IMG/VR virus record: IMGVR_UViG_3300044712_000810
Coordinates: 1-64,000 of that record
Length of the DNA stretch: 64,000 nt
Direction: 5' to 3' (one strand)
The notes below the pieces were generated by a model that was not told where the DNA came from, did not search any database, and was given only the letters and a program-made list of their open reading frames with translations. The stretch's first letter is position 1. The number at the start of each line of letters is the position of its first letter. The translations under genes and the position numbers were made by a program. This document shows positions 1-64,000 of the stretch, piece by piece.

Positions 1-39
1 GTAAAAGATCAAAGTGCTAGTCCAACTTTAGCATCAAAT

Positions 40-459
40 ATGGTAACAATTTATACTGACGGCGGTGCTAGAGGAAATCCAGGTCCTGGAGGATGTGGTG
101 CTGTTATTAAAGATGGTTCCGGTAAGACTATAAAAGAAATTAGTGAGTTTCTTGGACACACCACAAATAATGTTGCCGAATATATGGGACTTGTTCGATC
201 TTTAGAGTTTATTATGCGTAATAAACCAGATAATGTAATTATTTACACTGACAGTAACCTTGTTGTAAATCAAATTCAAGGTAAGTTTAAAGTCAAAGAT
301 AGAAAAATTCAACCATTGCATAAATACTGCACCGATATGCTTAAGAAATTAAAATCATATCAAATCATGCATGTTAAACGCGAAAAGAATCGTGAAGCTG
401 ACGCACTCGCAAATAAAGCAATGGATGAAGGAATGTCGAGACTTGAAAAGAAGGAATAG
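40..459 (+). CDS. rnhA: Ribonuclease HI
   Basis: IYTDGGARGNPGPGGCG N-terminal motif, TNNVAEY, YTDSNLV and NREADALAN: the four acidic catalytic residues of RNase HI are present. Confidence 0.95.
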   Translation: MVTIYTDGGARGNPGPGGCGAVIKDGSGKTIKEISEFLGHTTNNVAEYMGLVRSLEFIMRNKPDNVIIYTDSNLVVNQIQGKFKVKDRKIQPLHKYCTDMLKKLKSYQIMHVKREKNREADALANKAMDEGMSRLEKKE

Positions 460-461
460 TT

Positions 462-779
462 GTGAATTATAAATTCTATGCAATAATTTCAGTTTGTATT
501 ATTTTTGAAATTATTGGAGACTACTTATTTAAGAAATGGACTATGACTAATAAAACGTGGGAACTTATTGTAGGAACAACAGGTTACATAATAAGTTCCC
601 TTTTATGGTTATATAGTCTAAAATATGAAGATTTATCGAAAGCATCTGTGATATTTATTGTATTGTCATTAGTTGCATTAACACTAATAGGCGTTTACTG
701 TTTCGATGAAACACTTACAACTCTTAACTGGATTGGCGTTGTTTTAGCAACAATTGCCATAATCTTGGTATCGGTATAA
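462..779 (+). CDS. Small multidrug resistance (SMR/DMT)-like four-helix membrane protein
   Basis: 105 aa, four hydrophobic segments, Glu in TM1 (FEIIGD), C-terminal FDETLTTLNWIGVVL typical of SMR/EamA. Confidence 0.7.
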   Translation: MNYKFYAIISVCIIFEIIGDYLFKKWTMTNKTWELIVGTTGYIISSLLWLYSLKYEDLSKASVIFIVLSLVALTLIGVYCFDETLTTLNWIGVVLATIAIILVSV

Positions 780-781
780 AT

Positions 782-1285
782 ATGGCAGAAGGAAAAACAA
801 ATAAAAACAAAGCTAAAGGCAACGCATATGAAAGAAAGGTTGCCAAAGAATTATCTTTGTGGATATTCGACGATGAACATATGTTAAAACGTGAGCCTAG
901 TTCAGGAGCACAAAAACATAGTTTCACCGGCGATATATTCCCATATAAACAAATACCATGGAAAAGATGGCCAATACATATTGAGACAAAGTCGGGGTAT
1001 GAAGATAGTATCCCGACTTTTCATAATTATAAAAAAGTCGAAAGTTGGTTTAGAAAAGCTCTTGAAGAATCTAAACTTAGTGGTCAACACTGCATATTAT
1101 TAATTTGTCAATTCAAACATCGCAACGCAATTGTTATTTCAAACACTTATCTAACCAACTTATTATTTTCAGTATGTTTTCCAATTAAGGTAGATAACGA
1201 TATAATGGCCGTATACGTATATGATTATAAAGAACTATTAAAATTAAACTTCGAAGACACTTTAAAATTCGAAGATTTAATTTAG
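782..1285 (+). CDS. Holliday junction resolvase-like PD-(D/E)XK nuclease
   Basis: KGNAYERKVAKEL...GDI...IETK motif pattern of Hjc-type phage resolvases. Confidence 0.75.
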   Translation: MAEGKTNKNKAKGNAYERKVAKELSLWIFDDEHMLKREPSSGAQKHSFTGDIFPYKQIPWKRWPIHIETKSGYEDSIPTFHNYKKVESWFRKALEESKLSGQHCILLICQFKHRNAIVISNTYLTNLLFSVCFPIKVDNDIMAVYVYDYKELLKLNFEDTLKFEDLI

Positions 1286-1294
1286 GAGAATATA

Positions 1295-4200
1295 ATGAAT
1301 TATTCAACAATAACACCAAATAGTGTTATACGAAATCAATTTAGAATAGACCAACCAGCAGTATTGGTCATGTTATCTGATAATGCTACTGCGCCAAATG
1401 TACTTAATAACATTCACACATCAGGACTATTACTTACAAACTGTGATGGACTAGTTATACCAAATAAAATGTTTACTATTGGACGTAAGAAATTCAATGG
1501 TAAAATACACTTACTTGATGTTAAGAAATCAATGCTACAACAGAGTACTGATTTGGCATCAATGAAAAAATTAAAGATATTAGCATCAGTACCAACAGAA
1601 AAGGTAAAAGGTAAAGTCGGTGAAGTTGAAAGTAATAAGTATTATATTTATGATGCTACTGTTATAAGTCAAGCATTTGTCGGATTACAAGAATCGTTTC
1701 CGGCGAAGATCTTATTGCATGTTCTTTTAAGTGAATTAACCAATATTTATAATGAAATTAAAAGAAGTAAACCATCATTACAAGTCGATCCTATTATATT
1801 CATCTCAAATCCACAAAGTCCACTCGCACAAATGTTAAGAAATATCAGAATGATGATTCAAGAAAAAGAATTATCTGAAATGACATTTTTTGATAATTAC
1901 TTTCTTGTTAATGTTGGAAATCAAACTACAATACCAATTTTCTTTAAAGATAAATCAGTAACACATATTAATACAAATATGTTAAATAAAGTATTTGACA
2001 TACTTGATGCACTTCCATCACCAATGGAAAATCAATCTCCAGTACAAGCAGATACTGAAAATCTTTCAATAAAAGATAAACCAGAACCTTCAACGTTCTT
2101 ACAAGGTATTGTAAAAGATATCGGACAAAAGAATTTAATTAAAACCGATATTATCGACGATGAACTCAAAGTTGAAATCGATAAACGTGAATTATCAAAA
2201 ATCTTTAAGAAATATAAAATCGAAAACCCAGATATTATTGCAAACGTTAAATCGGCTATTGATGCGTATGTACAAAATAAAGGTGAAAAACTCACACAAG
2301 ATGAAGCCGAAAGAACAGTTCTTAAAGCTATTAACTTTACAATTCACGGAACCGATGAAGTATCTGAGGAATATCTAGCCAGACCAAGATTACTATTTAA
2401 CAAACTCAATGAAATCAAAACATATCAAGTTCCACTTAAATTCCCAAACATGGCATCTTACACAGTGAATCCAGCAGATGTCATCGATATCAAACATACA
2501 TGTGGACAAAACAGACAACAATTTGAGTTTACTGAAACTATTCATGAAAACATTGCAAAACTATTTAGTTCTATCGAAAACGTATCATCAAATCCAATTA
2601 AAGTTGTTAAAATTGAACATGATGTGCGCGATAACGATCTTGATAGATATATTTTATACAAGATTACACTTCAAAATATGACTGGTGAAAACAAACAACC
2701 ATATTCGGTCGAACTCAAAGTTCCAGCACCAGTTAATGAACGTTACTTTAAGCTTCGCGGCAACCACTATATTATTTCAACACAACAATACTTCAGACCA
2801 ATTACTAAAACCGATAAAACTGAAGTTCGTATTCTTACAAACTATGCCATGATTCGTATCGGCATCAAGAATATGAAGTTTAACCCAAGTGATGTTAACG
2901 ATATTATTAACTATATGAAAATTAAGTATCCACGCTTAATGTCTGAAGTACAAGATAACTTTGTATCTTTTAAAGATAATTCAGCAGTATTCTTTGATGG
3001 TAACTTAGTTTATAAACAAGGTCCATTTGAAGTGTTTATTGATGAAGAAACAAACAGACTAAAAGATACAAATGGAAATGAAATCAAGAATGGTCGTTTC
3101 GAATATATTTATGAAATATTAGCACAAAAGATTTTAATGGCCGATCCTAACGATAAATTAACCAAAACAAAACTTAGTATCCCATACTTCCAGATTCACA
3201 TCATGGGTATTAAACTTCCATTAATATTATATCTTTGGTCACAAAAAGGTCTTCTTGGTGCTCTTAATGATTTTGGTGTTGATTATAAAATCGAAGACGA
3301 ACCAAGTGGCGGAGTATCTGTTGCCACTGCAAATAATAAGTTTTTAAATATCTCACCAAAGAATATTCGTGAAAAACTATTAGTCAATGGTATTATCGCA
3401 GCAAGAATTAAAGAAGTTATAAATGATTTAACAGATAAAGAAGCAATTTATAACCACTTAGCACAAAACTATGGTTCACGCGCAATTATCAACTTTAATC
3501 TTGCTACTGAAAACCTTATTGACCCAATTACAAAAGAATTGTTAGAATTCGAAAACTTGCCAACTAACGTTCCTGCGCTTATTACTGGTCGTGCACTCGA
3601 TATGCTTCTTAACCAAAAACAAGATAACCTTGCAGATCTTAAAATCTATCGTGCAAGAATGAGTGAGCTTATTCTTAATGCTACTTATAAACTGATTAAA
3701 CAGGCACATAACCACTACACAACTAAAATATCATACGGTGACGCCAAAGCTAAAATCGAATTCTTCGATCCTGATTATATTATTACTAACATTTTAAGTG
3801 ATATCGGTGTTCTAACAAACACGGAACCTGTTAACCCAATTGACGAAATCATGCTTGCGTCGAAAGTTATTAAAACTGGTAAAGGTGGCGTTCCTAACAG
3901 ACGTGCATTCAAACCAGAGCAAAGAAATATACATGAATCAATGTATGGAATCATTGGCGCAAACAGTACATCTGAAACAACTAACGTTGGTCTTGTTGGT
4001 CACCATACACTTACGCCAGTTATTACAAACAAGTTCGGTTCATATGGTGCAAAAGATATTACCAGTCTTTCTGGTTGGAATATCCTTGCTCTTGATGAAT
4101 TACTTACACCATTTCAAAACTCTGTTGACGCGGGCCGTATGGTAATGGCAAGAACACACGCATCACAAATCACACCAGTAAACAACGCTGAAGCACCGTT

Positions 4201-5923
4201 AGTAGGTACTGGAGCACAATTTATCGTTGGACAATTAGCTAGCCCAAGATTCGTACATAGAGCTAAACGTGATGGTGTTGTTACTGCAATTGAAAAAGAT
4301 CGTACAATGACTGTAAAATATTCTGACGGTTCAATTGAAAGTTTAGATATACTTCCAAGATTAAGTAGAACTCGTCGTGGTTCATTCATTAGTCTTGAAA
4401 TGATTCCAGTCGAAGTCGGCCAAAAGTTCTTAAAGAATCAAATCATTGCTAGAAGTAAGAGTTTTAGTGAAGATGGTATTTATTGTTCCGGTAAAAACGT
4501 CAGTATTGCTGTAATGAACTATATGGGTTATTCGCATGAAGACGCATATGTAGTTTCACAAGACTGGGCAAAAGAAACAACAACTGATGTTATTAAAGAA
4601 GTTAGTGTTATTATTCCACCAGAGACTAAAATTCTTAATATGGTTAGAGAAAATAAATCAGTAAGCAACGGTGAAACACTTGTAGAATTCGTATATGAAG
4701 AAGCACTTGAAAACTATCTTGAAATGAATAACATTGCTCTTAGCGAAGATGATGAAGAAATTTCAAACTACGCTAAAGGTGATCATACAATTAAAACCAT
4801 TGCACCTCAAGGTGAAATTGTTGATATTAAAATATTCATAAACAATAAAAATAGTGTTGATAAATCATTACTCGGATTCCATGATGACATGACAAAACGC
4901 GATAGAAAAACACTTGCAACACTTACTAAAAATAGATCAGAAAACAAAGATATTATTAGTGCATCAGATAACATGCGTTTGAGTTATTTCACCATTGGAA
5001 ATCATAAACATAAAGGCGCAGACTTCCTAGGTGCCAAGATTGTTTATTATGTAAAACAAACAAAGATCATGAGAGAAGGTGATAAAATCGCCAATAGATA
5101 TGGAGCTAAAGGTGTTATTAGTAAAATCTTAACACAAGCACCAAAAGGTGAATTTACACCACGTATTGACTGTTTCATTAGTCCTGCCGGTGTATTCTCA
5201 AGAAAGAACGTATCATTTATTAAAGAACTTTATATCGGTAAAATCTTTAAACACTTAAATGATAAAATTATCGAAATGGCTAATGATCAAACAGTTAAAA
5301 CAGAAACTATTATTAAAACGATTGTTGAAACATATAAAATAATTAGTACACAAAAAATGGTTGATGCGATTAAAAGTAATATAAATACATATAATAGTTT
5401 AAATACATTAAGAAATAATATTAAAAATGGTAAGTTTAAGTTATATTACTTAATTGAACCATTTGACAATATTGGATTTGGAAAGATTAAATTATGTGCG
5501 GAGTTTTTAAATATCCCATTAGATGAAAAAGTTTACATTCCAGAATTAGGGACATGGACTGACGTACCAGTTCCAGTTGGAGTAAGTTATTATCAAGCAC
5601 TCGAACACTATTCTGACGTATATAGTAACGTTCGTGGAAGTGAAAAATATCAAAGTCTAACAAGACAACCAACACACGGTAAAAGCCGTCAAGGTGGTCA
5701 AGCATTAGGTAACCTCGACGTTCAAGCATTACTTTCACTTGAAGCACAAAACATACTTGAAGAATTGCTTGGCCCAAGATCTGACCAACATATTCCAAAA
5801 CGTGCTATTTACAACAATATCATCGAATATGGTGAAACTCCAAATATGCCTCGCACTGGTTATGGTGGAACAAAGGACTTGTTCGATATTTATATGGTCG
5901 GACTTGGACTTGAAATGAAATAA
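1295..5923 (+). CDS. Phage multisubunit RNA polymerase beta-like subunit with long N-terminal extension
   Basis: GYSHEDA (beta metal-binding Asp region), GDKIANRYGAKGVIS, RQPTHGKSRQGGQALG and GRMVMARTHASQ resemble conserved RpoB segments. Confidence 0.9.
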   Translation: MNYSTITPNSVIRNQFRIDQPAVLVMLSDNATAPNVLNNIHTSGLLLTNCDGLVIPNKMFTIGRKKFNGKIHLLDVKKSMLQQSTDLASMKKLKILASVPTEKVKGKVGEVESNKYYIYDATVISQAFVGLQESFPAKILLHVLLSELTNIYNEIKRSKPSLQVDPIIFISNPQSPLAQMLRNIRMMIQEKELSEMTFFDNYFLVNVGNQTTIPIFFKDKSVTHINTNMLNKVFDILDALPSPMENQSPVQADTENLSIKDKPEPSTFLQGIVKDIGQKNLIKTDIIDDELKVEIDKRELSKIFKKYKIENPDIIANVKSAIDAYVQNKGEKLTQDEAERTVLKAINFTIHGTDEVSEEYLARPRLLFNKLNEIKTYQVPLKFPNMASYTVNPADVIDIKHTCGQNRQQFEFTETIHENIAKLFSSIENVSSNPIKVVKIEHDVRDNDLDRYILYKITLQNMTGENKQPYSVELKVPAPVNERYFKLRGNHYIISTQQYFRPITKTDKTEVRILTNYAMIRIGIKNMKFNPSDVNDIINYMKIKYPRLMSEVQDNFVSFKDNSAVFFDGNLVYKQGPFEVFIDEETNRLKDTNGNEIKNGRFEYIYEILAQKILMADPNDKLTKTKLSIPYFQIHIMGIKLPLILYLWSQKGLLGALNDFGVDYKIEDEPSGGVSVATANNKFLNISPKNIREKLLVNGIIAARIKEVINDLTDKEAIYNHLAQNYGSRAIINFNLATENLIDPITKELLEFENLPTNVPALITGRALDMLLNQKQDNLADLKIYRARMSELILNATYKLIKQAHNHYTTKISYGDAKAKIEFFDPDYIITNILSDIGVLTNTEPVNPIDEIMLASKVIKTGKGGVPNRRAFKPEQRNIHESMYGIIGANSTSETTNVGLVGHHTLTPVITNKFGSYGAKDITSLSGWNILALDELLTPFQNSVDAGRMVMARTHASQITPVNNAEAPLVGTGAQFIVGQLASPRFVHRAKRDGVVTAIEKDRTMTVKYSDGSIESLDILPRLSRTRRGSFISLEMIPVEVGQKFLKNQIIARSKSFSEDGIYCSGKNVSIAVMNYMGYSHEDAYVVSQDWAKETTTDVIKEVSVIIPPETKILNMVRENKSVSNGETLVEFVYEEALENYLEMNNIALSEDDEEISNYAKGDHTIKTIAPQGEIVDIKIFINNKNSVDKSLLGFHDDMTKRDRKTLATLTKNRSENKDIISASDNMRLSYFTIGNHKHKGADFLGAKIVYYVKQTKIMREGDKIANRYGAKGVISKILTQAPKGEFTPRIDCFISPAGVFSRKNVSFIKELYIGKIFKHLNDKIIEMANDQTVKTETIIKTIVETYKIISTQKMVDAIKSNINTYNSLNTLRNNIKNGKFKLYYLIEPFDNIGFGKIKLCAEFLNIPLDEKVYIPELGTWTDVPVPVGVSYYQALEHYSDVYSNVRGSEKYQSLTRQPTHGKSRQGGQALGNLDVQALLSLEAQNILEELLGPRSDQHIPKRAIYNNIIEYGETPNMPRTGYGGTKDLFDIYMVGLGLEMK

Positions 5924-6048
5924 TTTAATAATGTCTAAATTAATATAAAAATATTAACAGTATAACTCCGAAGTCGGTACATTTACTTTAGCATATTCAT
6001 AGGGCCTTTACCCCGAGGCCCTATGAAATTTTTTAATAATCTAATTTT

Positions 6049-6060
6049 TCGTATAGAAAT
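6049..6060 (+). promoter_or_regulatory. Copy of the TCRTATAGAAAT putative phage promoter motif
   Basis: TCGTATAGAAAT after a hairpin at ~6001-6023 and upstream of the GGAGG RBS of the 6113 gene; one of 14 copies. Confidence 0.7.
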
Positions 6061-6112
6061 AATAAGTGTGCCAAGACCTAATTACTTTACTCAAACCTTT
6101 GGAGGATCCATC

Positions 6113-6685
6113 ATGCAGAAGATCGTTGTTTTTCTTTGTCCCAACCAGGACCCGGACGGCAAGGTTCAGTTCAACATGAACGGCGAAGTCTTCACCCTCG
6201 CGCACACCACCGACGAAAAGGGCAAGGGCGTGAAGATCGAAAAGGATGACCAGGAAAAGACCTGGATCATCGACGCCATCCACAAGGCCGCGCGCGACCT
6301 GGTGAACGAACACACGGACAACAACGCGATTCCTCGCGTGAAGTTCCTCCCGAGCTTCGTGATCCGCAAGCGGAACCAGGAAACCGGGGAGACCCACGTT
6401 TCCATGACGTTCCATCACCGGATCGCTACCCGTTTCGAGGCGGACCTCGAATCCAAGACCCTGAACAAGATCGGCAACGTGCTGGTCAACCTCGAGGTCA
6501 TGGAAGGCAACATCGACAAGTGGGCATCCTGCGAGTACGGCAACCGTCCTCCCATGAAGACCTTCCGTCGCAACACCGGTGCCAAGGTCGCCAGCTCCGG
6601 CGGCGAAGCCACCACCAACATGGGCGACGAGATCGCCAAGGCATCCGCCAAGAAAGGCAAGAAGGCCTCCGGCGGAGACGCGTAA
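6113..6685 (+). CDS. Hypothetical protein with GC-rich codon usage
   Basis: GGAGG RBS before ATG 6113; C/G-ending codons contrast with flanking genes; Lys/Ala-rich tail. Confidence 0.8.
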   Translation: MQKIVVFLCPNQDPDGKVQFNMNGEVFTLAHTTDEKGKGVKIEKDDQEKTWIIDAIHKAARDLVNEHTDNNAIPRVKFLPSFVIRKRNQETGETHVSMTFHHRIATRFEADLESKTLNKIGNVLVNLEVMEGNIDKWASCEYGNRPPMKTFRRNTGAKVASSGGEATTNMGDEIAKASAKKGKKASGGDA

Positions 6686-6757
6686 ACAAACCTCTACAAG
6701 GTGGGGGGTTCCTTTGGGACCCCCTACCCGTTTTTATTATTACAGGAGTAAACATGA

Positions 6758-7126
6758 ATGTTAAGGTTTCCACTAAATTGCTGGATTACTTTTTTAACAG
6801 ATGGTAAATTTTTTATTGGTCGTATAATAAATGCTGGCGAAAAGTTTTTAACTATCGTCGATTTAGTCGAAAGAGTAATGACGCCAACAGGCGAGTATTT
6901 ATATACTGATAATATTCTCGGTGGAAAATGGTATTTCGACCGTAATAAAATAAGCTGTTTTAAACGTCTTGATGAAAAAAGTATGTTTGCTGAAGAAAAT
7001 GAATATAATGAAAACATGCAAAAAACATATAAAGATGCAATAGCAGAAAGTAGAAGATCCGAATTTAGAATAATAAAGAAGATAGAACCGGTATTTGATG
7101 AACAGGAGATCAATAATGGCAAATAA
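6758..7126 (+). CDS. Hypothetical protein
   Basis: ORF with upstream AGGAG, co-oriented and tightly packed. Confidence 0.7.
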   Translation: MLRFPLNCWITFLTDGKFFIGRIINAGEKFLTIVDLVERVMTPTGEYLYTDNILGGKWYFDRNKISCFKRLDEKSMFAEENEYNENMQKTYKDAIAESRRSEFRIIKKIEPVFDEQEINNGK

Positions 7127-7556
7127 GATTGTTATTGGTGCTGAAGATGGAATTAATATTAAAGATAAAAGTAATATGAATCCAGAACCACCAAGAGAAA
7201 AAGTTGAATTATTACATGAAAAATTATTCAGTCAATATGGTATAGATCCTACAGAATTATATAAAGATGGAAGAAAATTAAAAAATATTCCAAAAGATTG
7301 GATTAGAGATATTATTATTGAGAATGCGAAATCTACTGGATTTGAAATAATGAATCAAACATTTGATCCAGAAACCAGAATGGTTTCATTCGGTATTGGC
7401 CGTTTGTGTGAAGAATTCTACACACAATTTAATGTAAACTTATTTGAAAGCGTAAATAAATCACTCGAAGCAAAAGGTGAAAATCCTTACGATTACATGC
7501 GTGTAATCGTAATGAACATTACTGTCGATGAAGGTTACGTTAATATTAGATATTAA
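7116..7556 (+). CDS. Hypothetical protein
   Basis: AGGAG before ATG 7116; tightly packed. Confidence 0.7.
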   Translation: MANKIVIGAEDGINIKDKSNMNPEPPREKVELLHEKLFSQYGIDPTELYKDGRKLKNIPKDWIRDIIIENAKSTGFEIMNQTFDPETRMVSFGIGRLCEEFYTQFNVNLFESVNKSLEAKGENPYDYMRVIVMNITVDEGYVNIRY

Positions 7557-7567
7557 GGAGCTTAATA

Positions 7568-8425
7568 ATGGGTCTGGAATTGGAAAATATTTTACAACAA
7601 GCGGAATCCGTACTTGAAGCAGAAACTCCAATCGAGTCGTCTGAATCACCTCTTGATTCAGTTGCTGAAAAACCAGCTACCGTAGATGGAATGGTTGCAA
7701 AAATCTCACCTGCAAACTGGGATATGTTCAGTAAAGTACTAGGATTTCTTGAAAAATCTTCTATTATAATTAAAGATAGTGCGATTTCACAAAATATTAA
7801 TGGATCAATTGTAGTTGCCGATATCAGTAAGATTTTTGGCGGCGAAAAGATTAATCTTGAAATTATGAATCCAAAGAAAACAATTAAGTTATTTAAACAA
7901 TTTAGAAATAACTCTGATGTTTATATTTATAAAGATGATGAAAACAGTAGATTTGTTGTAACTAATGGCGAAATTCGCCTATTCATGCCACAACAAGTTG
8001 AAGCAATTACTGAAAGTGCAAAACTTCCAGAAGATCTCGCAAAATCTACATTATTGTATTCATTTACTTTGGATAAAATTCAATCTAAAGCAGTTCAAGA
8101 AATTACAAGTGATTCAAATTATATTGAATATATTGTACAAGATGATAAAGTAAAAGCTTTACATATTCCAGAAACCGCTATTTATATATTTAATGAATTC
8201 TTAAGTGATCCGAAAACCGCAAAACTAGATGAAACAAATGCCGATAAACTTTTAAGATCCGACGTATTTCTTCCAGTAAAATCCGACGAATACAAGATTA
8301 ATATCGGACAACTTCCTGATAAAACATATTTCAGTTATGTCGAATGTAATATCGGATACGAAGGCGTTAATGTTTCAATCTATGAGGACTTAAAAGATGC
8401 AACCGGCGGAAACTTGTTCGGATAA
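7568..8425 (+). CDS. Putative DNA sliding clamp (T4 gp45-like)
   Basis: SSIIIKDSAISQNINGSIVVADISKIF...RFVVTNGEIRLFMP aligns by eye with gp45 SGIMLKSG...YAEANISDVI...IKIADARSTIFWP; clamp-loader gene in the same window. Confidence 0.5.
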   Translation: MGLELENILQQAESVLEAETPIESSESPLDSVAEKPATVDGMVAKISPANWDMFSKVLGFLEKSSIIIKDSAISQNINGSIVVADISKIFGGEKINLEIMNPKKTIKLFKQFRNNSDVYIYKDDENSRFVVTNGEIRLFMPQQVEAITESAKLPEDLAKSTLLYSFTLDKIQSKAVQEITSDSNYIEYIVQDDKVKALHIPETAIYIFNEFLSDPKTAKLDETNADKLLRSDVFLPVKSDEYKINIGQLPDKTYFSYVECNIGYEGVNVSIYEDLKDATGGNLFG

Positions 8426-8558
8426 AGATATTAAAATATCCAAACGCCAATTTATTAAAATATGGGATATAGCAACTGAAGCTGAAAACTATGATAAATC
8501 GGTTTTTAGATATATTAGAGATAAACTAGTCAATCAAGGACTTCTTGAAAAAGATTAA
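8397..8558 (+). CDS. Small hypothetical protein (53 aa, not in ORF track)
   Basis: Hand translation MQPAETCSDKDIKISKRQFIKIWDIATEAENYDKSVFRYIRDKLVNQGLLEKD; GAGG upstream; fills the gap between genes. Confidence 0.5.
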   Translation: MQPAETCSDKDIKISKRQFIKIWDIATEAENYDKSVFRYIRDKLVNQGLLEKD

Positions 8559-8583
8559 TAATAATATTTATTAGGAGTAATAA

Positions 8584-9225
8584 ATGGATATTACAACATT
8601 AGATTCTGCGGAACATGCAGTTGTCCTACAAGACAATTATATGGACCGCGATTTACTTAACACTTTTGAAGACGCTTTAAAACAACAATACATTAATTTA
8701 GATAACCTTGGTATCGATCTACTTGAAAATTTCAATATTTCAAATACTGACTACAAAGTAGAAATATATCAAAACATGCTAGACTATGTGAATGAAAATT
8801 ATGCAGCTATTGTCGACTTCGACGCAGCTATGACATCAGTACAAAAATTATTTGAAGTTGGTGATTACGTTTACAAATTTATATGTGTTGATTGTTTCAA
8901 TACTGTACTCCCTAAATTTATATCTAGTATAGACTGCATTGATATTTCTACTTTTGATTCCATAATTAGAACCAAGTTTAACTACACTTATTCTACAGTT
9001 AAAGCATCTTTGCTAAAGTGTGTAAAGTCTTCTTCGGAGGAGTTAATTAAACTCCAAAAAATAGACCCCACTGTAGTAAACGATGCGAAATATTTGAGGC
9101 TGGTCAATAGATACAGCTATTACATAGAGTTAGTTGATTTCGGGGATACCGAAAGATTCTTAAATAATTACATAAGACCAGTTCTCTCAAAGAATTTCGC
9201 ACAAATTCTTTGGAGGACCATGTAA
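8584..9225 (+). CDS. Hypothetical protein
   Basis: 213 aa ORF, AGGAG RBS. Confidence 0.75.
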   Translation: MDITTLDSAEHAVVLQDNYMDRDLLNTFEDALKQQYINLDNLGIDLLENFNISNTDYKVEIYQNMLDYVNENYAAIVDFDAAMTSVQKLFEVGDYVYKFICVDCFNTVLPKFISSIDCIDISTFDSIIRTKFNYTYSTVKASLLKCVKSSSEELIKLQKIDPTVVNDAKYLRLVNRYSYYIELVDFGDTERFLNNYIRPVLSKNFAQILWRTM

Positions 9226-9366
9226 GCATGGAGACAATCCTATTTTGCGCATTAATCTTTTGTGTACTTAAATTAAGAGAAAATCATACAAGTAAAACTT
9301 ATAGTCAAGCTTCTAAATCATACAGGACATATTATAGAGACCAATTCACAAAATAACGGAGACAAC

Positions 9367-9747
9367 ATGTCAACTTTATACGATGCATTAATCAAACAAT
9401 ACATGGACCTTCGTGACCAAGAGAAAGAGTTTAAACAAAAGAAAGATGAAATACGTGAACAGATAGCCAGTTTGATGCACGATGAAGGCGTTTGTGATAA
9501 AATGCTTGAAATCGACGGTAAAGAATATTTGTGCACATACCAAGGTCGCGAAACACTCAAATGCAACTACGACGCATTACTTGAAACAGTCGGACAAAAC
9601 GTTTTCAACCAACTAGTATCCAAAAATGAAAGTGTAACACTATATATTAAAGAAGCACCGAAAGGCAAAGCTAAGGGAAAATCGTTTAGTTCACCAAAGC
9701 CATTGGATGATAACTTACCGAAACCACCCAAAGGCATTTTCAGTTAG
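9367..9747 (+). CDS. Hypothetical protein with N-terminal coiled coil
   Basis: GGAG RBS; followed by GC hairpin plus T-tract at ~9753-9778. Confidence 0.75.
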   Translation: MSTLYDALIKQYMDLRDQEKEFKQKKDEIREQIASLMHDEGVCDKMLEIDGKEYLCTYQGRETLKCNYDALLETVGQNVFNQLVSKNESVTLYIKEAPKGKAKGKSFSSPKPLDDNLPKPPKGIFS

Positions 9748-9789
9748 TATAACCGGGGGTCGAAAGGCCCCCTTTTTAAGGAGTTAAAA

Positions 9790-10242
9790 ATGCAATTCAC
9801 AGTTTATATTAGAACAACTACTGACGATTTTGTTGTTGATTTGGATGAAAAAGAAATCGGCCTAGCACTTGTTAATCAAATACGCACTCTAGTAAATTCA
9901 CCAACGGTTTCTATTGCAGATATTGAAGGAACTATTCCAAATTATTATGCAGAAACATATACAATTGAACTTACTGAAGATGAAGCCGCATTAACCGGAT
10001 TATTTAATAATTCTTGTTCAATCGATGTAATAACTAAACCACTTACACTGAATCGTTACTTTGAAGAAGCATTGAATATTGAAACAAAACCTTATGGAAT
10101 GATTCGTGTATTCAATAAAAAGAGATTCATTACTGATTGGGCAAATCAGAAATATGATACATTCTTCCGCGACCCTTCTATAATTGAAAGACGTGAAGAA
10201 TTCAACCCTATGCCAAAGAAGAACACTTACGATGGACAATAA
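9790..10242 (+). CDS. Hypothetical protein
   Basis: AAGGAG RBS, 150 aa. Confidence 0.75.
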   Translation: MQFTVYIRTTTDDFVVDLDEKEIGLALVNQIRTLVNSPTVSIADIEGTIPNYYAETYTIELTEDEAALTGLFNNSCSIDVITKPLTLNRYFEEALNIETKPYGMIRVFNKKRFITDWANQKYDTFFRDPSIIERREEFNPMPKKNTYDGQ

Positions 10243-10900
10243 ACATGTTGTAATGGCTCTCTCTGGAGGGCTTGACAGCACAGTAATGTTAGCGCATTAC
10301 TTATCTAACGGTTATACCGTTGATACTATGACATTTACATATGGAAGTAAACACAATTCTTATGAAAATGAAGCCGCAAAGAAAGTATGTGAGTATTATA
10401 ACTTGCAATTCAATCTTTGCGATTTAAGTAATATCATTGGAACATATTTTAAATCTAATTTATTAAAGTCCGGTGGAGCAATTCCTGAAGGACATTATAC
10501 AGATAAAAGTATGGAAACGACAGTAGTTCCTTCCAGAAACATCATATTCCTTAGTATATTATCGGGATTCGCTTGGTCGGTTGAAGCTAGTAAGGTTGCA
10601 ATCGGCATTCATGCAGGTGATCATGCTATATATCCTGATTGTCGTCCCGATTTTTATAAAGCGATGGACAATGCCATTTATCTTGGCACAGATCGTCGTG
10701 TAGAAATGGAAGCGCCTTTTGTCAATATTGATAAAGGTGATATATTTGATATAGGAATGAAATTAAATGCGCCGATTCATCTTACAAGAACTTGTTATAA
10801 AGATCAGCCACTTGCATGTGGCAAATGTGGTTCTTGTGTAGAACGAATTGAAGCAGCAGCAAAATTCGGACACATAGATCCGATCGAGTATGAAAAATAA
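10232..10900 (+). CDS. queC: 7-cyano-7-deazaguanine synthase
   Basis: SGGLDST ATP-pyrophosphatase motif, VPSRN, YPDCRPDF and zinc motif TRTCY...CGKCGSC. Confidence 0.95.
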   Translation: MDNKHVVMALSGGLDSTVMLAHYLSNGYTVDTMTFTYGSKHNSYENEAAKKVCEYYNLQFNLCDLSNIIGTYFKSNLLKSGGAIPEGHYTDKSMETTVVPSRNIIFLSILSGFAWSVEASKVAIGIHAGDHAIYPDCRPDFYKAMDNAIYLGTDRRVEMEAPFVNIDKGDIFDIGMKLNAPIHLTRTCYKDQPLACGKCGSCVERIEAAAKFGHIDPIEYEK

Positions 10901-11174
10901 AGTACTACTCATCGACGATTTAGTCTTTAAACTTCCACCGAAGTTTAATGGTGATATTATCGATGCACTTGAAGTATTTATTAAATACATGCGAGTAATA
11001 AAAAAGAAAGATGGTGGAAAACCAATCTTTCCAAAAGAAGGGACATTTGTAATGTCCGAATTCATAAATGACGCACTTAAAGAAATGGACGAAACACAAA
11101 AGAAAGTATTTGGACAGTTTCTAATTGCGGAACAAATCGATGATGATAAATGGAAAACTATAAATGGAGAATAA
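10890..11174 (+). CDS. Hypothetical protein
   Basis: Overlaps the stop of queC and the start region of queD. Confidence 0.7.
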   Translation: MKNKVLLIDDLVFKLPPKFNGDIIDALEVFIKYMRVIKKKDGGKPIFPKEGTFVMSEFINDALKEMDETQKKVFGQFLIAEQIDDDKWKTINGE

Positions 11175-11175
11175 T

Positions 11176-11607
11176 ATGTGTTTATATTTCATTGAAAAAA
11201 CCTTTGATTTTGAAGCATCACATAGATTGCGTGGATTGATTAAATGTCATCCATGCAGTTCACTACACGGTCACTCATACAAAGTCAAAGTATATGTTGA
11301 AAAACAACATCTGGATGCAAAAGGAATGGTTATTGATTTTGGTGATCTAAAACCATTCGGAATGTGGTTAAAAGAGAATTTTGATCATGCAGTAGTTGTA
11401 TCTCCTGATGATGACGAACTCATTGAGTTTTTAGAAAAACAAGGACAAAAAATTTTCATCATGCCTAATACACTCAATGTAACCGCTGAAAACATGGCAC
11501 GACTATTTGCAGAAAAAGTTAAAGAAATGTTTCCTGATTTACTGGAAAGAAGTATTAGAATTTCAGTTCAAGAAACTGAAAACAATATTGCGGGATATAT
11601 AATGTAA
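11176..11607 (+). CDS. queD: 6-carboxy-5,6,7,8-tetrahydropterin synthase
   Basis: FEASHRL...CSSLHGHSY, GMVIDFGDLK, FDHA, TAENMA, ETENN motifs. Confidence 0.92.
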   Translation: MCLYFIEKTFDFEASHRLRGLIKCHPCSSLHGHSYKVKVYVEKQHLDAKGMVIDFGDLKPFGMWLKENFDHAVVVSPDDDELIEFLEKQGQKIFIMPNTLNVTAENMARLFAEKVKEMFPDLLERSIRISVQETENNIAGYIM

Positions 11608-11659
11608 ATCAATTGGGGTGGGCCAAGATCTGGTTCACCCCACTTTTTAGGAGGTTACT

Positions 11660-11845
11660 ATGGATGATCAAGAAATGATGAAAACAATGGCATTAGAAAA
11701 AATCATCGACTTTCAAGCATTATATGGTACAAATGATATAATTGGATATGTTAAAGATTTAAATACTAAAATTAAAGAATTAAAAGAAAAAAATCAAGAT
11801 CTTCATGATGAAATATCATTTATGATACAAACATCTAACGACTAG
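11660..11845 (+). CDS. Hypothetical protein
   Basis: AGGAGG RBS. Confidence 0.65.
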   Translation: MDDQEMMKTMALEKIIDFQALYGTNDIIGYVKDLNTKIKELKEKNQDLHDEISFMIQTSND

Positions 11846-11854
11846 GAGGTCACA

Positions 11855-12289
11855 ATGGCATCTGAAGTTGAAAAAGTAGCAGAGTTTAAAGACGCAAATC
11901 ATTATCGCACATCTTGTAGATGTGGATCGTCAGATCATTGCCTCGATATGTATATCGAGTATGATAAAGATGCCGATTGGGTTACTGTTGATATGTCTAT
12001 TGAAATGGCACGTCATGAAGAATTTTATGATTCCTTGCCATATGTAATTTCTGATCTACTTGATCGTGATTATAAAGGTCGCACTCCAAAGCGTGAACTT
12101 CTCACTGATTGGATTTGGAATACATATCATTGTATTGCTCGTCGTATTTCAGATGCTTGTAAGATCTTATTTACTGGTCGGGTAGAAACTTCGGGAGATT
12201 TTATCTTCCGTGGAAAAGAACAAATTCAAGAACTCGTAGACGCACTTTATGAAAGCGCTAATCGAATTGAAGGACGAAATAAACGTTAA
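11855..12289 (+). CDS. Hypothetical protein
   Basis: AGGAGG RBS; followed by terminator hairpin. Confidence 0.75.
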   Translation: MASEVEKVAEFKDANHYRTSCRCGSSDHCLDMYIEYDKDADWVTVDMSIEMARHEEFYDSLPYVISDLLDRDYKGRTPKRELLTDWIWNTYHCIARRISDACKILFTGRVETSGDFIFRGKEQIQELVDALYESANRIEGRNKR

Positions 12290-12328
12290 ATTATAGGGCC
12301 GAGAGGCCCATTTTTATTATTTAACATT

Positions 12329-12340
12329 TCATATAGAAAT
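12329..12340 (+). promoter_or_regulatory. TCATATAGAAAT putative promoter
   Basis: Follows the terminator GGGCC-GAGA-GGCCC-TTTTT; precedes an RBS and ORF. Confidence 0.7.
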
Positions 12341-12369
12341 TGCATAGTAAACTACCAAAGGAGCCTTTT

Positions 12370-12771
12370 ATGTTTGAACCGCAGATGAGCAAAGAAGATA
12401 TGATGTATGTTGTTGGAGCAATGGTTACGTCTTCATGTTTGATCGACATGACTCCCGAAGAAATCGAAGCAACAACTAAGATTGCAAAAGAATTGGCAGA
12501 GAAAGAAGAATGGCAAATCGATGAAAGATTTGTCATTAATATGGATACAGGTGCAAAACATTTGATCGATAAAATCAATGCAGGTGATAGACAGCTTTTT
12601 ATTGAAATGACTGGATATAACATGGGTCATTTCATGCACAATATGTCCAAAGAAAAATGGGATACTTTTATTGAAATGTCTAAATCAATGGTTACAGATA
12701 TTACTCCGGATATGAGATTTCTTGCAATGAATGATGAATTTCTTTTAAAGCCTGAGATTGAAATAAAGTAA
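12370..12771 (+). CDS. Hypothetical protein
   Basis: AAGGAG before ATG 12370; single-gene cassette between promoter motif and terminator. Confidence 0.7.
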   Translation: MFEPQMSKEDMMYVVGAMVTSSCLIDMTPEEIEATTKIAKELAEKEEWQIDERFVINMDTGAKHLIDKINAGDRQLFIEMTGYNMGHFMHNMSKEKWDTFIEMSKSMVTDITPDMRFLAMNDEFLLKPEIEIK

Positions 12772-12808
12772 AATACAGGGCCGAAAGGCCCTTTTATTAT
12801 TGCCGATT

Positions 12809-12820
12809 TTATATAGAAAT
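12809..12820 (+). promoter_or_regulatory. TTATATAGAAAT putative promoter
   Basis: Follows the terminator GGGCC-GAAA-GGCCC-TTTT. Confidence 0.65.
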
Positions 12821-12853
12821 AGTATTACTGAGTGCATAGCTGAGAAATGGGAG

Positions 12854-13069
12854 ATGTCCGAAGCTTTCCCACACAGGCTTAGTTTATTGAAGCGGATGAA
12901 AGAAATGGGGTTTAGGCCAAACCGGTGGAGCCACCCAGAAGTGTATCATTGCGCAGAGATAAATGAAAAATATGGAGTCCGAGTCTCTCGGAAGAATTAC
13001 AAAGATTCCATATACGGGAGGGGTAGTGTCCTTTCTGCACTCAACATTTACAACAAGGAGGCAACATGA
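12854..13069 (+). CDS. Small basic protein, possible divergent HicA-like toxin
   Basis: LLKRMKEMGF-RPNRWSH resembles the HicA (L..GF...R..GSH) start; stop overlaps the start of the HicB-like gene. Confidence 0.4.
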   Translation: MSEAFPHRLSLLKRMKEMGFRPNRWSHPEVYHCAEINEKYGVRVSRKNYKDSIYGRGSVLSALNIYNKEAT

Positions 13070-13296
13070 CAAAGTATTTGGCAATAGCTGAAGAATGCGT
13101 TGATGGCGGCTATCAGATTTCGTTCCCGGATTTTCCAAATCTGGCAACGGAGTGTGATAACTTCAGAGACATTTATCCGATGGCAAAGGATTGCATCACC
13201 GGGTATCTTGAGGGTGAAGAACCCTTGTCCGATCCACAAAATAAAGAGGTGTTGGAACCTCTTCCAGGTCAACTGGTCTTCGTCGTATTTGTGTAA
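13066..13296 (+). CDS. HicB-like antitoxin (no DNA-binding domain)
   Basis: YLAIAEECVDGGYQISFPDFPNLATECD...AKDCITGYL matches the HicB N-terminal pattern. Confidence 0.75.
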   Translation: MTKYLAIAEECVDGGYQISFPDFPNLATECDNFRDIYPMAKDCITGYLEGEEPLSDPQNKEVLEPLPGQLVFVVFV

Positions 13297-13334
13297 TATA
13301 TGGGGCTTCGGCCCCATTTTAACTTTTTCTGGTT

Positions 13335-13346
13335 TCATATAGAAAT
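13335..13346 (+). promoter_or_regulatory. TCATATAGAAAT putative promoter
   Basis: Follows the terminator GGGGC-TTCG-GCCCC-ATTTT; upstream of primase. Confidence 0.7.
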
Positions 13347-13393
13347 AGTGTACATGGACCAACATATGGTCTACATATTATTTAGGAGGCATT

Positions 13394-14317
13394 ATGTTTA
13401 ATATATTGTCTTATAATGGGATAGTAAATCACTTAAACAGAATTTCTCCAAATATGTTTAAACAAACATCTGGAGAAATAGTAATACATTGTCCTTATTG
13501 TGGTGATGCAGATAGATCAAATGCAGGAAGTCATGGCCACTTATATTTGGCAAAAGATTCTCCAGTATTTCATTGTTTTAGATGTGATGAATCTGGAACT
13601 CTTGTTCGATTATTATCGGAAACAGGTTTTACAGATGCAGAAACTTTAAGTCATTTAAAGCGAACCACTAAATTTTATTATTCAAAAGATTATTATGATA
13701 TTGATAACAACAAGAAAACAAAAATTAAAGATTTTAAATTAAAGTATAATCAGAGGATCATTGAGTTTGAAAAAACTAAACCTCAAGATTATCAGTTTTT
13801 TAGTAATTACATACACTCACGTATAGGGAGAGTTGAATTCAGTGATTTCCTGTTATATCCAAATGAACATTGGAAGAAACCAATATGTGAGTTTTATAAC
13901 TTAGATGGAGAATGTTCAGTTAAAAGATATACAACTGGAGATCTTCGATATTTTGAAAAGAAAAGTATTTATTATTTTCAAAATTTTGATAATGCGAAAA
14001 AAATCGTATTAGCAGAAGGTCCTTTCGATATTATTAACTTATACTTATATAATAATAAATTTAAAGATTGCCATTTCATTTCAATAAATGGTAAATCATA
14101 CACTTCTGTATTAGAAAAACTAATACAATCAACATTATTATTAGGTGAATATGAAATACATTTAGTTTATGATACTGATAACCCTAGATATAAACAATCA
14201 ACATACGGATGTAAAGCATTAGCAAAAATATATAATAAGAATATCAGTATTAGAAGTTGGCTACCATGTTTATCAAAAGATACCGGTGACATACCATTTG
14301 TCGAGGAGACCTCATGA
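13394..14317 (+). CDS. DNA primase (Zn ribbon + TOPRIM)
   Basis: HCPYCGD...FHCFRC zinc ribbon; LAEGPFD and YDTD TOPRIM motifs. Confidence 0.8.
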   Translation: MFNILSYNGIVNHLNRISPNMFKQTSGEIVIHCPYCGDADRSNAGSHGHLYLAKDSPVFHCFRCDESGTLVRLLSETGFTDAETLSHLKRTTKFYYSKDYYDIDNNKKTKIKDFKLKYNQRIIEFEKTKPQDYQFFSNYIHSRIGRVEFSDFLLYPNEHWKKPICEFYNLDGECSVKRYTTGDLRYFEKKSIYYFQNFDNAKKIVLAEGPFDIINLYLYNNKFKDCHFISINGKSYTSVLEKLIQSTLLLGEYEIHLVYDTDNPRYKQSTYGCKALAKIYNKNISIRSWLPCLSKDTGDIPFVEETS

Positions 14318-15162
14318 TTAAATCAGTTCCGATAACGACGCCAGTATGGGGAATAGTCGGTGCATGTATTAGATGCATCGAAAAAGGTTCCGTCGTTTCT
14401 AGCGTTATTAAAACAACAGATGAATATCAAATTGAATTCGTCGATAAGACTGCCGAAATACAAAAAAGCAGATATTTAAGATTATTTCCAATTAATATAG
14501 AACATGATAAAAGTTCATATGAAATAAATGGAACAGCAAATTATATTTCATTAACAGCGAAAGGTGTAACACCTCCAGTTGAACCATGGGTTGATTTGGC
14601 AAATACATTAAGTGAATATCCATTAGATCCAGGAAGAGCAATCACATATGAATCAAGAAATGTAATTCATTCATTTTTTGACGATGAAAAAGATCATTTC
14701 GTAATTGAAGACAGTGATAACTTATTAGTTAAATTAAAATTCTTTCATGAAAATATTAACAATATGTTATCATTCTTTTCAACTATCACTAGAACACATA
14801 GTGTAAGTGACAAACACGAAGTTAAACTTAGTCAACTGTGGAAAGCAAATCGTTTTATGGGATTATTCGATCAAATCGAAAAACCATCGAAAGAGTCGCT
14901 ACACGGTTTAATTCTATTATTAAAAACCTTTTATGCATCAAGTGTGAAAAACATTAAAGTTATGAACTACAGTCTAACAAAAGAAAATCCATATATTGTT
15001 GTTAAATTTATGGGTTTCACAATAGTTCGTGAACAAATATTAGATCCGTTTAAATATTTAAACCATCCTGGTATTAATTTCATGGCATTACATTTAGAAA
15101 AATCTGGTAAATTTGTTGACTACATGATTAAAGCCAACAAAGAAATGATAAAGGTTCTCTAA
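14314..15162 (+). CDS. Hypothetical protein
   Basis: 282 aa, ATGA overlap with primase. Confidence 0.75.
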   Translation: MIKSVPITTPVWGIVGACIRCIEKGSVVSSVIKTTDEYQIEFVDKTAEIQKSRYLRLFPINIEHDKSSYEINGTANYISLTAKGVTPPVEPWVDLANTLSEYPLDPGRAITYESRNVIHSFFDDEKDHFVIEDSDNLLVKLKFFHENINNMLSFFSTITRTHSVSDKHEVKLSQLWKANRFMGLFDQIEKPSKESLHGLILLLKTFYASSVKNIKVMNYSLTKENPYIVVKFMGFTIVREQILDPFKYLNHPGINFMALHLEKSGKFVDYMIKANKEMIKVL

Positions 15163-15938
15163 TGGAAACTTCATTTAGCAGACAAGTAAGAATAAGTAAA
15201 GATCAATTAGTTCAATCTGAACTAGCAGATTTAATAACTTATACCAGAGGTTCATATTATAAACTCGATAGTATTGAAGAATTTGATGATCATCACATGA
15301 TCACATTTTCAGAAGGAAGATCGAGATTATATGAGAACAAAGATGTTAACAAGTGGTTAACTATCATAACTGGTGGAATTCGTGTTGCACATGAAATAGT
15401 TTTAAATCCATATGAATTTAAAGATGTTTTAACATTCATTGAAAGAGAAGTTCCATATATACATGAATATATTAAAGATAATAAATTATCAGATATAACA
15501 ATATATAGTGAACTAACCGCACATAGCGATATTGATCTTGTCAATTTGGTTGACAAGTTTGGACATCGTTCAGATATTTTAAATAATCATAAAGATAAAC
15601 TTGGCCATTTAGTATTAGTTAATATAATGCGTCAATTTTATCAAGGTGATAACTTTGAACCTGAAAGCAAATTAGTAGCCGGAAAATCAACATTCCATCA
15701 TGTCGAAAGACTTATTGCTGGTAACATTGATTTTGAAGGACTCATTGAATATTATTCATCTAAAATAAGAGGCAAAAACATCTATATTACAAATCAAACA
15801 ACGTTAGCTTATGAATCGACTCATGGTTCATATTTTGACTATGATGGTAATAGAATTTACACTGGTAAAAGATTTAAAAACTTCTTTAGATATGCACCAG
15901 AATTTGGAATACTTGAGACACTTAATTTAATATATTAG
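15162..15938 (+). CDS. Hypothetical protein
   Basis: 258 aa, overlaps the stop of the upstream gene. Confidence 0.75.
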   Translation: METSFSRQVRISKDQLVQSELADLITYTRGSYYKLDSIEEFDDHHMITFSEGRSRLYENKDVNKWLTIITGGIRVAHEIVLNPYEFKDVLTFIEREVPYIHEYIKDNKLSDITIYSELTAHSDIDLVNLVDKFGHRSDILNNHKDKLGHLVLVNIMRQFYQGDNFEPESKLVAGKSTFHHVERLIAGNIDFEGLIEYYSSKIRGKNIYITNQTTLAYESTHGSYFDYDGNRIYTGKRFKNFFRYAPEFGILETLNLIY

Positions 15939-15946
15939 GAGAATTC

Positions 15947-17386
15947 ATGCAAAAGATACTACCTATATTCTATGGTTCTTACGGTCGCTATATTACAAGA
16001 TTTAGAGCTATTCCATATTACATTGATTGTTTGAAACCAGTTGAAAGACGACTACTAGTTGGACTTTATGATAGAGCAAGAACAAAACTTACTAAGAATG
16101 CAACAACTGTTGGTCACGTTATGGGTACAACACACCCACACGGTGACTCTAGTTTAGCTGAATCACTGGTCAACCTAGCAAACGCCGGATACTGTGACTC
16201 TAAAGGAAACTTTGGTTCCCCTGGTCTTAATGATGCTCGCCCAGCACATATGCGTTACATTGAGTGTAAACTTAAAAAATGGGTGGCAGACTTAGCATTT
16301 GAATATATTAAATTTGTACCTTGGGACCGACTCGAACTAGAACCAGAACCACTATACTTACCTTCACCAATCCCCGTTGGACTAATCGGTTCTGGTGTTA
16401 TCTCCGGTATTGCGTTTCACAGACCATTAATTCCGAAGTATAGTTTAAAAGATTTAACTAATAGACTTAAATGGATATTAGAAAATTGGAAAGCATATCA
16501 CGAACTCGACAAGAGTAAAATCGATTATACGCAAGATATGCCAGAAAATATATATGGTCCTAAGATTGCACCTGCAACAGATGATATCTGGTGTAGATGT
16601 GATGTGGCCGAAAGTGCTAAAAACGAATATTATAAAATACTATTTACCGGCCAAGGATCTGTAACTTATATTCCGAAAGGCGAAATCAAAGGAAATAAAA
16701 TCCATATCTATGGTCGTGCACCAAACTCTTCATTTAGTAGTCTAATTAAGGATTCTAGTGAAGCAAATAAGGACAGACCATTAGAAGTAAGATTAGTAGA
16801 TATTTCCGGTGAATTTATCAATATTGAAATCATTCCAGCAAAACGCTCAGCTGATTTAAATCAACTCGCGAAAACAATCTGGAGTGAATATTTAATTAAA
16901 AATATTAACTTTACATCAATTGTTTGTACAGATGATGGTAAAGCAAATGATATTGGCATTGATGACTTATTAATAAATAGTTATAAGTTTTGGAGAGACG
17001 CTGTACTTAATAGTCGTCTCGAAGTATTTAAAAAAGCAAATGAAAATAAATTCGAAATGATTGTTGTCGGACTTGTAAGACAATTATTTGAAAAATATAA
17101 ATCTGTAAAAATCGATGATATCATCGATAAATTTAAACAAGATATACTTCCACAAAACCCAGAAGTAACACTTGAAGATTTAAATAAAGATGACTTGACG
17201 TATTCTAATTTTAAACGTCAAGTCAACGAAGAACACATCCGAAAAGTTTGTAGTCAAAAGTCTATTCAGAAACTAATTGAAATGAATGTTGAAGTTGCAT
17301 CGGCAAATCAAAAGATTCAAGATGCGAAAAACAACATCGCTACTGTTGATAATGATTGTTACGCCTTTGTAAGTAAGTTGTGTTAG
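15947..17386 (+). CDS. Type IIA topoisomerase A-type subunit (GyrA/ParC/gp52-like)
   Basis: RAIPYYIDCLKPVERRLL, HPHGDSS, GNFGSPG and HMRYIE (catalytic Tyr). Confidence 0.9.
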   Translation: MQKILPIFYGSYGRYITRFRAIPYYIDCLKPVERRLLVGLYDRARTKLTKNATTVGHVMGTTHPHGDSSLAESLVNLANAGYCDSKGNFGSPGLNDARPAHMRYIECKLKKWVADLAFEYIKFVPWDRLELEPEPLYLPSPIPVGLIGSGVISGIAFHRPLIPKYSLKDLTNRLKWILENWKAYHELDKSKIDYTQDMPENIYGPKIAPATDDIWCRCDVAESAKNEYYKILFTGQGSVTYIPKGEIKGNKIHIYGRAPNSSFSSLIKDSSEANKDRPLEVRLVDISGEFINIEIIPAKRSADLNQLAKTIWSEYLIKNINFTSIVCTDDGKANDIGIDDLLINSYKFWRDAVLNSRLEVFKKANENKFEMIVVGLVRQLFEKYKSVKIDDIIDKFKQDILPQNPEVTLEDLNKDDLTYSNFKRQVNEEHIRKVCSQKSIQKLIEMNVEVASANQKIQDAKNNIATVDNDCYAFVSKLC

Positions 17387-17543
17387 TAAAATGAAGTAAC
17401 ATTATTTTAGTAAATGTAGTACCCAATTACGAAACTATTATAAATGTCGTAAAAAATAATGTATCAATGTTGTACCCAATTATAGGATCTGTGGGGTAAG
17501 AAAATACTTACCCCACGTACTATTCTTTAATCTTGGAGGAACT

Positions 17544-18092
17544 GTGAAAGCAGTAATTAATTTTTTCGGAGGCCCAGGAACGGGCAAAAGTACACTTGCT
17601 TCAAATCTATTTGTAGAAATGAAAAAGCGAGCAATGAGTTGTGAACTCATCAATGAATATGCGAAAGAACTGACATGGGAATCAAGACATAATATTTTGA
17701 AACATGATCAGCTTTATATATTTGCAAAACAACATAGAAAAATATATCGTGTTGCAGAAAATGTTGACTATGCAATATGCGATAGTCCACTATTATTATC
17801 TGCAATGTATTATGATAAACAATACAATGTTTATGATGAAGATATATTCGATTCTTTAGTTGTTGATACATTTAACAAGTATCCCAATTTAAATTTCTAT
17901 ATTAAAAGATCTACATTATACGATCCTATTGGACGCAATCAAACTGAAGACGAAGCAAAAGAAATCGACGAACGGATTTTAAGATATCTTGACAAACATC
18001 GCATCGAGTGTAATGTTATTGGTTTAAATTTTGATTATAATATTAATCACATTTTAGACACAATAAGGAAACAAAATGTCAATAGTAGATGA
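17544..18092 (+). CDS. P-loop kinase/ATPase (NadR-like AAA_28 type)
   Basis: INFFGGPGTGKST, EYAKELTWE, ICDSPLLLS. Confidence 0.75.
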   Translation: MKAVINFFGGPGTGKSTLASNLFVEMKKRAMSCELINEYAKELTWESRHNILKHDQLYIFAKQHRKIYRVAENVDYAICDSPLLLSAMYYDKQYNVYDEDIFDSLVVDTFNKYPNLNFYIKRSTLYDPIGRNQTEDEAKEIDERILRYLDKHRIECNVIGLNFDYNINHILDTIRKQNVNSR

Positions 18093-18330
18093 TATTAATG
18101 AATTTGATATGCAAATTGAATCTCATTTAAAAGAAATTGACAGACTAAAGAAAGCAAAACAAATACTTATTGATAAGTGGCAAGAAACATGTCCACATCC
18201 ATCACAGACATCAAAAAGTACATATTATGAAGGATCTTATTTAGATAGATCCAGATCAATTGAAACGATTTATTGTGCTATATGTGGAAAAAAATTAGGT
18301 GAACAAACACATATTGGATGGTATGCATAG
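18076..18330 (+). CDS. Hypothetical protein
   Basis: Overlapping co-oriented ORF with C-P-H...CxxC. Confidence 0.65.
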   Translation: MSIVDDINEFDMQIESHLKEIDRLKKAKQILIDKWQETCPHPSQTSKSTYYEGSYLDRSRSIETIYCAICGKKLGEQTHIGWYA

Positions 18331-18338
18331 GAGGATAA

Positions 18339-19346
18339 ATGGCAGATCTTAGTCCGAATATTGCGTGGTATCAAAAATATAGACCTAAGACAATAAATGA
18401 CTTAGTTTTTGAAAATGATAACCATAAAACGTTAGTAGAGAATTGGTTAATTCAAGGTTCTATTGATGGTAACGTTTTGTTATATGGACCTCACGGCAAA
18501 GGCAAAACTACTCTTTCACGTATATTAATCACTGAAATCATTAAAAACCAAAACGACTTATATCGCATGATGTCTCGTTCTGTTAAAGAAATTGACGAAA
18601 TTGCGGTATGGATTAAAAAGAAACCCGTTGGCAGTAAAAAGAAAATAGTATATATCGAAGAATTCGATAAACTATCAGGTCAAGCATTAGGTACAATGAA
18701 AGATACTCTCATGGAAGATTATCAATCTCATGCGAGTTTTATATGTACCACAAACCACTATAATTCAATTCCTGGTGCAGTACTCGATAGATTCAATCAT
18801 CAATTAGCATTCGATGGTAAAAATATCGAAGGTGTAAAAAGAAGACTTACCAGTATTCTTGAAGCTGAAGGTGCTAAATTTGATACTGATGAATTCGATA
18901 AATTCATTACTACAAATAGTGGTAGAAGTTTTAGAAAAATCATTAGTTATTTACAAGAATCTTTTGTAAGTAATAATGGCATTATAAATTTCGCACAACT
19001 CGAAAAAGCATTAAATATTGAACAAAACGTTACAAATCTATTTGTAGGTATGATCAATCAAGTAATGCGAATGACTAATCCAAAAGATAAGAAACAATCA
19101 ATGACTTATCCATTGGAAAGTCCAATTGCAAAAGAATATCAACAGTTTGTGACGATACTTCATAATAACTATGATTTGAACTATGGAAGTATATTTGAAA
19201 AGATATATGATAACATCAAGTTCATTCCGATCAAACTAATACTATCGCATTACTTCGAAACTAGCGATCATAAGAAATGGGCACATGCTCATATGATTGG
19301 TTGTTGGTACGAATGTATGAAATGTGCAACTGAAATAACAATGTAG
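18339..19346 (+). CDS. Clamp loader ATPase subunit (RFC small / T4 gp44-like)
   Basis: WYQKYRPKTINDLV, YGPHGKGKTT, IEEFDKL, FICTTN. Confidence 0.9.
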   Translation: MADLSPNIAWYQKYRPKTINDLVFENDNHKTLVENWLIQGSIDGNVLLYGPHGKGKTTLSRILITEIIKNQNDLYRMMSRSVKEIDEIAVWIKKKPVGSKKKIVYIEEFDKLSGQALGTMKDTLMEDYQSHASFICTTNHYNSIPGAVLDRFNHQLAFDGKNIEGVKRRLTSILEAEGAKFDTDEFDKFITTNSGRSFRKIISYLQESFVSNNGIINFAQLEKALNIEQNVTNLFVGMINQVMRMTNPKDKKQSMTYPLESPIAKEYQQFVTILHNNYDLNYGSIFEKIYDNIKFIPIKLILSHYFETSDHKKWAHAHMIGCWYECMKCATEITM

Positions 19347-19353
19347 GTGAAAT

Positions 19354-19743
19354 ATGAAAATCGTTTGTGATTTAATTCAAGCAGATGTTCCAACACTAAA
19401 TGGAAGAATATATTCAAAAAAAATAATGGAACAGTGTATTGAAAATACGCAAGAAAAAATAAAAAATAGGCAGTTATTTATAACACAAACAGATAAACCA
19501 TCACCAAAAGGTATTGTAAATTTAGAAGACTGTTGTGCAGTCATTACAGAATTGAAATTAAATGAAAATAATAAATTTGAAATTACGGTAGAATCATTAT
19601 CCGGTTTCAAAGGTCCAATGTTTGATAAATTTATTAAATATTGCGATGTTAGTCCTTTTGGTATTGGTACTGTCGATCAGAACAATAATATCGGTGAAGA
19701 TTATAAATTAATTTCATTTAATCTTTATCCAAAACAAAAGTAA
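19354..19743 (+). CDS. Prohead protease (T4 gp21)-like protein, probably degenerate
   Basis: QADVPTLNGRIYS and VSPFGIG resemble gp21 motifs; the GEL-x-HP His is replaced (TQTDKP). Confidence 0.5.
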   Translation: MKIVCDLIQADVPTLNGRIYSKKIMEQCIENTQEKIKNRQLFITQTDKPSPKGIVNLEDCCAVITELKLNENNKFEITVESLSGFKGPMFDKFIKYCDVSPFGIGTVDQNNNIGEDYKLISFNLYPKQK

Positions 19744-19744
19744 T

Positions 19745-20659
19745 ATGGCATTCTTTGAAGAATTAATGGAAAAATATTATAAAATTACTTTTCCAGAAAA
19801 TGTAAAAGAAATTGCAAAAATAGGAGGCCGAGAAGCATATTACTTAGCGAATGATAAATCCGCATTTGTAAGTGCAAAAACAAAACATGATCGAAATGTA
19901 ATTGAACTCGACATGAAATCGGCATATCCTACACTTTGTAAGATTATTTACAAAGATAATCCACCGGTTCCAGAATTTGTGGAAAAAATATTCTTAATAC
20001 AAGATAAATTAGCAAGAAACGCATTTATTACAACTACACTTGCACATAATCCTGACACAGCAGACGAAATTAAAAGACTTAACCAAATGTGCAAACTAAC
20101 TATTTTCGGTTTTATGTTTGATAATATTGCGACCGGTGACGATGTTGAAATTCTTGAATTCAAGAAAGACGGCATCGTTGCCGTCGTAAATGATGAAACA
20201 AAACAGCTTTTAGAATACGCCATTAATGGCCAAGTTTTAGAACAAGAGTTTACATCATTTATCATTTCAAATGATATCAAATTTCATATCGAAACATATA
20301 ATATATATGCAAGAAGTAACAGAACTTCAATTTTTGTTACAGATGATAAAATTAAACTCAAAGGGCAACATACAAAAATTCCACCATATCTTCATAAATG
20401 TTTGGATGATGTTGCCCGTGGTAATGAATTAAGTACAGATATATATAAATATTATAATAAGACATACTTTGAAATACTAAGATATAATAATTTATCAAAT
20501 GAATTACATGATAAATATATAACATTTGAAAATAAAGTTTTAAATTCAGAAGGACAGTATGAATTACTTACACATCGTACTGTCGTTGATCCTAAGTTAT
20601 ATATCAAAACATTTTTATATCCAACAATCTTAGCACATAAAATTGGAGACTTATCTTGA
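19745..20659 (+). CDS. Small divergent family-B polymerase palm-like protein
   Basis: ELDMKSAYP (motif A-like), KRLNQMCKLTIFG (motif B-like), FKKDGI (motif C-like). Confidence 0.5.
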   Translation: MAFFEELMEKYYKITFPENVKEIAKIGGREAYYLANDKSAFVSAKTKHDRNVIELDMKSAYPTLCKIIYKDNPPVPEFVEKIFLIQDKLARNAFITTTLAHNPDTADEIKRLNQMCKLTIFGFMFDNIATGDDVEILEFKKDGIVAVVNDETKQLLEYAINGQVLEQEFTSFIISNDIKFHIETYNIYARSNRTSIFVTDDKIKLKGQHTKIPPYLHKCLDDVARGNELSTDIYKYYNKTYFEILRYNNLSNELHDKYITFENKVLNSEGQYELLTHRTVVDPKLYIKTFLYPTILAHKIGDLS

Positions 20660-20880
20660 AGTTAAATATATCTAAAGAAAAATATATGGCCGCTATTACT
20701 TACTTTACTATAATGGAAGAAAGGCGACCTGACGAAAGAGAATTACTATCAAAAGCAATGGCAATGACAGATGAAGATGTCGAAAGTGTTAAATCATTTG
20801 CTGAAAATTTCACAAAAGATGAAATTGAAGAAATGGTAAAAAGAGCAAAGAAAAATATAACAACGAGTACAACACAATGA
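20656..20880 (+). CDS. Hypothetical protein
   Basis: TTG start overlapping upstream stop, GGAG RBS. Confidence 0.55.
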   Translation: MKLNISKEKYMAAITYFTIMEERRPDERELLSKAMAMTDEDVESVKSFAENFTKDEIEEMVKRAKKNITTSTTQ

Positions 20881-21431
20881 CAGAATACTATTTAGAAACG
20901 TATTCAGGAATTAAGTTTTATTATAATGATATTAAACTTGAATATATTAACATTGTTGATATTGCCCATGCTATTGCAATGCAAGCAAGATGTAATGGAC
21001 ACACCGAAAGATTTTATGGAATCGCTGAACATTGTTTAAATGTTTCAGAAATCGTTCCTGATTATTTAAAACTTCCGGCACTCTTACATGATGCTGCTGA
21101 AGCATATGTTGGTGACCTTGTCGGACCTGTTAAATATCAACCCGGACTAGAACGATACCGGGAAATTGAAGATAGAATAACAGGTGCAATATATAAAAAA
21201 TTCGACATAACTGTTTCGGCCGAAGATCGCAAGATTATTAAACTTGCTGATTTACGAATGTTAAAAACTGAAGGTTTGCAGTTATTTAAATATCCAAAAG
21301 AATGGTCATTAATTGCGCCTGATATCACTCCTATTGAAGGTTTTCAGATTCTTGGACTTAATTGGGAACGGGCAAAAGAGTATTATTTAGATGAATTCAA
21401 TCGTCTTATGAGTCTACGAACAAAAATTTAA
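20877..21431 (+). CDS. HD-domain phosphohydrolase (YfbR/5'-deoxynucleotidase-like)
   Basis: DIAHAIA...RCNGH...YGIAEHC...ALLHDAAEAYVGD...ADLRML. Confidence 0.85.
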   Translation: MTEYYLETYSGIKFYYNDIKLEYINIVDIAHAIAMQARCNGHTERFYGIAEHCLNVSEIVPDYLKLPALLHDAAEAYVGDLVGPVKYQPGLERYREIEDRITGAIYKKFDITVSAEDRKIIKLADLRMLKTEGLQLFKYPKEWSLIAPDITPIEGFQILGLNWERAKEYYLDEFNRLMSLRTKI

Positions 21432-21529
21432 TTTTGTCTAAGTTTATATAAATATAATACCCGTGTTCGGGAGTACATTTGGGAACCAACCCAACCCCGA
21501 AAACGTCGAAATTTTAATATTCTCTAATT

Positions 21530-21541
21530 TCATATAGAAAT
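21530..21541 (+). promoter_or_regulatory. TCATATAGAAAT putative promoter
   Basis: Exact motif copy upstream of topoisomerase B. Confidence 0.65.
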
Positions 21542-21596
21542 ATTAGAAGTACGCGAAACGCGTTTATTTTCTTCTTCAATGTTTTTTGGAGGATTG

Positions 21597-23408
21597 ATGG
21601 AATCATCATATCAAGCATTAGATTCGATTACGATGGTTCGTACACGACCCGGCATGTTTATCGGTGATACTTCAACTCCAAACCATTTGGTAGAAGAAGT
21701 AGTCGACAACATGTTCGACGAAGTTGCGAACGGATTTGCCAGCATTGGATCAGTTTATTTTAATGAAGATGATGGTTCTGTTTGGATCACGGACAATGGA
21801 CGTGGTATCAAAGTAGAATCTATGAAAATCCCATCTGGCGAAATCAAAGATTCTATTGAAGTTTTGTGTACAAAACTTTTCTCAGGATCTAAATTCGATT
21901 TAAAAGATTATGAAACATTAATTGGTATGCACGGCGTTGGTCTGGTAGCTGTTAACGCACTATCAGATTGGCTGTCAATTAGAACTAGAGATAGAACTAA
22001 TAAAAATCAAGTACATGTTTATAATTTTGTTGATGCAAAGTTAGTATCGAAAGAGACAGTCGAAGACAATGACTTAACTAAATCCACAATCGTAGGATTT
22101 AAACCTAGTAATAGGTATTTTGATGACGTTGAGTTCAACGTCAGGTATTTTGCGTCTAGACTTTTATTAACGCAGTCTCAGTTCGAAAATTGTCAATTTT
22201 ATTTTAACAATAAAGAGATCCCAAAAATTTCTTTTGACCAATATGTTAAACGCATGTTAGGTCTTAAGGATGATCATAAAATATATCAATTAAAACATGA
22301 TAAATCAAAGAATGAATCGATTAAAGTATTTATTACTTATGTTGATGACGTTGATACTAATATCTTGAGTGATGTTAATCTAAGATCCTGCGAAGGAACT
22401 TTTATGACATCATTTCAAACACTATTAAAAAATACTTTAAAAGAAAAAATTGACAAAAAATTTAAAAACATTAACTTAAATGATCTATTAACTGGACTAC
22501 GTTTATACGTCTCATTAAGAGTTCCCGAACCTAAGTTTGACTCTCAAACTAAAGTTCGAATGGTTCTCGATGTGAGAAAAAGTCTGATTAAACCTTTAGA
22601 GCAACAAGTTGAATGGTTTTGTTCTCAAAAGGAGATTGTGGATTTAGTTAATCAATTACTTGAACGAAAACTCAATAAGAAATTTACAGCTAAATCAGAT
22701 AAAACAAAGAAATATGTAGATGCCGAAAATAAATTGCGCGACTGTGAAAAGAAACCTGGAGATGTACTATACATCTGTGAAGGTGATAGCGCTGACGGTA
22801 CTCTCAAAAAAATCAAAAATCATCAAGTAGAAGCATCATATCCACTTCGTGGTAAGATGTTAAATATTGAAAAAGCATCATTTGAGAAAATCGAGAAGAA
22901 CAAAGAAATAACCGATCTTAAAGAAGCTTTAGGATCCAAAAACAATAGACGATATCAGAAAATCAAAGTCTTGGCAGACGCAGATTTAGACGGTGCTCAC
23001 ATCGTGACACTATGTCTATTAGTTCTTCAAAAATTAGCTCCGGATATGATACAAGAAGGTAGAGTAAGCGTAATTTTACCACCACTCTACGGTGCCACTA
23101 AAGGCAAACAATTTTATCCGATATATGATGTGAAACATGTTGATTATTATATTAACAATGGCTTTGAAGTATCACGCTTCAAAGGTTTGGGGGAAATGGA
23201 CCCCCATGAATTATCTGCAACAGTCCGATCTGGTGTTGAATATGTCGTTCAATATCCTCAAGATGCAAAAGTTCGTGAAAATCTCGTAAGAATGATAACT
23301 GATACTCAAATCAAACGGGCAATCATGAACGATGACCGTTGCCAAATGGATAGAATACTGCAAGAAGTCTTGCAAAACTTACAACAAAAATCAAAAAACC
23401 CTGATTAG
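21597..23408 (+). CDS. Type IIA topoisomerase B-type subunit (GyrB/ParE-like)
   Basis: VRTRPGMFIG, EVVDNMFDE, DNGRGI, GMHGVG, EGDSA, PLRGK, ADADLDG, RFKGLGEM. Confidence 0.95.
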   Translation: MESSYQALDSITMVRTRPGMFIGDTSTPNHLVEEVVDNMFDEVANGFASIGSVYFNEDDGSVWITDNGRGIKVESMKIPSGEIKDSIEVLCTKLFSGSKFDLKDYETLIGMHGVGLVAVNALSDWLSIRTRDRTNKNQVHVYNFVDAKLVSKETVEDNDLTKSTIVGFKPSNRYFDDVEFNVRYFASRLLLTQSQFENCQFYFNNKEIPKISFDQYVKRMLGLKDDHKIYQLKHDKSKNESIKVFITYVDDVDTNILSDVNLRSCEGTFMTSFQTLLKNTLKEKIDKKFKNINLNDLLTGLRLYVSLRVPEPKFDSQTKVRMVLDVRKSLIKPLEQQVEWFCSQKEIVDLVNQLLERKLNKKFTAKSDKTKKYVDAENKLRDCEKKPGDVLYICEGDSADGTLKKIKNHQVEASYPLRGKMLNIEKASFEKIEKNKEITDLKEALGSKNNRRYQKIKVLADADLDGAHIVTLCLLVLQKLAPDMIQEGRVSVILPPLYGATKGKQFYPIYDVKHVDYYINNGFEVSRFKGLGEMDPHELSATVRSGVEYVVQYPQDAKVRENLVRMITDTQIKRAIMNDDRCQMDRILQEVLQNLQQKSKNPD

Positions 23409-23418
23409 GAGAATTATT

Positions 23419-23841
23419 ATGTCTAATGCACCTTTCGTTCCTCCATTCGCCGGTGGTCCCGTTACTGCTCCTGAAACCCCTTCTGTTGAAGGTGTTGAAA
23501 AGAAAGCCCGCAAGAAAGGCGGAGAGCGTAAGACCCCCAATGCCCCAATGAGCAAGGAAGACATTCAGTTCGTAGTTAAGAATGTAAAGACTATGTCTTA
23601 CAAAGAAATCGCTGATGCCCGTAATCTTACTAAGCATCAAGTTAACCGTGCACTCATGGAAGCCAAGAAAATGCTTCGTGATGGCGCTGGTGAAGATGAA
23701 GCAAAGAAAGCAAAGGTTGAAGCATACATTAAAGATTATCTTAGCCGTCCTGAAGATACCCTTCCTGGCGCTGGCGGACGTAAGTCTGAAGTTAAAGCCG
23801 CTATCAATGACGTTGTTGGTGACATCCTAAGCAGCCTTTAA
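23419..23841 (+). CDS. Hypothetical protein with HTH-like segment
   Basis: AGGAG RBS; MSYKEIADARNLTKHQVNRAL resembles a sigma region-4-type HTH. Confidence 0.6.
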   Translation: MSNAPFVPPFAGGPVTAPETPSVEGVEKKARKKGGERKTPNAPMSKEDIQFVVKNVKTMSYKEIADARNLTKHQVNRALMEAKKMLRDGAGEDEAKKAKVEAYIKDYLSRPEDTLPGAGGRKSEVKAAINDVVGDILSSL

Positions 23842-23980
23842 TCAATAGTTTGACGATACACAAATATTAGCTTTTTTCTCAAACTTAATATTCGACGAGA
23901 GTCTTTTCCCAAGGTCCGGTCGAAAGACCGGCCTTGGATATTTTATTTCACACTCAAAGATATTATGCAAGGAGCTTAGA

Positions 23981-24358
23981 ATGTCTTTCACACTAAACGA
24001 AGTCACTTTAGTCGGACGAATTGGTAAGAAGCCCGAACTAAATAAGACTAAGACTGATATCCCCGTAACAAACTTTTATATTGCTACCGACGAACTCTTA
24101 GCTGAAACCGACGCCAATGGCAGAAAGATGAAGAAAACAGAATGGCACCGTATCGTTGCATGGAAGAAAACTGCCGAGTTTGTTGCAAATCATTTGTCAA
24201 CTGGAACTCTAATCTGTGTCAAAGGCAAGCTCAAATCCCGCGAATGGAAAGACCAAACTGGTCAAGACCGTCGCGTTGTTGAAATTGTTGCAGACAAGAT
24301 TGATGTAGTAACCTGGCCGCCTAAGAAGGACGAAGTTCCTTCTGCAGCCAGCGCTTAA
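23981..24358 (+). CDS. ssb: Single-stranded DNA-binding protein (copy 1)
   Basis: LNEVTLVGRIGKKPE, TEWHRIVAW, VKGKLKSREW. Confidence 0.9.
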   Translation: MSFTLNEVTLVGRIGKKPELNKTKTDIPVTNFYIATDELLAETDANGRKMKKTEWHRIVAWKKTAEFVANHLSTGTLICVKGKLKSREWKDQTGQDRRVVEIVADKIDVVTWPPKKDEVPSAASA

Positions 24359-24426
24359 ATCCATCCCCCGTATTAACTTGGGCCTGATTGTCAGGCCCAT
24401 TTTTAGTTTTTTTACATGAGGAATAC

Positions 24427-24630
24427 ATGGCTAATAAACCAGGAAACGAATATACAAAACATGAATATATAAAAGCTGAATGTAATAAAAGTGATTGTAT
24501 CCATCACAGCACTGGAATATTCTCTGCAAGATGGGGACATACATACGGAACAGTATTACAACCTTGTATTGCATGTATTCACTTCAACAAAATTGATCTA
24601 TATGTGAAAAAGGAAGAAACGGATGGCTAA
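24427..24630 (+). CDS. Small Cys/His-rich hypothetical protein
   Basis: GAGG RBS before ATG 24427. Confidence 0.6.
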   Translation: MANKPGNEYTKHEYIKAECNKSDCIHHSTGIFSARWGHTYGTVLQPCIACIHFNKIDLYVKKEETDG

Positions 24631-25423
24631 AGCATTAGTTCCTATTTATGAATGTGATCTTTGTGGACATATATCAAAGAATCCATTTGATGTTCGTGTA
24701 TTTAACGGATTAGTATCTGATGGTGAAAATTATATTTTCTCTGACGATTCAATCATGGTAGGTGTGCCTTGTGGATGTATTATAGGACACTTACAGCTTG
24801 GTGAAAAACCAAAACAAAAACAAATCCAGATTCGTAAACCGGCACCAAAACCGGAACCGGAAACCATTTCGGAACACGAAATTTTGGAACCACCTGTCGA
24901 AGTTGTGGAAGATGATCCTATCTACCCCGACTTAGATGCGCCAGATATCGACGACCCAGTTGATACTGGTGAAAGTTTAGGTCTAACAAATCCGGATGAT
25001 ATTTTCGATAGAATTATCGAAGAAAAACAAGAAGATTTAAAACCAGTCCTTCGTGAAGACCAAGAAGGCAAATATTTTGTGTTAAGAAAAATTAATACAG
25101 AAAATGATGAATCTGAATTGATTGCTTCATTAGGTCACGTATCTATTGAATCATTCAAAAAGAATGCATATGACAAATCTTTAGTTGGCGTTTATGTAGC
25201 AGTAATGCTATCCGCCGATGAAATTATAGAAAAAGTTAGAAAGAAAACTGTATCATTTATTGATAACATTATCATGGGTGGAATTCCACATATCACTGAA
25301 AGTGAACTTGATGTATCATTAGATGGTCAACGTGCATATATAACACAGGATGATTATAACAACGCAAGACGTTATTTTACAAAACCTAAATCTTTACAGG
25401 ATATTCTGAAAGAAAAAGAATGA
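24623..25423 (+). CDS. Hypothetical protein (N-terminal CxxC, acidic linker)
   Basis: 266 aa, overlapping neighbours. Confidence 0.75.
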   Translation: MAKALVPIYECDLCGHISKNPFDVRVFNGLVSDGENYIFSDDSIMVGVPCGCIIGHLQLGEKPKQKQIQIRKPAPKPEPETISEHEILEPPVEVVEDDPIYPDLDAPDIDDPVDTGESLGLTNPDDIFDRIIEEKQEDLKPVLREDQEGKYFVLRKINTENDESELIASLGHVSIESFKKNAYDKSLVGVYVAVMLSADEIIEKVRKKTVSFIDNIIMGGIPHITESELDVSLDGQRAYITQDDYNNARRYFTKPKSLQDILKEKE

Positions 25424-25686
25424 ATAACATATTAGTAGAGTTGCTAGGATTTATAGCTGGTTCATTAACAACATTCTCAGCAATACCACAAGTACTACGA
25501 GTATATAAAACTAAATCGACAAAAGATCTTAGTGCATTAACATATTTATCAATATGTATCGGCGCGATACTATGGGTAATATATGGAGCAATTGTAGGCT
25601 CATTATCTGTAACTATCATGAGTATTATAAGCGCCATATTAAATGGTTCTATTCTAATCATGAAGTTAAAAGACCTTCAAAAGTAG
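25420..25686 (+). CDS. SemiSWEET / PQ-loop membrane transporter
   Basis: LGFIAGSLTTFSAIPQVLRVYKTKSTKDLS...LWVIYG, three TM helices. Confidence 0.9.
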   Translation: MNNILVELLGFIAGSLTTFSAIPQVLRVYKTKSTKDLSALTYLSICIGAILWVIYGAIVGSLSVTIMSIISAILNGSILIMKLKDLQK

Positions 25687-25735
25687 TAGGTCGGGGACGT
25701 TTAAAGCGTCCCCAAAATTTTTATTTTTAACTGAA

Positions 25736-25747
25736 TCATATAGAAAT
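25736..25747 (+). promoter_or_regulatory. TCATATAGAAAT putative promoter
   Basis: Follows the hairpin GGGGACG-TTTAAAG-CGTCCCC. Confidence 0.7.
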
Positions 25748-25770
25748 AATATGATCGGGAGGTTAACCTT

Positions 25771-26046
25771 ATGTGGGCACTAGTTGAATTTCTTGTTTTC
25801 GTTATGGCGTGTGCTTTTGTTGTTACGCAACTTTTGTTGCCAGCAATAAGAAACACACCATATTTTCCGGTTTTCAGAAAAACTGGAAAACAGGTGACAA
25901 AGACCGAATGTGAAATCAAAACACTCAACGAACTCGAACAAATACAAACACTGGAGGAGACACGCGATGAACTTGCTGGACGAATTGAAAGAAAGGTTCG
26001 AAAAGGATCCGAGGAGATCGTCGATGGGACAGTCGATGGAAAGTAA
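25771..26046 (+). CDS. Small membrane-anchored hypothetical protein
   Basis: N-terminal hydrophobic helix, GGGAGG RBS. Confidence 0.65.
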   Translation: MWALVEFLVFVMACAFVVTQLLLPAIRNTPYFPVFRKTGKQVTKTECEIKTLNELEQIQTLEETRDELAGRIERKVRKGSEEIVDGTVDGK

Positions 26047-27382
26047 CACGCCCAAAACCGGGGGAATCAAACGTTGGTTCGTGATCCTCGGCAGCATCAT
26101 TCTTCTGATCGTTCTTCTGCAAATGTCTTCACGTCTCATCGAGATCGTGGACGCCGAAGAATACGCCGTCGTGCAGTACCCCAACGGCACGTTGGAAGTG
26201 TGGCATGAACCCGGCCTGCACCTGCAGTGGCTCGGCAAAGTCACCGCCTACAAGAAATCCAACCAGTTCTGGTTCAGCAGACACAAAGACCAGGGCAAAA
26301 CCGGCGATGAAAGCATCGACACCAGATTCAACGACGCCGGTACAGCGAAAGTTTCCGGCGGCATTCGTTACGATCTGCCTGTTCCCAAGGGTCACGAAAA
26401 GAAAGATCTTGAAGCATTTCAACAGCAAATCATCAACATCCACACCAGATACGGATCAACGGCAAGAATCGAGTCGGAACTCATCCGCCCGATCATGCAG
26501 CGTTCCGTCTTTCTGTCCGGCCAGTTGAAATCTTCCAAGGAAGTCTTCTCAACCGCCGCTGGCAGATTCCAACAGGATATCGAAGACCAGGCAACCAACG
26601 GCATCTATCGTACCATCACCGAGAATGTTCGCGTAAAAGACGAACTCACCGGCGAGACAAAGATGATGACCCTCGAAAAGGTCGTTGCAGACAAAGAAGG
26701 TCCGAACGGCATCGCCCGTATCGACGTTTCTCCTGTCGCATATTTCGGTATGCGTCTGTACAGTCTGTCCATCGACAGCATCGAACCTGACGGGGCTGTG
26801 AAAGGCCAGATTGCCGAACAGCAAAAGATTACCATGGAAGTTCAGACCTCCATGGCTCGCGCTAAACAGGCAGAACAGCAAGCTTTGACTGCGGTCAAAG
26901 AAGGCGAAGCCAAAGCAGCGGCAACCAAATGGGAACAGGAAGCGATCAAGGCTCGCGAAGTTACCAAGGCCCAACAGGAAAAACAGGTTGCTGAAACCAA
27001 CGCCGAAAAGGACAAGAAAGTTGCTGAAACCAAAGCAGAGCAGATGAAACAGGTTGCAATGCTTGGTGCCGAAGCAGCAAAGTTCTACAAACAGGAACAA
27101 GACTTGCGTGCTGAAGCTGACGCTAACTACAAAACCAAAATCTTGTACGCCGACGGCGCTCTTGCGCAGAAACTCGACGCATACGTGAAGGTAAGCCAGA
27201 TGTATGCCGATGCAATGCGCGACTACAAGGGCGCCTGGGTTCCGCAACTCGTCATGGGCGGCGGACAAAGTGGATCGAATTCCAGTGTTCAGGACTTGAT
27301 GTCTTTGCTTTCCGCAAAGGCAGCCAAGGATCTGTCGTTGGATCTGTCGATCACCGGACCTCAAGGCAAAAAGAACAACTAA
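25967..27382 (+). CDS. SPFH / Band-7 / flotillin-like membrane protein with long coiled coil
   Basis: One TM segment, VVQYPNG...EPGLHLQW, Ala/Glu/Lys coiled coil, VPQLVMGGG tail; start may instead be 26036. Confidence 0.8.
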   Translation: MNLLDELKERFEKDPRRSSMGQSMESNTPKTGGIKRWFVILGSIILLIVLLQMSSRLIEIVDAEEYAVVQYPNGTLEVWHEPGLHLQWLGKVTAYKKSNQFWFSRHKDQGKTGDESIDTRFNDAGTAKVSGGIRYDLPVPKGHEKKDLEAFQQQIINIHTRYGSTARIESELIRPIMQRSVFLSGQLKSSKEVFSTAAGRFQQDIEDQATNGIYRTITENVRVKDELTGETKMMTLEKVVADKEGPNGIARIDVSPVAYFGMRLYSLSIDSIEPDGAVKGQIAEQQKITMEVQTSMARAKQAEQQALTAVKEGEAKAAATKWEQEAIKAREVTKAQQEKQVAETNAEKDKKVAETKAEQMKQVAMLGAEAAKFYKQEQDLRAEADANYKTKILYADGALAQKLDAYVKVSQMYADAMRDYKGAWVPQLVMGGGQSGSNSSVQDLMSLLSAKAAKDLSLDLSITGPQGKKNN

Positions 27383-27482
27383 CAAAAGAGGGGGACTTCG
27401 GTCCCCCGATTTTAAATATTTTTTCTAATGTTATAAAAAAATTATTAACATGTGACGAAAATTAAAAAAGGAGATCTAGCTA

Positions 27483-29021
27483 GTGGCAAGAAAAACAACT
27501 AGCAATATCAAGAAAAAACAAAAGAATTTTATGGATTTCCTTAAGTCAATAACCAAATGGCTTGGAAATAAATCTAGATCAGCAAATCAATTGGATTATC
27601 TTATTAATGCATATGATGTTGATAAGATGGTATTTAAAAGACTTTTGAGTTATGTTTATTCATTTCCTCATTTGATTTACTATTATAATAAATATATGAA
27701 CAAATTATTTGACTATAATAGTATGGATATTAAAGAGTGGATTTATTCATTAGCATTCTTAATTGATGCAAATAATGTCCAACAAAAGAAATTCATGTAT
27801 ATTAAGTCAAATGAATTCAAAGAAGAAACACAAAAACAGATTACTGATTTACTACGTGAATATTTTAATACTGTATATGATCAACAAATGAATGATGAAG
27901 ATCTCGAAGTATACTATCGTCTTTTCAACTTAAATGTTATAAAAGACGAAGATATTATGATGGCAGATAAATTAATAAATAATGAATCTACCATTAAAAT
28001 TGAGCGCGATGATTTTATTGATACTTCACCTGAAGAGGATGATGTGGCAAGAAAACAACCTAGTTTTGAAATCACGAAATTAAGTCAATCATTAATTGAT
28101 TTAAGTAATGAAATTAAGCTCTCTGCCCAAAGTCGGGATGAATGTAAAAGTTGTCCAATGTTTGGTAAACCTATTGTTACATTCGATAGTAATATTGAAG
28201 AACCTGGAGAAGTCGATGTCATTTTCATAGGACTGAATCCGGGGACAGATGAAGCATTAGTTGATAGACCATTTGTTGGAGATTCTGGTAAACAATTAAG
28301 ACGTGAATTGATACATCCAATGACAATGGCAGGAAAGACTTGGACTATATTCAATTCAATATTATGTAGTAGTGCAAACAAAGAAAACATTCCAGAATTT
28401 GATAAAGTCAGTGCAAACTGTAAAGGATTAGTTTGGAATTTGGCCGGAAAGTTTCCAACGAAATTATATATTCCAGTTGGAAGTGATGCATTAGCATTAT
28501 TTGGTATTAAAGATAAGATTACAAAAGCATCCGGAAATGAATATGATATGGGTAATGGAATTAAAGTTATTCCGCTTGTTCATCCATCGGCAGTAGCAAA
28601 AGCTAGAACAAAGATGGAACCAATATATAAAGAATCATGTGAAAAGATTCTAAAATATATGAATATTACAAAACAAGCAATTCAACCAGTTCCACCAAAA
28701 GCGCAAGAAAAGAAACAATATAACAAAGATAACTTTAATATACCAGAACATCTATTAATCAAAGAAGTTACAACAAACTTAACATTCTTTGATGTTAAAG
28801 AATTAAACGCATATAAAGTTCTTATGATATTTATTGATGAAAATGGTGATAAGAAATATTTAATAAAAGATCATCAACTTCCAATTTACATCAAACAAAA
28901 AGAATTTAATGAACTTGATAATATCAATGGCAACTTTGAAGCAATGTCGTTAATCCCAGGTGGAAGACGATATCAAGTAACTAAATTAATCAGAGAAAAA
29001 TTAAACGAGATGAGAGGATAA
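27483..29021 (+). CDS. Multidomain protein with central family-4 uracil-DNA glycosylase domain
   Basis: CKSCPM...VIFIGLNPGTDE...RPFVGDSGKQL...VHPS; the C-terminal ~100 aa resemble the PolB N-terminal domain (FIDENGDK). Confidence 0.75.
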   Translation: MARKTTSNIKKKQKNFMDFLKSITKWLGNKSRSANQLDYLINAYDVDKMVFKRLLSYVYSFPHLIYYYNKYMNKLFDYNSMDIKEWIYSLAFLIDANNVQQKKFMYIKSNEFKEETQKQITDLLREYFNTVYDQQMNDEDLEVYYRLFNLNVIKDEDIMMADKLINNESTIKIERDDFIDTSPEEDDVARKQPSFEITKLSQSLIDLSNEIKLSAQSRDECKSCPMFGKPIVTFDSNIEEPGEVDVIFIGLNPGTDEALVDRPFVGDSGKQLRRELIHPMTMAGKTWTIFNSILCSSANKENIPEFDKVSANCKGLVWNLAGKFPTKLYIPVGSDALALFGIKDKITKASGNEYDMGNGIKVIPLVHPSAVAKARTKMEPIYKESCEKILKYMNITKQAIQPVPPKAQEKKQYNKDNFNIPEHLLIKEVTTNLTFFDVKELNAYKVLMIFIDENGDKKYLIKDHQLPIYIKQKEFNELDNINGNFEAMSLIPGGRRYQVTKLIREKLNEMRG

Positions 29022-29022
29022 T

Positions 29023-29346
29023 ATGAGCACAGTATATAAAAAAGTTGAAACCGATGCAACAGAAGCAGAAAGATCTGTAACTGCAATACAACTCCCAGTA
29101 GATGAATTAGTCAATGGCTATTTTGCTAAATTGAAAGAAGAAGGCATGAATGAAAAGTTAGAACGACTTAAAATGGCTAATGAATACCTTCTTGATGAAA
29201 ATCGCAGACTTACAAATGAACTAAGTAAATTTAAAGTAAAAGCAAATCGTGGATCTATTGGTTTATGGTTAATGAAACATGTTACAGAACTAACTGATAA
29301 AGTTTCTAATAAACTTAAAAACAAATTAAATAAAATGGAGAAATAA
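29023..29346 (+). CDS. Hypothetical coiled-coil protein
   Basis: GAGG RBS, tightly packed. Confidence 0.7.
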   Translation: MSTVYKKVETDATEAERSVTAIQLPVDELVNGYFAKLKEEGMNEKLERLKMANEYLLDENRRLTNELSKFKVKANRGSIGLWLMKHVTELTDKVSNKLKNKLNKMEK

Positions 29347-29347
29347 T

Positions 29348-29884
29348 ATGTCAATCGCTTATAGTAATTGGGTCAATAACAAAAGTTTAAAAACAGCAGA
29401 TGTTCTAATTACAGAAATGATGTATGAAAAAGAACTAATCACTCAACATAATTTTGAACTTAAGAAGATTAATAAACAACTCGAAGATGAAAACATTCGA
29501 ATTAATGCTAGAATTAGTATTGTCGAATCAAAAATTAATAAGTTCATTAGTCAAATGCAAGGTTCTGATAGTTTTAAAAATATAATTTCAATGTTAGAAA
29601 AACAACTTGCTGAAATTCAAAAGATTAAAGAATTTATTGAAACTGGTTTTGACGATATTGATCTCAAATCAGAAGAAGAAAAAGAAGTTATTAAGCGTAG
29701 AACTGCTGGTAGTTTAAAGAAAAAAGCACCAAACATTGATCAAAAGATGACAGAATGTCAAAATGAAATCATTGAAAGTATGCGTCCAGGAATGATGGTA
29801 AGAAATATTGCCACTGGTAAAATGCTTACTATTAATGAGTTTCGTGAACTGTTAGAACAACAGCTCGATAAAATGGATGAGTAA
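29348..29884 (+). CDS. Hypothetical coiled-coil protein
   Basis: GGAG RBS, tightly packed. Confidence 0.7.
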   Translation: MSIAYSNWVNNKSLKTADVLITEMMYEKELITQHNFELKKINKQLEDENIRINARISIVESKINKFISQMQGSDSFKNIISMLEKQLAEIQKIKEFIETGFDDIDLKSEEEKEVIKRRTAGSLKKKAPNIDQKMTECQNEIIESMRPGMMVRNIATGKMLTINEFRELLEQQLDKMDE

Positions 29885-31218
29885 TGTGGGTTTATCTAAA
29901 TAAAGAACACATTGACGAGTATTTAAATAAGTATACGGATTTGGCCGAAGGTTTTAATTCTTATATTTTAGTCGAGACTAAGGACGCCGTGTTTTTACCA
30001 CGACTATTTTATAAAAATTATCCTGATAATAACTTAAAGATTCATTACGGCCAAAAACAGGTAACACCAGAAGAAGTACAATTTAAGTTTACCGGAAAAC
30101 TAAGACCAGATCAAGTTCCAATCGTTAATACAATTATCGATGAATTTAAAAGAACTGGAAAAGTTAATGGTATTATAAAAGCAAGACCTGGAATTGGCAA
30201 AACCGTAATGTCCGTTTATATTGCATCAAAACTTGGTCTAAAACCATGTGTTGTTGTAGATAATGATAATCTGATGAAACAATGGATAAGAGCATTTCTA
30301 GATTTTACAGATTTAGAAATTGGTGATATCGGAATTGGTCGTCAAAAATCATTCGGAATTGATAAGAAAGTATGTATCTTCATGGTTCAAACTTTACTTG
30401 GCCGCATTAAAAAAGACACTACACAAGCTTTCGCAACAGTTGATAGTGGCAGATTCGGAGTAGTATTCTACGACGAAGTTCACAACACAAGCGCATCCGA
30501 GAAATATTCAAAATCTTCCGTTCTCTTTAGAACACTAAACATTCTCGGACTATCTGCCACACCATTTCATTGCGGCCCCGCAGAAATTCTCATGAAGAAC
30601 ACCATTGGTGAAATACTTTATGAAACCAATGTTTATGATCTTAAACCTAAATTTAAATTGATTTATTATAATTCGGGATTAAGTAAATACACATACATGA
30701 TTGGTAAAGTCGGTGACTATTTACGCAAAAAAGCAATGTACAATTCAATTGTGCAAAAGAGTCAAGTATATCTTGATCTCATCACTGACACTACCAAAAA
30801 ACTATTAGAAGAAAAACATAAAACGATGATATTATGCTTTACTGAAAAACAAGTACAAGCAATATCAGAAGCATTAACTAAAGCGGGTATTGAAAACTTA
30901 CGATTCTATGGTAAAGAACGTGAGATTCAATATACTGAAGATGTAATCGTTGCAACCTATTCCTTTTGCGGAAAAGGTTTCGATTATAAAGATCTAAGTG
31001 CATTAATACTCGCATGTCCACTTGCTGGTAAAAAGAGTTTAATACAAAGTTGTGGAAGAATTGTAAGACTAGCAGAAAATAAGATGACTCCAATAGTCAT
31101 AAGTCTAGTTGATCTTTGCTTCCCGACAATGTTTGTTCCTGATATACAGAAACAAAAGAAAATAATCAAAGAAGAATTTAACTGCGACATAGAAGAAATC
31201 AAGTGGGGAATTGAATAA
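29884..31218 (+). CDS. Superfamily 2 DNA helicase (UvsW-like)
   Basis: LRPDQ, ARPGIGKT, YDEVH, LGLSATP, GKGFD, QSCGRIVR. Confidence 0.9.
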   Translation: MWVYLNKEHIDEYLNKYTDLAEGFNSYILVETKDAVFLPRLFYKNYPDNNLKIHYGQKQVTPEEVQFKFTGKLRPDQVPIVNTIIDEFKRTGKVNGIIKARPGIGKTVMSVYIASKLGLKPCVVVDNDNLMKQWIRAFLDFTDLEIGDIGIGRQKSFGIDKKVCIFMVQTLLGRIKKDTTQAFATVDSGRFGVVFYDEVHNTSASEKYSKSSVLFRTLNILGLSATPFHCGPAEILMKNTIGEILYETNVYDLKPKFKLIYYNSGLSKYTYMIGKVGDYLRKKAMYNSIVQKSQVYLDLITDTTKKLLEEKHKTMILCFTEKQVQAISEALTKAGIENLRFYGKEREIQYTEDVIVATYSFCGKGFDYKDLSALILACPLAGKKSLIQSCGRIVRLAENKMTPIVISLVDLCFPTMFVPDIQKQKKIIKEEFNCDIEEIKWGIE

Positions 31219-31493
31219 TGGGTTGGTTACGGTACGAATTCTATGACGACAACACAATGTTTAAAGCATTTTATTATACAAATGATGAAAAACAAGCAGA
31301 AATACTAAAAGAACTTTATTTAATGTTAAAAGATTGCAGTGAATGTAAAATACTTTTCATTGATTGTAATCCACTAGAATATAAATATATGTTCAAATAT
31401 AAAAGTGCCGTTAACCAACAATCTGAAATGATCAGAAGAATCTTAGAAAAACTAGTTGTAAATAATCTTCCGGAGCAAGATCATGTCGAATGA
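31218..31493 (+). CDS. Hypothetical protein
   Basis: Coupled to the helicase stop. Confidence 0.65.
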   Translation: MGWLRYEFYDDNTMFKAFYYTNDEKQAEILKELYLMLKDCSECKILFIDCNPLEYKYMFKYKSAVNQQSEMIRRILEKLVVNNLPEQDHVE

Positions 31494-31737
31494 TAATCGT
31501 CCAAAAGATTATCCAAAGGTTTCAATGCAAATTGAAATCAAAATGTCTGACAAAAAATTTTATAAACCACTAATCGATTATCTTTATGCTCATGATTATT
31601 GGCCTGAATTTGAAGTCGAAACTATCATGCGAGATAATTATACTGCGGTTATTATAAATTTATATCCGAGATATGATGAAATGATTTATATCCATAAAAT
31701 ACTTATGGATATCCACGCCGAGTTAGAACAAAACTAA
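31483..31737 (+). CDS. Hypothetical protein
   Basis: GGAG RBS, overlap with upstream gene. Confidence 0.65.
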   Translation: MSNDNRPKDYPKVSMQIEIKMSDKKFYKPLIDYLYAHDYWPEFEVETIMRDNYTAVIINLYPRYDEMIYIHKILMDIHAELEQN

Positions 31738-31747
31738 GAGGACTAAA

Positions 31748-32530
31748 ATGGCTGATACAGAGCTGTCAAAGTACCTGGACGTTAGTCATCCACTCATGGA
31801 GCTTTTCAAAAAGACTGCTCCGGGTACACAGAAGCATTGTCTTAACGTGGCCGCTTTTTGCGAAAGTATCGCAAGAGATTTGAATTTAAAAAATCCAGAT
31901 ATGTTAAAGTGTGCAGCACTGTATCATGATATCGGTAAAACCGTCAATCCGATGTATTTTACCGAAAATCAATCCGGTGTTAATCCACATGATGATATTA
32001 AGAATCCACATTTAAGTTTTCAATTGATATCGCGACATATCCCAGATACTGTATTCATATTACATCAATACAAATTTCCAATAGAAATTATTGATATAGC
32101 CAGTGAACACCACGGTGATTCTGTCTTATCATACTTCTATAATATTGCAAAGAAACAACAGTCAAACGATTTACATCCAACAGAATTGATTAAACAATTC
32201 AGATATAGATCGCCGCGTCCAAAAACTGCGGAAAGTGCAATACTCATGATTTGTGATCGTGTGGAAGCAACCGCTAGAAGCAAATTCATGAATGCACCAA
32301 AAGATGTTCAAGTCGATTTTGCAGAGTTTGTTCATGGAATCATCAACGAACTTAAAGAAGATGGTCAATTAGACAATATGAAGATTGGTACTTGTCGCAA
32401 AGTTGAAATAATACTTTCGCGTGAACTTGCATCAATCTATCATAGTCGAATTGCATATCCGGCTGAACCGGAAGATGAAGATGACCAAACAATTGGTGAA
32501 ACAAGACCCAAAGACGTGACAGACGCGTAG
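31748..32530 (+). CDS. Stand-alone HD (HDIG) phosphodiesterase domain, PgpH/7TM-HD-like
   Basis: APGTQKH, YHDIGK...YFTENQ...NPHD, EHHG, FRY.SPRPKTAESAILMICDRVEATARS as in PgpH-type cytoplasmic HD domains. Confidence 0.8.
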   Translation: MADTELSKYLDVSHPLMELFKKTAPGTQKHCLNVAAFCESIARDLNLKNPDMLKCAALYHDIGKTVNPMYFTENQSGVNPHDDIKNPHLSFQLISRHIPDTVFILHQYKFPIEIIDIASEHHGDSVLSYFYNIAKKQQSNDLHPTELIKQFRYRSPRPKTAESAILMICDRVEATARSKFMNAPKDVQVDFAEFVHGIINELKEDGQLDNMKIGTCRKVEIILSRELASIYHSRIAYPAEPEDEDDQTIGETRPKDVTDA

Positions 32531-32575
32531 TAACAATGGGCGGGGAAACCCGCCCTTTTTAAAGGAGACTCAAAC

Positions 32576-32764
32576 ATGCTAATTACAATTTTAACTGGAA
32601 TCGCAACATTTCTATGGGCATTCTGTGGTGGAATGGGTCTAGCAATAGAAGAAATTGCATTTAAACGAAATATAAGATTAATCGATTATGTTGGTGCATA
32701 TATATGTGGACCGATAGCCCTACTAATAACAGTATTAAGATTGAGAGATAAATACAATGGATGA
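32576..32764 (+). CDS. Small membrane hypothetical protein
   Basis: AAGGAG RBS, two hydrophobic segments. Confidence 0.6.
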   Translation: MLITILTGIATFLWAFCGGMGLAIEEIAFKRNIRLIDYVGAYICGPIALLITVLRLRDKYNG

Positions 32765-33059
32765 ATTAGAAATAGAACAAATAAATGAACAAAAAGAAGA
32801 TCTACAAGAACCACCAAGATTCAAAGTAATATTCTTTAACGATGACTTTACAACAACTGATTTTGTAACTGACGTTGTTCAAAGTGTTTTCAAAAGAACA
32901 ATCGAAGAAGCAGAAAGAATAACAAATGTTATTCATACAACAGGTCATGCAGTTGTCGGAACATATACAAAAGAAATAGCTGAAACAAAAAGAGCACAAG
33001 TAATAAACAAAGCAAGAGCACAGGAGTTCCCGCTTCGGGTTGAATGTGAACTAGATTAA
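32757..33059 (+). CDS. clpS: ATP-dependent Clp protease adaptor
   Basis: EPPRFKVIFFNDDFTTTDFV, IHTTGHAVVGTYTKEIAETK, FPLRVECE. Confidence 0.92.
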   Translation: MDELEIEQINEQKEDLQEPPRFKVIFFNDDFTTTDFVTDVVQSVFKRTIEEAERITNVIHTTGHAVVGTYTKEIAETKRAQVINKARAQEFPLRVECELD

Positions 33060-33072
33060 ATGAGGATATTCT

Positions 33073-33963
33073 ATGCTTAATGATGGATTTTATAAAAAAG
33101 TTGAAGATCCAAAATATTTAAAAAACATACTTTACGGCGATACAGACTCTTTGTTCCTTTGTATCCCAACTAAAACATCAGCAAAACAAATGTCAATTGA
33201 CGAAATTATTAAAATTTCAAAAGATACTGGTAAGAATATAAATGATTTAATTCAACAGTATATGGTTAAATATTTGTTTCCAAAAGCAAATATTGATCCT
33301 AATTTTAATAAGACTCAATTTAAAAACGAAATGATTATGTCGAGTATCATGTTCCTCGACGTTAAAAAACAGTATGCATATAAACTACTAGTAAAAGAAG
33401 GTGTTGTACTAACAGAACCTGAAACCAAATATACCGGTATTCAGATTGTTAGAACCAATACTGCAAAAATTACTAGTAAACTTTTAAGAGAAATGATTGA
33501 GGATGTTATTCTTAATCCACAAATTACAAGAAAACAACGTATTCCAAAACTTATTGAACTCGTTGATGCAAAACACAAAGTATTTAATGATTTTGCAGAC
33601 GCATGTGATTTTACCGAAATAGGTATTCCATGTAAATGGCAAAAACAAGATCAACATATTATGGGAATGAAATTATATAATTTCATAATGGAGAAAGAGA
33701 CATTTAACTTAGGATCTTCCGGAAGATTCATCTATTGCAAATTTCATGATACTAGAACATTAAATCTTTCCGGTATAGATACTGATAAATTAAACGGTAT
33801 AGTCGTACCATATTCATATGATAAAGATAAACTTCGTGATGCAATGGCTAAATATAAAATCATCATCGATAGACAAACACAATGGGACACACTGTACTCC
33901 AAGACTTGTCAACGCTTAACTGAACTAGTAAAACTGATCGATAAGAGATCAGAAGGGAAGTAA
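33073..33963 (+). CDS. Family-B DNA polymerase, C-terminal part (palm motif C + thumb)
   Basis: ILYGDTDSLF, KKQYAY, KYTGIQIVRTNT. Confidence 0.9.
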   Translation: MLNDGFYKKVEDPKYLKNILYGDTDSLFLCIPTKTSAKQMSIDEIIKISKDTGKNINDLIQQYMVKYLFPKANIDPNFNKTQFKNEMIMSSIMFLDVKKQYAYKLLVKEGVVLTEPETKYTGIQIVRTNTAKITSKLLREMIEDVILNPQITRKQRIPKLIELVDAKHKVFNDFADACDFTEIGIPCKWQKQDQHIMGMKLYNFIMEKETFNLGSSGRFIYCKFHDTRTLNLSGIDTDKLNGIVVPYSYDKDKLRDAMAKYKIIIDRQTQWDTLYSKTCQRLTELVKLIDKRSEGK

Positions 33964-33964
33964 G

Positions 33965-34450
33965 ATGAATTTTTACGTAGTATTCAAGTGCAAAAACGAA
34001 AACGATTGTGTTCTTAATAGAAAATGTAATAAATTCGGTCTTAATGACTATGATGATGCAGTAAAAGAATTTGGTCCATTTGATATTTATCATTTTGAAA
34101 ATTCATGCAATGTATGTCAATCAAAAGTATCAATTCATTTCACTCCAGACGAAGCAAGACAAGTTGGAGTATTTAAAGAAGAATGTTATTTGGAAATTAT
34201 TGTTCCGGCTAATTACTTAAATAAATACTTAGTGAAAAAATTTACTGCAAATTTATATGATGAGCGCGAAGATGTAGAAATTGATATTACTCCATGGTGG
34301 CATTTCGGATTATGCAAGAAGTATAAAACCGAAAGAAGAACCGTCAAAGAAAATTTATTATATGGAGTAACAATGCGTTATTCATATGATGATGACGAAA
34401 TTAAAAAAGATTGGATTGAAATGGGTTGTCCATTAGAAATCAAAGAGTAA
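33965..34450 (+). CDS. Hypothetical protein
   Basis: 161 aa co-oriented ORF. Confidence 0.7.
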   Translation: MNFYVVFKCKNENDCVLNRKCNKFGLNDYDDAVKEFGPFDIYHFENSCNVCQSKVSIHFTPDEARQVGVFKEECYLEIIVPANYLNKYLVKKFTANLYDEREDVEIDITPWWHFGLCKKYKTERRTVKENLLYGVTMRYSYDDDEIKKDWIEMGCPLEIKE

Positions 34451-34534
34451 GATAAAAATTGAATTTTGTCTTAAGTTATAAAAAAATAGTACCATTGTCG
34501 TCGGGACGGACGGCAATTTTAATAATCTCAAAAA

Positions 34535-34546
34535 TCGTATAGAAAT
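34535..34546 (+). promoter_or_regulatory. TCGTATAGAAAT putative promoter driving tRNA-Asn
   Basis: Motif copy ~80 nt upstream of the tRNA. Confidence 0.65.
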
Positions 34547-34626
34547 ATTGAAAATATAGGGTCCATAGTAGGTACCCTGACCTGAGGGCTCATTCGAGCC
34601 CTCTGGTTTCAATTTACTTTTAGTAC

Positions 34627-34701
34627 TCTGGGTTAGTTCAGTGGCAGAACGTCTGGCTGTTAACCAGAATGTCGGGAGTTCGAACCTCTCACCCAGAGCC
34701 A
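34627..34701 (+). tRNA. tRNA-Asn(GTT)
   Basis: Cloverleaf: TCTGGGT/ACCCAGA, anticodon arm TCTGG-CTGTTAA-CCAGA, T arm GGGAG-TTCGAAC-CTCTC, G73, encoded CCA. Confidence 0.95.
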
Positions 34702-34720
34702 TTTTTATTTTGGAGAATTC

Positions 34721-34906
34721 ATGGAAAATAAACAAGACCATGCAACAATCTCAATCGGATTTAATTCCGACGTAGAATTTTTTGTTATGAAAAACAATGG
34801 AAGAATACTAACAACACTTTCATCCAAAGACAACCATTTACTCAAAATTGAATTACCCGTCGAGGTAATGCGACAGTTAGTTGAAGAATACAAGCACTAC
34901 CTGTAG
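34721..34906 (+). CDS. Hypothetical protein
   Basis: GGAG RBS. Confidence 0.6.
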   Translation: MENKQDHATISIGFNSDVEFFVMKNNGRILTTLSSKDNHLLKIELPVEVMRQLVEEYKHYL

Positions 34907-34927
34907 TACCAATTTTTTAATTTGATT

Positions 34928-35410
34928 ATGAACACATACATTATAGCAGATACACATTTTGGACATGCCAACATTATCAAATACTGTAATAGACCATTTA
35001 CCGATTTTATCGAAATGGACTATATCCTAAAACGAAACTGGAATTCAACAGTAGGAATTAATGATACTGTATGGCATCTTGGCGATTTTGCAATGTTACC
35101 AAAACAAAACATTCAACAGCTTATTCCTCAGCTTAATGGTAGGAAAAAAATAGTACTCGGAAATCATGATAGATATGAGAAACAATTCTATTTAGATTCC
35201 GGATTTGAAGAAGTATATGAACACAATGAAGTATTCTTTGAGAAGTACTCAATGTCTCATCATCCTCTCCCGAATCCTACGATCCTAAATATTCACGGTC
35301 ACGTTCACAATACAAGTTTCGACTTTAAAAGTGAATTGCACGTCTGTGTATGTGTCGAACTACATGATTACAAACCGATACTACTCAACAGTATAATACC
35401 GCAAATTTAA
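34928..35410 (+). CDS. Calcineurin-like metallophosphoesterase
   Basis: ADTHFGH, HLGDF, GNHD, SHHP, HGHVH. Confidence 0.9.
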   Translation: MNTYIIADTHFGHANIIKYCNRPFTDFIEMDYILKRNWNSTVGINDTVWHLGDFAMLPKQNIQQLIPQLNGRKKIVLGNHDRYEKQFYLDSGFEEVYEHNEVFFEKYSMSHHPLPNPTILNIHGHVHNTSFDFKSELHVCVCVELHDYKPILLNSIIPQI

Positions 35411-35452
35411 CATCGCGGTCATTATAGAATAAGAATATGGGAGATTGGATTT

Positions 35453-35653
35453 ATGGAAAGTGGTACAGTTAAGTGGTTTGATGAGAAGAAAGGTTACGGT
35501 TTTATTAGCAGCAATGGTGATGATCTATTCGTGCATTTCAGTGATATCCAAGCAAAGGGATTCAGAAAGCTCACAGAAGGTCAGGAAGTAAAGTTCAAAG
35601 TAGCTAAAGGACAAAACGGAAAGAAAAAGGCAGTCGAAGTAACTGCTGCTTAA
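35453..35653 (+). CDS. Cold-shock domain RNA chaperone
   Basis: [33 protein letters not shown]. Confidence 0.95.
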
Positions 35654-35826
35654 TTTTAAGATTTACGGCCTTGATTAATTAAGATTCTAAAAATTTAAAA
35701 TGTCGTACCCAAATTATATTAAAAATGTCGTGCAAAAATTATAAATTATTTATTAGATAATTCTAACGATGGGACACTCGCTGTGTCCCATTTTTTAGTT
35801 TTTTTTTATTTTAATATTCAATTTAC

Positions 35827-35838
35827 TCATATAGAAAT
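35827..35838 (+). promoter_or_regulatory. TCATATAGAAAT putative promoter
   Basis: Follows the hairpin ATGGGACAC...GTGTCCCAT-TTTTT. Confidence 0.7.
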
Positions 35839-35879
35839 ATTATAATAGGCACTAACGCCTAAACATACAAGGAGGCATT

Positions 35880-36317
35880 ATGAAACGCAAAGACAAAGAT
35901 GACTTGAGGCTCATCGTCAAAGACGGTGAGATACATGTGAACGCCGATCTGACCATCCGCATGTTCGACAGAACTCGCGGAGGAAAGGCTGATCCTCTGT
36001 TCCCGCTGTGCGATATCGCACACTGGCTGAACAAGAATCGGCACAGCACACCACAGTTAGCAAGAGCAATCGAACGACTGGCAGAAGATCATCGGTGCAA
36101 GTCCAAAGTGTTCTGTGACAAGAACACAATGGGCATGTACTGCACCAACCTCGCCGGTTTGAAGTTGTTGAATGCGACGGATCACAGCACCGAGGTTTTC
36201 AGTAATCTCCTGCTGAAGATGATGTTGCACTTCGACGCCGATTTCGCCGCGAACTTCAAAGCGGCTGCAGGCATCAACAACAACAAGAGCGGAAAAGTCG
36301 TGCAAATGGCCGGCTAA
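35880..36317 (+). CDS. Hypothetical protein, weak BRO-N-like resemblance, GC-rich codons
   Basis: AAGGAGG RBS; PLFPLCDIAHWL...AIERL...TNLAGLKLL pattern loosely BRO-like. Confidence 0.65.
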   Translation: MKRKDKDDLRLIVKDGEIHVNADLTIRMFDRTRGGKADPLFPLCDIAHWLNKNRHSTPQLARAIERLAEDHRCKSKVFCDKNTMGMYCTNLAGLKLLNATDHSTEVFSNLLLKMMLHFDADFAANFKAAAGINNNKSGKVVQMAG

Positions 36318-36361
36318 CAAGCGGGGGCTTCGGCCCCCGTTTCTACTCATAGGAGAAACAT

Positions 36362-37174
36362 ATGGAAATGCCTTCTGAAGTACAAGACATGGTTGACAAT
36401 CTTCTTAAATTCGATGGCATTGACATTGCCGAAAGGATAACTGGAAAAACATGCAACAACGATGAAGCAACCGAAGCACTTGGTGTTGCATTATCAATTG
36501 AACATAACCATCACAAGAACGAACAACTGAAAAAAATCAATGATACCTACATGGGTATTTCATTTGATGATTTTTTAATAATTGCTAAAAATCTCGGATT
36601 CGAAGCAATCTATGAATACGAATTCGAGTACACATCGCAAGAATACGAGTTCCGCGATGAAAAACAAATCGAGATGTTCAATTACGAACACTCGATACTC
36701 TTGATCGCCAACAGTTTCAGTGGACGGTTAAACCGCGCTGAGATGTATTACAACTGGAAGCCACATGTTTTAAAAGGTACTTTCGGAATTGCGTCGTCCG
36801 GCGGAATGATTTCCAAATACAAAGTGCCACAACACTTAATTGACTTGGATCTCAAAGAAGAAACATACAAATATTTCCGTGGCTATATGCCATGGGATAT
36901 CTGGTGCGGGCATCATGATGTTCGCGAAGCATTTATGTTCAAATTTAACAGATTGCTCGAACATGGTAAGTTTGTCAAGTTATGGTTGGAAAAACCATTT
37001 CTATGGCTTCATGACTATGTCGAACAAACAATATTTGCAGGTTCATATTCAAATGAAAGTGAATACCTGCGTAATAAACTAACACAGATCAATCACATTG
37101 ATCACTGGCCGGATGAAGTTAAGATGAGAGTTATTCCAATAGTCGATCAACGCGACTATTTTCGTCAAGTGTAA
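36362..37174 (+). CDS. Hypothetical protein
   Basis: AGGAG RBS, 270 aa, followed by terminator. Confidence 0.75.
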   Translation: MEMPSEVQDMVDNLLKFDGIDIAERITGKTCNNDEATEALGVALSIEHNHHKNEQLKKINDTYMGISFDDFLIIAKNLGFEAIYEYEFEYTSQEYEFRDEKQIEMFNYEHSILLIANSFSGRLNRAEMYYNWKPHVLKGTFGIASSGGMISKYKVPQHLIDLDLKEETYKYFRGYMPWDIWCGHHDVREAFMFKFNRLLEHGKFVKLWLEKPFLWLHDYVEQTIFAGSYSNESEYLRNKLTQINHIDHWPDEVKMRVIPIVDQRDYFRQV

Positions 37175-37221
37175 CACAAGAATGGGGGTGGAAACACCCC
37201 CATTTTTAATATTCTCTTTTT

Positions 37222-37233
37222 TCATATAGAAAT
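37222..37233 (+). promoter_or_regulatory. TCATATAGAAAT putative promoter of the Ro60/ncRNA operon
   Basis: Follows the terminator GGGGGTG-GAAA-CACCCC-ATTTTT. Confidence 0.7.
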
Positions 37234-37359
37234 AATACCAATGCGCGAGTAACCGTGTCGCCAACTTTTGGTTACATGCGTAAACCATTGATGTGCAAAC
37301 ATCGATGGTTTTATTGCACAGTCCTCCTGTTTAATTTTAACAACCTTTGGGAGGTTTAA

Positions 37360-38982
37360 ATGAAGAAAGTCGTAAAATCAGTGGAAAAGGCAATTTACAA
37401 AAACCCAACAGCGACAGCAGACACTGTCAACAAACACGGCACAAAAGCTTGGACTCAGTCCGATAGCACTCGTGTCGATCAGATCATGATGACAGGTACA
37501 TTTGGAAACTCGTTCTACGCCTCCGGCGACGAACTTGTGAAAGATGCTATCGAAGTCATCGAACGCGTGGCAAAGAAAGATCCTGCGCTGCTTGCATCAA
37601 CCATCGTGAAGGGTCGTAATGACGGCTTCATCAGAACTGCACCGTTAATCGGTCTAACAGTTCTATCGATGCACGCTCCAGCTGAATTTCGTAAAATCTT
37701 CAACGATACCGTGAAAACCGGTAACGACCTTGAAGACTTCATGAAGTTCGCATCAACCATGCGTAAAGGATTCGGAACTGCAATCAAGAAAGCTATGTGG
37801 GGATGGCTGTTTGAAAAGGTAACACCTTTCTACGCAACCAAATACACAAAGCAAATCGCGAACGCAATTTCCGTTTCGCATCCAAGAACACTCGATCCTA
37901 TCTTCGATTACATCATGCAGCACACTGCTGGTAAATCGAGAAACTATGCGGCTGCTCTCAAAAAGTATCCTGCCCTTCGTGGTATGGAAGAAGCAAAGGT
38001 AGCAGTTCAAAACAAAGACTGGAAGAAAGCCCAGAAACTAATCGACGAGCACAGACTCGATCCGACTACTTTTCTTGGCATGGGAACAATGACAAAAGAT
38101 GTGTGGAAATCACTTTCTGCACAATTTGGTGTCATGGCATATCTCAAATACCTTAACAAGATCGTCCGCGAGGATGCTCTTGATCCTAAGGTAATGAGAG
38201 AAAAGCTAAAACCTGAAGTCCTGAACAAGGCAAAGGTTTTCCCATTCCGTCTTTACATCGCAAGAGAAAACATCCAGAACGCAACAGTTCGTGATCATCT
38301 CGCCCAAGTCCTCGACGACTACGGCAAGATTTACAACTGGGAATCTTGGGGTGACAAGCAATTTGTCATCGCACCAGACGTTTCTGGATCAATGGTTCAA
38401 GCTGTACGTGGATCTAAACTAACTCCAGCCACAGTTGCTGGTATGTTCAGTGGATTCCTGTACAAATTCATTCCAGGAAGTATTCTTCTTCCTTGGAGCA
38501 CTGAAGTTCGTCCGAACCTCGTGCGTCCTCGTCAGGACTCTGTTCTGACACATATCGAAAGTATTGCCCGTGCAAACGGCGGTGGAACAGCAATGGCTTC
38601 ACCGATCGATCACATGATCCGCAATAAGATCAAGTGTGACTACTTCATCGGAATCACCGATTCTGAAGAATGGTCTGCACCTGTGACCAGATATGCTTGG
38701 GGCGGACGTAGATCCGATGAAAGACAGTGGATTGATGCTTGGACTGAATACAGAAATAAAGTCAACAAGAATGCGAAAGCAATTCTTCTTCGTGTGGATG
38801 GATACCCAACACAGCCATTCGATGACAAAACAGCTAAAGAAAATGGAATTTACCAGATCTTCGGTTGGTCCGACAACGTACTCAAATACGTTGATTACGT
38901 GATCAATTCTGAAAAATATGTGGTAAAAGAAAAAGAAAAGAAAGTTGAAAAACTTGATAAATATGTAACTATCGAAAGATAG
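37360..38982 (+). CDS. Ro60/Rsr ortholog (TROVE + C-terminal vWA)
   Basis: TGTFGNSFYA, RNDGFIRTAP, FPFRLYIA, vWA MIDAS-like APDVSGSM, GGGTAMASP, ITDSEEW. Confidence 0.9.
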   Translation: MKKVVKSVEKAIYKNPTATADTVNKHGTKAWTQSDSTRVDQIMMTGTFGNSFYASGDELVKDAIEVIERVAKKDPALLASTIVKGRNDGFIRTAPLIGLTVLSMHAPAEFRKIFNDTVKTGNDLEDFMKFASTMRKGFGTAIKKAMWGWLFEKVTPFYATKYTKQIANAISVSHPRTLDPIFDYIMQHTAGKSRNYAAALKKYPALRGMEEAKVAVQNKDWKKAQKLIDEHRLDPTTFLGMGTMTKDVWKSLSAQFGVMAYLKYLNKIVREDALDPKVMREKLKPEVLNKAKVFPFRLYIARENIQNATVRDHLAQVLDDYGKIYNWESWGDKQFVIAPDVSGSMVQAVRGSKLTPATVAGMFSGFLYKFIPGSILLPWSTEVRPNLVRPRQDSVLTHIESIARANGGGTAMASPIDHMIRNKIKCDYFIGITDSEEWSAPVTRYAWGGRRSDERQWIDAWTEYRNKVNKNAKAILLRVDGYPTQPFDDKTAKENGIYQIFGWSDNVLKYVDYVINSEKYVVKEKEKKVEKLDKYVTIER

Positions 38983-39031
38983 TTTTCAGGTGGGAGTTAT
39001 TACACTCCCACCAACTACAAATTTCTAAATT

Positions 39032-39100
39032 TGCAAGGTATCAGTAATAAGTTTCAACGCACTGTTAAAGCCAAAAAGGCTTATTACATTAGTCCTTGCG
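39032..39100 (+). ncRNA. Scaffold RNA unit 1 (Asn GUU anticodon-loop cargo)
   Basis: GCAAGG/CCTTGC closing stem; GTAATAAGTTT/AGGCTTATTAC inner stem; CAAC-GC-A-CTGTTAA-A-GC. Confidence 0.8.
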
Positions 39101-39115
39101 CTTCTTTCAAATTTT

Positions 39116-39338
39116 GGAAGGTATCAGAAAAACGTTCAACGCACATGAAATGCACCCGAGTTAACACTCGTGTAGGTTCGAGTCCTACCCTTGGCACCAA
39201 TCATGGGGACCATCTAGAGAGAAAGTCGAAAGACCGCTTCAAAAGATAGCAATTAAATTTGCAGGTACCCTCCAAATTTTGCCGAGGTGGCGGAATTGGT
39301 AGACGCAGGTAAAAACAATGTTTTTCATCAGTCCTTCC
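39116..39338 (+). ncRNA. Scaffold RNA unit 2 enclosing a circularly permuted tRNA-Leu-like body
   Basis: GGAAGG/CCTTCC; 3' half 39154-39199 (variable arm, T arm, CCTTGGC-A-CCA) precedes 5' half 39281-39310 (GCCGAGGTGGCGGAATTGGTAGACGCA). Confidence 0.85.
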
Positions 39339-39347
39339 GACTTATTT

Positions 39348-39425
39348 TGTGGAGTAGAGTAGTCTGGTCTAACTCGTAGGTCTCATAAGCCTAGTACACA
39401 GGTTCAAATCCTGTCTCCGCAACCA
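39348..39425 (+). tRNA. tRNA-Met(CAT), initiator-like sequence
   Basis: TGTGGAG/CTCCGCA, D stem GAGT/ACTC, TAGGT-CTCATAA-GCCTA, ACAGG-TTCAAAT-CCTGT, ACCA end. Confidence 0.9.
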
Positions 39426-39429
39426 CTTT

Positions 39430-39523
39430 TGAAAGGTAATCCGACAAGATTCAACGTTACCATTATACGTCTATCGGGCAACTCGACGCCCGATCGAAAC
39501 CGTCTTGTCATCTAGTCCTTTCA
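39430..39523 (+). ncRNA. Scaffold RNA unit 3
   Basis: TGAAAGG/CCTTTCA; GACAAGAT/GTCTTGTC; TTCAACG; insert hairpin ATCGGGC/GCCCGAT. Confidence 0.8.
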
Positions 39524-39529
39524 CCCTTT

Positions 39530-39592
39530 TGCAAGGTAAATGAATCTGGATTCAACGGAAAACTGAAAACACCAGATTTAACAGTCCTTGCA
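39530..39592 (+). ncRNA. Scaffold RNA unit 4 (minimal; possible Phe GAA loop CTGAAAA)
   Basis: TGCAAGG/CCTTGCA; AATCTGG/CCAGATT; TTCAACG. Confidence 0.8.
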
Positions 39593-39612
39593 CTTAAAAT
39601 TTCTCACAACTT

Positions 39613-39757
39613 TTGAGAGGTAACCCCGAGTAGGTTCAACGCTATATGGAAGCCGGTGTCATCGGTTCGAATCCGATCTCCTCCATCACAAATCTTTTGG
39701 GGGAGTAGCTCAGTCTGGTAGAGCACGAAAAACAATCTGCTCAATTAGTCCTCTCAA
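39613..39757 (+). ncRNA. Scaffold RNA unit 5 enclosing a circularly permuted tRNA-Ala-like body
   Basis: TTGAGAGG/CCTCTCAA; T arm ATCGG-TTCGAAT-CCGAT and CTCCTCC-A (39661-39685) precede GGGGGAGTAGCTCAGTCTGGTAGAGCAC (from 39699); G3:U70. Confidence 0.85.
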
Positions 39758-39771
39758 CTTTTAAAAATTTT

Positions 39772-39846
39772 GGTCTAGTAGCTTAATGGTAGAGCACCTG
39801 CCTGTCGAGCAGCAAGATGTCGGTTCAAATCCGATCTAGATCGCCA
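39772..39846 (+). tRNA. tRNA-Asp(GTC), atypical anticodon arm
   Basis: GGTCTAG/CTAGATC, loop CTGTCGA, GTCGG-TTCAAAT-CCGAT, G73 and CCA. Confidence 0.85.
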
Positions 39847-39851
39847 TCTTT

Positions 39852-39970
39852 TGCAAGGTAACCCCGTGTGGTTTCAACGGAAACTAACAAGTCATCAAAA
39901 CTGGTTACAGTAGGATTCGAAGCCTACAACACCTTCGGGTGAAACGAGCCACACAAACCATGTCCTTGCA
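39852..39970 (+). ncRNA. Scaffold RNA unit 6 (T-arm-like and UUCG hairpins)
   Basis: TGCAAGG/CCTTGCA; GTGTGGTTT/GAGCCACAC; GTAGG-ATTCGAAG-CCTAC; CACC-TTCG-GGTG. Confidence 0.8.
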
Positions 39971-39981
39971 CTTAAAATTTT

Positions 39982-40067
39982 GGGGATGTTACACAAGCGG
40001 CAACGTGACCTGGCTGTAACCCAGGTGCCTTCGGGCTTCAGAGGTTCGAGTCCTCTCTTCCCCACCA
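39982..40067 (+). tRNA. tRNA-Tyr(GTA)
   Basis: GGGGATG/CTTCCCC, CCTGG-CTGTAAC-CCAGG, long variable arm, AGAGG-TTCGAGT-CCTCT, ACCA. Confidence 0.92.
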
Positions 40068-40085
40068 TTATAATTTGGAGATATT

Positions 40086-40481
40086 ATGTTTGATTTCAAT
40101 AAATGCGACAATCCAAAAAAGCAAGGTAATATTGGAATTGGTATCGCAATCGCATGGTTCGTAAAAAATGGTTGTACCGTATCTATTCCATTAACAGATT
40201 GTCAAGAATATGATCTTGTCATCGATGATATTAATGGAAAATTATACAAAGTTCAAGTTAAAACTACAACATTTAAAGAATTTAATACTTATAAAATTAA
40301 CTTAAAAACCTGTGGTGGCAATCAAAGTTTTAATACAATTAAAAAATTCGATAAAACGAAAGTAGATTTATTATTCATTGTTACCTGTGAAGGTGATATG
40401 TATTTAATTCCAACAAATAAAATAACACAAACAAATTGTTTAAAACTTGGTGAAAAATATCAAGACTGTAAAGTTACTTAA
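40086..40481 (+). CDS. Free-standing PD-(D/E)XK endonuclease (I-Ssp6803I/PDDEXK_5-like)
   Basis: KQGNIG...VSIPL.D...YDLVID...LYKVQVKT...KVDLLFI. Confidence 0.8.
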   Translation: MFDFNKCDNPKKQGNIGIGIAIAWFVKNGCTVSIPLTDCQEYDLVIDDINGKLYKVQVKTTTFKEFNTYKINLKTCGGNQSFNTIKKFDKTKVDLLFIVTCEGDMYLIPTNKITQTNCLKLGEKYQDCKVT

Positions 40482-40494
40482 AATTTCCACTTAT

Positions 40495-40577
40495 TTGAAG
40501 GGTAAACCGACAAGTTTCAACGCTCATAACGTATTCGCGCCATCTTGCGAATCTAACTTGTCACGCAGTCCCTTCAA
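40495..40577 (+). ncRNA. Scaffold RNA unit 7 (Met CAU anticodon-loop cargo)
   Basis: TTGAAGGG/CCCTTCAA; GACAAGTT/AACTTGTC; CAAC-G-CTCATAA-C. Confidence 0.8.
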
Positions 40578-40583
40578 CTTTTT

Positions 40584-40654
40584 TGTGAGGTATCAGTAAT
40601 AAGTTTCAACGCCCCTTGCACGAGCCTAAAACGCTTATTACACAAGTCCTCACA
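40584..40654 (+). ncRNA. Scaffold RNA unit 8 (Ala UGC anticodon-loop cargo)
   Basis: TGTGAGG/CCTCACA; same inner stem as unit 1; GCCC-CTTGCAC-GAGC. Confidence 0.8.
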
Positions 40655-40671
40655 TTTAAATTTCCAAATTT

Positions 40672-40805
40672 TGGAAGGTATCAAGAAACATCCAACGTTA
40701 ACTCCAAACCGGGGGTTATGGTTCAAGTCCATACATTTTGCCAAATAAGGCAGTGTAATGTAATGTAGCATACCGGTTCAACGCAGTTTCTTAAAAGTCC
40801 TTCCA
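40672..40805 (+). ncRNA. Scaffold RNA unit 9 enclosing a permuted tRNA-Trp-like body
   Basis: TGGAAGG/CCTTCCA; CTCCAAA-CCGG, T arm TATGG-TTCAAGT-CCATA, closed acceptor hairpin, then D arm ATGT/GCAT and CCGGT. Confidence 0.75.
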
Positions 40806-40812
40806 CATTTTT

Positions 40813-40880
40813 TGCGAGGTATTCTTCCAGGATTCAACGATCCTCTAAATCGAAAACGACCCTGGATATCAGTCCTCGCG
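40813..40880 (+). ncRNA. Scaffold RNA unit 10 (CGAT-CCTCTAA-ATCG stem-loop, Arg UCU-like)
   Basis: TGCGAGG/CCTCGCG; TCCAGG/CCTGGA; TTCAACG. Confidence 0.8.
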
Positions 40881-40900
40881 ACTTTTTTAAGGAGAACCAC

Positions 40901-41077
40901 ATGTGTAAAGATGAATGCACTTGCGAAGTCAAGTGTCCAATCTGTCAAGAATTGATAGATAAACATGGTGGATTATATCCAAACCAAGAAACAATCAAAG
41001 CCATCGAAGAAGTTCGAAACGGCAAAACAAAAACATTTAATTCAGTTGAAGAGTTATTTAACGAATTACACAAATAA
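40901..41077 (+). CDS. 58-aa protein: Cys-rich N-terminus plus DinJ/RelB-type C-terminal toxin-binding segment (not in ORF track)
   Basis: AAGGAG RBS; hand translation MCKDECTCEVKCPICQELIDKHGGLYPNQETIKAIEEVRNGKTKTFNSVEELFNELHK; followed by terminator CGGGTC-TTCG-GACCC. Confidence 0.75.
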   Translation: MCKDECTCEVKCPICQELIDKHGGLYPNQETIKAIEEVRNGKTKTFNSVEELFNELHK

Positions 41078-41114
41078 CCGGGTCTTCGGACCCAATTTTT
41101 ATTTTTACCTAAAG

Positions 41115-41126
41115 TCATATAGAAAT
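41115..41126 (+). promoter_or_regulatory. TCATATAGAAAT putative promoter
   Basis: Follows the terminator at ~41079-41100. Confidence 0.65.
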
Positions 41127-41282
41127 AGTACAAATACCGAACTTTTTGTTTTTAATATTTGCAGTTTTTACATAGAAATATTTTATTAGAAGTATTGATT
41201 TATCAATACGACAAGATATGTAGTTCTTTGGATTTTGGCTCTCTCAAGGCGCATATCTTGTTGTTTTACTTTAGGAGGATTC

Positions 41283-41552
41283 ATGTCAATTACGCGTAGA
41301 GAAGTAACAAAAACTGTTATTGAGATGACGGATGTAACTTGTGATATTTGTGGTAAAACATATACTTTTGATGCAGATAAAAAACATGAAAATGATGATT
41401 GGATTGAAACGCAAGAATTTCATTATATAAGTTTTCGAGGCGGCTACGGCTCCATATTTGGAGACGGTGATACTGTAACCTGTGATATCTGTCAACATTG
41501 TTTAAAAGACAAGTTGGGAGAATATCTCAAAATCAATGAGGGAGATCTTTAA
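41283..41552 (+). CDS. Small zinc-finger-like hypothetical protein
   Basis: AGGAGG RBS; CDICG...CDICQHC. Confidence 0.7.
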   Translation: MSITRREVTKTVIEMTDVTCDICGKTYTFDADKKHENDDWIETQEFHYISFRGGYGSIFGDGDTVTCDICQHCLKDKLGEYLKINEGDL

Positions 41553-41645
41553 TTGAAAAAACTAAACCTGCCAGATCCCGGAGTCTAGGTCCTATCAGGA
41601 CAGGACTCCTCTGCGTCCAACAACTCAGATAGGAGATACCGTCCT

Positions 41646-42173
41646 ATGAATTTCGTAATTGTATTAAACGCTAACTACGAAATACACCAGAAGGTTAGCG
41701 TAAAACAATGTCTAAGTATGATCAGGCGTCAAGTTGTTGAAGTTATTAAATACTCTGACAAAGTTATTACTACATGCAAAGAGAAGATTCAAATTCCTCT
41801 TATAGTACGTTTAATAACTGTAGTTAGAAAAGTATTTAAAAACAAGATACAATTCACAAAGAAAAACCTTTTTGTACGCGACCAATACATGTGTGCGTAC
41901 TGTGCCCAAAAATTCGAAAGTAAACAACTTTCGGTCGATCATATCCTTCCGGAATCGAGAGGAGGTCCGACTTCTTGGGAAAACTGTGTAACAGCCTGTG
42001 TCAAGTGTAACAACAAGAAAGACAACAAGACACCAAGAGAAGCCGGAATGTTTCTCAAATTCAAACCATTCGAACCAACCATAGCCGAATTCGTGAAACT
42101 AAAAGTAACACAAGACGGACTTGAAAAGTTTGTTAAAGAAATATTTGACCAACTTATGGACGAATGCAAATAA
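41646..42173 (+). CDS. HNH endonuclease (McrA-like)
   Basis: RDQYMCAYC...VDHILPESRGG...WENCVTACVKCNNKK. Confidence 0.92.
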   Translation: MNFVIVLNANYEIHQKVSVKQCLSMIRRQVVEVIKYSDKVITTCKEKIQIPLIVRLITVVRKVFKNKIQFTKKNLFVRDQYMCAYCAQKFESKQLSVDHILPESRGGPTSWENCVTACVKCNNKKDNKTPREAGMFLKFKPFEPTIAEFVKLKVTQDGLEKFVKEIFDQLMDECK

Positions 42174-42217
42174 CAACGTGGGGGCGAAAGCCCCCATTTT
42201 TAGCTGGAGACAAAATC

Positions 42218-42511
42218 ATGTCAAAAACACTAAGTTTTAACAAACCCGAAGATTCAATTTACATTGATGATGTAAAAAGTGAAGATTTTATAACATGTCA
42301 TAATTATGTATTATGCATACAGGATGACACTAAAAAATATATATGGTTTGATGTAGAATCAGCATCTGTTAGTCCTAGAACATTTAATACTATCGAAGAT
42401 GCCGTAATATTTTTAAAAAATAAACATGTTGATGATGAAGAAAAAGTTCTCGTGCATAATAAGCATGATGAATATTTCAGCGAATTAATAAGAATTATAG
42501 AATCACTATAA
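42218..42511 (+). CDS. Hypothetical protein
   Basis: GGAG RBS before ATG 42218. Confidence 0.65.
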   Translation: MSKTLSFNKPEDSIYIDDVKSEDFITCHNYVLCIQDDTKKYIWFDVESASVSPRTFNTIEDAVIFLKNKHVDDEEKVLVHNKHDEYFSELIRIIESL

Positions 42512-42525
42512 ACTTGGAGTCAACC

Positions 42526-43629
42526 ATGTCGTGTCTGGATAAATGCGCATTTCTTATTCCATATACTCAAATAGAGGCAGGTGCACAAACACAATTGTGC
42601 AACTATTTAAAAGAACCATTTTGCCTCCGCGCAGCTGTAATGCCAGACATCCATACCGGATATGCGTTACCAGTTGGTGCGGTTGTATTGCTCGAAGGAG
42701 TAATATCACCAGCAGCAGTTGGTGTTGATATAGGTTGCGGAATGTGTTGTATTCGTACAGATGTTCCGATCAAACATATCAAAGGAAAAGAAGAAAAACT
42801 ATTTAAACAAATATATTCTACTATTCCAGTTGGATTTGGTAGTCATGCAAAAAAAAGAGACTATCCTGATTTCAAATCAGCAATACTGGATAAAAAACTG
42901 GATGCAGCAATAAATTTAAAATTAAAAGAACAACTTGGAACTCTCGGTGGTGGGAATCACTTTATTGAAATTGGTGAAACACGAGAAGGAAATATAGGAA
43001 TTACTATTCATAGTGGATCACGTAATGCTGGAAAGCAAATATGTGATCATTACTGTGCATTAGCTAAAAAAATTCATACTGAATTAAAAGGTGACTTTCT
43101 ATTCTTCGATCGTGATGAAGGAAAGGCATACTTTCAAGATATGAACTTTATGTTATCATATGCATTAGAAAATCGTTTAAATATGATGGTTGACATTCTT
43201 GATATACTTGGGTTGGATCAAAATCTACTCAAGGAAATCATTAATGAGAATCATAATCATGCCGAAGATCTAGATGGAAAGATTCTGCATCGTAAAGGTG
43301 CAACACCAGCAGCAAAAGACCAATTGGGTGTTATCCCAGGTAATATGCGCGACGGTGTATATATAACTAAAGGTCTTGGCAACGACAAATATCTGTCAAG
43401 TGCAAGTCATGGAGCCGGTCGTAAAGGTTCTAGAACTTGGGCAAAACAAAAAGATACAGTCGAAACATTTGCAAAACTAATGAATGGTATTGTCGCGAAA
43501 GTTGACAAACATACATTGGATGAAGCACCTTGGGCATATAAAAAGATCGAGGATGTAATTAAAGCACAAGAAGGAATTGTGGTTGATATTATCGATCACA
43601 TTAGACCAATCATTAACATCAAAGGATAG
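42526..43629 (+). CDS. rtcB: RtcB 2',3'-cyclic-phosphate/5'-OH RNA ligase
   Basis: MPDIHTG, VGVDIGCG, LGTLGGGNHFIE, IHSGSR, NENHNH, HRKGATP, SASHGAGR, DEAPWAYK. Confidence 0.95.
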   Translation: MSCLDKCAFLIPYTQIEAGAQTQLCNYLKEPFCLRAAVMPDIHTGYALPVGAVVLLEGVISPAAVGVDIGCGMCCIRTDVPIKHIKGKEEKLFKQIYSTIPVGFGSHAKKRDYPDFKSAILDKKLDAAINLKLKEQLGTLGGGNHFIEIGETREGNIGITIHSGSRNAGKQICDHYCALAKKIHTELKGDFLFFDRDEGKAYFQDMNFMLSYALENRLNMMVDILDILGLDQNLLKEIINENHNHAEDLDGKILHRKGATPAAKDQLGVIPGNMRDGVYITKGLGNDKYLSSASHGAGRKGSRTWAKQKDTVETFAKLMNGIVAKVDKHTLDEAPWAYKKIEDVIKAQEGIVVDIIDHIRPIINIKG

Positions 43630-43632
43630 CAT

Positions 43633-43947
43633 ATGATTCTCTACTTTGACAGTAATGAGTTTAATGAAGTTAAAAAGATTTGGGCAAGAGAAGCAATCGA
43701 ACTTGATAAGTTTGATTACGATATTGAAAATCCAAAATATGATGAAGTTATTGCAAAATCTCTTTATGATGTTGCAAAGATTTGTCCTGAACTCGGTGAT
43801 CGTCAAATTTGGGAAGATTTCGTTACTGAAATGTTTGAGAATTGTAACGATTGTGAACCTGAAGATGTCGAAGGTATTGATGTGACAAAATTTATTGCAT
43901 CGTATGATGACATTGATATTGATCCTCTTATCAAACGCGCAGCTTAA
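43633..43947 (+). CDS. Hypothetical acidic protein
   Basis: Tightly packed between rtcB and the AAA gene. Confidence 0.7.
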   Translation: MILYFDSNEFNEVKKIWAREAIELDKFDYDIENPKYDEVIAKSLYDVAKICPELGDRQIWEDFVTEMFENCNDCEPEDVEGIDVTKFIASYDDIDIDPLIKRAA

Positions 43948-43950
43948 AAT

Positions 43951-45204
43951 ATGAAGAAACTATCGAAATCTAAATTGAAAAATAGGGCATCAAGATTGAA
44001 AGCAGTAGTAGGCAGTCCAATGTCTATTGATATGGAATATTATGAGGACACTGTAAAATATCAAGGAGACAAAATGGATCAGGGCGAAGATCTGAATGTT
44101 GGTCTTACGTTTGGCGCTGACTTCGGTTATCCTGTTTATGGCGTTGTTGCCAAAGGTAAAACTGAAGAACTTCTGCGTCATGCAAACAAGACCGGTCTTT
44201 CCGAACACGAAGAATTCAACATGGTCATTGATGGAAAGAAACGTAGTGACGTATTTGAGATTTTTCGCAAATATGGTCGTTGCATGGACTTCCAAAAAAG
44301 AACTTTCGTCTGTATGGCGGAAGATGCTTACATCGGTGTTAACTTCACCGATCGTGATTCCTATAGTGGAATCTATGTTTCCTTTGACGGAAACGATAAA
44401 AACAAATTGATTGAACTTCGCAATCAAATTTATGCAGAACTTAAAGAATTTAAAAAAGTGTGCATTAACTGTGAAGTCAATTGGTATTATGCCAAAGGAT
44501 GCAATCAAGAACTTCAGTCTCAACAGATTCAGGAAGTTCTTGATGATAATGTTTATCCCGAAGCATATCCTTATATTGAAAATCTTGATGAATTCATCAA
44601 TGATTATCTTGCCGGTGATGAACAAGTTCTCATCTTCCTGGGTCCTCCCGGAACCGGTAAAACTCGTTTGATCCGCTACATTCTTAATCGTATGGTCGTC
44701 AAACAAATTGAAAAACAAGGAGTAGGTCTTAGCCGTTATGGCGATGCCTATTTCGAAGATGACGATGATGTAAATATCATGTATACTACCGATGCGAAAG
44801 TATTGGAACATGAAGAGTTCATTGTGGATTTCCTTACCAATAGGCACTCCGCAATGGTTCTTGAAGATATTGACTTTAACCTTCGTCCTCGCATGGATAA
44901 CAACACTTCCATGTATAAACTTCTTGCCTCCAGTGATGGTCTTCTGACCAACCGTGGACGTAAGATGATTATTAGTACCAACGTTGATAGCGTTGCGAAA
45001 ATCGACGAAGCTCTTATTCGTCCCGGACGTTGCTACGGCATCGTTCAATTCCAGAAACTTAATCCCGAACAGGCAAATACGTTTCTGAAAGTTATTGGCA
45101 GTGACGAAACTGTTACTGTTGAAAAAACCATTGCCGAACTTTACGCTATGAAGAAACATACTCGTAGCGGTTCTGGCAACAATATTCGCAAAATCGGATT
45201 CTAG
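43951..45204 (+). CDS. AAA+ ATPase
   Basis: GPPGTGKT, VLEDID, STN, IDEALIRPGRC. Confidence 0.9.
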   Translation: MKKLSKSKLKNRASRLKAVVGSPMSIDMEYYEDTVKYQGDKMDQGEDLNVGLTFGADFGYPVYGVVAKGKTEELLRHANKTGLSEHEEFNMVIDGKKRSDVFEIFRKYGRCMDFQKRTFVCMAEDAYIGVNFTDRDSYSGIYVSFDGNDKNKLIELRNQIYAELKEFKKVCINCEVNWYYAKGCNQELQSQQIQEVLDDNVYPEAYPYIENLDEFINDYLAGDEQVLIFLGPPGTGKTRLIRYILNRMVVKQIEKQGVGLSRYGDAYFEDDDDVNIMYTTDAKVLEHEEFIVDFLTNRHSAMVLEDIDFNLRPRMDNNTSMYKLLASSDGLLTNRGRKMIISTNVDSVAKIDEALIRPGRCYGIVQFQKLNPEQANTFLKVIGSDETVTVEKTIAELYAMKKHTRSGSGNNIRKIGF

Positions 45205-45250
45205 ATTATAGCGGCCCATATACTGGGCCGCATTTTTATTTTTATATGTT

Positions 45251-45262
45251 TCATATAGAAAT
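45251..45262 (+). promoter_or_regulatory. TCATATAGAAAT putative promoter
   Basis: Follows the terminator GCGGCCCA...TGGGCCGC-ATTTTT. Confidence 0.7.
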
Positions 45263-45284
45263 AATCATGTTATGAGGAGGCATT

Positions 45285-45497
45285 ATGAGAACAATAACCA
45301 TGGAAAATGGAAGCATGTACTATGATGAAGAATTTAATTCACTAATCATAGCCAAAAATCTTGAAAATGGCAATGTTTCCGTTTTTACACCATGTACAGA
45401 CTGGGATATAACGTTTAGGTTAGGGCGTCCACAATTTTTTACAACTGTAATAACACGAGAACAATTTAACACGTACATTAGCATGGAGGACTCATGA
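45285..45497 (+). CDS. Hypothetical protein
   Basis: GAGGAGG RBS; ATGA overlap with the vWA gene. Confidence 0.65.
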   Translation: MRTITMENGSMYYDEEFNSLIIAKNLENGNVSVFTPCTDWDITFRLGRPQFFTTVITREQFNTYISMEDS

Positions 45498-46903
45498 CAG
45501 CAAGAGACTGGATTGACGTTTGCATCTCGTTTGACACAACAGGAAGCATGTATCCCTGCCTGGGCGAAGTTCGCTCCAAGATCACCAAAATGGTGGACAC
45601 CCTGTTTTCGAAGATCCCGAATCTTCGTATCGCAATCATCGCTCATGGCGACTACTGCGATGCAGGCCGTCCTTACACCGTTAAGGTGATGGATTTCACC
45701 AACGAAAAGAACACCATCGTCAACTTCGTGAACAAGGTCGAACCGACCGGCGGCGGTGATGCACCTGAATGCTACGAACTGGTTCTCAAAACTGCGAGAA
45801 CTCTTCTCTCGTGGCGTTCCGGCACCTCCAAGTCCATCGTCATGATTGGCGACGACAATCCGCACGGACCTACCTATCCGCAGAACGTCGACAAGATCGA
45901 CTGGCAGAACGAATGCGGCCTGCTGAAAGAAGCCAACGTCAAGGTCTATGGCATTCATGCCATGCCTGGTTGCCGTCGTCACAGCGAAACCTTTTACAGG
46001 GCAATCGCTGCAAGAACCGAAGGCACCTATCTGACCCTGGACCAGTTCGCAGCGATCGAACAGCTCATTCTCGGCATCTGCTACAAACAGGACAGCGTCG
46101 AGAAACTCAACGAATACGTCGAAGTCATCAAGGTCGGTGCCGGTCGTAGCACCCTGCGTAACATCGCAGCACTCACCGGAACCACCTTCGACGAGGCCGA
46201 CTATTCAAAGAAGCACATGCCCAAGGGCCTCGTGCCGGTTCCTTCCGGCCGCTTCCAGGTCTTCACCGTTCCATCGAAGATGGCAATCAAACAGTTCGTC
46301 GTCGATCGCGGAATCCTTTTCAAGAAGGGCCGTGGCTTCTACGAGCTCACCAAGTCCGAAACCGTCCAGCAGTACAAAGAAGTCATTCTGCAGGACAAGA
46401 TCACTGGCGAATTCTACGCCGGTGCTGCCGCTCGCGAAATGCTCGGCCTGCGCCCGCAGATCGAAGGAACTTCTGGTGGCATCCACGAGAAGCTTCGTCC
46501 TGTCGATCTGGACAAATACCGCGTGTTCATCCAGAGCACCTCGGTAAACCGCGCTCTCGTCGCCGGATCTGGCTTCCTTTACGAAGTCGAAGACTGGGAC
46601 AAGAAGGGAGAGACTCTCGAAGTCAAGGAAACCATTCCTGTCGTGGTCGGAAAAACTGCCAAAGCAACCGCCAAGGCTCCGACCAAGGCGACCACCAAGA
46701 CCCCTGCCAAGGCCCCGGCCAAAAGCAGAACGAAACCCACCGTGGTTCACGCCAAGATCACCGGCTTCGTGGTCAAGATCGAAGACGACGGCAAGATCAA
46801 CATCGCAAACGCCTCCGGCGAAAAGCCTTTCATGACCATCGCCGCCGAACACAACTTGGCATCCGCTCTGCGCAAGATCGCAGAAGTCGGAGAATTCAAG
46901 TAA
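45494..46903 (+). CDS. von Willebrand factor A domain protein with Lys/Ala/Thr-rich linker
   Basis: SFDTTGSM MIDAS, TGGGDAPECYE, MIGDDNPH; GC-rich codons. Confidence 0.85.
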   Translation: MTARDWIDVCISFDTTGSMYPCLGEVRSKITKMVDTLFSKIPNLRIAIIAHGDYCDAGRPYTVKVMDFTNEKNTIVNFVNKVEPTGGGDAPECYELVLKTARTLLSWRSGTSKSIVMIGDDNPHGPTYPQNVDKIDWQNECGLLKEANVKVYGIHAMPGCRRHSETFYRAIAARTEGTYLTLDQFAAIEQLILGICYKQDSVEKLNEYVEVIKVGAGRSTLRNIAALTGTTFDEADYSKKHMPKGLVPVPSGRFQVFTVPSKMAIKQFVVDRGILFKKGRGFYELTKSETVQQYKEVILQDKITGEFYAGAAAREMLGLRPQIEGTSGGIHEKLRPVDLDKYRVFIQSTSVNRALVAGSGFLYEVEDWDKKGETLEVKETIPVVVGKTAKATAKAPTKATTKTPAKAPAKSRTKPTVVHAKITGFVVKIEDDGKINIANASGEKPFMTIAAEHNLASALRKIAEVGEFK

Positions 46904-46951
46904 ACCCAACGGGCGGGCCGAAAGGTCCGCCCAATTTTATTTTCTCTTAAC

Positions 46952-46963
46952 TTATATAGAAAT
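46952..46963 (+). promoter_or_regulatory. TTATATAGAAAT putative promoter
   Basis: Follows the terminator GGGCGGGCC-GAAA-GGTCCGCCC. Confidence 0.65.
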
Positions 46964-46991
46964 AGTACAATAACAAACAAAGGAGGCAAAC

Positions 46992-47468
46992 ATGTCTTTA
47001 AAAGGAGTTGTTCCACCTGTTGAAGTAAGAAACAAGATTATAAGAGCCATTAAACTGGCTCTCATCGTGATTGCCGGAATCTTATCATTCCTTTTAGGAG
47101 TGACATATTCCATCACTCATGCAGCAGTTGCTGACAAAATGTCAAAAAAGTACAACGTTGAACTAACATTGAACAATCTAACTGAAAACATCATCAGGTT
47201 CGAAAAGTCGGACATCGTTCCAAACATCGCAGTAATGCGTAAACAAATTCCGACATTTGACAAGACTTACGAAACCTACATCAAATCGCAACCTGTACAA
47301 AGTCGACTTCGCATGGTCGTTGACTGGATGTTGACGAACTTGTCAGAGTCGCAACTCAAAAAACTAGAAGACCCAAATGAAGATTTTGGCAATATGTTGC
47401 CAAAAAGATTTCAAGAAGAAATCATCGAGATTATTAGCACGGGTCTTCAACTGGCGAAAAACCAATGA
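46992..47468 (+). CDS. Membrane-anchored hypothetical protein
   Basis: AAGGAGG RBS, one TM helix. Confidence 0.7.
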   Translation: MSLKGVVPPVEVRNKIIRAIKLALIVIAGILSFLLGVTYSITHAAVADKMSKKYNVELTLNNLTENIIRFEKSDIVPNIAVMRKQIPTFDKTYETYIKSQPVQSRLRMVVDWMLTNLSESQLKKLEDPNEDFGNMLPKRFQEEIIEIISTGLQLAKNQ

Positions 47469-47578
47469 CAAAAATTAAAGTGGGGGATGGCTTACGTCCC
47501 CCACGCAATTTGATTTCCCTTCTAAAGTTATAAAGAAATAGTTTTATAGTATAAAATCCTTGGGAATTGGGGGTAAGA

Positions 47579-49681
47579 GTGCAACAAATCCAATGTGACG
47601 ATTTAATTGACATGATTAAGTCCGACAAAATTTCTCCCTATCAATTTTATTCTACGGATATTGATTATCCACAGTATTACAGTGTTGAATATTTTTTAAA
47701 TCATCCTCATGATACTATTGAAAAAAATCAAAAGCTTAAAATCCTGTTTTTAGACATCGAAGTTTATATGCAAGGATCTACGAAATTCCCAAAACCAGAA
47801 GAAGGGGAATTTCCAGTAAGCGCAATTACAACATATTTAAATACAAAAAACAAGTTTACATCTTATTTTTTATTATTGAATAAAAACATACAAAAATTTC
47901 CAGTAGAAGATCTTGAAAAACAAAAACAAGATTATTTAAACACACTGTTACAAAATAAATATATAACAGACAAAGATACACTGGAAATTAAAATTTTTAC
48001 GAATGAAACAGAACTGTTAAAAACATTTTGGGAAGATGTAAAAACAGATGATCCAGCATGTTTAACAGGATGGAACAGCGATCAATTCGACTTACCGTAT
48101 CTATATTACAGAACGGTTAATGTATTAAATGGTGATGAAAAACGTGCTCATAAGTTAATGTCTAAATTTGGACAAGTTAAAGTTAGAGCATATGGTGGAA
48201 AAATAGTAATAGATTTTCCAGAATTTATTAATATGGATTTATATTACTTATATAAACCACGAGCAGAAGGTGGACTTGCACAAGGTAAAACTATGGCAAG
48301 TTATTCACTAGATTTCGTGTCAGAACAAATTTTAAAATTAAAGAAATTAGAATATAAAAATGAAGGTATGAGTCTGGATATGTTTTATGAAGCAGATCCA
48401 GTTGGATACTTATTATATAACATAATGGACTGTTGCCTAGTTAATTTACTTAACAATAAACTAGGACACCCAGACCGATATAACATGTTACGTCGTCTTA
48501 TGAAGACACCATTAGGTATTGCACTAAGAGGTCCTTCCGCATTATTTGATACATTCGTTTTACATGAATTGACAAGAAATGGTCAGGGCCCAAGATTTGG
48601 AATACTAGACGAAACAAGTGTAGAAATTCCAGAACATGAGATTAGACAAATACCTACACAAAAAACAAGTAAGAAAATTAAATGGGGAATTACTGAAATT
48701 TCCCAAGAAACTTATAGAGCGATAACTTGTAGATATCCTGGCGCATATGTTAAGGATTCTCCAGGTTTAATTTATGACTTGGATGATGGAATTCTAATTG
48801 ACTTAGATGCAACATCACTGTATCCAAGTATGATCTGTCAATATAATATCAGTTTCGATACATTCCATGGAAGAGTAATTGATCCTATTGTAACTAAATC
48901 ATTAGTAACAATTGATAATATTATTAAATCAAATGGACCAATTGCAGATAATATCTATATTGGTCTTTGTGACATGGCATCAAAATATGTATATAGAGAA
49001 GAATTTACAAATAAAAACGATTATACACAACAAGTGTATTATATCACATGTTATCTTATTAAGAAAATAAAAGAACATGGAAAAGAACTTGATAAGTTAT
49101 TTCATCCAAAAGACTATAAAGATTATATCGTACTTAAACGTTACTTGTTACCACTTATTGACTTACTTGAAGACTTATCATCAAACTCTGAAGAATATAA
49201 TACATTCGCCCATGACTATTTATTAATGGACAAAACTGATCCAGAAGTAAAAAGTTTATTAATAGTTGAAAATATAACGAAACCAACAATATGTGTTAAT
49301 CGTATTTTGGTCGAAGATTTTCCAAATTATCTAAAACAACAAAAACTAGTATTTACTCTAACCGGATGTTTATTCAATGAACACAATGACAAAATAAGTA
49401 TCTTTTATGAATTCCTTACAAACATGAAAAATATGCGCGATCAATATAAAAGAGATCGCGACAGTAATGAAGAAGGAAGCGAAAAGTATCGTTATTTTGA
49501 CATGATGCAGAATGCCACCAAAGTAACAATGAACTCAACATATGGTCTATATGGCATGAGTTTATTCAGATATAGTAATAAATGGTTGGCGAAAACTATT
49601 ACAATTTCCGGAAGATTAACACTAAAACTAGCACAAAGATTATCTGATGTATATATAAGTTCTCTCAAGGAAAATAATTAA
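47579..49681 (+). CDS. Family-B DNA polymerase, N-terminal part (3'-5' exonuclease, motifs A and B)
   Basis: FLDIEV (ExoI), GWNSDQFDLPYL (ExoII), YNIMD (ExoIII), DLDATSLYPS, KVTMNSTYG; lacks YGDTDS. Confidence 0.9.
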   Translation: MQQIQCDDLIDMIKSDKISPYQFYSTDIDYPQYYSVEYFLNHPHDTIEKNQKLKILFLDIEVYMQGSTKFPKPEEGEFPVSAITTYLNTKNKFTSYFLLLNKNIQKFPVEDLEKQKQDYLNTLLQNKYITDKDTLEIKIFTNETELLKTFWEDVKTDDPACLTGWNSDQFDLPYLYYRTVNVLNGDEKRAHKLMSKFGQVKVRAYGGKIVIDFPEFINMDLYYLYKPRAEGGLAQGKTMASYSLDFVSEQILKLKKLEYKNEGMSLDMFYEADPVGYLLYNIMDCCLVNLLNNKLGHPDRYNMLRRLMKTPLGIALRGPSALFDTFVLHELTRNGQGPRFGILDETSVEIPEHEIRQIPTQKTSKKIKWGITEISQETYRAITCRYPGAYVKDSPGLIYDLDDGILIDLDATSLYPSMICQYNISFDTFHGRVIDPIVTKSLVTIDNIIKSNGPIADNIYIGLCDMASKYVYREEFTNKNDYTQQVYYITCYLIKKIKEHGKELDKLFHPKDYKDYIVLKRYLLPLIDLLEDLSSNSEEYNTFAHDYLLMDKTDPEVKSLLIVENITKPTICVNRILVEDFPNYLKQQKLVFTLTGCLFNEHNDKISIFYEFLTNMKNMRDQYKRDRDSNEEGSEKYRYFDMMQNATKVTMNSTYGLYGMSLFRYSNKWLAKTITISGRLTLKLAQRLSDVYISSLKENN

Positions 49682-50409
49682 TGTATGAACAAGAAAATAT
49701 ACCTCTTGCGAATTTGTTCCAATTAGGAAGTAGAAAACCAATATATCAAATAAGAGACGGTGGAACAATAATGGAGAAACCAGCTTTAGTAAATCTGGAT
49801 GGTCATGCAATGTTTGGTGGTTCTGATATTGAAAACATGGAAATAACACCAGAAGAACCAAAGATTGAACCTGTAGAACTTGTTGGTGAAATTGAAGAAG
49901 AACCAACATTAACACAAACAAAGAAAGGTTATAATATTATCAATCTGTTTTGGTTATATAATCAAAAACTATTTGATAAAAAACCATTACTCGATAATGA
50001 AACACATTTTGCAACAATTAGTTTTAATTGTAATTTTGGAAATCTCCGAGTTGACTTATTTGAAATACCACCTGAAGCCATAAAAGGACACGTAGTATTT
50101 CTTAATTTGTTAAAACGAAAGATCTCCGGCACAATATATCCTGGATCATTATTTCGCTTATTATACGAACCATCAATCAATATGACTTGTATGGAACAAT
50201 TAGTTACATACACTGGTGAAGACTGGCAAAGTCAAAGACCCGTATGTAAGTTTATGAAAAATGATCATGGTATATTACTAACTATAGACGATCATATGAA
50301 AAATAGTCACTTATACAACTTTACCGGATGGCAACGTGAAGCATTTATATATGCAGCAAAGTTTGCTTTAAATCAAGGATTTCAATTAGTAGCACAAAAT
50401 AACATGTAA
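49681..50409 (+). CDS. Hypothetical protein
   Basis: 242 aa, coupled to the polymerase stop. Confidence 0.75.
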   Translation: MYEQENIPLANLFQLGSRKPIYQIRDGGTIMEKPALVNLDGHAMFGGSDIENMEITPEEPKIEPVELVGEIEEEPTLTQTKKGYNIINLFWLYNQKLFDKKPLLDNETHFATISFNCNFGNLRVDLFEIPPEAIKGHVVFLNLLKRKISGTIYPGSLFRLLYEPSINMTCMEQLVTYTGEDWQSQRPVCKFMKNDHGILLTIDDHMKNSHLYNFTGWQREAFIYAAKFALNQGFQLVAQNNM

Positions 50410-50481
50410 TTAAGTTTCTTAAAAAATAAAAAAATTATAACCATGAACCCGAATTGTATTGATTTTTAAGGAGAAAGTATC

Positions 50482-50853
50482 ATGCGTAATTTAAACAAAG
50501 TAATTCTTATCGGTAATGTTGGAAACACACCAGAGCTTAGACAAACAAAGAATAACATTCCAGTTACTAACTTTAATTTGGCTACTACTGATTATTGGAA
50601 AGATCGTAACACAGGTGAAAGTAAGAAAAACACAAAATGGCACAAAATCGTACTTTGGGGCGATGCGGCCGAAAGAGCTTGTAACTTTGTTAAAAAAGGA
50701 ATGTTAGTACTAGTTGAAGGCAGTATTTCATATCGTGAACATACTGATGATGCTGGTGTAAAACGTACGATTGCAGAAATCAAAGCAGAAAAAGTAAGAA
50801 AGCAATCATCCCCAAGATTTAGACAGAATGAGGATGATGCTTCCGATGAGTAA
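50482..50853 (+). CDS. ssb: Single-stranded DNA-binding protein (copy 2)
   Basis: LNKVILIGNVGNTPELR, TKWHKIVLWG, VEGSISYRE. Confidence 0.9.
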   Translation: MRNLNKVILIGNVGNTPELRQTKNNIPVTNFNLATTDYWKDRNTGESKKNTKWHKIVLWGDAAERACNFVKKGMLVLVEGSISYREHTDDAGVKRTIAEIKAEKVRKQSSPRFRQNEDDASDE

Positions 50854-51628
50854 TTTACCTGATATCCAAAATAGTTGTCCCGATATTAAAGTAAAACTTA
50901 ATCGAGTTGGTATTGAAGACTTTAGACTTCCAATCACTATTCTCGAAAAAGAAAATGGATATCAGAAAACAGTTGCAAGTATTAACTGTTATGTTGATTT
51001 AGATTGTAATAACAGAGGAGTCAATATGTCTAGACTCCCATTAGTATTACATGAATATAATGAAAAAATATTTAATATGAATTTACTTGCAGAAATTGCA
51101 AAAACAATTCGCGAGAATTGTGAAGCAGAAGAATCTCAAGTAATTTATAAATTTCCATATTTCATTAAAAAGAAAGCGCCAGTTACAGGATATGAAGGAT
51201 ATGTATTCTATGATGTAACTTTTGACATGACATCAAATAAGACTGGTCAAACATTCAAATTTCAAGTTAAAACTTACGCAACCAGTCTCTGTCCTTGTAG
51301 CAAAGAAATATCTGAAGATGGCGCACATAATCAGAAATGCCTCATTCAAATCGATGTAGTTCCAAAGAAAGACTCATGGATTTGGATTGAAGATATTATT
51401 AAAGTCGCTGAAAGTTCTGCATCTTGTGAAATTTTCAGCGTACTAAAACGCCCAGATGAAAAGTATGTTACAGAAAATGCATATAATAATGCGGCGTTTG
51501 TTGAAGATATAACTCGAAATGTATATGAAAAATTAACAAATATCGAAGGTATTGATACATTCAATATTGTTGTTATCTCGGATGAAAGTATTCATCTACA
51601 TAAAGCATATGCTAGATTGCATGTTTAA
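50846..51628 (+). CDS. folE2: GTP cyclohydrolase IB
   Basis: LPDIQ, RGVNMSR, SLCPCSKEIS...GAHNQ, VLKRPDEKYVTE, FVEDITR, ESIHLHKAYA. Confidence 0.92.
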   Translation: MSNLPDIQNSCPDIKVKLNRVGIEDFRLPITILEKENGYQKTVASINCYVDLDCNNRGVNMSRLPLVLHEYNEKIFNMNLLAEIAKTIRENCEAEESQVIYKFPYFIKKKAPVTGYEGYVFYDVTFDMTSNKTGQTFKFQVKTYATSLCPCSKEISEDGAHNQKCLIQIDVVPKKDSWIWIEDIIKVAESSASCEIFSVLKRPDEKYVTENAYNNAAFVEDITRNVYEKLTNIEGIDTFNIVVISDESIHLHKAYARLHV

Positions 51629-51643
51629 TACGGAGTTTAAAAC

Positions 51644-51838
51644 ATGCATCGTGATCCCAATAGCACATTTGTAGAAATATATGAAACTTGCACTTGGTGC
51701 AAAGGACGAGGACATTTCTCTAAAGATGAAAGTCCAGATGAAAGTCAATATTGTCCAGTATGTAATGGTCTTGGAAAAATTGGTGAACACATATCACTAA
51801 AAGACTTTAGAGAATTACTAATAAATATGAAAAGGTAA
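51644..51838 (+). CDS. Small CxxCxGxG zinc-finger protein
   Basis: CTWCKGRG and CPVCNGLG. Confidence 0.7.
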   Translation: MHRDPNSTFVEIYETCTWCKGRGHFSKDESPDESQYCPVCNGLGKIGEHISLKDFRELLINMKR

Positions 51839-51841
51839 AGT

Positions 51842-52144
51842 ATGAGCGAACCAAAAACATATAATTTAGAAGAATTTCTAAATTCAAAACAAGATAAACT
51901 AGCAGTAATAGATGATCATAGATTACGTATTACAGATCACGTACTAGCTATTATCAGAAAAGCAACAGACAGAGATCAAATGCTAACGGATGTTGAAGCG
52001 TATCTAGAAATTGAAAAAACGAAAAGCGTTTTGTTCTGGCACTCTGTTGATTATGATGAAGTTTGTTTCGAAGGTGAAAATGTAGTTTTCACTAGATTGG
52101 GCTTATCCATGCCCGTAGAAGAAACGTCGGAAGAAAATAATTAA
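51842..52144 (+). CDS. Hypothetical protein
   Basis: Co-oriented, followed by terminator. Confidence 0.7.
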   Translation: MSEPKTYNLEEFLNSKQDKLAVIDDHRLRITDHVLAIIRKATDRDQMLTDVEAYLEIEKTKSVLFWHSVDYDEVCFEGENVVFTRLGLSMPVEETSEENN

Positions 52145-52198
52145 AATAAGGGTGGGAGAAATCCCACCCAGTTTTAAGAATCATGTACGAGGAAAAAG

Positions 52199-52534
52199 AT
52201 GCATATAGAAAACATAAAATTCGATGAAGACAGTTTAACTATCGATTTCATGTACGAAGACAATATCATATACCAGCTCGATTTAGAAAGATGTAAAACT
52301 TCAAGTGAATTACTCGACTGGATTCTCCAAATCAATGACAAATCTTGGTGTACTCCGAACGTATTAAAAGAATTATTTCGAATATTAGATGAAGCAAGTA
52401 ACATTGTCTTTTATGATAGTATTCAGATGATTTATTGTCCCTTTGGAAATAATAAACATGTAGATTGGACAAATGGAAAAGTCGAGGATTTAATATGCAA
52501 GTCAAAATCATCTCAGGAACAACAGATCCAATAA
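52199..52534 (+). CDS. Hypothetical protein
   Basis: GAGG RBS. Confidence 0.65.
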   Translation: MHIENIKFDEDSLTIDFMYEDNIIYQLDLERCKTSSELLDWILQINDKSWCTPNVLKELFRILDEASNIVFYDSIQMIYCPFGNNKHVDWTNGKVEDLICKSKSSQEQQIQ

Positions 52535-53247
52535 ATTTACTTTATATCTCTGCTAGACAATGCTATAGTCCTGGTTCAATTGTTGATTGTTTTGACGAAC
52601 TAATGCTAATTAGTAAAAATGATAAACTCAAACTAATTAACCATGTAATGTCATCAGGACATCTGAGTGTTCTTGAACACGCGTCATTCACGTTTGCGAT
52701 TAAAGAAATATCAAGAGCGTGTAGTCACCAACTGGTACGTCATCGTATAGCCAGTTATTCACATCAATCTCAAAGATATGCTGGTGCCGGCGATGAAGGC
52801 GTTTTCACCGACAGGTATGTCATTCCAAAAACAATGTATAATCCAGAAATTACATGTTCTGGAAAATATTTTGCAACACTCGAGAAAATCGAGGAATGTT
52901 ACAAAGAAATGGTAAAAGAAATTCCTAAAGAAGATGCACGATTTATATTACCTAATGCAACAAAAACAAATATCATAGTCACAATGAACTTTAGAAGTTT
53001 ATTTCACTTCTTCGAAGAACGTTGTTGTAACTGTGCACAATGGGAAATTCGAAACATGGCAAATACTATGTTACAACTATGTAAAGAAAAAGAACCCGAA
53101 TTATTTGCCAATTCTGGCGCAAAATGTTTGCGTTTAGGTTATTGCAACGAATCGATAAAAAGATCTTGTGGCCGTAGACCAACAAGGGATTTAATATATA
53201 AGAAAGTTGGTGAAAATTATGTTCCATTATTTATTAAAAAGTCTTAA
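52495..53247 (+). CDS. thyX: FAD-dependent thymidylate synthase
   Basis: GHLSVLEH, SRACSHQLVRHRIASYSHQSQRY, EDARFILPN, AQWEIR. Confidence 0.93.
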   Translation: MQVKIISGTTDPINLLYISARQCYSPGSIVDCFDELMLISKNDKLKLINHVMSSGHLSVLEHASFTFAIKEISRACSHQLVRHRIASYSHQSQRYAGAGDEGVFTDRYVIPKTMYNPEITCSGKYFATLEKIEECYKEMVKEIPKEDARFILPNATKTNIIVTMNFRSLFHFFEERCCNCAQWEIRNMANTMLQLCKEKEPELFANSGAKCLRLGYCNESIKRSCGRRPTRDLIYKKVGENYVPLFIKKS

Positions 53248-53884
53248 AGGATTAGCAGATAGAGTATTAACAAACTGCGTTTATTTACCCGATGAAGAAG
53301 AATACGAAGACCTTTCATATTGGAGAAAAAAAGACATGTTGACTGTGATTGATGAAAATACACCGCCTGATGAGTTCGAAGTAATTGATGCCACCAAGTC
53401 CATAGTTATGGTTGTCAAATCTGATGGACATTTTATCAGGTCAAAAGAAGATGGTTCATTTGATCTTGTTGCCGATCAAAATTATTCCTTGAATGGCGCA
53501 AGAGTTGTTGGAAATTTCATAGAGTTTCCATATAAACCAAGAATTAAAATGACAATTCCAAAAGGACTTAAAATTCATTTTGATTCGCCATTTGATAATC
53601 AAACAATAAATAAAATCTATACTGATTTTGATGTACAATGTAAAGAAGAAGAGAGAAACATTGTCGCATCATACATCATGTATAATAAAATGCACTTTTA
53701 TCTGCATTTAGATAACACGCGAGTTATGACACTAAGTAAACCTTTCTCATACCCACTTGGAACTCCAATACTCAACTTCCACTTTCAGTATATTTATGTG
53801 GCCGAAGAGCTTCCAACTTATAACAAAATATACTTAGTCAAAAACGACGAAGTTTTTAACAACTTCGAAAACTATTACAAATAA
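53207..53884 (+). CDS. Hypothetical protein
   Basis: 225 aa ORF overlapping the thyX end; exact start uncertain. Confidence 0.65.
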   Translation: MVKIMFHYLLKSLKGLADRVLTNCVYLPDEEEYEDLSYWRKKDMLTVIDENTPPDEFEVIDATKSIVMVVKSDGHFIRSKEDGSFDLVADQNYSLNGARVVGNFIEFPYKPRIKMTIPKGLKIHFDSPFDNQTINKIYTDFDVQCKEEERNIVASYIMYNKMHFYLHLDNTRVMTLSKPFSYPLGTPILNFHFQYIYVAEELPTYNKIYLVKNDEVFNNFENYYK

Positions 53885-53892
53885 GGACTAAA

Positions 53893-54168
53893 ATGGCAAC
53901 ACGCGAAATAACAGTTTGTGATGTTTGCGGTAAAGAAATATTCGGTTCCGAACTTCATGTAATAAAAGTAAACATTGGCCATTCTAGTGATGGTCATCGC
54001 AACTCCGATGATTATGAACATCTGGATTTGTGTACTGAGCATTGTAATCAAATGCAATGGGATATAGATAAAATTACTAGAAAACATGCACAGGCATATA
54101 GTCATGTGAATGAACAACAAGCTGCTATTGCTTGGGTAATTATTCATAAAGATAAATACAAAAAATAA
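53893..54168 (+). CDS. Small zinc-finger-like hypothetical protein
   Basis: CDVCG...DLCTEHC; AAGGA RBS. Confidence 0.7.
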   Translation: MATREITVCDVCGKEIFGSELHVIKVNIGHSSDGHRNSDDYEHLDLCTEHCNQMQWDIDKITRKHAQAYSHVNEQQAAIAWVIIHKDKYKK

Positions 54169-54210
54169 CAACACAGGCCCTTCGGGGCCTATTTTTTATT
54201 TATACGTTTT

Positions 54211-54222
54211 TCATATAGAAAT
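54211..54222 (+). promoter_or_regulatory. TCATATAGAAAT putative promoter
   Basis: Follows the terminator AGGCCC-TTCG-GGGCCT-ATTTTTT. Confidence 0.7.
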
Positions 54223-54242
54223 AGTGTTGTTGGAGGACATTT

Positions 54243-54761
54243 ATGGCAAAACGTCAGTATGTTTTATCAGATCGATTTTTTATATCTGTTAACGTTTTTG
54301 ATAATGGGCACCAAACAACGTCAAGAATAAATGGAACTAAAATATTTCACCATGAATCATTAAGAATAAATGAATCTGGTGATGTTTTTTATAATTTTAC
54401 ACCAAAACAAATATATCAACTATATAAAAAGCACTGTGATTGTCCTTCTGGTAACCTTATTGGATGGAAATTCGCTGGAATTGGTGGAAGAATAAAAATG
54501 AAAATACTAATTCCAAATAGTGCACAAAGACTAAACGTTATGTTTACAAATGAATGCAGAGCTGATAAAATTCAAATAATAAGTATGTGGGATCAAAAAT
54601 TTAGAAAAATAACAGAATGCACAAGTTGGTTCGACAAAAAAATTAAATACAAATGTGGAAATTCATATTACTGTAATGATTTTAACAATAACCCATTAAA
54701 TCAATATTATGCAAAAGGATTTCACTTCTATTTAACATTAAGAGATCTTTTGGAGGCATAG
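54243..54761 (+). CDS. Hypothetical protein
   Basis: GGAGG RBS. Confidence 0.7.
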   Translation: MAKRQYVLSDRFFISVNVFDNGHQTTSRINGTKIFHHESLRINESGDVFYNFTPKQIYQLYKKHCDCPSGNLIGWKFAGIGGRIKMKILIPNSAQRLNVMFTNECRADKIQIISMWDQKFRKITECTSWFDKKIKYKCGNSYYCNDFNNNPLNQYYAKGFHFYLTLRDLLEA

Positions 54762-55102
54762 TGTCTTATTTAATGTTTCTCGATGATGAAAGATTTCCAA
54801 AGACAGATCGAGATTGGATACTTGCTCGATCTTTTAAAGATGCCATATATTATATGGAACGAAAAGGTTGTCCTTCTTACATTTCATTTGATAATGATCT
54901 TGGAGAAGGCAAATTTGAAGGGATTCATTTAGCACATTGGATGGTTGAAAAAGACATGAATGAGAATCAAACATTTTTTCCTCCAGATTTCGACTTCAAC
55001 GTCCATTCGGCCAACACTCAGGCCGGACCCAGAATTGAATCACTGCTTCGTCAATATTTGACGTATAGAAAACAACTGCTTCATCCGGAGGACCCAAAAT
55101 GA
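54761..55102 (+). CDS. Cyclic-phosphate-processing receiver-like domain (cREC)
   Basis: LFLDDER-like start, ISFDNDLG...EG, VHSAN pattern. Confidence 0.75.
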   Translation: MSYLMFLDDERFPKTDRDWILARSFKDAIYYMERKGCPSYISFDNDLGEGKFEGIHLAHWMVEKDMNENQTFFPPDFDFNVHSANTQAGPRIESLLRQYLTYRKQLLHPEDPK

Positions 55103-55293
55103 TCGGGGATTTTATAATTTTTATAAAAAATATGATCAAATGGTTAAAAGAAATAATTCCACAAATAATCAAACAAGACATAATGTGTCTTAATCATAAT
55201 TATATATCCGCCGAAGATTACACAGGCGATGCTGATGGTGCAAAAAAAATATGTACAAAATGTAAAAAGAAAAAATATGCTTATTATATGTAG
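55099..55293 (+). CDS. Hypothetical protein
   Basis: GGAGG RBS, ATGA overlap. Confidence 0.6.
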   Translation: MIGDFIIFIKNMIKWLKEIIPQIIKQDIMCLNHNYISAEDYTGDADGAKKICTKCKKKKYAYYM

Positions 55294-55342
55294 CTAAAAA
55301 AGCCCCTGGTATATCCAGGGGCAATTTTTATTTATAGACTTT

Positions 55343-55354
55343 TGATATAGAAAT
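55343..55354 (+). promoter_or_regulatory. TGATATAGAAAT putative promoter
   Basis: Follows the hairpin GCCCCTGG-TATAT-CCAGGGGC. Confidence 0.6.
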
Positions 55355-55375
55355 TGTATATGCAGGAGGATAAAA

Positions 55376-55678
55376 ATGAGAAGAAGACTACAACCAAAGC
55401 GTTCAAATTTCTTGTCGTATGATGACCATAAACAATTTCACAAAGAAATCGATGCACTCGAAGAGAGATTAACACGATTAATCTCTAATCAATTCGAAGC
55501 AGAGTGTCATGGGAAAGACTGTTTTAATCGTGTCATCTGGGGTATTCGTTTCTGGCCAGGAAGCAATCCTGCAATTCCATTTCCTTTCATTGAAGGCGAC
55601 TTTGAAGAGCTTAATGCTCTTTGCGACTACATTGAAGGAAAGCGATATACCGTAAAGATGGAAACACCAAAAAGCTAA
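55376..55678 (+). CDS. Hypothetical protein
   Basis: AGGAGG RBS; last + strand gene. Confidence 0.7.
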   Translation: MRRRLQPKRSNFLSYDDHKQFHKEIDALEERLTRLISNQFEAECHGKDCFNRVIWGIRFWPGSNPAIPFPFIEGDFEELNALCDYIEGKRYTVKMETPKS

Positions 55679-55709
55679 AAAGAGGGTCCCCGAAGGGACC
55701 CCTTTTTTT
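55677..55709. terminator. Bidirectional intrinsic terminator at the strand switch
   Basis: A-tract, GGGTCCC-CGAA-GGGACCC, T-tract, between convergent gene blocks. Confidence 0.85.
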
Positions 55710-56454
55710 ATTTTACAAAAGCAGCATACTTGTCGAAAGTATCAAGATACTTCATGTTATTAAACATTTGTAATACACGTTCTTTAACACGATCTTCGGC
55801 ACTTGTTAATGGAGCACCGTCGAAACTCCAAGTTACAGATAATTGTGCAACATCATTTGCTGTTACATCACTGCTAAATGTATCAATTGGTACTGACTTT
55901 GGAAATACACCTTGATAGATATAACATTCTTCAATGTCATCTAATTGCAATGGATTTCCAACTCTGGCACCCGTTGGCTTTGTCTGAATAACTGCTGCCC
56001 AACCTTTATAGCTGGTAGGAATCATTTCAGCACCTTTAAATGGACTTACTCCAACAAACTCATCGAAGAATCCAGACCAAAGACGAATGATATTAATCAA
56101 TGGTAAGTTTTGATATTCACGATGCGCTGTTGTAAACTCACGAGTAATGGTCTTTGATGTTGGGAATGTTGCACCCACACCACCTTGACCGATTACATCA
56201 GCTGTGTTAATAGTAATACCGTGAGGTTGAAAACTTTCACAGCTACTATGTAACCAAGTTACTGCCGTTGATGCTTCCTGTTTGAAAATCTTATCAGGAA
56301 CACCAAACATTACTTGGAAGTAACCACTGATGTAAGGTTGGTTTGTTCTAAAGTGACCACCAATGTCGCGAGTGAGATAATCCGGGTTTTCACGATCTTT
56401 ATAAGCATTGCCAAATCTATTAATTAATCTACTGATGATATCAGTTGTAGCCAT
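55708..56454 (-). CDS. Tail tube protein (T4 gp19-like)
   Basis: Downstream of sheath; YQGVFPKSV, VAQLSVTWSFD pattern. Confidence 0.75.
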   Translation of the reverse strand: MATTDIISRLINRFGNAYKDRENPDYLTRDIGGHFRTNQPYISGYFQVMFGVPDKIFKQEASTAVTWLHSSCESFQPHGITINTADVIGQGGVGATFPTSKTITREFTTAHREYQNLPLINIIRLWSGFFDEFVGVSPFKGAEMIPTSYKGWAAVIQTKPTGARVGNPLQLDDIEECYIYQGVFPKSVPIDTFSSDVTANDVAQLSVTWSFDGAPLTSAEDRVKERVLQMFNNMKYLDTFDKYAAFVK

Positions 56455-56472
56455 TTTCTATATCCCCCTCGA

Positions 56473-58473
56473 TTAGTGGACGATGATAAATACGTTAATG
56501 CGTTCGATGGCTCTGATTGGTGTAATGTCAATGTATACGTTTAATTCAGAACGAACATCATCGAACTTAACGTTTGTTGTAAATGATTTAAGTACAGAAT
56601 ATCTTTCAAGAGCAGGGTTTTCAAGGAATGCTGCAAGGAAGTTATCAACACGGAATTTAGCTTGATTGATCCAGTATTGTGTTGCCTTTCTTTGTAAGAT
56701 ATCTTTAAGTAATGTTGGAATTACTTTACGAATATAAGCAACGAATTTAGCAACGTGAGCACGTTTCAGAATAGACAGACGTTTCCATGTTGTAAGTTGT
56801 GTAAGGAAGTATTTACCTTGTGGTTCAACGATTGTGAAGTTAAGTTCACGATCTTGTAAATCACCACGTTCTGTATGGTTCGCACGATATGCGAGTTCAA
56901 TTGGCTCTTGAATTGCACCTTTTTCGATACCTGCAACTGGTTCAGCAATAAAGTATGCGCCGTCACAATATAAGTGTCTTTCAATAGCATGATAGATAGG
57001 AGTCATGTAAATGTATTCACCAGTGTAAATATCGAAAATCTTTCTATATTGAACATATAACATAGATGTCCAAACGTTCCAATCGTACTCATTTAAACGA
57101 GCATCAAGGTCTTGTTTGTATTTCTTGTGCATTGGATAAATGTCACCAAGATGAATACAATCTTGACGATAGTCAGCTAATGCTCTAGCTGAATTTTGTA
57201 CTGCTGGTGGGAAACCACCGGATACAATATAGTCTGGTTCATACCATGGGTATACGGCTTCACCAAGCTGTTCGATAGAACCGTCAATACTTGTACCATC
57301 AGAATATGGACCAACACCTTGATATGCTTGTGCAACAAGTTTAAATACAGTATCACTTGGAGCATATGTACCAGAACCTGACATATAAAGTCCAGTACCA
57401 TCGGTACCATTTTCAAGTTGTACTCCACCTTTAGCAACGTTGTTTGTTCCTAATGGAGAAACTGTACTAAGGGCAAGCATAACTTGTAAACGACGATCTT
57501 CGGCATCTGTACTTGTAATAAGTTCATCAGCCGCAGCAGCGGACTTACAACGCATAAGTTCTGATTCTTCATTAATAACATCTTCGATATAAAGAATACG
57601 TCCAGAACTAATGTCACGAATGACTTCGTTCTTTGGTGTTCTACGAATTAATGATACTTCCCATGGACCTTCAACTAATGATTCAGTTCCATCATCATTG
57701 ATTTGGGAAACCCAAATATCCATGAAACAGTACTTATAAAGGACTTCACCTTTGTCATCTGTAAACATTCTTTCAAGTTGAGTGTTACGAACACCCTTAA
57801 CTTTAAGTCTGTTATAATATGCACCAGCACCATTTGCATAGAAATAGTAAACAACGTTTTGTTCAATTTCTGGCAAATCTTGATCTGGTTGATCGATATG
57901 TAATCCCCATGGTAATGCTTGATAAGGAACTACTTTGTTAATTGGTGAAGTTGTTGATGGATTAGTATATTTACGATCAAGAGTAAGTATATAACCTGAA
58001 GTATCATCCTTTGAAACTACTTGGACTGCTTCTGCCATACTTACAGTTGGTGGGTAAATCCAATCACCAATGTCAACTGCACTATAACCGTTAAAAGTTT
58101 GACAATTCACGGTGTTACTATTTTGTGTGAAAATGAAATCTTCTGTAACTGTTTGGAAGTTTGTATTCTTTTGAATTGCGGTATTAGCTAAATAAGAGTC
58201 TTCTGGAGTAATACGAATAGCAAGAACTTTTCCAGTATATTCTAACGCTTTGTCCAAACAATAATGTGAAGGACTTGTACGTCTATAGTTTGGTTTACCA
58301 AACAGTTTTTGGAATTGTGCTCTTGAATTTACTTGAACGACTCTATTATGTGGACCTCTATCGCAAAGAATAACACCAAAAACAGTACGACCGATTTCTA
58401 AAGTAGGAGCAACATAAGAAGCATCTTCAATAGTAACATATACTGCCGGTTCTCTTCTATCTGTTACTGGCAT
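56473..58473 (-). CDS. Contractile tail sheath protein
   Basis: EPAVYVTIED N-terminus, FQKLFGKP, APVAGIEKG-like segment, ELNFTIVE, IDITPIRAIERINVFI C-terminus. Confidence 0.85.
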   Translation of the reverse strand: MPVTDRREPAVYVTIEDASYVAPTLEIGRTVFGVILCDRGPHNRVVQVNSRAQFQKLFGKPNYRRTSPSHYCLDKALEYTGKVLAIRITPEDSYLANTAIQKNTNFQTVTEDFIFTQNSNTVNCQTFNGYSAVDIGDWIYPPTVSMAEAVQVVSKDDTSGYILTLDRKYTNPSTTSPINKVVPYQALPWGLHIDQPDQDLPEIEQNVVYYFYANGAGAYYNRLKVKGVRNTQLERMFTDDKGEVLYKYCFMDIWVSQINDDGTESLVEGPWEVSLIRRTPKNEVIRDISSGRILYIEDVINEESELMRCKSAAAADELITSTDAEDRRLQVMLALSTVSPLGTNNVAKGGVQLENGTDGTGLYMSGSGTYAPSDTVFKLVAQAYQGVGPYSDGTSIDGSIEQLGEAVYPWYEPDYIVSGGFPPAVQNSARALADYRQDCIHLGDIYPMHKKYKQDLDARLNEYDWNVWTSMLYVQYRKIFDIYTGEYIYMTPIYHAIERHLYCDGAYFIAEPVAGIEKGAIQEPIELAYRANHTERGDLQDRELNFTIVEPQGKYFLTQLTTWKRLSILKRAHVAKFVAYIRKVIPTLLKDILQRKATQYWINQAKFRVDNFLAAFLENPALERYSVLKSFTTNVKFDDVRSELNVYIDITPIRAIERINVFIIVH

Positions 58474-58500
58474 ATTTTATCTCCTATCATTGTAAATAAT

Positions 58501-58983
58501 TTATACGTAATAATTATCATCACTATCAATGTTTGTTGGGCTTGTATTACCATTATTTAGCTGATACCATTCTATTAAACGATTACGCTTTATTTCTGCT
58601 TCTTCATATGTATCTGAATAATTTGAAAAGAATATCGATGTGGTTCCCATCATTACTTGAAATCCATAAAATCTTCCGGATTCTACTATTGGAAATATCA
58701 TCGAAATCAATGGAATTGACATATGACCTTCAAACATTTCAAAAAGTGGATGTGGAACATTTAAAGCAGCACCTAATCGTTGTAGTAATTCAGCTCTTTT
58801 TTGTTCTACAAGTGTTAGATTTTCATCCGAATACATAAAAACAGTGCCGTTTGCAACAGTTATAAAAAATCTGTATTCGGCACCATTTTCTTCAATAACA
58901 CCAACACATGTGATTTGATTTAAACATAAAAGTCCTTCATGTACAGTATCGATAAATAATGAAGGATCAATTGTTAGTGGCAT
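58501..58983 (-). CDS. Hypothetical protein
   Basis: 160 aa in the structural block. Confidence 0.7.
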   Translation of the reverse strand: MPLTIDPSLFIDTVHEGLLCLNQITCVGVIEENGAEYRFFITVANGTVFMYSDENLTLVEQKRAELLQRLGAALNVPHPLFEMFEGHMSIPLISMIFPIVESGRFYGFQVMMGTTSIFFSNYSDTYEEAEIKRNRLIEWYQLNNGNTSPTNIDSDDNYYV

Positions 58984-58984
58984 A

Positions 58985-60619
58985 TTACACCACCTTTGTA
59001 TAATCTTTGAAGTAATTAGATGTTAAGAGTTCTTCAAGTCCAAGGACTTTTAAACATCCAGTTGCTTCTGGTCTAAATAATTCCATTGTTTTTCTGGATC
59101 TAAAATTAATTCGTCTTACTGAATCTGTTACTTCTTCCAGTGTGTATAATGGTTTATAAATAATATTTGCTAATACTGAATTTTCAAGTTTTTCATCATC
59201 TGGTTTATAAATGACATAAATCTTATCATCATGAATAGCAGGACAAGTTAAAATCATTTGTTTTAAGAAAACGTTAACTTGAATATTCATAGCATGTAAA
59301 TTATCAAAACCTGCAATACCTTCACGGAAAGTTGGTAAACTTGTAGCGTATTCTTGTAAGTTTTCAAGTAAACATGCAGTTCTAATACCTGTCAGAAGAT
59401 ATTGTGGGACTGCACGATAATTTAAATAAATATAACGGTTTATAACTGATATACGTGGTACTATTGATTGATAGATCGCAGAAACGAATCCAGATGATAC
59501 AATACTCATTTCGTCACGGAATAATTGTAAATTAATTGTTTCATATGTATTGTATTCTTTCATCTTCTTTTCATTATTAGAAAGAAGATATGCAATGTCA
59601 TGATCTTTATTTAACAGAATTTGATTCTTAATACCTTCACTGATCATTTGAACCAGTTTAATATTATAAATAGAATTGAAATCTTGAAGGATTTCTGCTG
59701 TTAATTCAAAATCAAAATCGTCTCTTGGATCGATATCAATATCCCAACCAGATTGTTCAACCGATACTCTTACACGTCCAACTTCACCACTTTTCGGTCT
59801 AAACACAACACTGATTTTTAAAGATTCAACTTTATAATCTTTAGTAGGATCGCCATCGGTTATCACGCCTGAATATTGGAAGAAACCACTATCCAAATCA
59901 AGAAAACCGTTTAATTTCAAAGCGGGTTCATAATTGCCGTCTGTCCAAGTCTCTTCAATTAATATCTGTCTTCTCGCGTCAGGTTTAATTGCAACTGGAA
60001 TTTTAACAGTTGTTATATTACTACTAGAATCTGTTACTTTAATAGTTACTTCTTCAGCAATAAAATATCGTCTATTAATAGTTGCAAGTTTATCATTAAT
60101 ATGTTCCGGATAACTTACACTCTTACTAAAGACATTTTCTGCTTTGTTTGGAAGTAATATAAAATACTCAGGCTTTGTACGGATAAGGGCGCGAGGTCTA
60201 GGAATTGGAAGGACTTCCTTAGTACCATCAGTATTATTAATATGTGCTTTTAATCCAATTTTTGGAACAGTTAGAATTGGAGTATCAACAAAATAATTAG
60301 TAATAGCTTTACTAAGGATATCACTTGTATAAATATCAGTTAAAATTGGAAATGAAATAATAGCATAACCAATAGCATTACCAGTCTGACTGATATTTGC
60401 ACTTTCTTCAAGAATTGAAGCTCGTTGACGTTTAAATATATCTTCGAGTAATGTTAATGTTTCTTTATCATCAATTCCTTCTAATAAATATGATTTATAT
60501 TTATTAAAAAGTTCTGTATCGAAGATAACAGGCTCGGCGGCTTTCGGACCACTTTTCATTGGCGCATGATCATTAATAAAACGAGAGTAGTTTGCAAAAA
60601 TTCTATCTTGTAATCTCAT
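58985..60619 (-). CDS. Capsid-like (T4 gp23/gp24-type HK97 fold) protein
   Basis: LEGID...RQRASILEES...FPILT..Y...I and DIDPRDDFDFELTAEILQDFNSIYN resemble T4-type capsid segments. Confidence 0.55.
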   Translation of the reverse strand: MRLQDRIFANYSRFINDHAPMKSGPKAAEPVIFDTELFNKYKSYLLEGIDDKETLTLLEDIFKRQRASILEESANISQTGNAIGYAIISFPILTDIYTSDILSKAITNYFVDTPILTVPKIGLKAHINNTDGTKEVLPIPRPRALIRTKPEYFILLPNKAENVFSKSVSYPEHINDKLATINRRYFIAEEVTIKVTDSSSNITTVKIPVAIKPDARRQILIEETWTDGNYEPALKLNGFLDLDSGFFQYSGVITDGDPTKDYKVESLKISVVFRPKSGEVGRVRVSVEQSGWDIDIDPRDDFDFELTAEILQDFNSIYNIKLVQMISEGIKNQILLNKDHDIAYLLSNNEKKMKEYNTYETINLQLFRDEMSIVSSGFVSAIYQSIVPRISVINRYIYLNYRAVPQYLLTGIRTACLLENLQEYATSLPTFREGIAGFDNLHAMNIQVNVFLKQMILTCPAIHDDKIYVIYKPDDEKLENSVLANIIYKPLYTLEEVTDSVRRINFRSRKTMELFRPEATGCLKVLGLEELLTSNYFKDYTKVV

Positions 60620-60634
60620 AGTCCGACCCTATAT

Positions 60635-60985
60635 TTAAAGGATTTTTTCACCAAATACTTTATTAAAACTTTGTATCGATTCTTTTCTTTGTTTTATTTG
60701 TTCACCGGTTGATGGGACATCTTTTTGTTGCGGTCTTCCAACTGCGCCAGCAATACCACCAACACTTTGTGAAGTTTTATCAAGAGCAGCAGCCATACCA
60801 GCAGGCATAGCTTTAGATCTTGCAATATGCTTCATTGTTGATGTTGTTGCTTTATCCATACTGTCTTCATCTGCATTCTTTATAATATTCAAAACTTTAG
60901 AATCACTTTTAATTTCATTAAACTCTGTTAGAACATTAAGTATACTAATCATTACACTCTCCTTAACAGAGAATGTACCAAACAA
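60635..60985 (-). CDS. Hypothetical protein
   Basis: 116 aa in the structural block. Confidence 0.65.
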   Translation of the reverse strand: MFGTFSVKESVMISILNVLTEFNEIKSDSKVLNIIKNADEDSMDKATTSTMKHIARSKAMPAGMAAALDKTSQSVGGIAGAVGRPQQKDVPSTGEQIKQRKESIQSFNKVFGEKIL

Positions 60986-61664
60986 TAATTAGCTCACTCT
61001 CTTTCTCTTTAAACTTAGGAGAAAAACAAATGTGTGAAAACATTTGTACGTTCTGACCACTAGTAAAATATAAACCAGCTTCAGAAATTTGTACACTTGC
61101 ACCACTTTGCAAACCTGACGGTTCACCTTGTGGAACCACACATTGGCATTTAACTTTTGTATATGCAGTACAATCAGGTGTTGGATCACCTTCAGGATAT
61201 TGTACTGACTCTAATGTAATTGATCCATCAATTGTAATCGGTTTAACGGCATCAACATATCTATAAAGACTTGTTTCGCCTGAATCATAACCAGATGTAT
61301 CATTTAAATATGCATTGTTACCAAGTGTGATTGGTCTATACATACCAGCATCACAAATGGCAGGACCTTGTAATGTGAATAAATCACCATCAGCAACAGC
61401 GCCACCTCCACCAACACCGAAGTGCGATATAGTATATCCTCTCCAGTCTGGTCTTACACCTGATGAAAATGTATTAACATTGAATATTTTTTGTGCGACG
61501 AATTCACGACCTTTTGCTACAACAAGGTTGAACTTTTCTTCAACTAATTGGCGGTTCATATAAAGTTGAACAAATCCAACCGGACCATAATTCAATTTAC
61601 GTTTCGCTGTTTCTTGTTGTAATTTATCCCAAATCTTATATTCATCATTCATTTCAATTAACAC
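60963..61664 (-). CDS. Putative tail/baseplate structural protein
   Basis: NLVVAKGREFVAQ, ISEAGLY, MFSHICF, ELIIVWYI pattern seen in myovirus tail-associated proteins. Confidence 0.55.
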   Translation of the reverse strand: MLIEMNDEYKIWDKLQQETAKRKLNYGPVGFVQLYMNRQLVEEKFNLVVAKGREFVAQKIFNVNTFSSGVRPDWRGYTISHFGVGGGGAVADGDLFTLQGPAICDAGMYRPITLGNNAYLNDTSGYDSGETSLYRYVDAVKPITIDGSITLESVQYPEGDPTPDCTAYTKVKCQCVVPQGEPSGLQSGASVQISEAGLYFTSGQNVQMFSHICFSPKFKEKESELIIVWYILC

Positions 61665-61679
61665 GCTGAACCTCCATTT

Positions 61680-63536
61680 CTATGGATAAAGTACTTCATA
61701 AGTTTCACCTAATGAATAAGTATCGCCATATTTACTAGCTTTTATTTGAGAGTTAGTTGGTACGGGAGCTCCAAATGAAGAACTAGAAAACACGGGTCTA
61801 GATACCATTTCAATACTATCAAATTTGTCTAATTTTGGTTTATATTCATAATTATCAGAAACAGATTTAAGACTTGCAAATACTCGACGTATATTTGTTG
61901 CAAGTTCATCTTTTATTTTACTACTATCTTTATTATTAAATGACTTTTGATATGTTGAAAATATACTTAATAATGTAGCATCGGATTCTTTATCAAGATA
62001 CAGTTTAAATCTATCAATATCAGATAAATTAATAACTGAACCCCAACTTGTTCTCATAAAGATTTTATGAGTATCTCTACCGACTAATCCTAATGCTAAT
62101 TGATCCGAAATAATATGTTTAATTATACAACGTACATATGATAATAATTGCGCATTATCAGAATATTTGGAAGTCATTTTAAATAAATAATCTATACCCA
62201 TATCAACAAAATCAAATCTGAATAATGTAAAGATGAAACTGTAAGGATCATCAATCATTACGTCATTAAATTTATCGTCAACAATTATGGATGATGTTGA
62301 CTTTGTTACAAGTTCGACGTGATATGGTTTTAAATTATAAATGATTTTATAAGTAACTGTATCTTCCACATGTAATGTTAATTTAGGTAAGAAATCCATA
62401 AAATAAGAAAAATACTTTTTAAAGTGAATATCAGTTGTTGTATGTTCATACAACATTAATGAATTATAAATATCATTCATTATTTGTCTGTAGTCTTCTT
62501 TTACATTTGAACTGTTTCCAATACGTTGTTGTAAATAATAAAAGAATACAGGGTCAATTATTTCAATAATATCAAGCATATTATCCGGAGTATAATCTTT
62601 ATCAGTTGAATAAAACTGATTGAAAAATATAGATATCTTTTCATTAAAGAACTTATCAAGTGCTGTTCTTGTTTTGATTTCATTGTATTCACTAATAAGT
62701 CCATCTAAATCTGATACAGAATATGGATTATTATAATCTATCCAACTTAATATACGTTTAAGATCAAAATGTTCCCAACTAATATTATGATAAACAGATG
62801 CCAAATAAACCCATATGTAAACTATATTTCCCAGTGTCATCGAAAAGTTTTGACCATCGCTGAAATACATAGTGAAAAGATTATCTCTATATTCTTTAAT
62901 AAATGTGCATGTTATTAAATCACGCATTAAAGATACTTTGGTTGTAATATTATAATCAAGTAATAACATGTTAGTCTTACTTGGTAATATAATATTTTCA
63001 GAGTCTTTTAATTCGGACAAATGTTCCGGACTAATAAGTAATGTAGGAACTTGATTGTAAATTTGAAGATAATCAAGTGGAGTATCTTTTATATCTACTT
63101 GATCATTCTTATAAATTAAAACAGGTTTTAAAACCCATTTCGATTGATTATTATCCCAGTCCGCATATAATTCATAAATGTTCATTTGATCATCAAACGA
63201 GTTACCGACTTTATCAAGGAATTGAATAGTTCCTTTATAACGCATAAAATCAGATAACGCTTTTAGAAAAATAACTTTTGAATTGTATGTAAACTCATCT
63301 GCTAATTCTTGTGGTACACCAACCGCGACTAATAACTGATCGTAAATGTTTTCAAGTATATCACTATTTTCATATAGTGTCTTTAATTCAATAGGATCAA
63401 TATTATATGCATTATTAAAATATGTATTTTCTAAAGTTGTAAGTATGGCTTGATATAAATTTTCATCTTTAAAAGGTGTATACGTTTTCAAATAATCATT
63501 AAAATACGTTTTAAGTTGATCAATTGTGATCGCCAT
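61680..63536 (-). CDS. Putative baseplate wedge-like structural protein
   Basis: 618 aa; FMRYKGTIQFL and NLKPYHV segments typical of baseplate wedge proteins; structural context. Confidence 0.5.
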   Translation of the reverse strand: MAITIDQLKTYFNDYLKTYTPFKDENLYQAILTTLENTYFNNAYNIDPIELKTLYENSDILENIYDQLLVAVGVPQELADEFTYNSKVIFLKALSDFMRYKGTIQFLDKVGNSFDDQMNIYELYADWDNNQSKWVLKPVLIYKNDQVDIKDTPLDYLQIYNQVPTLLISPEHLSELKDSENIILPSKTNMLLLDYNITTKVSLMRDLITCTFIKEYRDNLFTMYFSDGQNFSMTLGNIVYIWVYLASVYHNISWEHFDLKRILSWIDYNNPYSVSDLDGLISEYNEIKTRTALDKFFNEKISIFFNQFYSTDKDYTPDNMLDIIEIIDPVFFYYLQQRIGNSSNVKEDYRQIMNDIYNSLMLYEHTTTDIHFKKYFSYFMDFLPKLTLHVEDTVTYKIIYNLKPYHVELVTKSTSSIIVDDKFNDVMIDDPYSFIFTLFRFDFVDMGIDYLFKMTSKYSDNAQLLSYVRCIIKHIISDQLALGLVGRDTHKIFMRTSWGSVINLSDIDRFKLYLDKESDATLLSIFSTYQKSFNNKDSSKIKDELATNIRRVFASLKSVSDNYEYKPKLDKFDSIEMVSRPVFSSSSFGAPVPTNSQIKASKYGDTYSLGETYEVLYP

Positions 63537-63933
63537 TTTTTACTATCTCCGTATAAAACTCATGTGCCAAAGTAATTAGTTTATTAATGCCATAACTATT
63601 ATTGTCGTGATGTATATTAAACTTACAAATATCGATACGTTTAGATTTCAAATTTAAACATTCATATTCATACGTCTTTAAAATATCAAATGGGATTTCA
63701 CCTATTGTTTGATATTTTAAGTTTGGAAAGTTATCTATGTATCCGTATGGACTTGGATAACTTTCAAAAATACGAACGAATTCTTTATTAAATTTACGTT
63801 TAAAAAGAATTACTAGTTCATTGACGATGATTGGCGCGAGATCTCCAACTTTATAGAAATCGTTGTATGGTTCATAAAACTCAAAGAGTTGTTTTAAGAA
63901 ATCCTCATATCTAGCATACTTTTCCATTTGCAA
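63520..63933 (-). CDS. Hypothetical protein
   Basis: 137 aa, overlaps the start of the next - strand gene. Confidence 0.65.
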   Translation of the reverse strand: MQMEKYARYEDFLKQLFEFYEPYNDFYKVGDLAPIIVNELVILFKRKFNKEFVRIFESYPSPYGYIDNFPNLKYQTIGEIPFDILKTYEYECLNLKSKRIDICKFNIHHDNNSYGINKLITLAHEFYTEIVKNGDHN

Positions 63934-64000
63934 TTTATAATCATTGTATTCTAAATATTTTTCAACGGATAAATCATATATAAAGTGTTTAAATATTTTA

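Follow-up and report, generated by a model that had tools for sequence, protein, structure and literature searches.

The replicative DNA polymerase of this phage is predicted to assemble non-covalently from the products of three genes, an arrangement in which a 94-residue tail tethers a uracil-DNA glycosylase (UDG). Taken together with a read-ahead role for the UDG and an origin by fission of a one-chain ancestor, this reading, built from sequence comparison and modelling, is given a probability of roughly 0.78. The window analysed, 64 kb long, is the first part of a phage record of 314,837 bp that is complete and has terminal repeats. Three plus-strand genes in it encode a T4-like family-B polymerase (PolB), the sole DNA polymerase detected in the 314,837-bp genome: PolB matches in a whole-genome search are confined to the loci of these genes, and PolA and Pol III alpha gave no match in the same genome. 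The three pieces are complementary, each is conserved in a separate set of relatives that share its boundaries, and one-chain UDG-PolB relatives exist. Fusion of the N-terminal sub-domain of this three-chain polymerase to the UDG protein, which the initial annotation had inferred, is supported by four independent lines, namely complementarity, a predicted complex, Rosetta-stone relatives and conservation. As the polymerase's first ~80 residues would be borne on the end of the UDG protein, the fold of the polymerase itself would join a repair-type module to the replicase.

The big and small polymerase pieces

The big piece (47579-49681, plus strand) encodes 700 amino acids from a GTG, as delimited by Pfam, alignment with RB69 and homologues. 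It contains the second half of the N-terminal domain, ExoI-III (the 3'-5' exonuclease), palm motif A, fingers and motif B, all of which it would supply to the assembly, and its C-terminal end lies just ahead of motif C. Residues 39-232 match Pfam DNA_pol_B_exo1 (E 4e-17) and residues 595-692 match DNA_pol_B (E 3e-15, profile positions 102-198), while against RB69 gp43 the piece is aligned to 105-331, 390-433 (motif A) and 556-606 (motif B). A TTG farther upstream (47567) and the ATG chosen by the gene caller (47612) are alternative starts; the GTG at 47579, which the initial annotation also took, is the likeliest, judging from a GGGGG Shine-Dalgarno-like run 6 nt upstream and from homologues that start at the same point. 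About 56 residues precede ExoI compared with 113 in RB69, so that the first 55 or so residues of a gp43-type enzyme are missing, and these are present in every gp43-type enzyme compared. The piece had been described as starting almost at ExoI, which is slightly overstated. At E <= 1e-10 it has 313 homologues; of the 120 listed, the majority have about 650-735 amino acids, the rest being shorter fragments or intein-bearing forms of 849-1076 amino acids. Both ends are common to 11 of 11 aligned homologues.

The small piece (33073-33963, plus strand; 296 amino acids) carries palm motif C, the KKxY motif and the thumb, and would supply palm motif C and thumb to the assembly. It corresponds to positions 218-345 of the Pfam DNA_pol_B profile, with motif C (YGDTDS) at residues 21-26 and a KKxYA stretch aligned to RB69 701-753. 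The three polymerase genes lie 4 and 13.6 kb apart on the same strand in permuted order; the small piece is 13.6 kb upstream of the big one, so their order is reversed. The initial annotation had reported a family-B polymerase split into distant pieces, about 14 kb apart and reversed, and all features that it described were recovered at their positions. A promoter-like motif occurs in exactly two perfect copies in the window: TTCTAATGTTATAAA (27423-27437) follows a hairpin, GGGGGAC-TTCG-GTCCCCC (27390-27407), upstream of the UDG-tail gene, and TTCTAAAGTTATAAA (47520-47534) follows a hairpin at 47480-47504 upstream of the big piece, both on the plus strand.

The UDG-tail protein and the role of its UDG domain

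The UDG-tail protein (27483-29021) would consist of a helical N-domain, a family-4-like Fe-S UDG, a flexible linker, about 25-35 residues long, and the 94-residue tail. The N-domain (residues 1 to about 200; 27483-28082, plus strand) carries a conserved P-x6-N-x3-N motif (P62, N69, N73); it receives no assignment from Pfam, PHROG or Atlas, and AF2 confidence is low. R53 is conserved in 91, P62 in 98 and N73 in 109 of 112 relatives, and the domain is homologous to the N-terminus of a 1006-residue intermediate form in locus L017 (hhalign 96%, E 2.7e-9). The UDG domain (residues about 213-395; 28119-28667, plus strand) has four cluster-type cysteines (C221, C224, C295 and C313), with GLNPG as motif A and HPSAV as motif B. 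It matches Pfam UDG (E 5.5e-12, residues 243-388) and the family-4 UDG structures 1l9g, 1vk2 and 1ui0 (E about 1e-11), with 1l9g also matched by Foldseek (E 3e-10, TM 0.77 by target), which agrees with the glycosylase first recognised in this protein; the C-terminal peptide quoted then is also there. The phiLo polymerase 9qhs_A is among the structural and sequence matches of the whole protein. The NCBIfam UDG_fam4 score of 42 bits is below the 125-bit cut-off, and motif A reads GLNPG against GE[AG]PG in family 4. The linker (residues about 396-418; 28668-28736, plus strand), between UDG and tail, is poorly conserved and predicted to be disordered: residues 398-418 have pLDDT below 50, and sequence and length vary among homologues.

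Held on a short tether, the UDG module would lie beside the N-terminal domain, past which the single-stranded template enters, and would be carried to the fork by the polymerase. In this phage it probably inspects, and may excise, template uracil ahead of synthesis, for which a polymerase-fused UDG with read-ahead uracil excision is a precedent (PMC13697223). The UDG of this phage keeps all four checked active-site residues (N252, F264, N291 and H367) and the four cysteines. Among the 112 relatives, the Fe-S cysteines are kept in 111-112 and two tail residues are near-invariant (K457 in 110, Y459 in 103), while N252 is kept in 64 and H367 in 61. These losses are correlated, both residues being lost in 41 relatives and one in 17. 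Since 41 relatives lack both and only 51 have all four checked residues, glycosylase activity does not appear to be the conserved feature; the pattern of conserved residues points to tethering, not catalysis, as what is conserved, and a glycosylase function as the conserved role is doubtful. Excision of uracil from a single-stranded template would moreover leave a blocking abasic site, which counts against read-ahead excision, and PolX and an ExoIII-type AP endonuclease gave no match in the genome.

A tentative alternative, possible although we lean away from it, keeps the same assembly and takes the UDG-fold module as mainly structural, a DNA-handling or processivity subunit for which uracil excision is dispensable. 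The module would then grip the template strand or, through the N-domain, offer a platform for replisome proteins. The near-invariance of the Fe-S cysteines, the tail residues and N73, beside the frequent joint loss of N252 and H367, is what this alternative would lead one to find, as are the missing PolX and ExoIII-type enzymes for abasic sites; a search of the 315-kb genome with three Pfam N-terminal models likewise matched no gp45-type protein, beta-clamp or PCNA. For the UDG domains of PolA a part in processivity has been suggested (PMC3201878, PMC10201439), and the UDG of poxviruses, for which a role of this kind has also been put forward, belongs to a PolB holoenzyme (PMC5682278, PMC13697223). 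However, the catalytic-type and uracil-recognition residues checked are all kept here, as in 51 of the 112 relatives, and an RFC/Rad17-like AAA+ clamp-loader candidate at 18339-19346 argues that a divergent sliding clamp exists, in which case an extra processivity factor may be unneeded.

Fold and docking of the tail

The tail (residues 419-512 plus stop; 28737-29021, plus strand) is read as the beta sub-domain with which the N-terminal domain of the polymerase begins, equivalent to gp43 residues 1 to 60 or so, and a helix at its end. Modelled alone by AF2 it has a pLDDT of 90.7. In a Foldseek search of the PDB nearly all of its top matches are T4/RB69 gp43, with 9ea3_A in first place (E 0.044, probability 0.99, TMq 0.51), and VIA-align places residues 13-90 of the model co-linear with gp43 1-80 (75 residues, rmsd 4.5, Z 3.7). 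The fold comparison is weak, with Z of 3.3-3.7 tied by generic beta-meanders, and in a Foldseek-independent search gp43 ranked 32nd, yet was the sole full-length match. In sequence, the resemblance to the T4 gp43 N-terminus that had been claimed for this C-terminus is not significant: hmmsearch of the tail profile against the PDB gave nothing at E <= 10, and hhalign with T4-like N-termini gave a probability below 1%. The same kind of profile comparison does link the tail to the post-UDG segment of fused UDG-PolB (93%, E 2.5e-7, with 112 sequences; 70%, E 4e-5, with 8 sequences). Homology of the tail to a polymerase N-terminus, inferred at first from an insignificant likeness, is supported by other evidence. 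The tail model also covers gp43 1-80, complementary to the roughly 55 residues that the big piece is without.

The tail was modelled in complex with residues 1-400 of the big piece, and is predicted to dock with an ipSAE of 0.89, where the best-scoring of 3 controls had 0.01; ipSAE is the model's own confidence, to which memory of PolB folds could contribute. Of 80 solved complexes, 58 reach the calibration mark for ipSAE, as do 2 of 110 mismatched pairs. Model runs share at least 92% of contacts, with partner pLDDT of at least 83. The 184-192 predicted contacts fall on big-piece residues 5-58, 162-164, 196-221 and 310-346, and the segments 5-58 and 310-346 are equivalent to the remainder of the gp43 N-terminal domain. 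The initial annotation had staked its proposal on a polymerase-like fold and on docking: docking is predicted with the score given above, but the likeness to gp43 comes with a weak Z. In the proposed assembly, the N-terminal domain would be completed by packing of the tail on about 5-58 and 310-346, with the terminal helix of the tail zipping against the first helix of the big piece. Because part of the polymerase fold would reside on it, the UDG protein would belong to the complete N-terminal domain.

It is very unlikely that the protein is a stand-alone repair glycosylase with a small, unrelated beta domain as its tail, next to a two-chain polymerase with a naturally shortened N-terminal domain. 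Such a domain would be in keeping with the tail having no significant sequence match to known PolB N-termini and with structural Z values that generic beta-meanders equal, but it would leave unexplained why a homologous segment lies exactly between UDG and ExoI in one-chain relatives, why the predicted contacts fall on the expected complementary segments, and why the big piece lacks what every compared gp43-type enzyme has. Moreover, the tail is always C-terminal, and two related records, G001 and G004, have the tail plus split polymerase pieces.

One-chain relatives and the origin of the split

The tail profile matches 147 cluster representatives (50% identity), about 120 of which share an architecture of ~500 amino acids (430-590) that has the tail as its extreme C-terminus; of 8 full-length relatives sampled (443-582 amino acids), 5 pass Pfam UDG. 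Among five related IMG/VR records, all three pieces are present in G001 (285 kb) and G004 (109 kb), and a tail match is absent from the other three. PolB frames with an N-terminal UDG were found at ten IMG/VR loci, eight of them as complete ORFs of 1078-1121 amino acids; the one-chain UDG-PolB loci are L016, L019, L024, L033, L044-L047 and L050. The L016 protein (1088 amino acids; Pfam UDG 34-179, exonuclease 323-491, pol 571-979) is co-linear with the three window proteins, matching the UDG-tail protein (E 8e-8), the big piece (residues 303-786, E 1e-32) and the small piece (residues 811-1005, E 1e-16). Domain order in these relatives is UDG, tail-like segment, exonuclease, palm and thumb, the counterpart of the tail lying between UDG and ExoI. 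An intermediate form (L017/L018) has a 1006-residue ORF that joins N-domain, UDG and PolB as far as motif B, directly followed by a 318-residue motif-C piece.

These one-chain proteins are direct relatives, in which a UDG of the same type stands N-terminal to a PolB of the same lineage, but they are single polypeptides without the N-domain of about 200 residues, and are some 180 residues shorter than the tripartite form from ExoI to motif B. The term "UDG-PolB" was not found in the literature searched for it. In a quick tree built from 30 sequences, with T4-like enzymes as the root, the UDG-associated PolBs form a single group (SH-aLRT 100), within which the tripartite forms are one clade (support 99) and the fused forms with the intermediate, whose placing is tentative, are its sister (support 98). 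Fission of a one-chain UDG-PolB ancestor is the most likely origin of the tripartite arrangement, a polarity that depends on that tree. That the pieces are non-functional and were left by a polymerase gene in decay or wrongly assembled is hardly credible: their spread over 22 kb in permuted order, and the G+C-richer cassettes and HNH and PD-(D/E)XK endonuclease genes between them, might suggest it, but all catalytic motifs are intact, boundaries are identical in aligned homologues from many samples, the junctions have no intein or intron signatures, and this is the only polymerase of a complete genome.

Comparison with known systems

Split PolBs and UDG-polymerase links are already known. T4/RB69 gp43 and the two-gene 43A/43B polymerases found in some T4-related phages belong to the same enzyme family and are the best database matches (25-28% identity), sharing Exo I-III, motifs A, B and C, and KKxY. 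The "43A split DNA polymerase" of Acinetobacter phage Ac42 is a precedent for a natural split into separately encoded chains. However, 43A/43B are two chains encoded by adjacent genes, whereas here there are three, permuted and widely spaced, and the extra break is inside the N-terminal domain, with the fragment fused to another protein. The C-terminal break here comes after motif B, in a 700-residue piece; Ac42 43A has only 502 residues, which places its break earlier. The jumbo phage PhiKZ (a chimallivirus) likewise has a PolB of separately encoded chains, DNAP-N and DNAP-C, in a stable complex, and its accessory subunit Rhc holds an RNase H domain near the incoming template (PMC13648687), as the tethered domain would be held here. 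That PolB belongs to a different, highly divergent clade, with two core chains and no UDG, and Rhc, unlike the UDG-tail protein, binds transiently and bears no part of the polymerase fold (PMC13648687).

A family-4-type UDG is also joined to a replicative polymerase in the phage UDG-PolA fusions (SP15-like YerA41/phiLo, SPO1, N4-like and T5; PMC13697223, PMC10201439, PMC3201878). Catalytic residues are lost in the N4-like forms, the same active/inactive dichotomy as among the 112 relatives here, and a processivity role has been proposed for these inactive domains (PMC3201878, PMC10201439). UDG-PolA is a single family-A chain, whereas here the polymerase is of family B and the link is made by splitting its own N-terminal domain. 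In the poxvirus holoenzyme (family-B polymerase, A20/A22 bridge and D4/E4 UDG) the UDG is a stoichiometric part of the replicase, contacts the template ahead of the active site and has a role beyond repair, and herpesvirus UNG associates with the polymerase (PMC5682278; PMC13697223). The poxvirus UDG is a family-1 enzyme that is encoded in trans and attached through a bridging protein, whereas here a piece of the polymerase fold would hold a family-4-like Fe-S UDG; we infer that the poxvirus and phage arrangements do not share descent. In archaeal family-B polymerases, a read-ahead pocket of the N-terminal domain senses template uracil and the enzyme stalls. Uracil surveillance is thus located at the same domain to which the UDG would be tethered here, but the archaeal pocket is within that domain itself, whereas in this phage a separate glycosylase-fold domain is appended.

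Polymerase pieces and their homologues

Three complementary and conserved genes for a family-B polymerase, together with one-chain relatives, are shown by comparison at the sequence level. The initial annotation had placed the exonuclease and motifs A and B in a large piece (47579-49681) and motif C in a small piece (33073-33963), in reversed order and about 14 kb apart. Pfam and alignments to RB69 gp43 bear out this distribution. Both pieces are on the plus strand, with 13.6 kb between the C-terminal piece and the N-terminal one downstream of it. The large piece carries the exonuclease motifs FLDIEV (Exo I, DxE), WNSDQFDLPY (Exo II, NxxxFD) and YNIMD (Exo III, YxxxD), matches Pfam DNA_pol_B_exo1 at 62.8 bits (cut-off 23) and can be aligned with residues 105-331, 390-433 (motif A, DxxSLYPS) and 556-606 (motif B, KxxxNSxYG) of RB69 gp43. 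The small piece has only 20 residues ahead of motif C (YGDTDS, residues 21-26) and possesses KKQYA (KKxY). Pfam DNA_pol_B exceeds its cut-off in both, covering profile positions 102-198 in the large piece and 218-345 in the small one.

GTG at 47579 is the best start of the large piece: it has GGGGG 6 nt ahead of it, and the homologues start at the corresponding residue. In the TTG-start frame, residue 54 aligns to RB69 residue 105; ExoI is about 56 residues from the start of the large piece, against 113 in RB69. Missing from the large piece is a counterpart of gp43 residues 1 to about 55, the first beta strands of the N-terminal domain, and the complete domain (gp43 1-108 plus 340-382) is absent from every single chain.

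A word search found 313 homologues of the large piece at E <= 1e-10. Among the 120 listed, most are about 650-735 amino acids long, the others being shorter fragments or intein-bearing proteins of 849-1076 amino acids. Both ends are common to 11 aligned members, at about 45-50 residues before ExoI and about 35 after motif B, and the split, to judge from these homologues, is a property of a clade. Between ExoI and motif B, large pieces of tripartite enzymes have about 180 more residues than fused or T4-like enzymes. Re-joining of the pieces by a split intein (trans-splicing) or an intron was rejected, because the three chains give no intein Pfam match or other intein signature and the genes stand in permuted order. 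Internal complete inteins (PF14890) are found in the large-piece homologues P0021, P0082, P0090, P0096, P0101, P0112, P0114, P0117 and P0128 (849-1076 amino acids), and this PolB lineage is a frequent target of mobile insertions. In G004 (L015), a related 109-kb IMG/VR record, the small-piece homologue sits in a 675-amino-acid open frame.

Genome setting

The source record, 314,837 bp long with direct terminal repeats, is rated complete in IMG/VR, and the window covers its initial 64 kb. No close cultured phage was found, and a tblastn search with the polymerase gave T4-like gp43 proteins, 24-28% identical, as its best matches. The region covered by the window is a replication module. Besides the two polymerase pieces, it contains genes for a topoisomerase II subunit A (15947-17386), a clamp-loader-like AAA+ ATPase of RFC/Rad17 type (18339-19346), a GyrB-like subunit (21579-23408), the UDG protein (27483-29021), a ResIII/SNF2 helicase (29884-31218), a probable SSB recognised by sequence reading (50482-50853) and ThyX (52507-53100, E 5e-65). 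A shared feature of the window, G004 (L053) and the loci L005, L007 and L056 is that this ResIII helicase comes next after the gene encoding the UDG protein and its tail.

PolB matches in the whole genome are confined to the loci of the large and small pieces, and no match to PolA or Pol III alpha was found in the 315 kb, so that the split PolB is the only detectable replicase of this phage. The genome search likewise found a single UDG, that encoded at 27483-29021. An ATP-dependent DNA ligase is located at about 259.5 kb, while the genome yielded no PolX or ExoIII-type AP endonuclease, no classical thymidylate synthase and no convincing match to dUTPase. A U-DNA genome was rejected, since the presence of ThyX leads to the expectation of thymine-containing DNA. 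No match was obtained to three Pfam models of the sliding clamp (gp45-N, beta-clamp-N and PCNA-N); as the RFC/Rad17-like gene makes a divergent clamp likely, a clamp-less replicase was dropped and is no longer counted as support.

A ClpS adaptor homologue (32757-33059, Pfam E 8e-28) ends 13 nt upstream of the small piece. A candidate accessory protein of 242 amino acids is encoded by an ORF (49681-50409) that begins at the last base of the stop codon of the large piece and is matched by neither Pfam nor PHROGs. A FolE2-type GTP cyclohydrolase I (50828-51628, E 2e-79) lies with ThyX just downstream of the polymerase and probable SSB genes.

Domain structure of the UDG protein

The UDG protein consists of 512 amino acids, with a family-4-like UDG domain at residues 213-395. 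An AF2 model made with eight homologues predicts a helical N-domain of low confidence, a confident UDG core, a disordered stretch at 398-418 and a folded tail. Modelled alone, the tail (residues 419-512) reaches a pLDDT of 90.7 and comprises four strands, a short helix, a fifth strand and a 19-residue helix. Neither the tail nor the N-domain has a match in Pfam or PHROGs; for the N-domain the Atlas feature search returned nothing, and the Atlas structure matches (TM <= 0.36) were uninformative.

The resemblance of the tail sequence to the N-terminus of T4 gp43, proposed in the initial annotation, found no statistical support, as all sequence tests against known PolB N-termini failed. An hmmsearch of the PDB with an eight-sequence tail profile gave nothing at E <= 10; hhalign of the tail against four T4-like gp43 N-termini gave a probability of 0.25%, or 0.6% with a 112-sequence profile; and the N-terminal segment of the fused relatives matches T4-like sequences at ExoI only. 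In a Foldseek search of the whole PDB with the tail model, chains of T4 and RB69 gp43 fill nearly all the top places, the best match having E 0.044, probability 0.99 and TMq 0.51; the whole-chain model retrieves UDGs only. VIA-align places tail model residues 13-90 onto gp43 1-80 (75 residues, rmsd 4.5), with a weak Z of 3.7. Re-ranking by VIA-align and a wide search independent of Foldseek gave Z <= 4.2; in the latter, gp43 ranks only 32nd and is equalled in score by generic beta-meanders some 35 residues long, though it is the only match spanning the entire tail model. The fold similarity of the modelled tail to gp43 is therefore weak and, taken alone, does not carry the claim.

Predicted docking of the tail on the large piece

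A complex of the tail with residues 1-400 of the large piece was modelled. Its ipSAE is 0.89, the highest value among three controls being 0.01. This clears a calibration mark that 58 of 80 solved complexes attained, as did 2 of 110 mismatched pairs. Such a pass may stem from resemblance to known folds, and resemblance to an intact PolB is the very question asked. At least 92% of contacts agree between runs, with a partner pLDDT of at least 83. The 184-192 predicted contacts fall on large-piece residues 5-58 and 310-346, which the RB69 alignment equates with gp43 residues of about 58-108 and 340-382; these two segments and gp43 residues 1 to about 60 make up the whole gp43 N-terminal domain. 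We infer that the tail would complete the N-terminal domain in trans, and the complete domain would thus include the UDG protein. Between the conserved D-x2-G-x-K of the tail and ExoI there are about 25-35 more residues than in fused forms or RB69, which would fit an added helix pair at the junction.

One-chain relatives and an intermediate form

Scans of IMG/VR with single proteins found no relatives of the UDG protein or the large piece, nor did a four-row alignment. A scan with the large-piece alignment retrieved distant relatives of 23-30% identity, whose open frames reach about 285-340 residues upstream of the polymerase match. The ORF at locus L016, for example, encodes 1088 amino acids, of which residues 34-179 match Pfam UDG, 323-491 the exonuclease and 571-979 the polymerase. 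The same UDG start is found at L019, L024, L033, L044, L045, L046, L047, L048 and L050, and complete UDG-PolB ORFs of 1078-1121 amino acids were obtained from eight of ten loci.

The L016 protein is co-linear with all three window proteins: residues 215-366 of the UDG protein match L016 5-168 (E 8e-8), residues 28-697 of the large piece match 303-786 (E 1e-32), and residues 21-217 of the small piece match 811-1005 (E 1e-16). By this co-linearity, L016 residues of about 215-302 correspond to the tail together with the start of the large piece. Comparisons by hhalign bear this out: the tail profile matches the segment directly after the UDG in nine fused or intermediate proteins, with a probability of 70% (E 4e-5) for eight tails and 93% (E 2.5e-7) for 112. 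The intermediate (L017/L018) has a 1006-amino-acid ORF comprising an N-domain, UDG and PolB up to motif B, directly followed by a 318-amino-acid ORF beginning with motif C; its N-domain is homologous to that of the window's UDG protein (hhalign 96%, E 2.7e-9).

A HMMER search of 1.84 billion representatives with a ten-tail profile identified 147 proteins at E <= 1e-3. Some 120 have a length of 430-590 amino acids and match at their extreme C-terminus, and Pfam UDG was passed by five of eight sampled full-length relatives (443-582 amino acids). Long matches in multiple stretches proved to be unrelated repeat proteins, and one short stand-alone match is a contig-end fragment. No canonical PolB of about 900 amino acids is among the 147, an absence that fits the lack of sequence similarity between the tail and T4-like N-termini. 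If the tail is a polymerase part, about 120 clusters of "uracil-DNA glycosylases" of about 500 amino acids would really be polymerase subunits, and more than 300 "N-truncated" PolBs of about 700 amino acids would not be defective.

All three pieces are found in G004 and in the related 285-kb record G001, and the tail has no match in the other three related records searched. One related record, G003 (IMGVR_UViG_3300025605_000001, 29,339 bp, locus L013), is rated complete with direct terminal repeats and encodes a large piece of 48% identity, but neither the tail nor the small piece could be detected in it. Either this record is a jumbo-phage fragment circularised in error or it is something odd. 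At L056 (1320-1634) and L057 (879-1193), from two samples, the tail is a separate 104-amino-acid ORF with a 17-nt overlap with an upstream 394-amino-acid ORF that has no Pfam UDG match, and the usual ResIII helicase comes after the tail. This arrangement is either a frameshift or a further, fourth fission.

Phylogeny of UDG-associated polymerases

A quick maximum-likelihood tree was built from a limited sampling of 30 sequences (534 columns) and rooted on T4-like enzymes. The UDG-associated polymerases form one group (SH-aLRT 100), in which the tripartite forms are a single clade on a long stem (SH-aLRT 99) and the fused forms and, provisionally, the intermediate are its sister clade (SH-aLRT 98). 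Intermediate and tripartite forms have the N-domain and the C-terminal break in common, so that C-terminal fission may have occurred once or more than once. Most simply, the ancestor was a UDG-PolB whose N-terminal domain then underwent one fission along the stem leading to the tripartite forms. The series of one chain, two adjacent genes and three dispersed genes may serve as a model for the tolerance of fission in essential enzymes.

UDG family and catalytic residues

The UDG domain scores 46.4 bits with Pfam UDG (cut-off 24.3), its best PDB sequence matches are 1l9g, 1vk2 and 1ui0, and Foldseek aligns it to 1l9g with E 3e-10 and TM 0.77 by target. With NCBIfam TIGR00758 (UDG_fam4) it scores 42.2 bits, under the cut-off of 125.3, and is therefore called family-4-like rather than a certified member of family 4. 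Four cysteines of the type that binds a 4Fe-4S cluster, C221, C224, C295 and C313, are present and kept in 111-112 of 112 aligned relatives, pointing to a putative Fe-S cluster. Motif A is GLNPG, not the family-4 GE[AG]PG, and motif B is HPSAV. G[IM]NPG is the motif of UDG families 2 and 3; GLNPG resembles it, and its Asn sits at what we take to be the catalytic Asn/Asp position of other UDG families.

The UDG of this phage keeps N252, F264 (PFVG), N291 (before the third Cys) and H367 (HPS). Among the 112 relatives, N252 is kept in 64 and H367 in 61; 51 relatives retain all four active-site positions, 41 have lost both N252 and H367, and 17 have lost one of the two. These counts depend on an alignment in which some rows are possibly misaligned. 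As the cysteines are near-invariant and N252 and H367 are often lost, catalysis is not a conserved feature of the family. What the family does conserve is the Fe-S UDG fold, along with the N-domain motif and the tail. The mixture of intact and degenerate active sites offers a ready comparison for separating the catalytic from the structural role of a polymerase-bound UDG.

Proposed role and comparison with known systems

In the proposed mechanism, the UDG module would be held by a linker of about 25-35 residues beside the domain that lines the template entry path. The UDG of this phage probably binds, and may excise, template uracil before it is copied; in relatives with degenerate active sites, the module would be only a DNA-binding or scaffolding subunit. 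A more far-reaching reading, to which we tentatively give about three chances in ten, is that the break in the N-terminal domain is an evolved device making a Fe-S UDG-fold protein an obligatory and stoichiometric replicase subunit in a large jumbo-phage clade. In the roughly one third of members that have no catalytic residues, this subunit would be a template sensor or grip, and its N-domain a docking platform, for example for the adjacent UvsW-like helicase.

UDGs attached to polymerases are known as phage PolA fusions and as partners of poxvirus and herpesvirus PolB. Excision of template uracil before copying has been shown structurally for UDG-PolA enzymes, and the same read-ahead role has been proposed for the mpox holoenzyme (PMC13697223). 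The division into intact and degenerate UDGs seen here mirrors that between active SP15-like and inactive N4-like UDG-PolA (PMC13697223, PMC10201439). Split family-B polymerases are also known, in PhiKZ (PMC13648687) and as 43A/43B in T4-related phages. The latter are encoded by two adjacent genes, whereas here three genes are dispersed over 22 kb in permuted order; 43A of Ac42 has 502 amino acids against 700 in the large piece, which itself is without about 55 N-terminal residues. An incomplete literature search found no description of a phage lineage in which UDG and PolB are covalently joined, of a third break within the N-terminal domain, of a UDG attached via a polymerase-fold fragment, or of the dispersal and permutation of three polymerase genes, and no paper naming a one-chain or three-chain "UDG-PolB".

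The far-reaching reading, if true, would give a phage counterpart of the UDG-containing poxvirus holoenzyme, reached by a different structural route. In the proposed arrangement, repair and replication would be coupled by moving a polymerase-fold piece onto an accessory protein, as opposed to a plain fusion or a docking motif. This arrangement would add family-B phage polymerases to the UDG- or uracil-linked replicases and unite three themes, namely phage UDG-PolA fusions, the UDG of the poxvirus PolB holoenzyme and uracil read-ahead by the N-terminal domain of archaeal PolB.

G+C islands, RNA-repair-type cluster and promoter-like motif

Three islands at 26000-28000, 36000-40000 and 44000-48000 have a G+C content of 42-44% in a background of 30-33%. 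They contain a 490-amino-acid ORF with no Pfam match (25910-27382), a Ro60/TROVE protein (TROVE plus Ro60 vWA, 37360-38982), an AAA ATPase (43951-45204) and a VWA protein (45494-46903). These islands look like acquired cassettes, two of which lie between the polymerase pieces. The stretch from Ro60 to RtcB (37360-43629) is an RNA-repair-type cluster, which also includes tRNA-Met, tRNA-Asp and tRNA-Tyr (39348-40067), a PD-(D/E)XK_5 endonuclease (40086-40481), an HNH endonuclease (41646-42173) and the RtcB ligase itself (42514-43629). No Y-RNA-like family was found in the gap at 38983-39347 at Rfam gathering thresholds. A 96-nt tRNA-Thr(CGT) at 57729-57824 on the minus strand, called by ARAGORN and not reported by the Rfam tRNA model at gathering score, may be spurious or may contain an insert.

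A G+C-rich hairpin, followed about 15 nt on by the promoter-like TTCTAAnGTTATAAA, is found at 27390-27437 and 47480-47534. This 14-base motif has only two exact copies in the window, before the UDG protein and the large polymerase piece, and the shared hairpin and motif suggest that these two genes may be co-regulated. A weaker copy of TTCTAAnGTTATAAA with two mismatches is located at 34468-34482, ahead of tRNA-Asn, and the hairpin and motif possibly represent a phage promoter class.

Follow-up and report, generated by a model that had tools for sequence, protein, structure and literature searches.

Organization of the locus

The locus is found in a 315-kb soil phage genome with a GC content of 33%, of which we analyzed a window of 64,000 nucleotides (positions 1 to 64,000 of IMG/VR record IMGVR_UViG_3300044712_000810). 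Read mapping showed that near-identical DNA is present in other samples. A reading of the sequence alone had placed four tRNAs, Ro60, RtcB, two endonucleases, a series of scaffold RNAs and several further proteins between 34627 and 46903; all were located where that reading had put them, and every feature lies on the plus strand. A terminator scan of this 12-kb region returned six intrinsic-terminator-like sites, which divide it into at least six units. The genes and sites outside the RNA array are as follows.

34627–34701, +, tRNA-Asn(GUU) (ARAGORN; Rfam tRNA, 67 bits)
34928–35410, +, calcineurin-like metallophosphoesterase (PF00149, E 1.5e-6; phrog_547, E 1.6e-41; PDB 1xm7)
35453–35653, +, cold-shock domain protein (PF00313, E 1e-23)
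35768–35792, terminator-like site after the cold-shock gene
35880–37174, +, two genes of unknown function, 145 aa (GC3 0.67) and 270 aa (phrog_36907)
37178–37207, terminator-like site closing these two genes
37360–38982, +, Ro60/TROVE ring protein with a vWA domain (PF25045, E 3e-13; PF05731, E 1.6e-6)
40901–41077, +, 58-aa ORF with a Cys-rich N-terminus and a tail weakly resembling the RelB C-terminus
41080–41103, +, intrinsic-terminator-like hairpin and T run, predicted end of the Ro60/Y-RNA/tRNA transcription unit
41283–42173, +, Zn-ribbon protein gene (phrog_5435) and HNH endonuclease gene (41646–42173)
42178–42197, terminator-like site 3′ of the HNH gene
42526–43629, +, RtcB 3′-phosphate/5′-OH RNA ligase, compact 367-aa form (PF01139, E 3e-80)
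43633–45204, +, acidic 104-aa ORF and classical AAA ATPase, tightly packed 3′ of RtcB
43951–45204, +, the AAA ATPase itself (PF00004, E 2e-8; phrog_14322, E 2.5e-41)
45211–45231, terminator-like site 3′ of the AAA gene
45285–46903, +, 70-aa ORF and vWA protein (45494–46903; PF00092, E 6e-7)
46911–46932, terminator-like site 3′ of the vWA gene

The core of the locus is a single predicted transcription unit at 37.3–41.1 kb, in which the Ro60 gene is followed by ten Y-RNA-like units (Y1–Y10) and three tRNAs. Between the start of the array at ~39.0 kb and position 41080 the scan found no terminator-like site, and the site at 41080, downstream of the array, is strong. Two weak sites with 3 G-C pairs each fall within the Ro60 gene, at 38100 and 38525. 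The RtcB gene lies 3.5 kb beyond the Ro60 gene and two terminators downstream of the Ro60 unit, with the homing HNH gene also in between.

The phage Ro60 resembles the structures of human, Xenopus, Deinococcus and phiLo Ro60 (PDB chains 9nen, 1yvp, 2nvo and 9l5y) and carries a MIDAS-type DVSGS in its vWA domain; its match to the NF041674 Rsr model is below that model's cut-off. The gene has a GC content of 44%, compared with 33% for the genome. Its nearest cellular homologues are ~40% identical, whereas identity to the Ro60 proteins of previously described phage Ro60/Y-RNA loci is only 21–26%.

Ten Y-RNA-like units follow the Ro60 gene

The array is interspersed with tRNA-Met, -Asp and -Tyr and is interrupted by a PD-(D/E)XK endonuclease gene.

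39032–39100, +, Y1, short unit; inner stem identical to that of Y8, outer stems differing
39114–39340, +, Y2, long; contains a tRNA-Leu-like module in permuted order, made up of variable arm, T arm, 7-bp acceptor stem, encoded CCA and D arm
39348–39425, +, tRNA-Met(CAU), within the array
39430–39523, +, Y3, short unit
39530–39592, +, Y4, shortest of the ten (63 nt)
39613–39757, +, Y5, YrlA-like, with a T arm, closed 7-bp acceptor stem and D arm
39772–39846, +, tRNA-Asp(GUC), the genome's second copy
39852–39970, +, Y6, with a T-arm-like hairpin and UUCG-capped minihelix
39982–40067, +, tRNA-Tyr(GUA), the genome's second copy
40086–40481, +, PD-(D/E)XK endonuclease, I-Ssp6803I-like (PF11645, E 6e-18; PDB 2ost, E 0.003)
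40495–40577, +, Y7, short unit
40584–40654, +, Y8, short unit, paralogue of Y1
40672–40805, +, Y9, long, with a hairpin resembling a T arm; its motif is the variant UCCAACG, and there is an additional GUUCAACG towards its 3′ side
40812–40881, +, Y10, short unit

The endonuclease gene (GC 26%, GC3 0.17) divides the array 6 + 4 and is read as a homing-type insertion.

The ten scaffold RNAs of the earlier reading proved to be real and to number exactly ten. The signature GGTA-N(6–18)-YCAACG occurs ten times in 39037–40818 and once in the remaining 62 kb of the window's plus strand. When each unit was folded, all ten adopted a stem/internal loop/stem arrangement. A 7-bp outer stem, which covaries, leads through an internal loop to an inner stem, and each unit also has the invariant (U)UCAACG and a tip that varies. 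Pairing of the outer stem holds in 10/10 units, with compensatory changes, and the inner stems span 6–10 bp (mean 8.2, compared with 4.5 bp for mismatched 5′/3′ partners). Over 20 units from six phage contigs, pairing in the outer stem reaches 99.3%, compensatory change is seen at six of its seven pairs and none of 500 shuffles reached the observed score; these counts lean towards structure because the model guided the fitting of the alignment and pairing is a requirement of the unit detector. Furthermore, a covariance model built from six units (R1) recovered three of the four left out, namely Y2 (24 bits), Y5 (43.5 bits) and Y6 (31 bits). It missed Y9, and a search of the 315-kb genome gave no match outside the locus.

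Four units carry tRNA-like parts in their tips. Y5 aligns with all 114 positions of the Rfam YrlA model (RF02553) at 36.2 bits, against a gathering score of 69, and shares with YrlA the inner helix, T arm, acceptor stem, D arm and A-rich 3′ junction; the model leaves the outer stem uncovered. Searching the loci of eight relatives with the same model at its gathering score gave no match.

An alternative is that the units are not Ro60 ligands but structured repeats derived from tRNAs, serving perhaps as signals for the processing or stability of a tRNA cluster, as homing-endonuclease targets or relics, or as attenuators. They lie among tRNAs and adjoin two homing-type endonuclease genes, the published Ro60-contact motif of YrlA (GNCGAAN0-1G) is absent from all ten, and even a sub-threshold YrlA score is confined to Y5, the other nine giving no Rfam YrlA match in the window up to E 10. 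However, the main tRNA array of this genome (275–295 kb, ~25 tRNAs) contains no such units, and in every lineage where they were found they adjoin Ro60 of one clade, including bacteria that have neither phage tRNA clusters nor endonucleases. Their terminal stem, internal loop and, in some, tRNA-like tips also reproduce the architecture of YrlA and YrlB (PMC4201824). We consider the repeat explanation very improbable; from position, conservation and co-distribution we infer that the units bind the phage Ro60.

Ro60, Y units and RtcB in phages and bacteria

Units of the same RNA type sit beside the same Ro60 clade on other phage contigs: at least seven on L003, at least six on L005, five on L020, three on L016/L017 and two on L015. 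Lentisphaerota and Kiritimatiellia, bacteria of the PVC group, have one to three such units immediately upstream of rsr, and bacterial members of the clade are arranged as rtcR, a sigma-54 promoter, Y units and an rsr-(rtcA)-rtcB operon. The RNA type was not found beside more distant Ro60 genes. RtcB is present in 6/11 close-clade and 46/61 distant bacterial Ro60 loci, and one temperate-type phage relative has tRNA-Met, three Y units, Ro60 and RtcB consecutively. Because the same RNA type flanks this Ro60 clade both in phages and in bacterial rtcB operons, the link between Ro60, Y RNAs and RtcB is real at the level of the clade.

This bears out the earlier suggestion that the Ro60, Y-RNA, tRNA and RtcB core is akin to a bacterial rsr-yrl-rtcB operon, since the ~40%-identical cellular Ro60 proteins are encoded inside such operons. 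As in the rsr-yrlBA-rtcBA operon of Salmonella Typhimurium (RtcR/sigma-54; PMC7790460, PMC4201824), a Ro60 orthologue with RtcB nearby is accompanied by same-strand Y RNAs within 2 kb, at least one with a tRNA-like T arm/acceptor/D arm module and at least one of short hairpin type. The phage differs from Salmonella in several respects: RtcR and RtcA were both sought and are absent from its genome, RtcB is predicted to be transcribed separately, (U)UCAACG stands where YrlA has its 5′ motif, a homing-type endonuclease gene interrupts the array, and the Y-like RNAs number ten rather than two, with three true tRNAs interspersed among them. The suggested greater elaboration of the core, compared with known loci, was also borne out, as one to four Y RNAs have been reported per locus (PMC4201824, PMC12135203); the set of ten is the largest found in this analysis.

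Described phage Ro60/Y-RNA loci, in mycobacteriophages, CcrColossus and Bacillus phage G (PMC4201824) and in Thermus phage phiLo (Yrl1/Yrl2; PMC12135203), likewise have Y-RNA-like genes next to a TROVE/Ro60 gene, in most cases within or alongside tRNA/tmRNA clusters as here. Unlike those of the present phage, their Y RNAs number one or two and bear a CGAA-type motif; the present loci belong to another Ro60 clade, with their own RNA motif and multi-copy arrays of 2–10 units.

RtcB and the neighboring genes

The metal-binding and His-GMP motifs of RtcB are intact in alignment to PDB 2epg and 1uc2, and the protein is 39% identical to RtcB from a Lentisphaeria rsr-rtcA-rtcB operon. A broader proposal, made in the sequence-only reading, is that all genes from tRNA-Asn to the vWA protein (34.6–46.9 kb) constitute one integrated anti-ribotoxin machine. 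In such a machine the metallophosphoesterase and cold-shock protein would prepare RNA, Ro60 and the Y RNAs provide the scaffold, RtcB seal and an AAA/vWA chaperone pair remodel. The genes are indeed co-oriented and closely spaced, and there are partial parallels in other phages. The Ro60 region of Mx1 also has tRNAs, a calcineurin-like phosphoesterase, a vWA protein and an HNH gene, the phosphoesterase of phage Arash is 3 kb from RtcB, and homologues of the AAA protein lie 2.7 kb from a TROVE gene that belongs to a different clade (L113) and 2 kb from a phosphoesterase (ME3).

The six terminator-like sites argue against such a system, as does the neighborhood survey that the earlier reading had proposed. 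Across 14 Ro60-anchored loci (relatives and isolate phages), Ro60 alone of the 16 locus proteins recurs generally; RtcB recurs in one lineage, L016/L017, and HNH in Mx1 (36.5% identity to an HNH of its tRNA region). Homologues of the metallophosphoesterase, cold-shock, AAA, vWA and small-ORF proteins were not found near Ro60 in any of the 14. Nor did the supposed vWA/AAA pair hold together. The AAA protein is of the classical PF00004 type, not MoxR, and its homologues occur elsewhere without RtcB or vWA; the vWA gene is compositionally foreign (GC 55%; GC3 0.69 compared with ~0.3), and its homologues in Rctr197k (53%), Rhizobium phage RHph_I1_18 (42%) and crAss001-like phages have no AAA or RtcB neighbors. 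RtcB uses 3′-phosphate or cyclic-phosphate ends, so a 3′-phosphoesterase is unnecessary to it, and both endonucleases are homing-type. The DinJ-like peptide was the weakest item of the earlier list: the ORF is present, but its C-terminal 32 residues alone match RelB (PF04221), scoring 21.1 bits where the cut-off is 22.4. A single 12-kb machine is thus unlikely, and the metallophosphoesterase, cold-shock, AAA, vWA and Zn-ribbon proteins, the small ORFs and both endonucleases look like mosaic accessory neighbors, not demonstrable parts of the module.

Possible roles of the Ro60 module

We favor, with a probability of about 0.7, a functional unit made up of the phage Ro60 RNP module at 37.3–41.1 kb, with RtcB as a probable, separately transcribed partner, as the viral counterpart of a repair operon. 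Judged by sequence, the module would correspond to the rtcR-controlled rsr-yrl-(rtcA)-rtcB operon of bacteria of the same clade, its Y set expanded from 1–3 to ten.

It is also conceivable, if rather doubtful, that Ro60 and its Y array serve RNA decay and not repair, with RtcB an independent neighbor. The Y RNAs would tether phage Ro60 to host PNPase or other exoribonucleases in a RYPER-like manner and redirect host RNA turnover, for example towards host shut-off or interference with crRNA maturation. Y RNAs are known to link Ro60 to PNPase, and YrlA mimics tRNA (PMC4201824); phiLo Ro60 and its two Yrl RNAs form ternary complexes with host PNPase in vitro (PMC12135203). The present phage genome has no PNPase, and therefore any PNPase partner must be the host's. 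In addition, most phage relatives have Ro60, Y units and tRNA/tmRNA without a nearby RtcB, and three complete isolate Ro60 phages lack RtcB altogether. On the other hand, cellular genes of this Ro60 clade are embedded in RtcR-controlled rtcB operons, and RtcB adjoins Ro60 in one phage lineage and is close to it in the present phage. Decay hijacking would be compatible with a repair or decoy role, and it leaves the upkeep of ten different tips unexplained.

Under the favored repair-operon reading, the Y array would be transcribed along with Ro60 and then cut by host tRNA-processing enzymes. Each Y RNA could dock on Ro60 via the common scaffold, comprising the outer stem ending in GG, internal loop, inner stem, invariant UUCAACG and, facing it, an A-rich strand, so that ten differing tips might present differing partners to a single Ro60 ring. 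The four tRNA-mimicking tips could engage enzymes that bind tRNA, for example host PNPase, RNase P or the enzyme that adds CCA, or act as decoys for anticodon nucleases; YrlA has been proposed to be a competitive inhibitor of an anticodon nuclease (PMC7790460). tRNAs cut to 2′,3′-cyclic-phosphate/5′-OH ends may then be resealed by RtcB. A role against ribotoxins is plausible.

Finally, the tRNAs of the locus may contribute. Loop changes let phage tRNAs escape anticodon nucleases (PMC10264068), and the locus copies of two tRNAs are altered at loop positions 37/38: tRNA-Asp has CU[GUC]GA (G37/A38) and the main-array copy CU[GUC]AC, while tRNA-Tyr has CU[GUA]AC (C38) and the main-array copy CU[GUA]AA. 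These could be cleavage-resistant spares. Extra copies with non-canonical anticodon loops, and RtcB in the genome, recall nuclease-evading phage tRNA sets (PMC10264068, PMC11555353), a likeness drawn from the tRNA sequences of two informative pairs only. An equally simple reading of the Asn/Asp/Tyr/Met set is plain codon supplementation in an AT-rich genome, of which the tRNA-Asn(GUU) at 34627 is the sole Asn tRNA.

A divergent phage Ro60 precedes ten Y-RNA-like units

Conservation of Ro60 and Y RNAs extends from bacteria to humans, and human Ro60 is an autoantigen in lupus and Sjögren's syndrome. The protein encoded by the phage (PF05731 and PF25045) combines a TROVE HEAT-repeat ring with a following vWA domain that carries a MIDAS motif, and DVSGS is visible in its translation. 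Ro60 chains in the PDB (9nen, 1yvp, 2nvo and 9l5y) align over residues from about 22 to 440. Because it scores only 66 bits against the NCBIfam Rsr equivalog, where the cut-off is 900, the phage protein is a divergent member of the Rsr family. Identity to the Ro60 proteins of isolated phages (Mx1, Streptomyces, Gordonia and phiLo) is only 21–26%, and metagenomes hold many homologues that are 35–50% identical. A search of IMG/VR for Ro60 loci found none with the single protein and only four with an alignment.

The genes listed for this region in the sequence-only reading are all present. ARAGORN and Rfam agree on the tRNAs, and the proteins were assigned by Pfam, PHROG and NCBIfam.

Features of the locus. 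Terminator-like sites are consensus predictions and occur at about twice the rate of shuffled sequence.
34627, + strand: tRNA-Asn
34928, + strand: calcineurin-like metallophosphoesterase
35453, + strand: cold-shock-domain protein
35768, + strand: terminator-like site after the cold-shock gene
37178, + strand: terminator-like site before Ro60
37360–38982, + strand: Ro60 (TROVE and Ro60-type vWA)
39032–40881, + strand: ten Y-RNA-like units, Y1 to Y10
39348, + strand: tRNA-Met
39772, + strand: tRNA-Asp
39982, + strand: tRNA-Tyr
between tRNA-Tyr and Y7, + strand: PD-(D/E)XK endonuclease (PF11645)
41080, + strand: terminator-like site after a 58-aa ORF
41646, + strand: HNH endonuclease
42178, + strand: terminator-like site after HNH
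42526, + strand: RtcB
43951, + strand: classical AAA ATPase
45211, + strand: terminator-like site after AAA
45494, + strand: vWA protein
46911, + strand: terminator-like site after the vWA gene

The signature GGTA-N(6-18)-YCAACG occurs ten times in 39037–40818, and the + strand of the window has one further occurrence elsewhere. These ten occurrences correspond to ten units with one fold, which bears out the ten scaffold RNAs seen from the sequence alone. All ten lie on the + strand, 50–1900 nt downstream of the Ro60 stop codon, the proximity expected of Y RNAs, and they range from 63 to 227 nt in length. The common fold begins with an outer stem of 7–8 bp whose 5' strand ends in GG, followed by an internal loop (5' UA.. 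side of 4–7 nt, 3' ..AGU side of 5–9 nt) and by an inner stem of 6–10 bp that is found in 10/10 units. An invariant (U)UCAACG, which reads UCCAACG in Y9, stands immediately after the inner stem and is followed by a variable tip, usually with an A-rich run (GAAAAC-like) ahead of the returning strand.

The long end-pairing stem broken by an internal loop that characterizes Y RNAs is present in every unit and displays covariation. The outer stem is paired in 10/10 units with both-side changes in three columns, and cognate inner stems average 8.2 bp, compared with 4.5 bp for mismatched 5'/3' combinations. Stem sequences vary among the units while pairing is kept. Y1 (39032–39100) and Y8 (40584–40654) share an identical inner stem and 5' loop and differ in their tips and in their outer stems, which are nonetheless complementary, a pattern that suggests recent duplication and later divergence under retained pairing.

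Parts of tRNAs are found in four tips (Y2, Y5, Y6 and Y9), and the other six units are short hairpin types that resemble YrlB. The tip of Y5 contains a T arm, a loop-closed 7-bp acceptor stem and a D arm, and this unit aligns with the whole Rfam YrlA model at 36 bits (gathering score 69). In Y2 the tip holds a tRNA-Leu-like variable arm and a T arm, then a 7-bp acceptor stem whose CCA is encoded, an insert of 80 nt and a D arm. Those of Y6 and Y9 are T-arm-like hairpins. A tRNA-like domain, expected in at least one Y RNA per genome, is found here in Y5 and Y2, with the hairpins of Y6 and Y9 in addition.

A GNCGAAN0-1G motif close to YrlA's 5' end is the proposed Ro60 contact (PMC4201824). None of the ten units has this motif in its 5' part, and one chance match lies inside the Y2 insert; at the corresponding place the phage units carry the invariant (U)UCAACG. 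The covariance model R1, for which the six short units were the input, also picks up Y5, Y6 and Y2, none of which was used in building it; R1 carries the outer stem only and misses Y9. A scan of the whole 315 kb, main tRNA array (275–295 kb) included, gave no R1 match beyond the units of the window.

The same RNA type occurs beside Ro60 in phage relatives

The nearest Ro60 homologues are located on phage-like contigs, typically adjoining tRNA and tmRNA genes. R1 and a structural detector (one false positive in 630 kb of this phage's genome) identified units of the same RNA type beside Ro60 on such contigs. The counts are at least seven in L003, at least six in L005, five in L020, three in L016/L017 and two in L015; they rest on a home-made detector and a one-stem model, and many of these contigs are incomplete. 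Each contig mixes short (63–94 nt) and long (109–149 nt) units, and in many long units a T-loop consensus follows the motif at a distance of about 30 nt. In 20 units taken from six contigs, pairing of the outer stem reaches 99.3% with compensatory change in 6/7 pairs, and no shuffle or slid register came near the observed pairing, in an alignment that was itself fitted to the model. Rfam at the gathering score found no YrlA in the loci of eight relatives.

An exact-pattern scan of IMG/VR (AGGTA..TTCAACG..AGTCCT) returned 78 single matches, all of which R1 rejected as chance. The pattern is too strict, since the relatives carry GGUG/GGUU and AUUCC variants.

Several other RNA genes were noted around these Ro60 genes. 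A tRNA-Met(CAU) lies within about 2.3 kb of Ro60 in six loci representing five lineages: L016/L017 (9767–9840), L021 (9537–9611), L022 (9540–9614), L018 (7670–7739), L113 (4224–4296) and the window (39348–39425). The distance is within about 400 nt in four of them (window, L016/L017, L021 and L022). Genes for tmRNA often adjoin Ro60, as in L020, L021, L022 and the phages Forza and Comrade, and a group I intron (Rfam 73.8 bits) is found in L005 at 3135–3364, 7 kb upstream of its Ro60.

The RNA motif travels with one Ro60 clade

Two cellular Ro60 homologues (about 40% identity) are found in canonical RNA-repair operons, and one of the two comes from a Lentisphaeria MAG. Both share the same layout, in which a divergent rtcR and a TGGCAC-N5-TTGC sigma-54 promoter are followed by one to three UUCAAC-type units and then by rsr-(rtcA)-rtcB. 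One of the two operons also has a tRNA-like gene before rsr, and the RtcB encoded in one such operon shares 39% identity with that of the phage. We grouped 80 bacterial Ro60 loci by their identity to the phage protein.

Bacterial Ro60 loci by identity to the phage Ro60.
Close clade, at least 33% identity (mostly PVC group): 11 loci, many on incomplete contigs; RtcB in 6, RtcR in 3
Chloroflexi, 27.5–31% identity: 8 loci; RtcB in 0, RtcR in 0
Distant, below 27.5% identity (mostly Proteobacteria): 61 loci; RtcB in 46, RtcR in 52

Within this survey, UUCAAC-type units occur only in the close clade, directly upstream of rsr, and the RNA motif therefore travels with the Ro60 protein clade. This co-travel is the best available indirect evidence that the UUCAAC-type RNA may be the Ro60 ligand of the close clade.

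The rsr-yrl-rtcBA operon includes the RtcA cyclase and the sigma-54 activator RtcR, whereas the 315-kb phage genome has no match to either (PF01137 and PF06956). Archease, a cofactor of RtcB, and PNPase are also absent from the phage genome.

Phage Ro60 with Y RNAs, and Rot/TROVE together with RtcB in jumbo phages, are already known (PMC4201824, PMC7824862, PMC12135203). No description of Y-RNA arrays in phages was found in the full-text literature searched. What is new is a Y-RNA type with its own invariant (U)UCAACG motif, which the Rfam YrlA model misses, its restriction to one Ro60 clade common to PVC-group bacteria and phages, and its tandem arrays of 2–10 units in phages, with ten in this one. 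Bacterial operons have 1–3 units, and the described systems one to four. These data define an RNA family outside Rfam YrlA coverage and indicate that phages have taken the core of an RtcR-controlled RNA-repair operon while enlarging its RNA part.

Transcription units and the wider region

The sequence-only reading had treated the whole of 34627–46903 as one integrated anti-ribotoxin locus. Predicted transcription units divide it. One comprises Ro60, Y1–Y2, tRNA-Met, Y3–Y5, tRNA-Asp, Y6, tRNA-Tyr, the PD-(D/E)XK gene, Y7–Y10 and the 58-aa ORF. A second comprises RtcB, a 104-aa acidic ORF and the AAA gene, with spacing of 3–4 nt. RtcB lies on the same strand as the Ro60 unit, 3.5 kb away, with the terminator-like sites at 41080 and 42178 and two unrelated genes in between. 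Its conserved metal-binding Cys/His/Asp residues and GMP-carrying His are present (PF01139, E 3e-80), and the alignment with 2epg includes the blocks MPDIHTGY, GVDIGCG, GGGNHF, IHSGSR, HRKGAT and SHGAGR. Among the phage relatives, RtcB directly follows Ro60 only in L016/L017, a temperate-type element in which tRNA-Met, three Y units, Ro60 and RtcB stand in that order. An Rnl-type ligase is encoded 4 kb from Ro60 in L005, and RtcB is found nowhere in the genomes of Mx1, Comrade and Forza.

We compared all 16 locus proteins by tblastn with 18 loci, 14 anchored on Ro60 and four fetched via RtcB, AAA or vWA. Ro60 alone recurs throughout the 14, joined by RtcB in L016/L017 and by HNH in Mx1. In the four others the match is the query gene itself, with a metallophosphoesterase in addition in phage ME3. 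The idea of one integrated 12-kb system is not supported by this comparison.

The AAA and vWA genes do not fit a MoxR-type AAA+/vWA chaperone pair. The AAA protein belongs to PF00004, with Pan/FtsH-type lids, and not to the MoxR clade (AAA_3/AAA_5); a terminator-like site and a 70-aa ORF separate it from the vWA gene, and GC3 is 0.36 for AAA compared with 0.69 for vWA. Homologues of AAA adjoin HD/HDOD, ribonucleotide reductase or unrelated genes and have no vWA neighbor. Those of the vWA protein (53% identical in Rctr197k, 42% in a Rhizobium phage, and also in crAss001-like phages) have neither AAA nor RtcB adjacent. The vWA gene and a 145-aa gene (GC3 0.67) are among the scattered high-GC3 outliers of the genome, a composition that points to their separate and recent acquisition. 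ESM Atlas gave nothing usable for the 104-aa and 270-aa ORFs and only a weak BCS1_N lead for the N-terminal part of AAA.

Two looser arrangements involving AAA were seen. In L113 (2617–7930), a homologue with 36% identity stands 2.7 kb upstream of the gene for a TROVE protein from a different Ro60 clade, and tRNA-Met and tRNA-Gly occupy the interval. In ME3, the distance between an AAA homologue and a metallophosphoesterase related to that at 34928 is 2 kb. Both are weak hints of a looser association, insufficient to call a system.

The 58-aa ORF had been taken for a DinJ-like peptide, a weak assignment. Only its last 32 residues match the RelB tail (profile positions 51–82 of 82; 21.1 bits, cut-off 22.4), its N-terminus, where RelB/DinJ antitoxins have a ribbon-helix-helix domain, is Cys-rich, and no RelE/YafQ-type toxin gene adjoins it.

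The PD-(D/E)XK gene (PF11645, E 6e-18; nearest structure I-Ssp6803I, PDB 2ost) divides the Y array into 6 + 4 and has a GC content of 26%, compared with 43% in its flanks. The HNH protein has a 36.5% identical relative in the tRNA region of Mx1. Judged by family and position, both genes are best read as putative homing-type insertions.

A possible role for the array

Building on the observed gene content, covarying RNA architecture, clade-specific co-occurrence with Ro60 and bacterial operon context, a mechanism can be sketched. The Y units would be co-transcribed and then released by tRNA-processing enzymes, for which the derivation of M. smegmatis YrlA and YrlB from one precursor (PMC4201824) serves as a model. 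All ten RNAs could dock on Ro60 through the common scaffold and the UUCAACG element, while their tips might engage different partners or decoy targets. Precedents are the tethering of Ro60 to PNPase by Y RNA (PMC4201824, PMC12135203) and, for a decoy, the proposal that YrlA, through its tRNA-like domain, competes with an anticodon nuclease (PMC7790460). RtcB would reseal cut tRNAs.

The tRNAs of the locus bear on this possibility. Both tRNA-Asp and tRNA-Tyr have two copies in the genome, and in each case the locus copy has an unusual anticodon loop: CU[GUC]GA as opposed to CU[GUC]AC for Asp, and CU[GUA]AC as opposed to CU[GUA]AA for Tyr. Colicin E5 cuts four tRNAs with GUN anticodons, three of which are Asn, Asp and Tyr. 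Altered loops of this kind have been described in phage tRNAs that evade nucleases (PMC10264068). A simpler account of the same tRNA set is codon supplementation in a genome rich in AT.

With roughly one chance in four, in our estimate, the ten RNAs are a diversified library of adaptors or decoys, such that one Ro60 ring is programmed by ten interchangeable RNAs. Each tip, whether one of the four tRNA mimics or one of the six short hairpins, would have a target of its own, either a host enzyme to be recruited or a tRNA-targeting defense nuclease to be titrated away. On this view an arms race with host anticodon nucleases would be reflected in array size (1–3 in bacteria, 2–10 in phages), and (U)UCAACG would be a previously undescribed Ro60 recognition signal of the whole clade in PVC-group bacteria and phages. 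One Ro60 gene with ten tips on a common scaffold is a natural experiment on the role of the variable part of Y RNAs, in which the recruit of each tip is directly testable. Capture of the operon core also bears on tRNA-targeting antiphage defense and phage counter-measures.

Genome setting

The virus record is 314,837 bp long with direct terminal repeats (CheckV completeness 100%), has a GC content of 33% and comes from a rhizosphere metagenome. Identical 150-nt pieces of the window are present in one freshwater and one wastewater sequencing run, and GenBank phages gave no close DNA-level match. As far as 55.7 kb, almost every gene is on the + strand.

The main tRNA array, outside the window, includes a CUA-anticodon tRNA (amber-suppressor type; 'Pyl' according to ARAGORN) at genome positions 290747–290821. 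The TAG recoding that it suggested was rejected, as TAG is the stop of 80/508 long ORFs and readthrough brought no gain in very long ORFs. ARAGORN also calls a 96-nt tRNA-Thr(CGU) that lacks CCA on the - strand at 57729–57824, inside a 666-aa ORF; Rfam does not confirm it, and it is probably a false call. On the - strand at 43990–45219, in a stretch of 39% GC, an open frame of 409 codons lies antisense to the AAA gene over its full length and may be an artefact of codon phase. Isolated genes with GC3 of 0.6–0.85 occur in the window at 5966–6685, 25898–27382, 35856–36317 and 45482–46903 and at about ten more genome sites, and they have the appearance of genes taken up separately and recently from high-GC donors.

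Two genes, divided between motif B and motif C, encode the family-B DNA polymerase, and no intein signature was seen. The piece at 47567–49681 contains the exonuclease domain, motif A (DATSLYPS) and motif B (KVTMNSTYG). The piece at 33073–33963, which lies 13.6 kb upstream, begins at motif C (YGDTDS). The entire region described here sits exactly between these two polymerase halves.

What the first reader, a model, noticed from the sequence alone, without database searches (positions are those of the whole stretch)
39032..40880. Array of ten covarying ncRNA scaffolds directly downstream of Ro60: a candidate new multi-copy Y-RNA-like family
Seen: ten units of ~60-225 nt separated by U-rich spacers. 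Each has a closing helix, UA, a short internal loop, a second helix ending in (U)U, CAAC(G), a variable insert, an A-rich run, the helix-2 partner and then (A/U)GU-CC. The closing helices covary: GCAAGG/CCTTGC, GGAAGG/CCTTCC, GAAAGG/CCTTTC, GAGAGG/CCTCTC, GAAGGG/CCCTTC, GTGAGG/CCTCAC, GCGAGG/CCTCGC. Helix 2 differs between units yet always pairs. UUCAACG resembles a T-loop module. Known: Ro60 binds a helix joining the 5' and 3' ends of Y RNAs, which tether or gate effectors. The YrlA GNCGAAG signature is absent from these stems. Inference: a constant Ro-binding handle with ten interchangeable cargo domains, which I do not recognise as a described family.
Basis: partly seen in the sequence, partly recalled or inferred. 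Interest (0 to 1): 0.95.

Follow-up and report, generated by a model that had tools for sequence, protein, structure and literature searches.

The report
Ro60-linked Y-RNA-like array, new handle
Just downstream of a jumbo phage's Ro60 gene lie ten small structured RNAs that share an invariant stem-loop "handle" but carry different inserts; the same RNA family, absent from Rfam, sits beside related Ro60 genes in dozens of metagenomic phage and bacterial loci, so it is most likely a new branch of the known Y RNAs that partner Ro60.

Summary
Ten units lie on the + strand between 39033 and 40879. Each has a 6-7 bp closing helix (P1), an internal loop starting with U-A, a second helix (P2), then UUCAACG, a variable cargo of 17-184 nt, and AGU before the P1 3' strand. 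Unit 9 is aberrant. Three true tRNAs and one endonuclease ORF are interleaved.

A covariance model built from the units finds nothing else in the 64 kb. It finds 120 further copies in 45 of 54 loci that encode a related Ro60, all on the Ro60 strand. Most lie within 20-250 nt of the gene, in arrays of 1-10.

All 15 modelled base pairs show compensatory changes. UUCAAC and five loop nucleotides are invariant in 122 distinct sequences.

Rfam has no model for the family. Only unit 5 gives a sub-threshold YrlA match (36 bits against a cut-off of 69). Units 2 and 5, and about a fifth of the relatives, carry a permuted tRNA-like domain, which is the YrlA architecture. RtcB and RtcA are syntenic, as in rsr-yrlBA-rtcBA operons. 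Canonical YrlA occurs only beside distant Ro60 clades.

Verdict: a divergent, multi-copy Y-RNA subfamily, a new variant of a known kind. Ro60 binding is inferred, not shown.

The parts
37178..37207 (+). Intrinsic-terminator-like hairpin with T run that closes the upstream transcription unit
37360..38982 (+). Ro60 ortholog (540 aa; TROVE ring plus vWA domain)
   Evidence: Pfam vWA_Ro60 at 50 bits and TROVE at 28 bits; the clade profile matches PDB Ro60 chains at E 1e-39
38989..39012 (+). 8-bp hairpin just after the Ro60 stop codon, with no T tract; possibly a processing or stabilising element
   Evidence: read directly from the sequence
39033..39099 (+). Unit 1: handle plus short cargo (67 nt)
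   Evidence: 80.5 bits; z -3.9
39116..39338 (+). Unit 2: handle plus a permuted class-II (Leu-like) tRNA-like domain. Order is long variable arm, T arm, acceptor 3' strand, A73 and encoded CCA (about 39158-39199), an 85-nt linker, then acceptor 5' strand and D arm (about 39284-39310).
39348..39425 (+). tRNA-Met (CAU), interleaved in the array
39431..39522 (+). Unit 3: handle plus hairpin cargo (92 nt)
   Evidence: 39.2 bits; z -4.8
39531..39591 (+). Unit 4: minimal unit (61 nt), handle with only a 22-nt loop
   Evidence: 74.1 bits; z -5.8
39615..39755 (+). Unit 5: handle plus a permuted tRNA-like domain (T arm, 7-bp acceptor with G3.U70 and A73, 14-nt closing loop, D arm). This is the YrlA-type unit.
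   Evidence: Rfam YrlA 36.2 bits (cut-off 69), E 1e-5, full model length
39772..39846 (+). tRNA-Asp (GUC), interleaved in the array
39853..39969 (+). Unit 6: handle plus three-hairpin cargo (117 nt)
39982..40067 (+). tRNA-Tyr (GUA), interleaved in the array
40086..40481 (+). PD-(D/E)XK_5 endonuclease ORF splitting the array; likely a mobile or homing endonuclease
   Evidence: Pfam PF11645 at 65.6 bits
40497..40575 (+). Unit 7: handle plus hairpin cargo (79 nt)
40585..40653 (+). Unit 8: handle plus short cargo (69 nt). Its P2 is identical to unit 1, but its P1 differs with compensatory changes.
   Evidence: 82.1 bits
40673..40804 (+). Unit 9: aberrant or composite unit. P1 and P2 are intact, the 5' UUCAAC has degenerated to CCAACG, there is an internal T-arm-like hairpin and a degenerate 3' end near 40730, and a second UUCAACG lies at 40776-40782.
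   Evidence: (D18)
40814..40879 (+). Unit 10: handle plus short cargo (66 nt)
   Evidence: 76.7 bits
40901..41077 (+). 58-aa ORF with an N-terminal Cys-rich part and a weak RelB-like C-terminus; last gene before the terminator
   Evidence: Pfam RelB at 21.1 bits, below its cut-off
41080..41093 (+). Intrinsic-terminator-like hairpin with T run that closes the Ro60-array unit
42514..43629 (+). RtcB RNA ligase, syntenic partner of Ro60 here and in 10 related loci
   Evidence: Pfam RtcB at 270.8 bits; clustering and Pfam of relatives

Best explanation
The region is an array of Y-RNA-like non-coding RNAs, the counterpart of bacterial YrlA/YrlB, belonging to the Ro60 gene immediately upstream.

Shown: Ro60, ten RNA units, three tRNAs and two small ORFs lie on one strand between two terminator-like hairpins. 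Every unit folds so that its 5' and 3' ends pair. The structure is P1, then an asymmetric internal loop with invariant U-R on one side and A-K-U on the other, then P2, then invariant UUCAAC, then a variable cargo. The same handle, with other helix sequences and other cargos, stands beside related Ro60 genes in many genomes.

Inferred: the cluster is transcribed with or after Ro60 as a precursor and cut in the U-rich spacers, which have the same ...UUUUG leader as the tRNAs, into separate 60-225 nt RNAs. The invariant handle is the docking site for this clade's Ro60, playing the role of the GNCGAAG stem in YrlA. The cargo decides what each RNP contacts or mimics. Two cargos (U2, U5) are permuted tRNA-like domains. 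As shown for M. smegmatis YrlA, these could be cut by RNase P and given a CCA tail. With RtcB nearby, the likely biological role is RNA quality control or repair during infection: gating or tethering Ro60 to exonucleases or repair enzymes, or acting as tRNA decoys against tRNA-cleaving host defences.
For: Anatomy and chance level.

Covariation: within the window, 11 of 15 pairs have compensatory changes. Across 41 sequences and across 122 distinct sequences, 15 of 15 pairs do, with 92-93% of cells paired against 43-51% in slid controls and 0 of 500 shuffles reaching the covariation score. G-U pairs occur only in the + sense.

Invariant unpaired nucleotides: U11, R12, UUCAAC, A, K and U are constant in 122 sequences.

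Association with Ro60: 130 model hits, all on the Ro60 strand. 45 of 54 Ro60-clade loci have at least one hit, with the nearest typically 20-250 nt from the gene. There are no other hits in the 64-kb window. This meets the criterion used to define bacterial Y RNAs, namely within 4 kb and on the same strand (PMC4201824).

The protein is a true Ro60.

Synteny: RtcB and RtcA accompany Ro60 as in rsr-yrlBA-rtcBA operons (PMC7790460).

YrlA architecture: it is present in U2, U5 and 26 of 122 relatives.

Partition by clade: the handle is found only next to Ro60s at least about 37% identical to this one, while canonical YrlA above its Rfam cut-off is found only next to Ro60s 23-27% identical.

Loop variant: the AGU or AUU variant is uniform among all paralogs of a locus (10/10, 9/9, 7/7). 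It needs a single change on the Ro60 protein tree, against a shuffled mean of 7.3, with 0 of 500 shuffles as low.

Transcription unit: terminator-like hairpins bracket Ro60 plus the array.
Against: No expression, end-mapping or binding data exist for any member. The association was measured mainly from Ro60 to the RNA. The reverse test, sequence-pattern scans of IMG/VR, found only one other viral contig with true members (440 kb; loci L070 and L162, at least 5 units). No Ro60 of this clade lies in the 17 kb fetched there, although tRNAs and Tpt1 do. The known Ro60-binding signature GNCGAAN0-1G is absent from the handles, so which part of the handle contacts Ro60, if any, is unknown. Tracking of the loop variant with the Ro60 tree could reflect simple linkage. 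About 9 of 54 related Ro60 loci had no hit, and three of these (L041, L043, L060) had more than 2 kb of upstream flank.
Confidence: 0.75

Rival explanations
1. The handle RNAs belong to the RNA-repair module but not to Ro60. They would be substrates, guides or decoys for another factor. P1 juxtaposes the 5' and 3' ends, which would suit end-joining or circularisation by RtcB, or recognition by RNase P, RNase Z or the CCA-adding enzyme as an acceptor-like 7-bp stem followed by U-R. Alternatively they could be decoys for host anticodon nucleases.
For: RtcB is syntenic in 11 loci and RtcA in 11. The Ro60-less 440-kb contig has units next to tRNAs and Tpt1/KptA. Units and tRNAs share the same UUUUG leader. 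Two cargos in that contig carry an anticodon-loop-like CUGAUAA. Hughes et al. proposed YrlA as a competitive inhibitor of an anticodon nuclease (PMC7790460).
Against: Ro60 is the only protein common to all loci, whereas RtcB and RtcA were seen in about a fifth, though short contigs limit that count. The handle type switches exactly where the Ro60 clade switches. In established systems the stem formed by the RNA ends is the Ro60 site (PMC4201824).
Confidence: 0.12
2. The units are cis-acting parts of the operon mRNA, such as tandem leader, attenuator or stability elements controlling Ro60/rtc expression, rather than free RNAs.
For: In most relatives the array lies between a promoter-like site and the Ro60 start codon, on the same strand.
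Against: In the window, L017, L036, L007 and L018 the array is downstream of Ro60. Copy number varies from 1 to 10 and cargo from 17 to 214 nt. Cargos include complete tRNA-like domains with RNase-P-type leaders. In Salmonella and M. smegmatis such operon-embedded RNAs are processed to free Y RNAs (PMC4201824).
Confidence: 0.06
3. The units are decayed tRNA-derived repeats or processing punctuation of a phage tRNA cluster, with no function of their own.
For: They are interleaved with three tRNAs and share leaders with them. Several cargos hold T-arm-like hairpins.
Against: Thirteen related loci holding arrays contained only one true tRNA. Eleven unpaired positions are invariant across 122 sequences from many genomes, and all helices covary, which implies selection on the fold itself. 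No unit matches the tRNA model.
Confidence: 0.04

Closest known systems
YrlA (Rfam RF02553; Chen et al. 2014, PMC4201824), the tRNA-like bacterial and phage Y RNA
   Same: It is encoded within 4 kb of Ro60 on the same strand, often in an operon with rtcB/rtcA. Its 5' and 3' ends pair into a stem. An A-rich 3' strand of the loop precedes the stem. U2, U5 and about a fifth of the relatives carry the same permuted tRNA-like domain (T arm, closed acceptor stem, D arm). Seven-bp acceptor stems with an RNase-P-type leader occur as in M. smegmatis YrlA.
   Different: There is no GNCGAAN0-1G motif. Instead UUCAAC is invariant at the P2/cargo junction, and an extra conserved closing helix P1 carries a U-R / A-K-U internal loop. 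The best Rfam score is 36 bits against a cut-off of 69. Eight of the ten units have no tRNA-like domain. There are up to ten copies per locus, against one or two tandem YrlA matches in the canonical loci scanned here. The family is tied to a separate Ro60 clade.
YrlB, Yrn1 and Yrn2 (S. Typhimurium, M. smegmatis, D. radiodurans) and Yrl1/Yrl2 of Thermus phage phiLo (PMC12135203)
   Same: These are second, shorter Y RNAs encoded beside Ro60, with a terminal stem and a variable effector-side module. A phage-encoded Ro60 binding phage-encoded Y-like RNAs has been shown for phiLo.
   Different: Those RNAs carry the CGAA-type motif and occur as one or two genes. The window Ro60 is only about 22% identical to phiLo Ro60, and no handle hits occur in Mx1 or Streptomyces phage Ro60 loci.
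Metazoan Y RNAs (RF00019)
   Same: They share the general logic: the ends pair to form the Ro60 site, and a variable loop or module recruits other factors.
   Different: There is no sequence or model similarity at E up to 10. Transcription and processing differ, and the conserved bulged-helix sequence differs.
Permuted tRNA genes and two-piece (permuted) tmRNA
   Same: U2 and U5 have the 3' half of a tRNA-like fold encoded upstream of the 5' half. U5 has G3.U70 with A73, like tRNA-Ala and tmRNA, and gives weak tmRNA_permuted and cyano_tmRNA matches.
   Different: There is no anticodon arm, no tag reading frame and no pseudoknots. The scores are below the cut-offs (28.8 against 47). The open end is closed by the Ro60-type handle, as in YrlA.

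Membership tests
YrlA (RF02553) | Encoded within about 4 kb of a Ro60 ortholog on the same strand | tested here: met
   The array starts 51 nt after the Ro60 stop codon on the + strand. The same holds in 45 of 54 related loci.
YrlA (RF02553) | 5' and 3' ends pair into a stem that carries the Ro60 site | tested here: met
   P1 and P2 are formed by the two ends in all ten units and covary. Ro60 contact itself was not tested.
YrlA (RF02553) | GNCGAAN0-1G motif in the stem | tested here: not met
   There is no occurrence in any handle. The single hit at 39225 lies in the U2 linker, at background frequency (51 hits per 64 kb on the + strand).
YrlA (RF02553) | tRNA-like domain (T arm, acceptor stem, D arm) between the stem strands | tested here: inconclusive
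   It is present in U2 and U5 and absent from the other eight units. At least one unit per locus has it in many relatives, as Chen et al. describe.
YrlA (RF02553) | Reaches the Rfam gathering score of 69 bits | tested here: not met
   The best score is 36.2 bits (U5). The other nine units have no match at E up to 10. Relatives reach 31-33 bits at best. Canonical loci score 70-84 bits.
Y RNA in the functional sense | Bound by Ro60 in vivo or in vitro | not testable with these tools
   This needs RIP, EMSA or a structure.
Metazoan Y RNA (RF00019) | Match to the family model, including the conserved bulged helix | tested here: not met
   There is no match at E up to 10 in 38900-41000.
tRNA (RF00005) | Cloverleaf in normal order with an anticodon arm | tested here: not met
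   Only the three interleaved tRNAs match. The units do not.
Permuted tmRNA (RF04321) | Gathering score of 47 bits, tag ORF and pseudoknots | tested here: not met
   The score is 28.8 bits, covering only the T arm and acceptor of U5. ARAGORN finds no tmRNA.
UUCAAC-handle RNA (family defined here, models R1 and R2) | P1 of 6-7 bp, then U-R, P2 of about 8 bp, invariant UUCAAC, cargo, P2', then A-K-U before P1' | tested here: met
   Nine of ten units meet every feature. U9 keeps P1, P2 and AGU but has CCAACG at the canonical site.

The most novel reading that the evidence does not exclude
The array is a library of adaptor RNAs in which one Ro60 docking handle presents up to ten different modules. 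At least two modules become split, CCA-ended tRNA mimics after RNase P cleavage. One has alanine identity elements (G3.U70, A73) and one is a leucine-like class-II fold with an encoded CCA. These could be aminoacylated, or could serve as bait for tRNA-targeting defence nucleases. On this reading a jumbo phage uses a programmable Ro60 RNP set to sense, shield or repair the tRNA pool. The extra P1 helix with acceptor-like geometry (7 bp followed by U-R) and the T-loop-like UUCAA would make the handle itself a tRNA-minihelix mimic handled by tRNA enzymes.
Probability: 0.15. Interest if true: 0.85.

Novelty: new variant of a known kind. Interest (0 to 1): 0.62.

Why it matters
Bacterial and phage Y RNAs are known almost entirely through the YrlA model. 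That model misses this whole Ro60 clade, which includes jumbo and other phage contigs as well as Lentisphaerae, Kiritimatiellae, Victivallaceae and Verrucomicrobia MAGs. A second handle with 11 invariant unpaired nucleotides gives a defined, mutable target for asking how Ro60 recognises its RNAs and how that recognition co-evolves. Arrays of up to ten units with different cargos give a natural test of the idea that Y RNAs act as modular tethers or gates. The model built here would also allow annotation of at least 120 currently unannotated RNA genes. The phage setting, with Ro60, Y-like RNAs, tRNAs and RtcB together, bears on how large phages protect or repair RNA during infection.

Tried and rejected
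1. Megablast of 37360-41100 against GenBank phages found no match.
2. tblastn of Ro60 against phage records found only 21-26% identical proteins (Mx1, Streptomyces, Gordonia, phiLo). Their loci (L005, L006) have no handle hits.
3. An exact-consensus scan of IMG/VR with the window's handle found only the window's own contig. L003 and L004 are GC-rich chance matches without a closing helix.
4. Three scans with the relatives' consensus gave 31 loci, of which only L070 and L162, both from one 440-kb contig, hold true members.
5. Rfam at gathering and at E up to 10 gave nothing for nine units. The tmRNA_permuted, cyano_tmRNA, mir-2774 and sR28 matches were rejected as sub-threshold or partial.
6. 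The GNCGAAG signature is at chance level.
7. Sigma-70 promoter scan: the count equals the shuffle expectation, so there is no promoter call inside the window's array.
8. UUCAACG as a true T-loop cannot be tested by sequence. The base before UUCAA and the base that would close a T-loop are not conserved as a pair, so this stays a resemblance only.
9. I could not settle whether YrlA stem 1 corresponds to P1 or to P2. cmscan aligned it to P2 and the A-rich 3' loop supports that, but the GAGGUG of P1 in relatives loosely resembles GNCGAANG.
10. The ORF 39031-39249 (72 aa, TTG start) overlapping U1 and U2 was treated as spurious.
11. Two review papers (PMC10870794, PMC6047535) were not available.
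Full report
**1. What is in the sequence**

The window is part of a 314,837-bp IMG/VR contig, a jumbo phage. ORF 37360-38982 encodes a 540-aa protein with Pfam vWA_Ro60 and a partial TROVE match. A profile of this protein and 27 relatives matches the solved structures of human and Xenopus Ro60, D. radiodurans Rsr and Thermus phage phiLo Ro60 over nearly its full length, with E values from 1e-39 to 5e-21. It is therefore a genuine but divergent Ro60, only 21-26% identical to Ro60s of cultured phages.

The array begins 51 nt after its stop codon. Reading the sequence gives ten units at 39033-39099, 39116-39338, 39431-39522, 39531-39591, 39615-39755, 39853-39969, 40497-40575, 40585-40653, 40673-40804 and 40814-40879.

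Each unit has, in order:
- a U-rich leader ending in UUUUG;
- a closing helix P1 of 6 bp, or 7 with a U-R pair;
- U-A and 3-5 further unpaired bases;
- helix P2 of 6-11 bp;
- UUCAACG;
- a cargo;
- an A-rich run;
- the P2 partner;
- 3-4 bases followed by AGU;
- the P1 partner.

Three real tRNAs (Met 39348-39425, Asp 39772-39846, Tyr 39982-40067) and a PD-(D/E)XK endonuclease ORF (40086-40481) are interleaved. The tRNAs, and the 5' halves of the tRNA-like domains inside U2 and U5, have the same AAAUUUUG-type leader as the units. Terminator-like hairpins at 37178-37207 and 41080-41093 bracket Ro60, the array and a 58-aa ORF.

**2. Is it more than chance?**

The pattern GGTA-N10-13-TTCAACG occurs nine times, all in the array and on the + strand, against 0.12 expected. 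Every unit's minimum-free-energy fold recovers P1 and P2 on its own, with z-scores from -2.4 to -5.8. A plain MAFFT alignment of six short units already shows compensatory changes in P1. A covariance model built from it (R1) finds nine of the ten units and nothing else in the 64 kb on either strand. On that alignment 11 of 15 pairs have compensatory changes.

U9 is the exception. Its P1 and P2 are intact, but the canonical UUCAAC reads CCAACG. There is an internal look-alike of a unit's 3' end near 40730 (repeat D18), and a displaced UUCAACG lies at 40776. It looks like a rearranged unit.

**3. Relatives elsewhere**

The Ro60 protein has 177 relatives at 35-48% identity in metagenomes. I fetched 54 distinct loci encoding them.

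R1 gave 44 hits there, all on the Ro60 strand. A second model built from 41 window and foreign sequences (R2) gave 130 hits in the window plus these loci, again all on the Ro60 strand. Forty-five of 54 loci have at least one unit. The nearest is usually 20-250 nt from the gene. Arrays range from 1 to about 10 copies: L048 has 9-10 upstream of Ro60 behind a promoter-like site, L036 has 7-8 downstream, and L008 has 7-8.

On 122 distinct sequences all 15 modelled pairs show compensatory changes. 92.3% of cells are paired, against 43-50% when the partner is slid by 1-3 columns, and no shuffle reaches the covariation score. The alignment is model-fitted, which favours the structure. The slid controls, the independent MFE folds and the MAFFT result argue that the signal is real.

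The unpaired positions are more striking. U and R after P1, UUCAAC after P2, and A, K (G or U) and U before the P1 3' strand are invariant or nearly so in all 122 sequences, while helix sequences and cargo (17-214 nt) vary freely.

**4. Relation to known Y RNAs**

Rfam 15 gives no match at gathering thresholds. At E up to 10 only U5 matches YrlA over the whole model, at 36.2 bits against a cut-off of 69. Relatives give at most 31-33 bits.

The match arises because the U5 cargo is a permuted tRNA-like domain: T arm, 7-bp acceptor stem closed by a 14-nt loop, then D arm. This is exactly the YrlA architecture described by Chen et al. (PMC4201824). U2 holds a second such domain of class-II (Leu-like) type, with an encoded CCA and an 85-nt linker. 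Twenty-six of 122 family members have a canonical T arm in the cargo, and at least ten also have a D arm after it.

RtcB lies 3.5 kb downstream in the window and next to Ro60 in ten other loci. An RtcA fragment family occurs in eleven loci. This reproduces the rsr-yrlBA-rtcBA arrangement of Salmonella (PMC7790460).

The YrlA signature GNCGAAN0-1G is absent from the handles.

Among 80 Ro60 loci from reference genomes, handle hits occur only beside Ro60s at least about 37% identical to the window's, from Lentisphaerae, Kiritimatiellae and Verrucomicrobia MAGs, plus one weak hit in a Herpetosiphonaceae MAG. Canonical YrlA above its cut-off, at 70-84 bits and sometimes two in tandem, occurs beside the distant Ro60s at 23-27% identity in Cardiobacterium, Rhodobacteraceae, Budvicia, Phytobacter, Adhaeretor and Chitinimonas. 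The two RNA types therefore partition with the protein clade.

Within the clade, the loop variant before P1' (AGU or AUU) is identical in all paralogs of a locus. It needs one change on the Ro60 tree, against 7.3 for shuffled labels.

**5. Most likely mechanism**

Shown: the anatomy, the conservation, the covariation, the strand and distance relation to Ro60, the synteny with RtcB/RtcA, and the YrlA-type cargos.

Inferred:
- The units are cut out of a Ro60-array precursor at the U-rich spacers.
- The invariant handle is the docking site of this clade's Ro60.
- The cargos give each RNP a different partner or mimicry.
[quoted passage not shown], U2 and U5 should be cut into two base-paired pieces with a tRNA-like CCA end. 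U5 carries G3.U70 and A73, the alanine identity set (established tRNA knowledge; the base pair is read).
- The biological role is probably RNA surveillance or repair during infection, as proposed generally for TROVE proteins in jumbo phages (PMC7824862). YrlA has also been proposed as a possible nuclease decoy (PMC7790460).

**6. Weak points**

There are no expression or binding data. The association was measured starting from Ro60. In the reverse direction, pattern scans of IMG/VR recovered only one other viral contig with true units (440 kb; L070 and L162, at least five units). The 17 kb fetched there holds tRNAs, HNH genes and Tpt1/KptA but no Ro60 of this clade. Which of P1-loop or UUCAAC contacts Ro60 is unknown, and the correspondence of P1 and P2 to the YrlA stems could not be fixed. 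The rival explanations are a partner other than Ro60, a cis-acting leader, and tRNA-derived debris; I rate them at 0.12, 0.06 and 0.04.

**7. Verdict**

It is best described as a divergent, multi-copy subfamily of YrlA/YrlB-type Y RNAs with a new conserved handle. The family is widespread beside one Ro60 clade in phages and PVC-group bacteria and is absent from Rfam. It is a new variant of a known kind, not a categorically new system.

Noticed in passing
window 33073-33963 and 47567-49681: Family-B DNA polymerase is encoded in two separate ORFs 14 kb apart and in swapped order. The ORF matching Pfam DNA_pol_B positions 218-345 lies upstream of the ORF holding the exonuclease domain and DNA_pol_B positions 102-198.
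   Followed up: no
window 43951-45204 and 45494-46903: An AAA ATPase and a vWA-domain protein form a pair directly downstream of RtcB. They may belong to the same RNA-repair neighbourhood.
   Followed up: no
window 41646-42173 and 40086-40481: An HNH endonuclease lies just upstream of RtcB, and a PD-(D/E)XK endonuclease sits inside the RNA array. Mobile endonucleases are clustered in this RNA region.
   Followed up: no
window 38989-39012: An 8-bp GC-rich hairpin lies immediately after the Ro60 stop codon, with no T tract. It may be a processing or stability element between the Ro60 mRNA and the RNA array.
   Followed up: no
window 39200-39283: The 85-nt linker inside the acceptor 'loop' of U2 folds into its own branched structure and contains GUCGAAAG, a literal match to GNCGAAN0-1G, at background frequency.
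   Followed up: partly
L008 3756-3826: An Rfam int-alpA RNA match (48.6 bits, above the 35.8 cut-off) lies directly downstream of a related Ro60 gene in a phage-like contig.
   Followed up: no
L070 410-498 and 2023-2173; L162 3060-3448: A 440-kb IMG/VR contig carries at least five handle units behind promoter-like TTGAAA/TTGACT...TATATT sites, near tRNAs and Tpt1/KptA, with no Ro60 in the 17 kb fetched. Two cargos contain an anticodon-loop-like CUGAUAA, and ARAGORN calls tRNA-Ile(GAU) inside the units.
   Followed up: partly
L094 1513-1642, 2442-2563; L095 2466-2597, 2751-2858: In Herpetosiphon-type Ro60 loci, 108-132-nt sequences upstream of Ro60 match the tRNA model end to end with large insertions. 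They may be a third kind of Ro60-linked tRNA-like RNA.
   Followed up: no
L010/L017 downstream of Ro60: In a close relative (121-kb contig) the Ro60 array is followed by an Rnl-type RNA ligase and an NAD-synthase/tRNA-methyltransferase-like gene instead of RtcB, which suggests different repair enzymes paired with the same RNA family.
   Followed up: no
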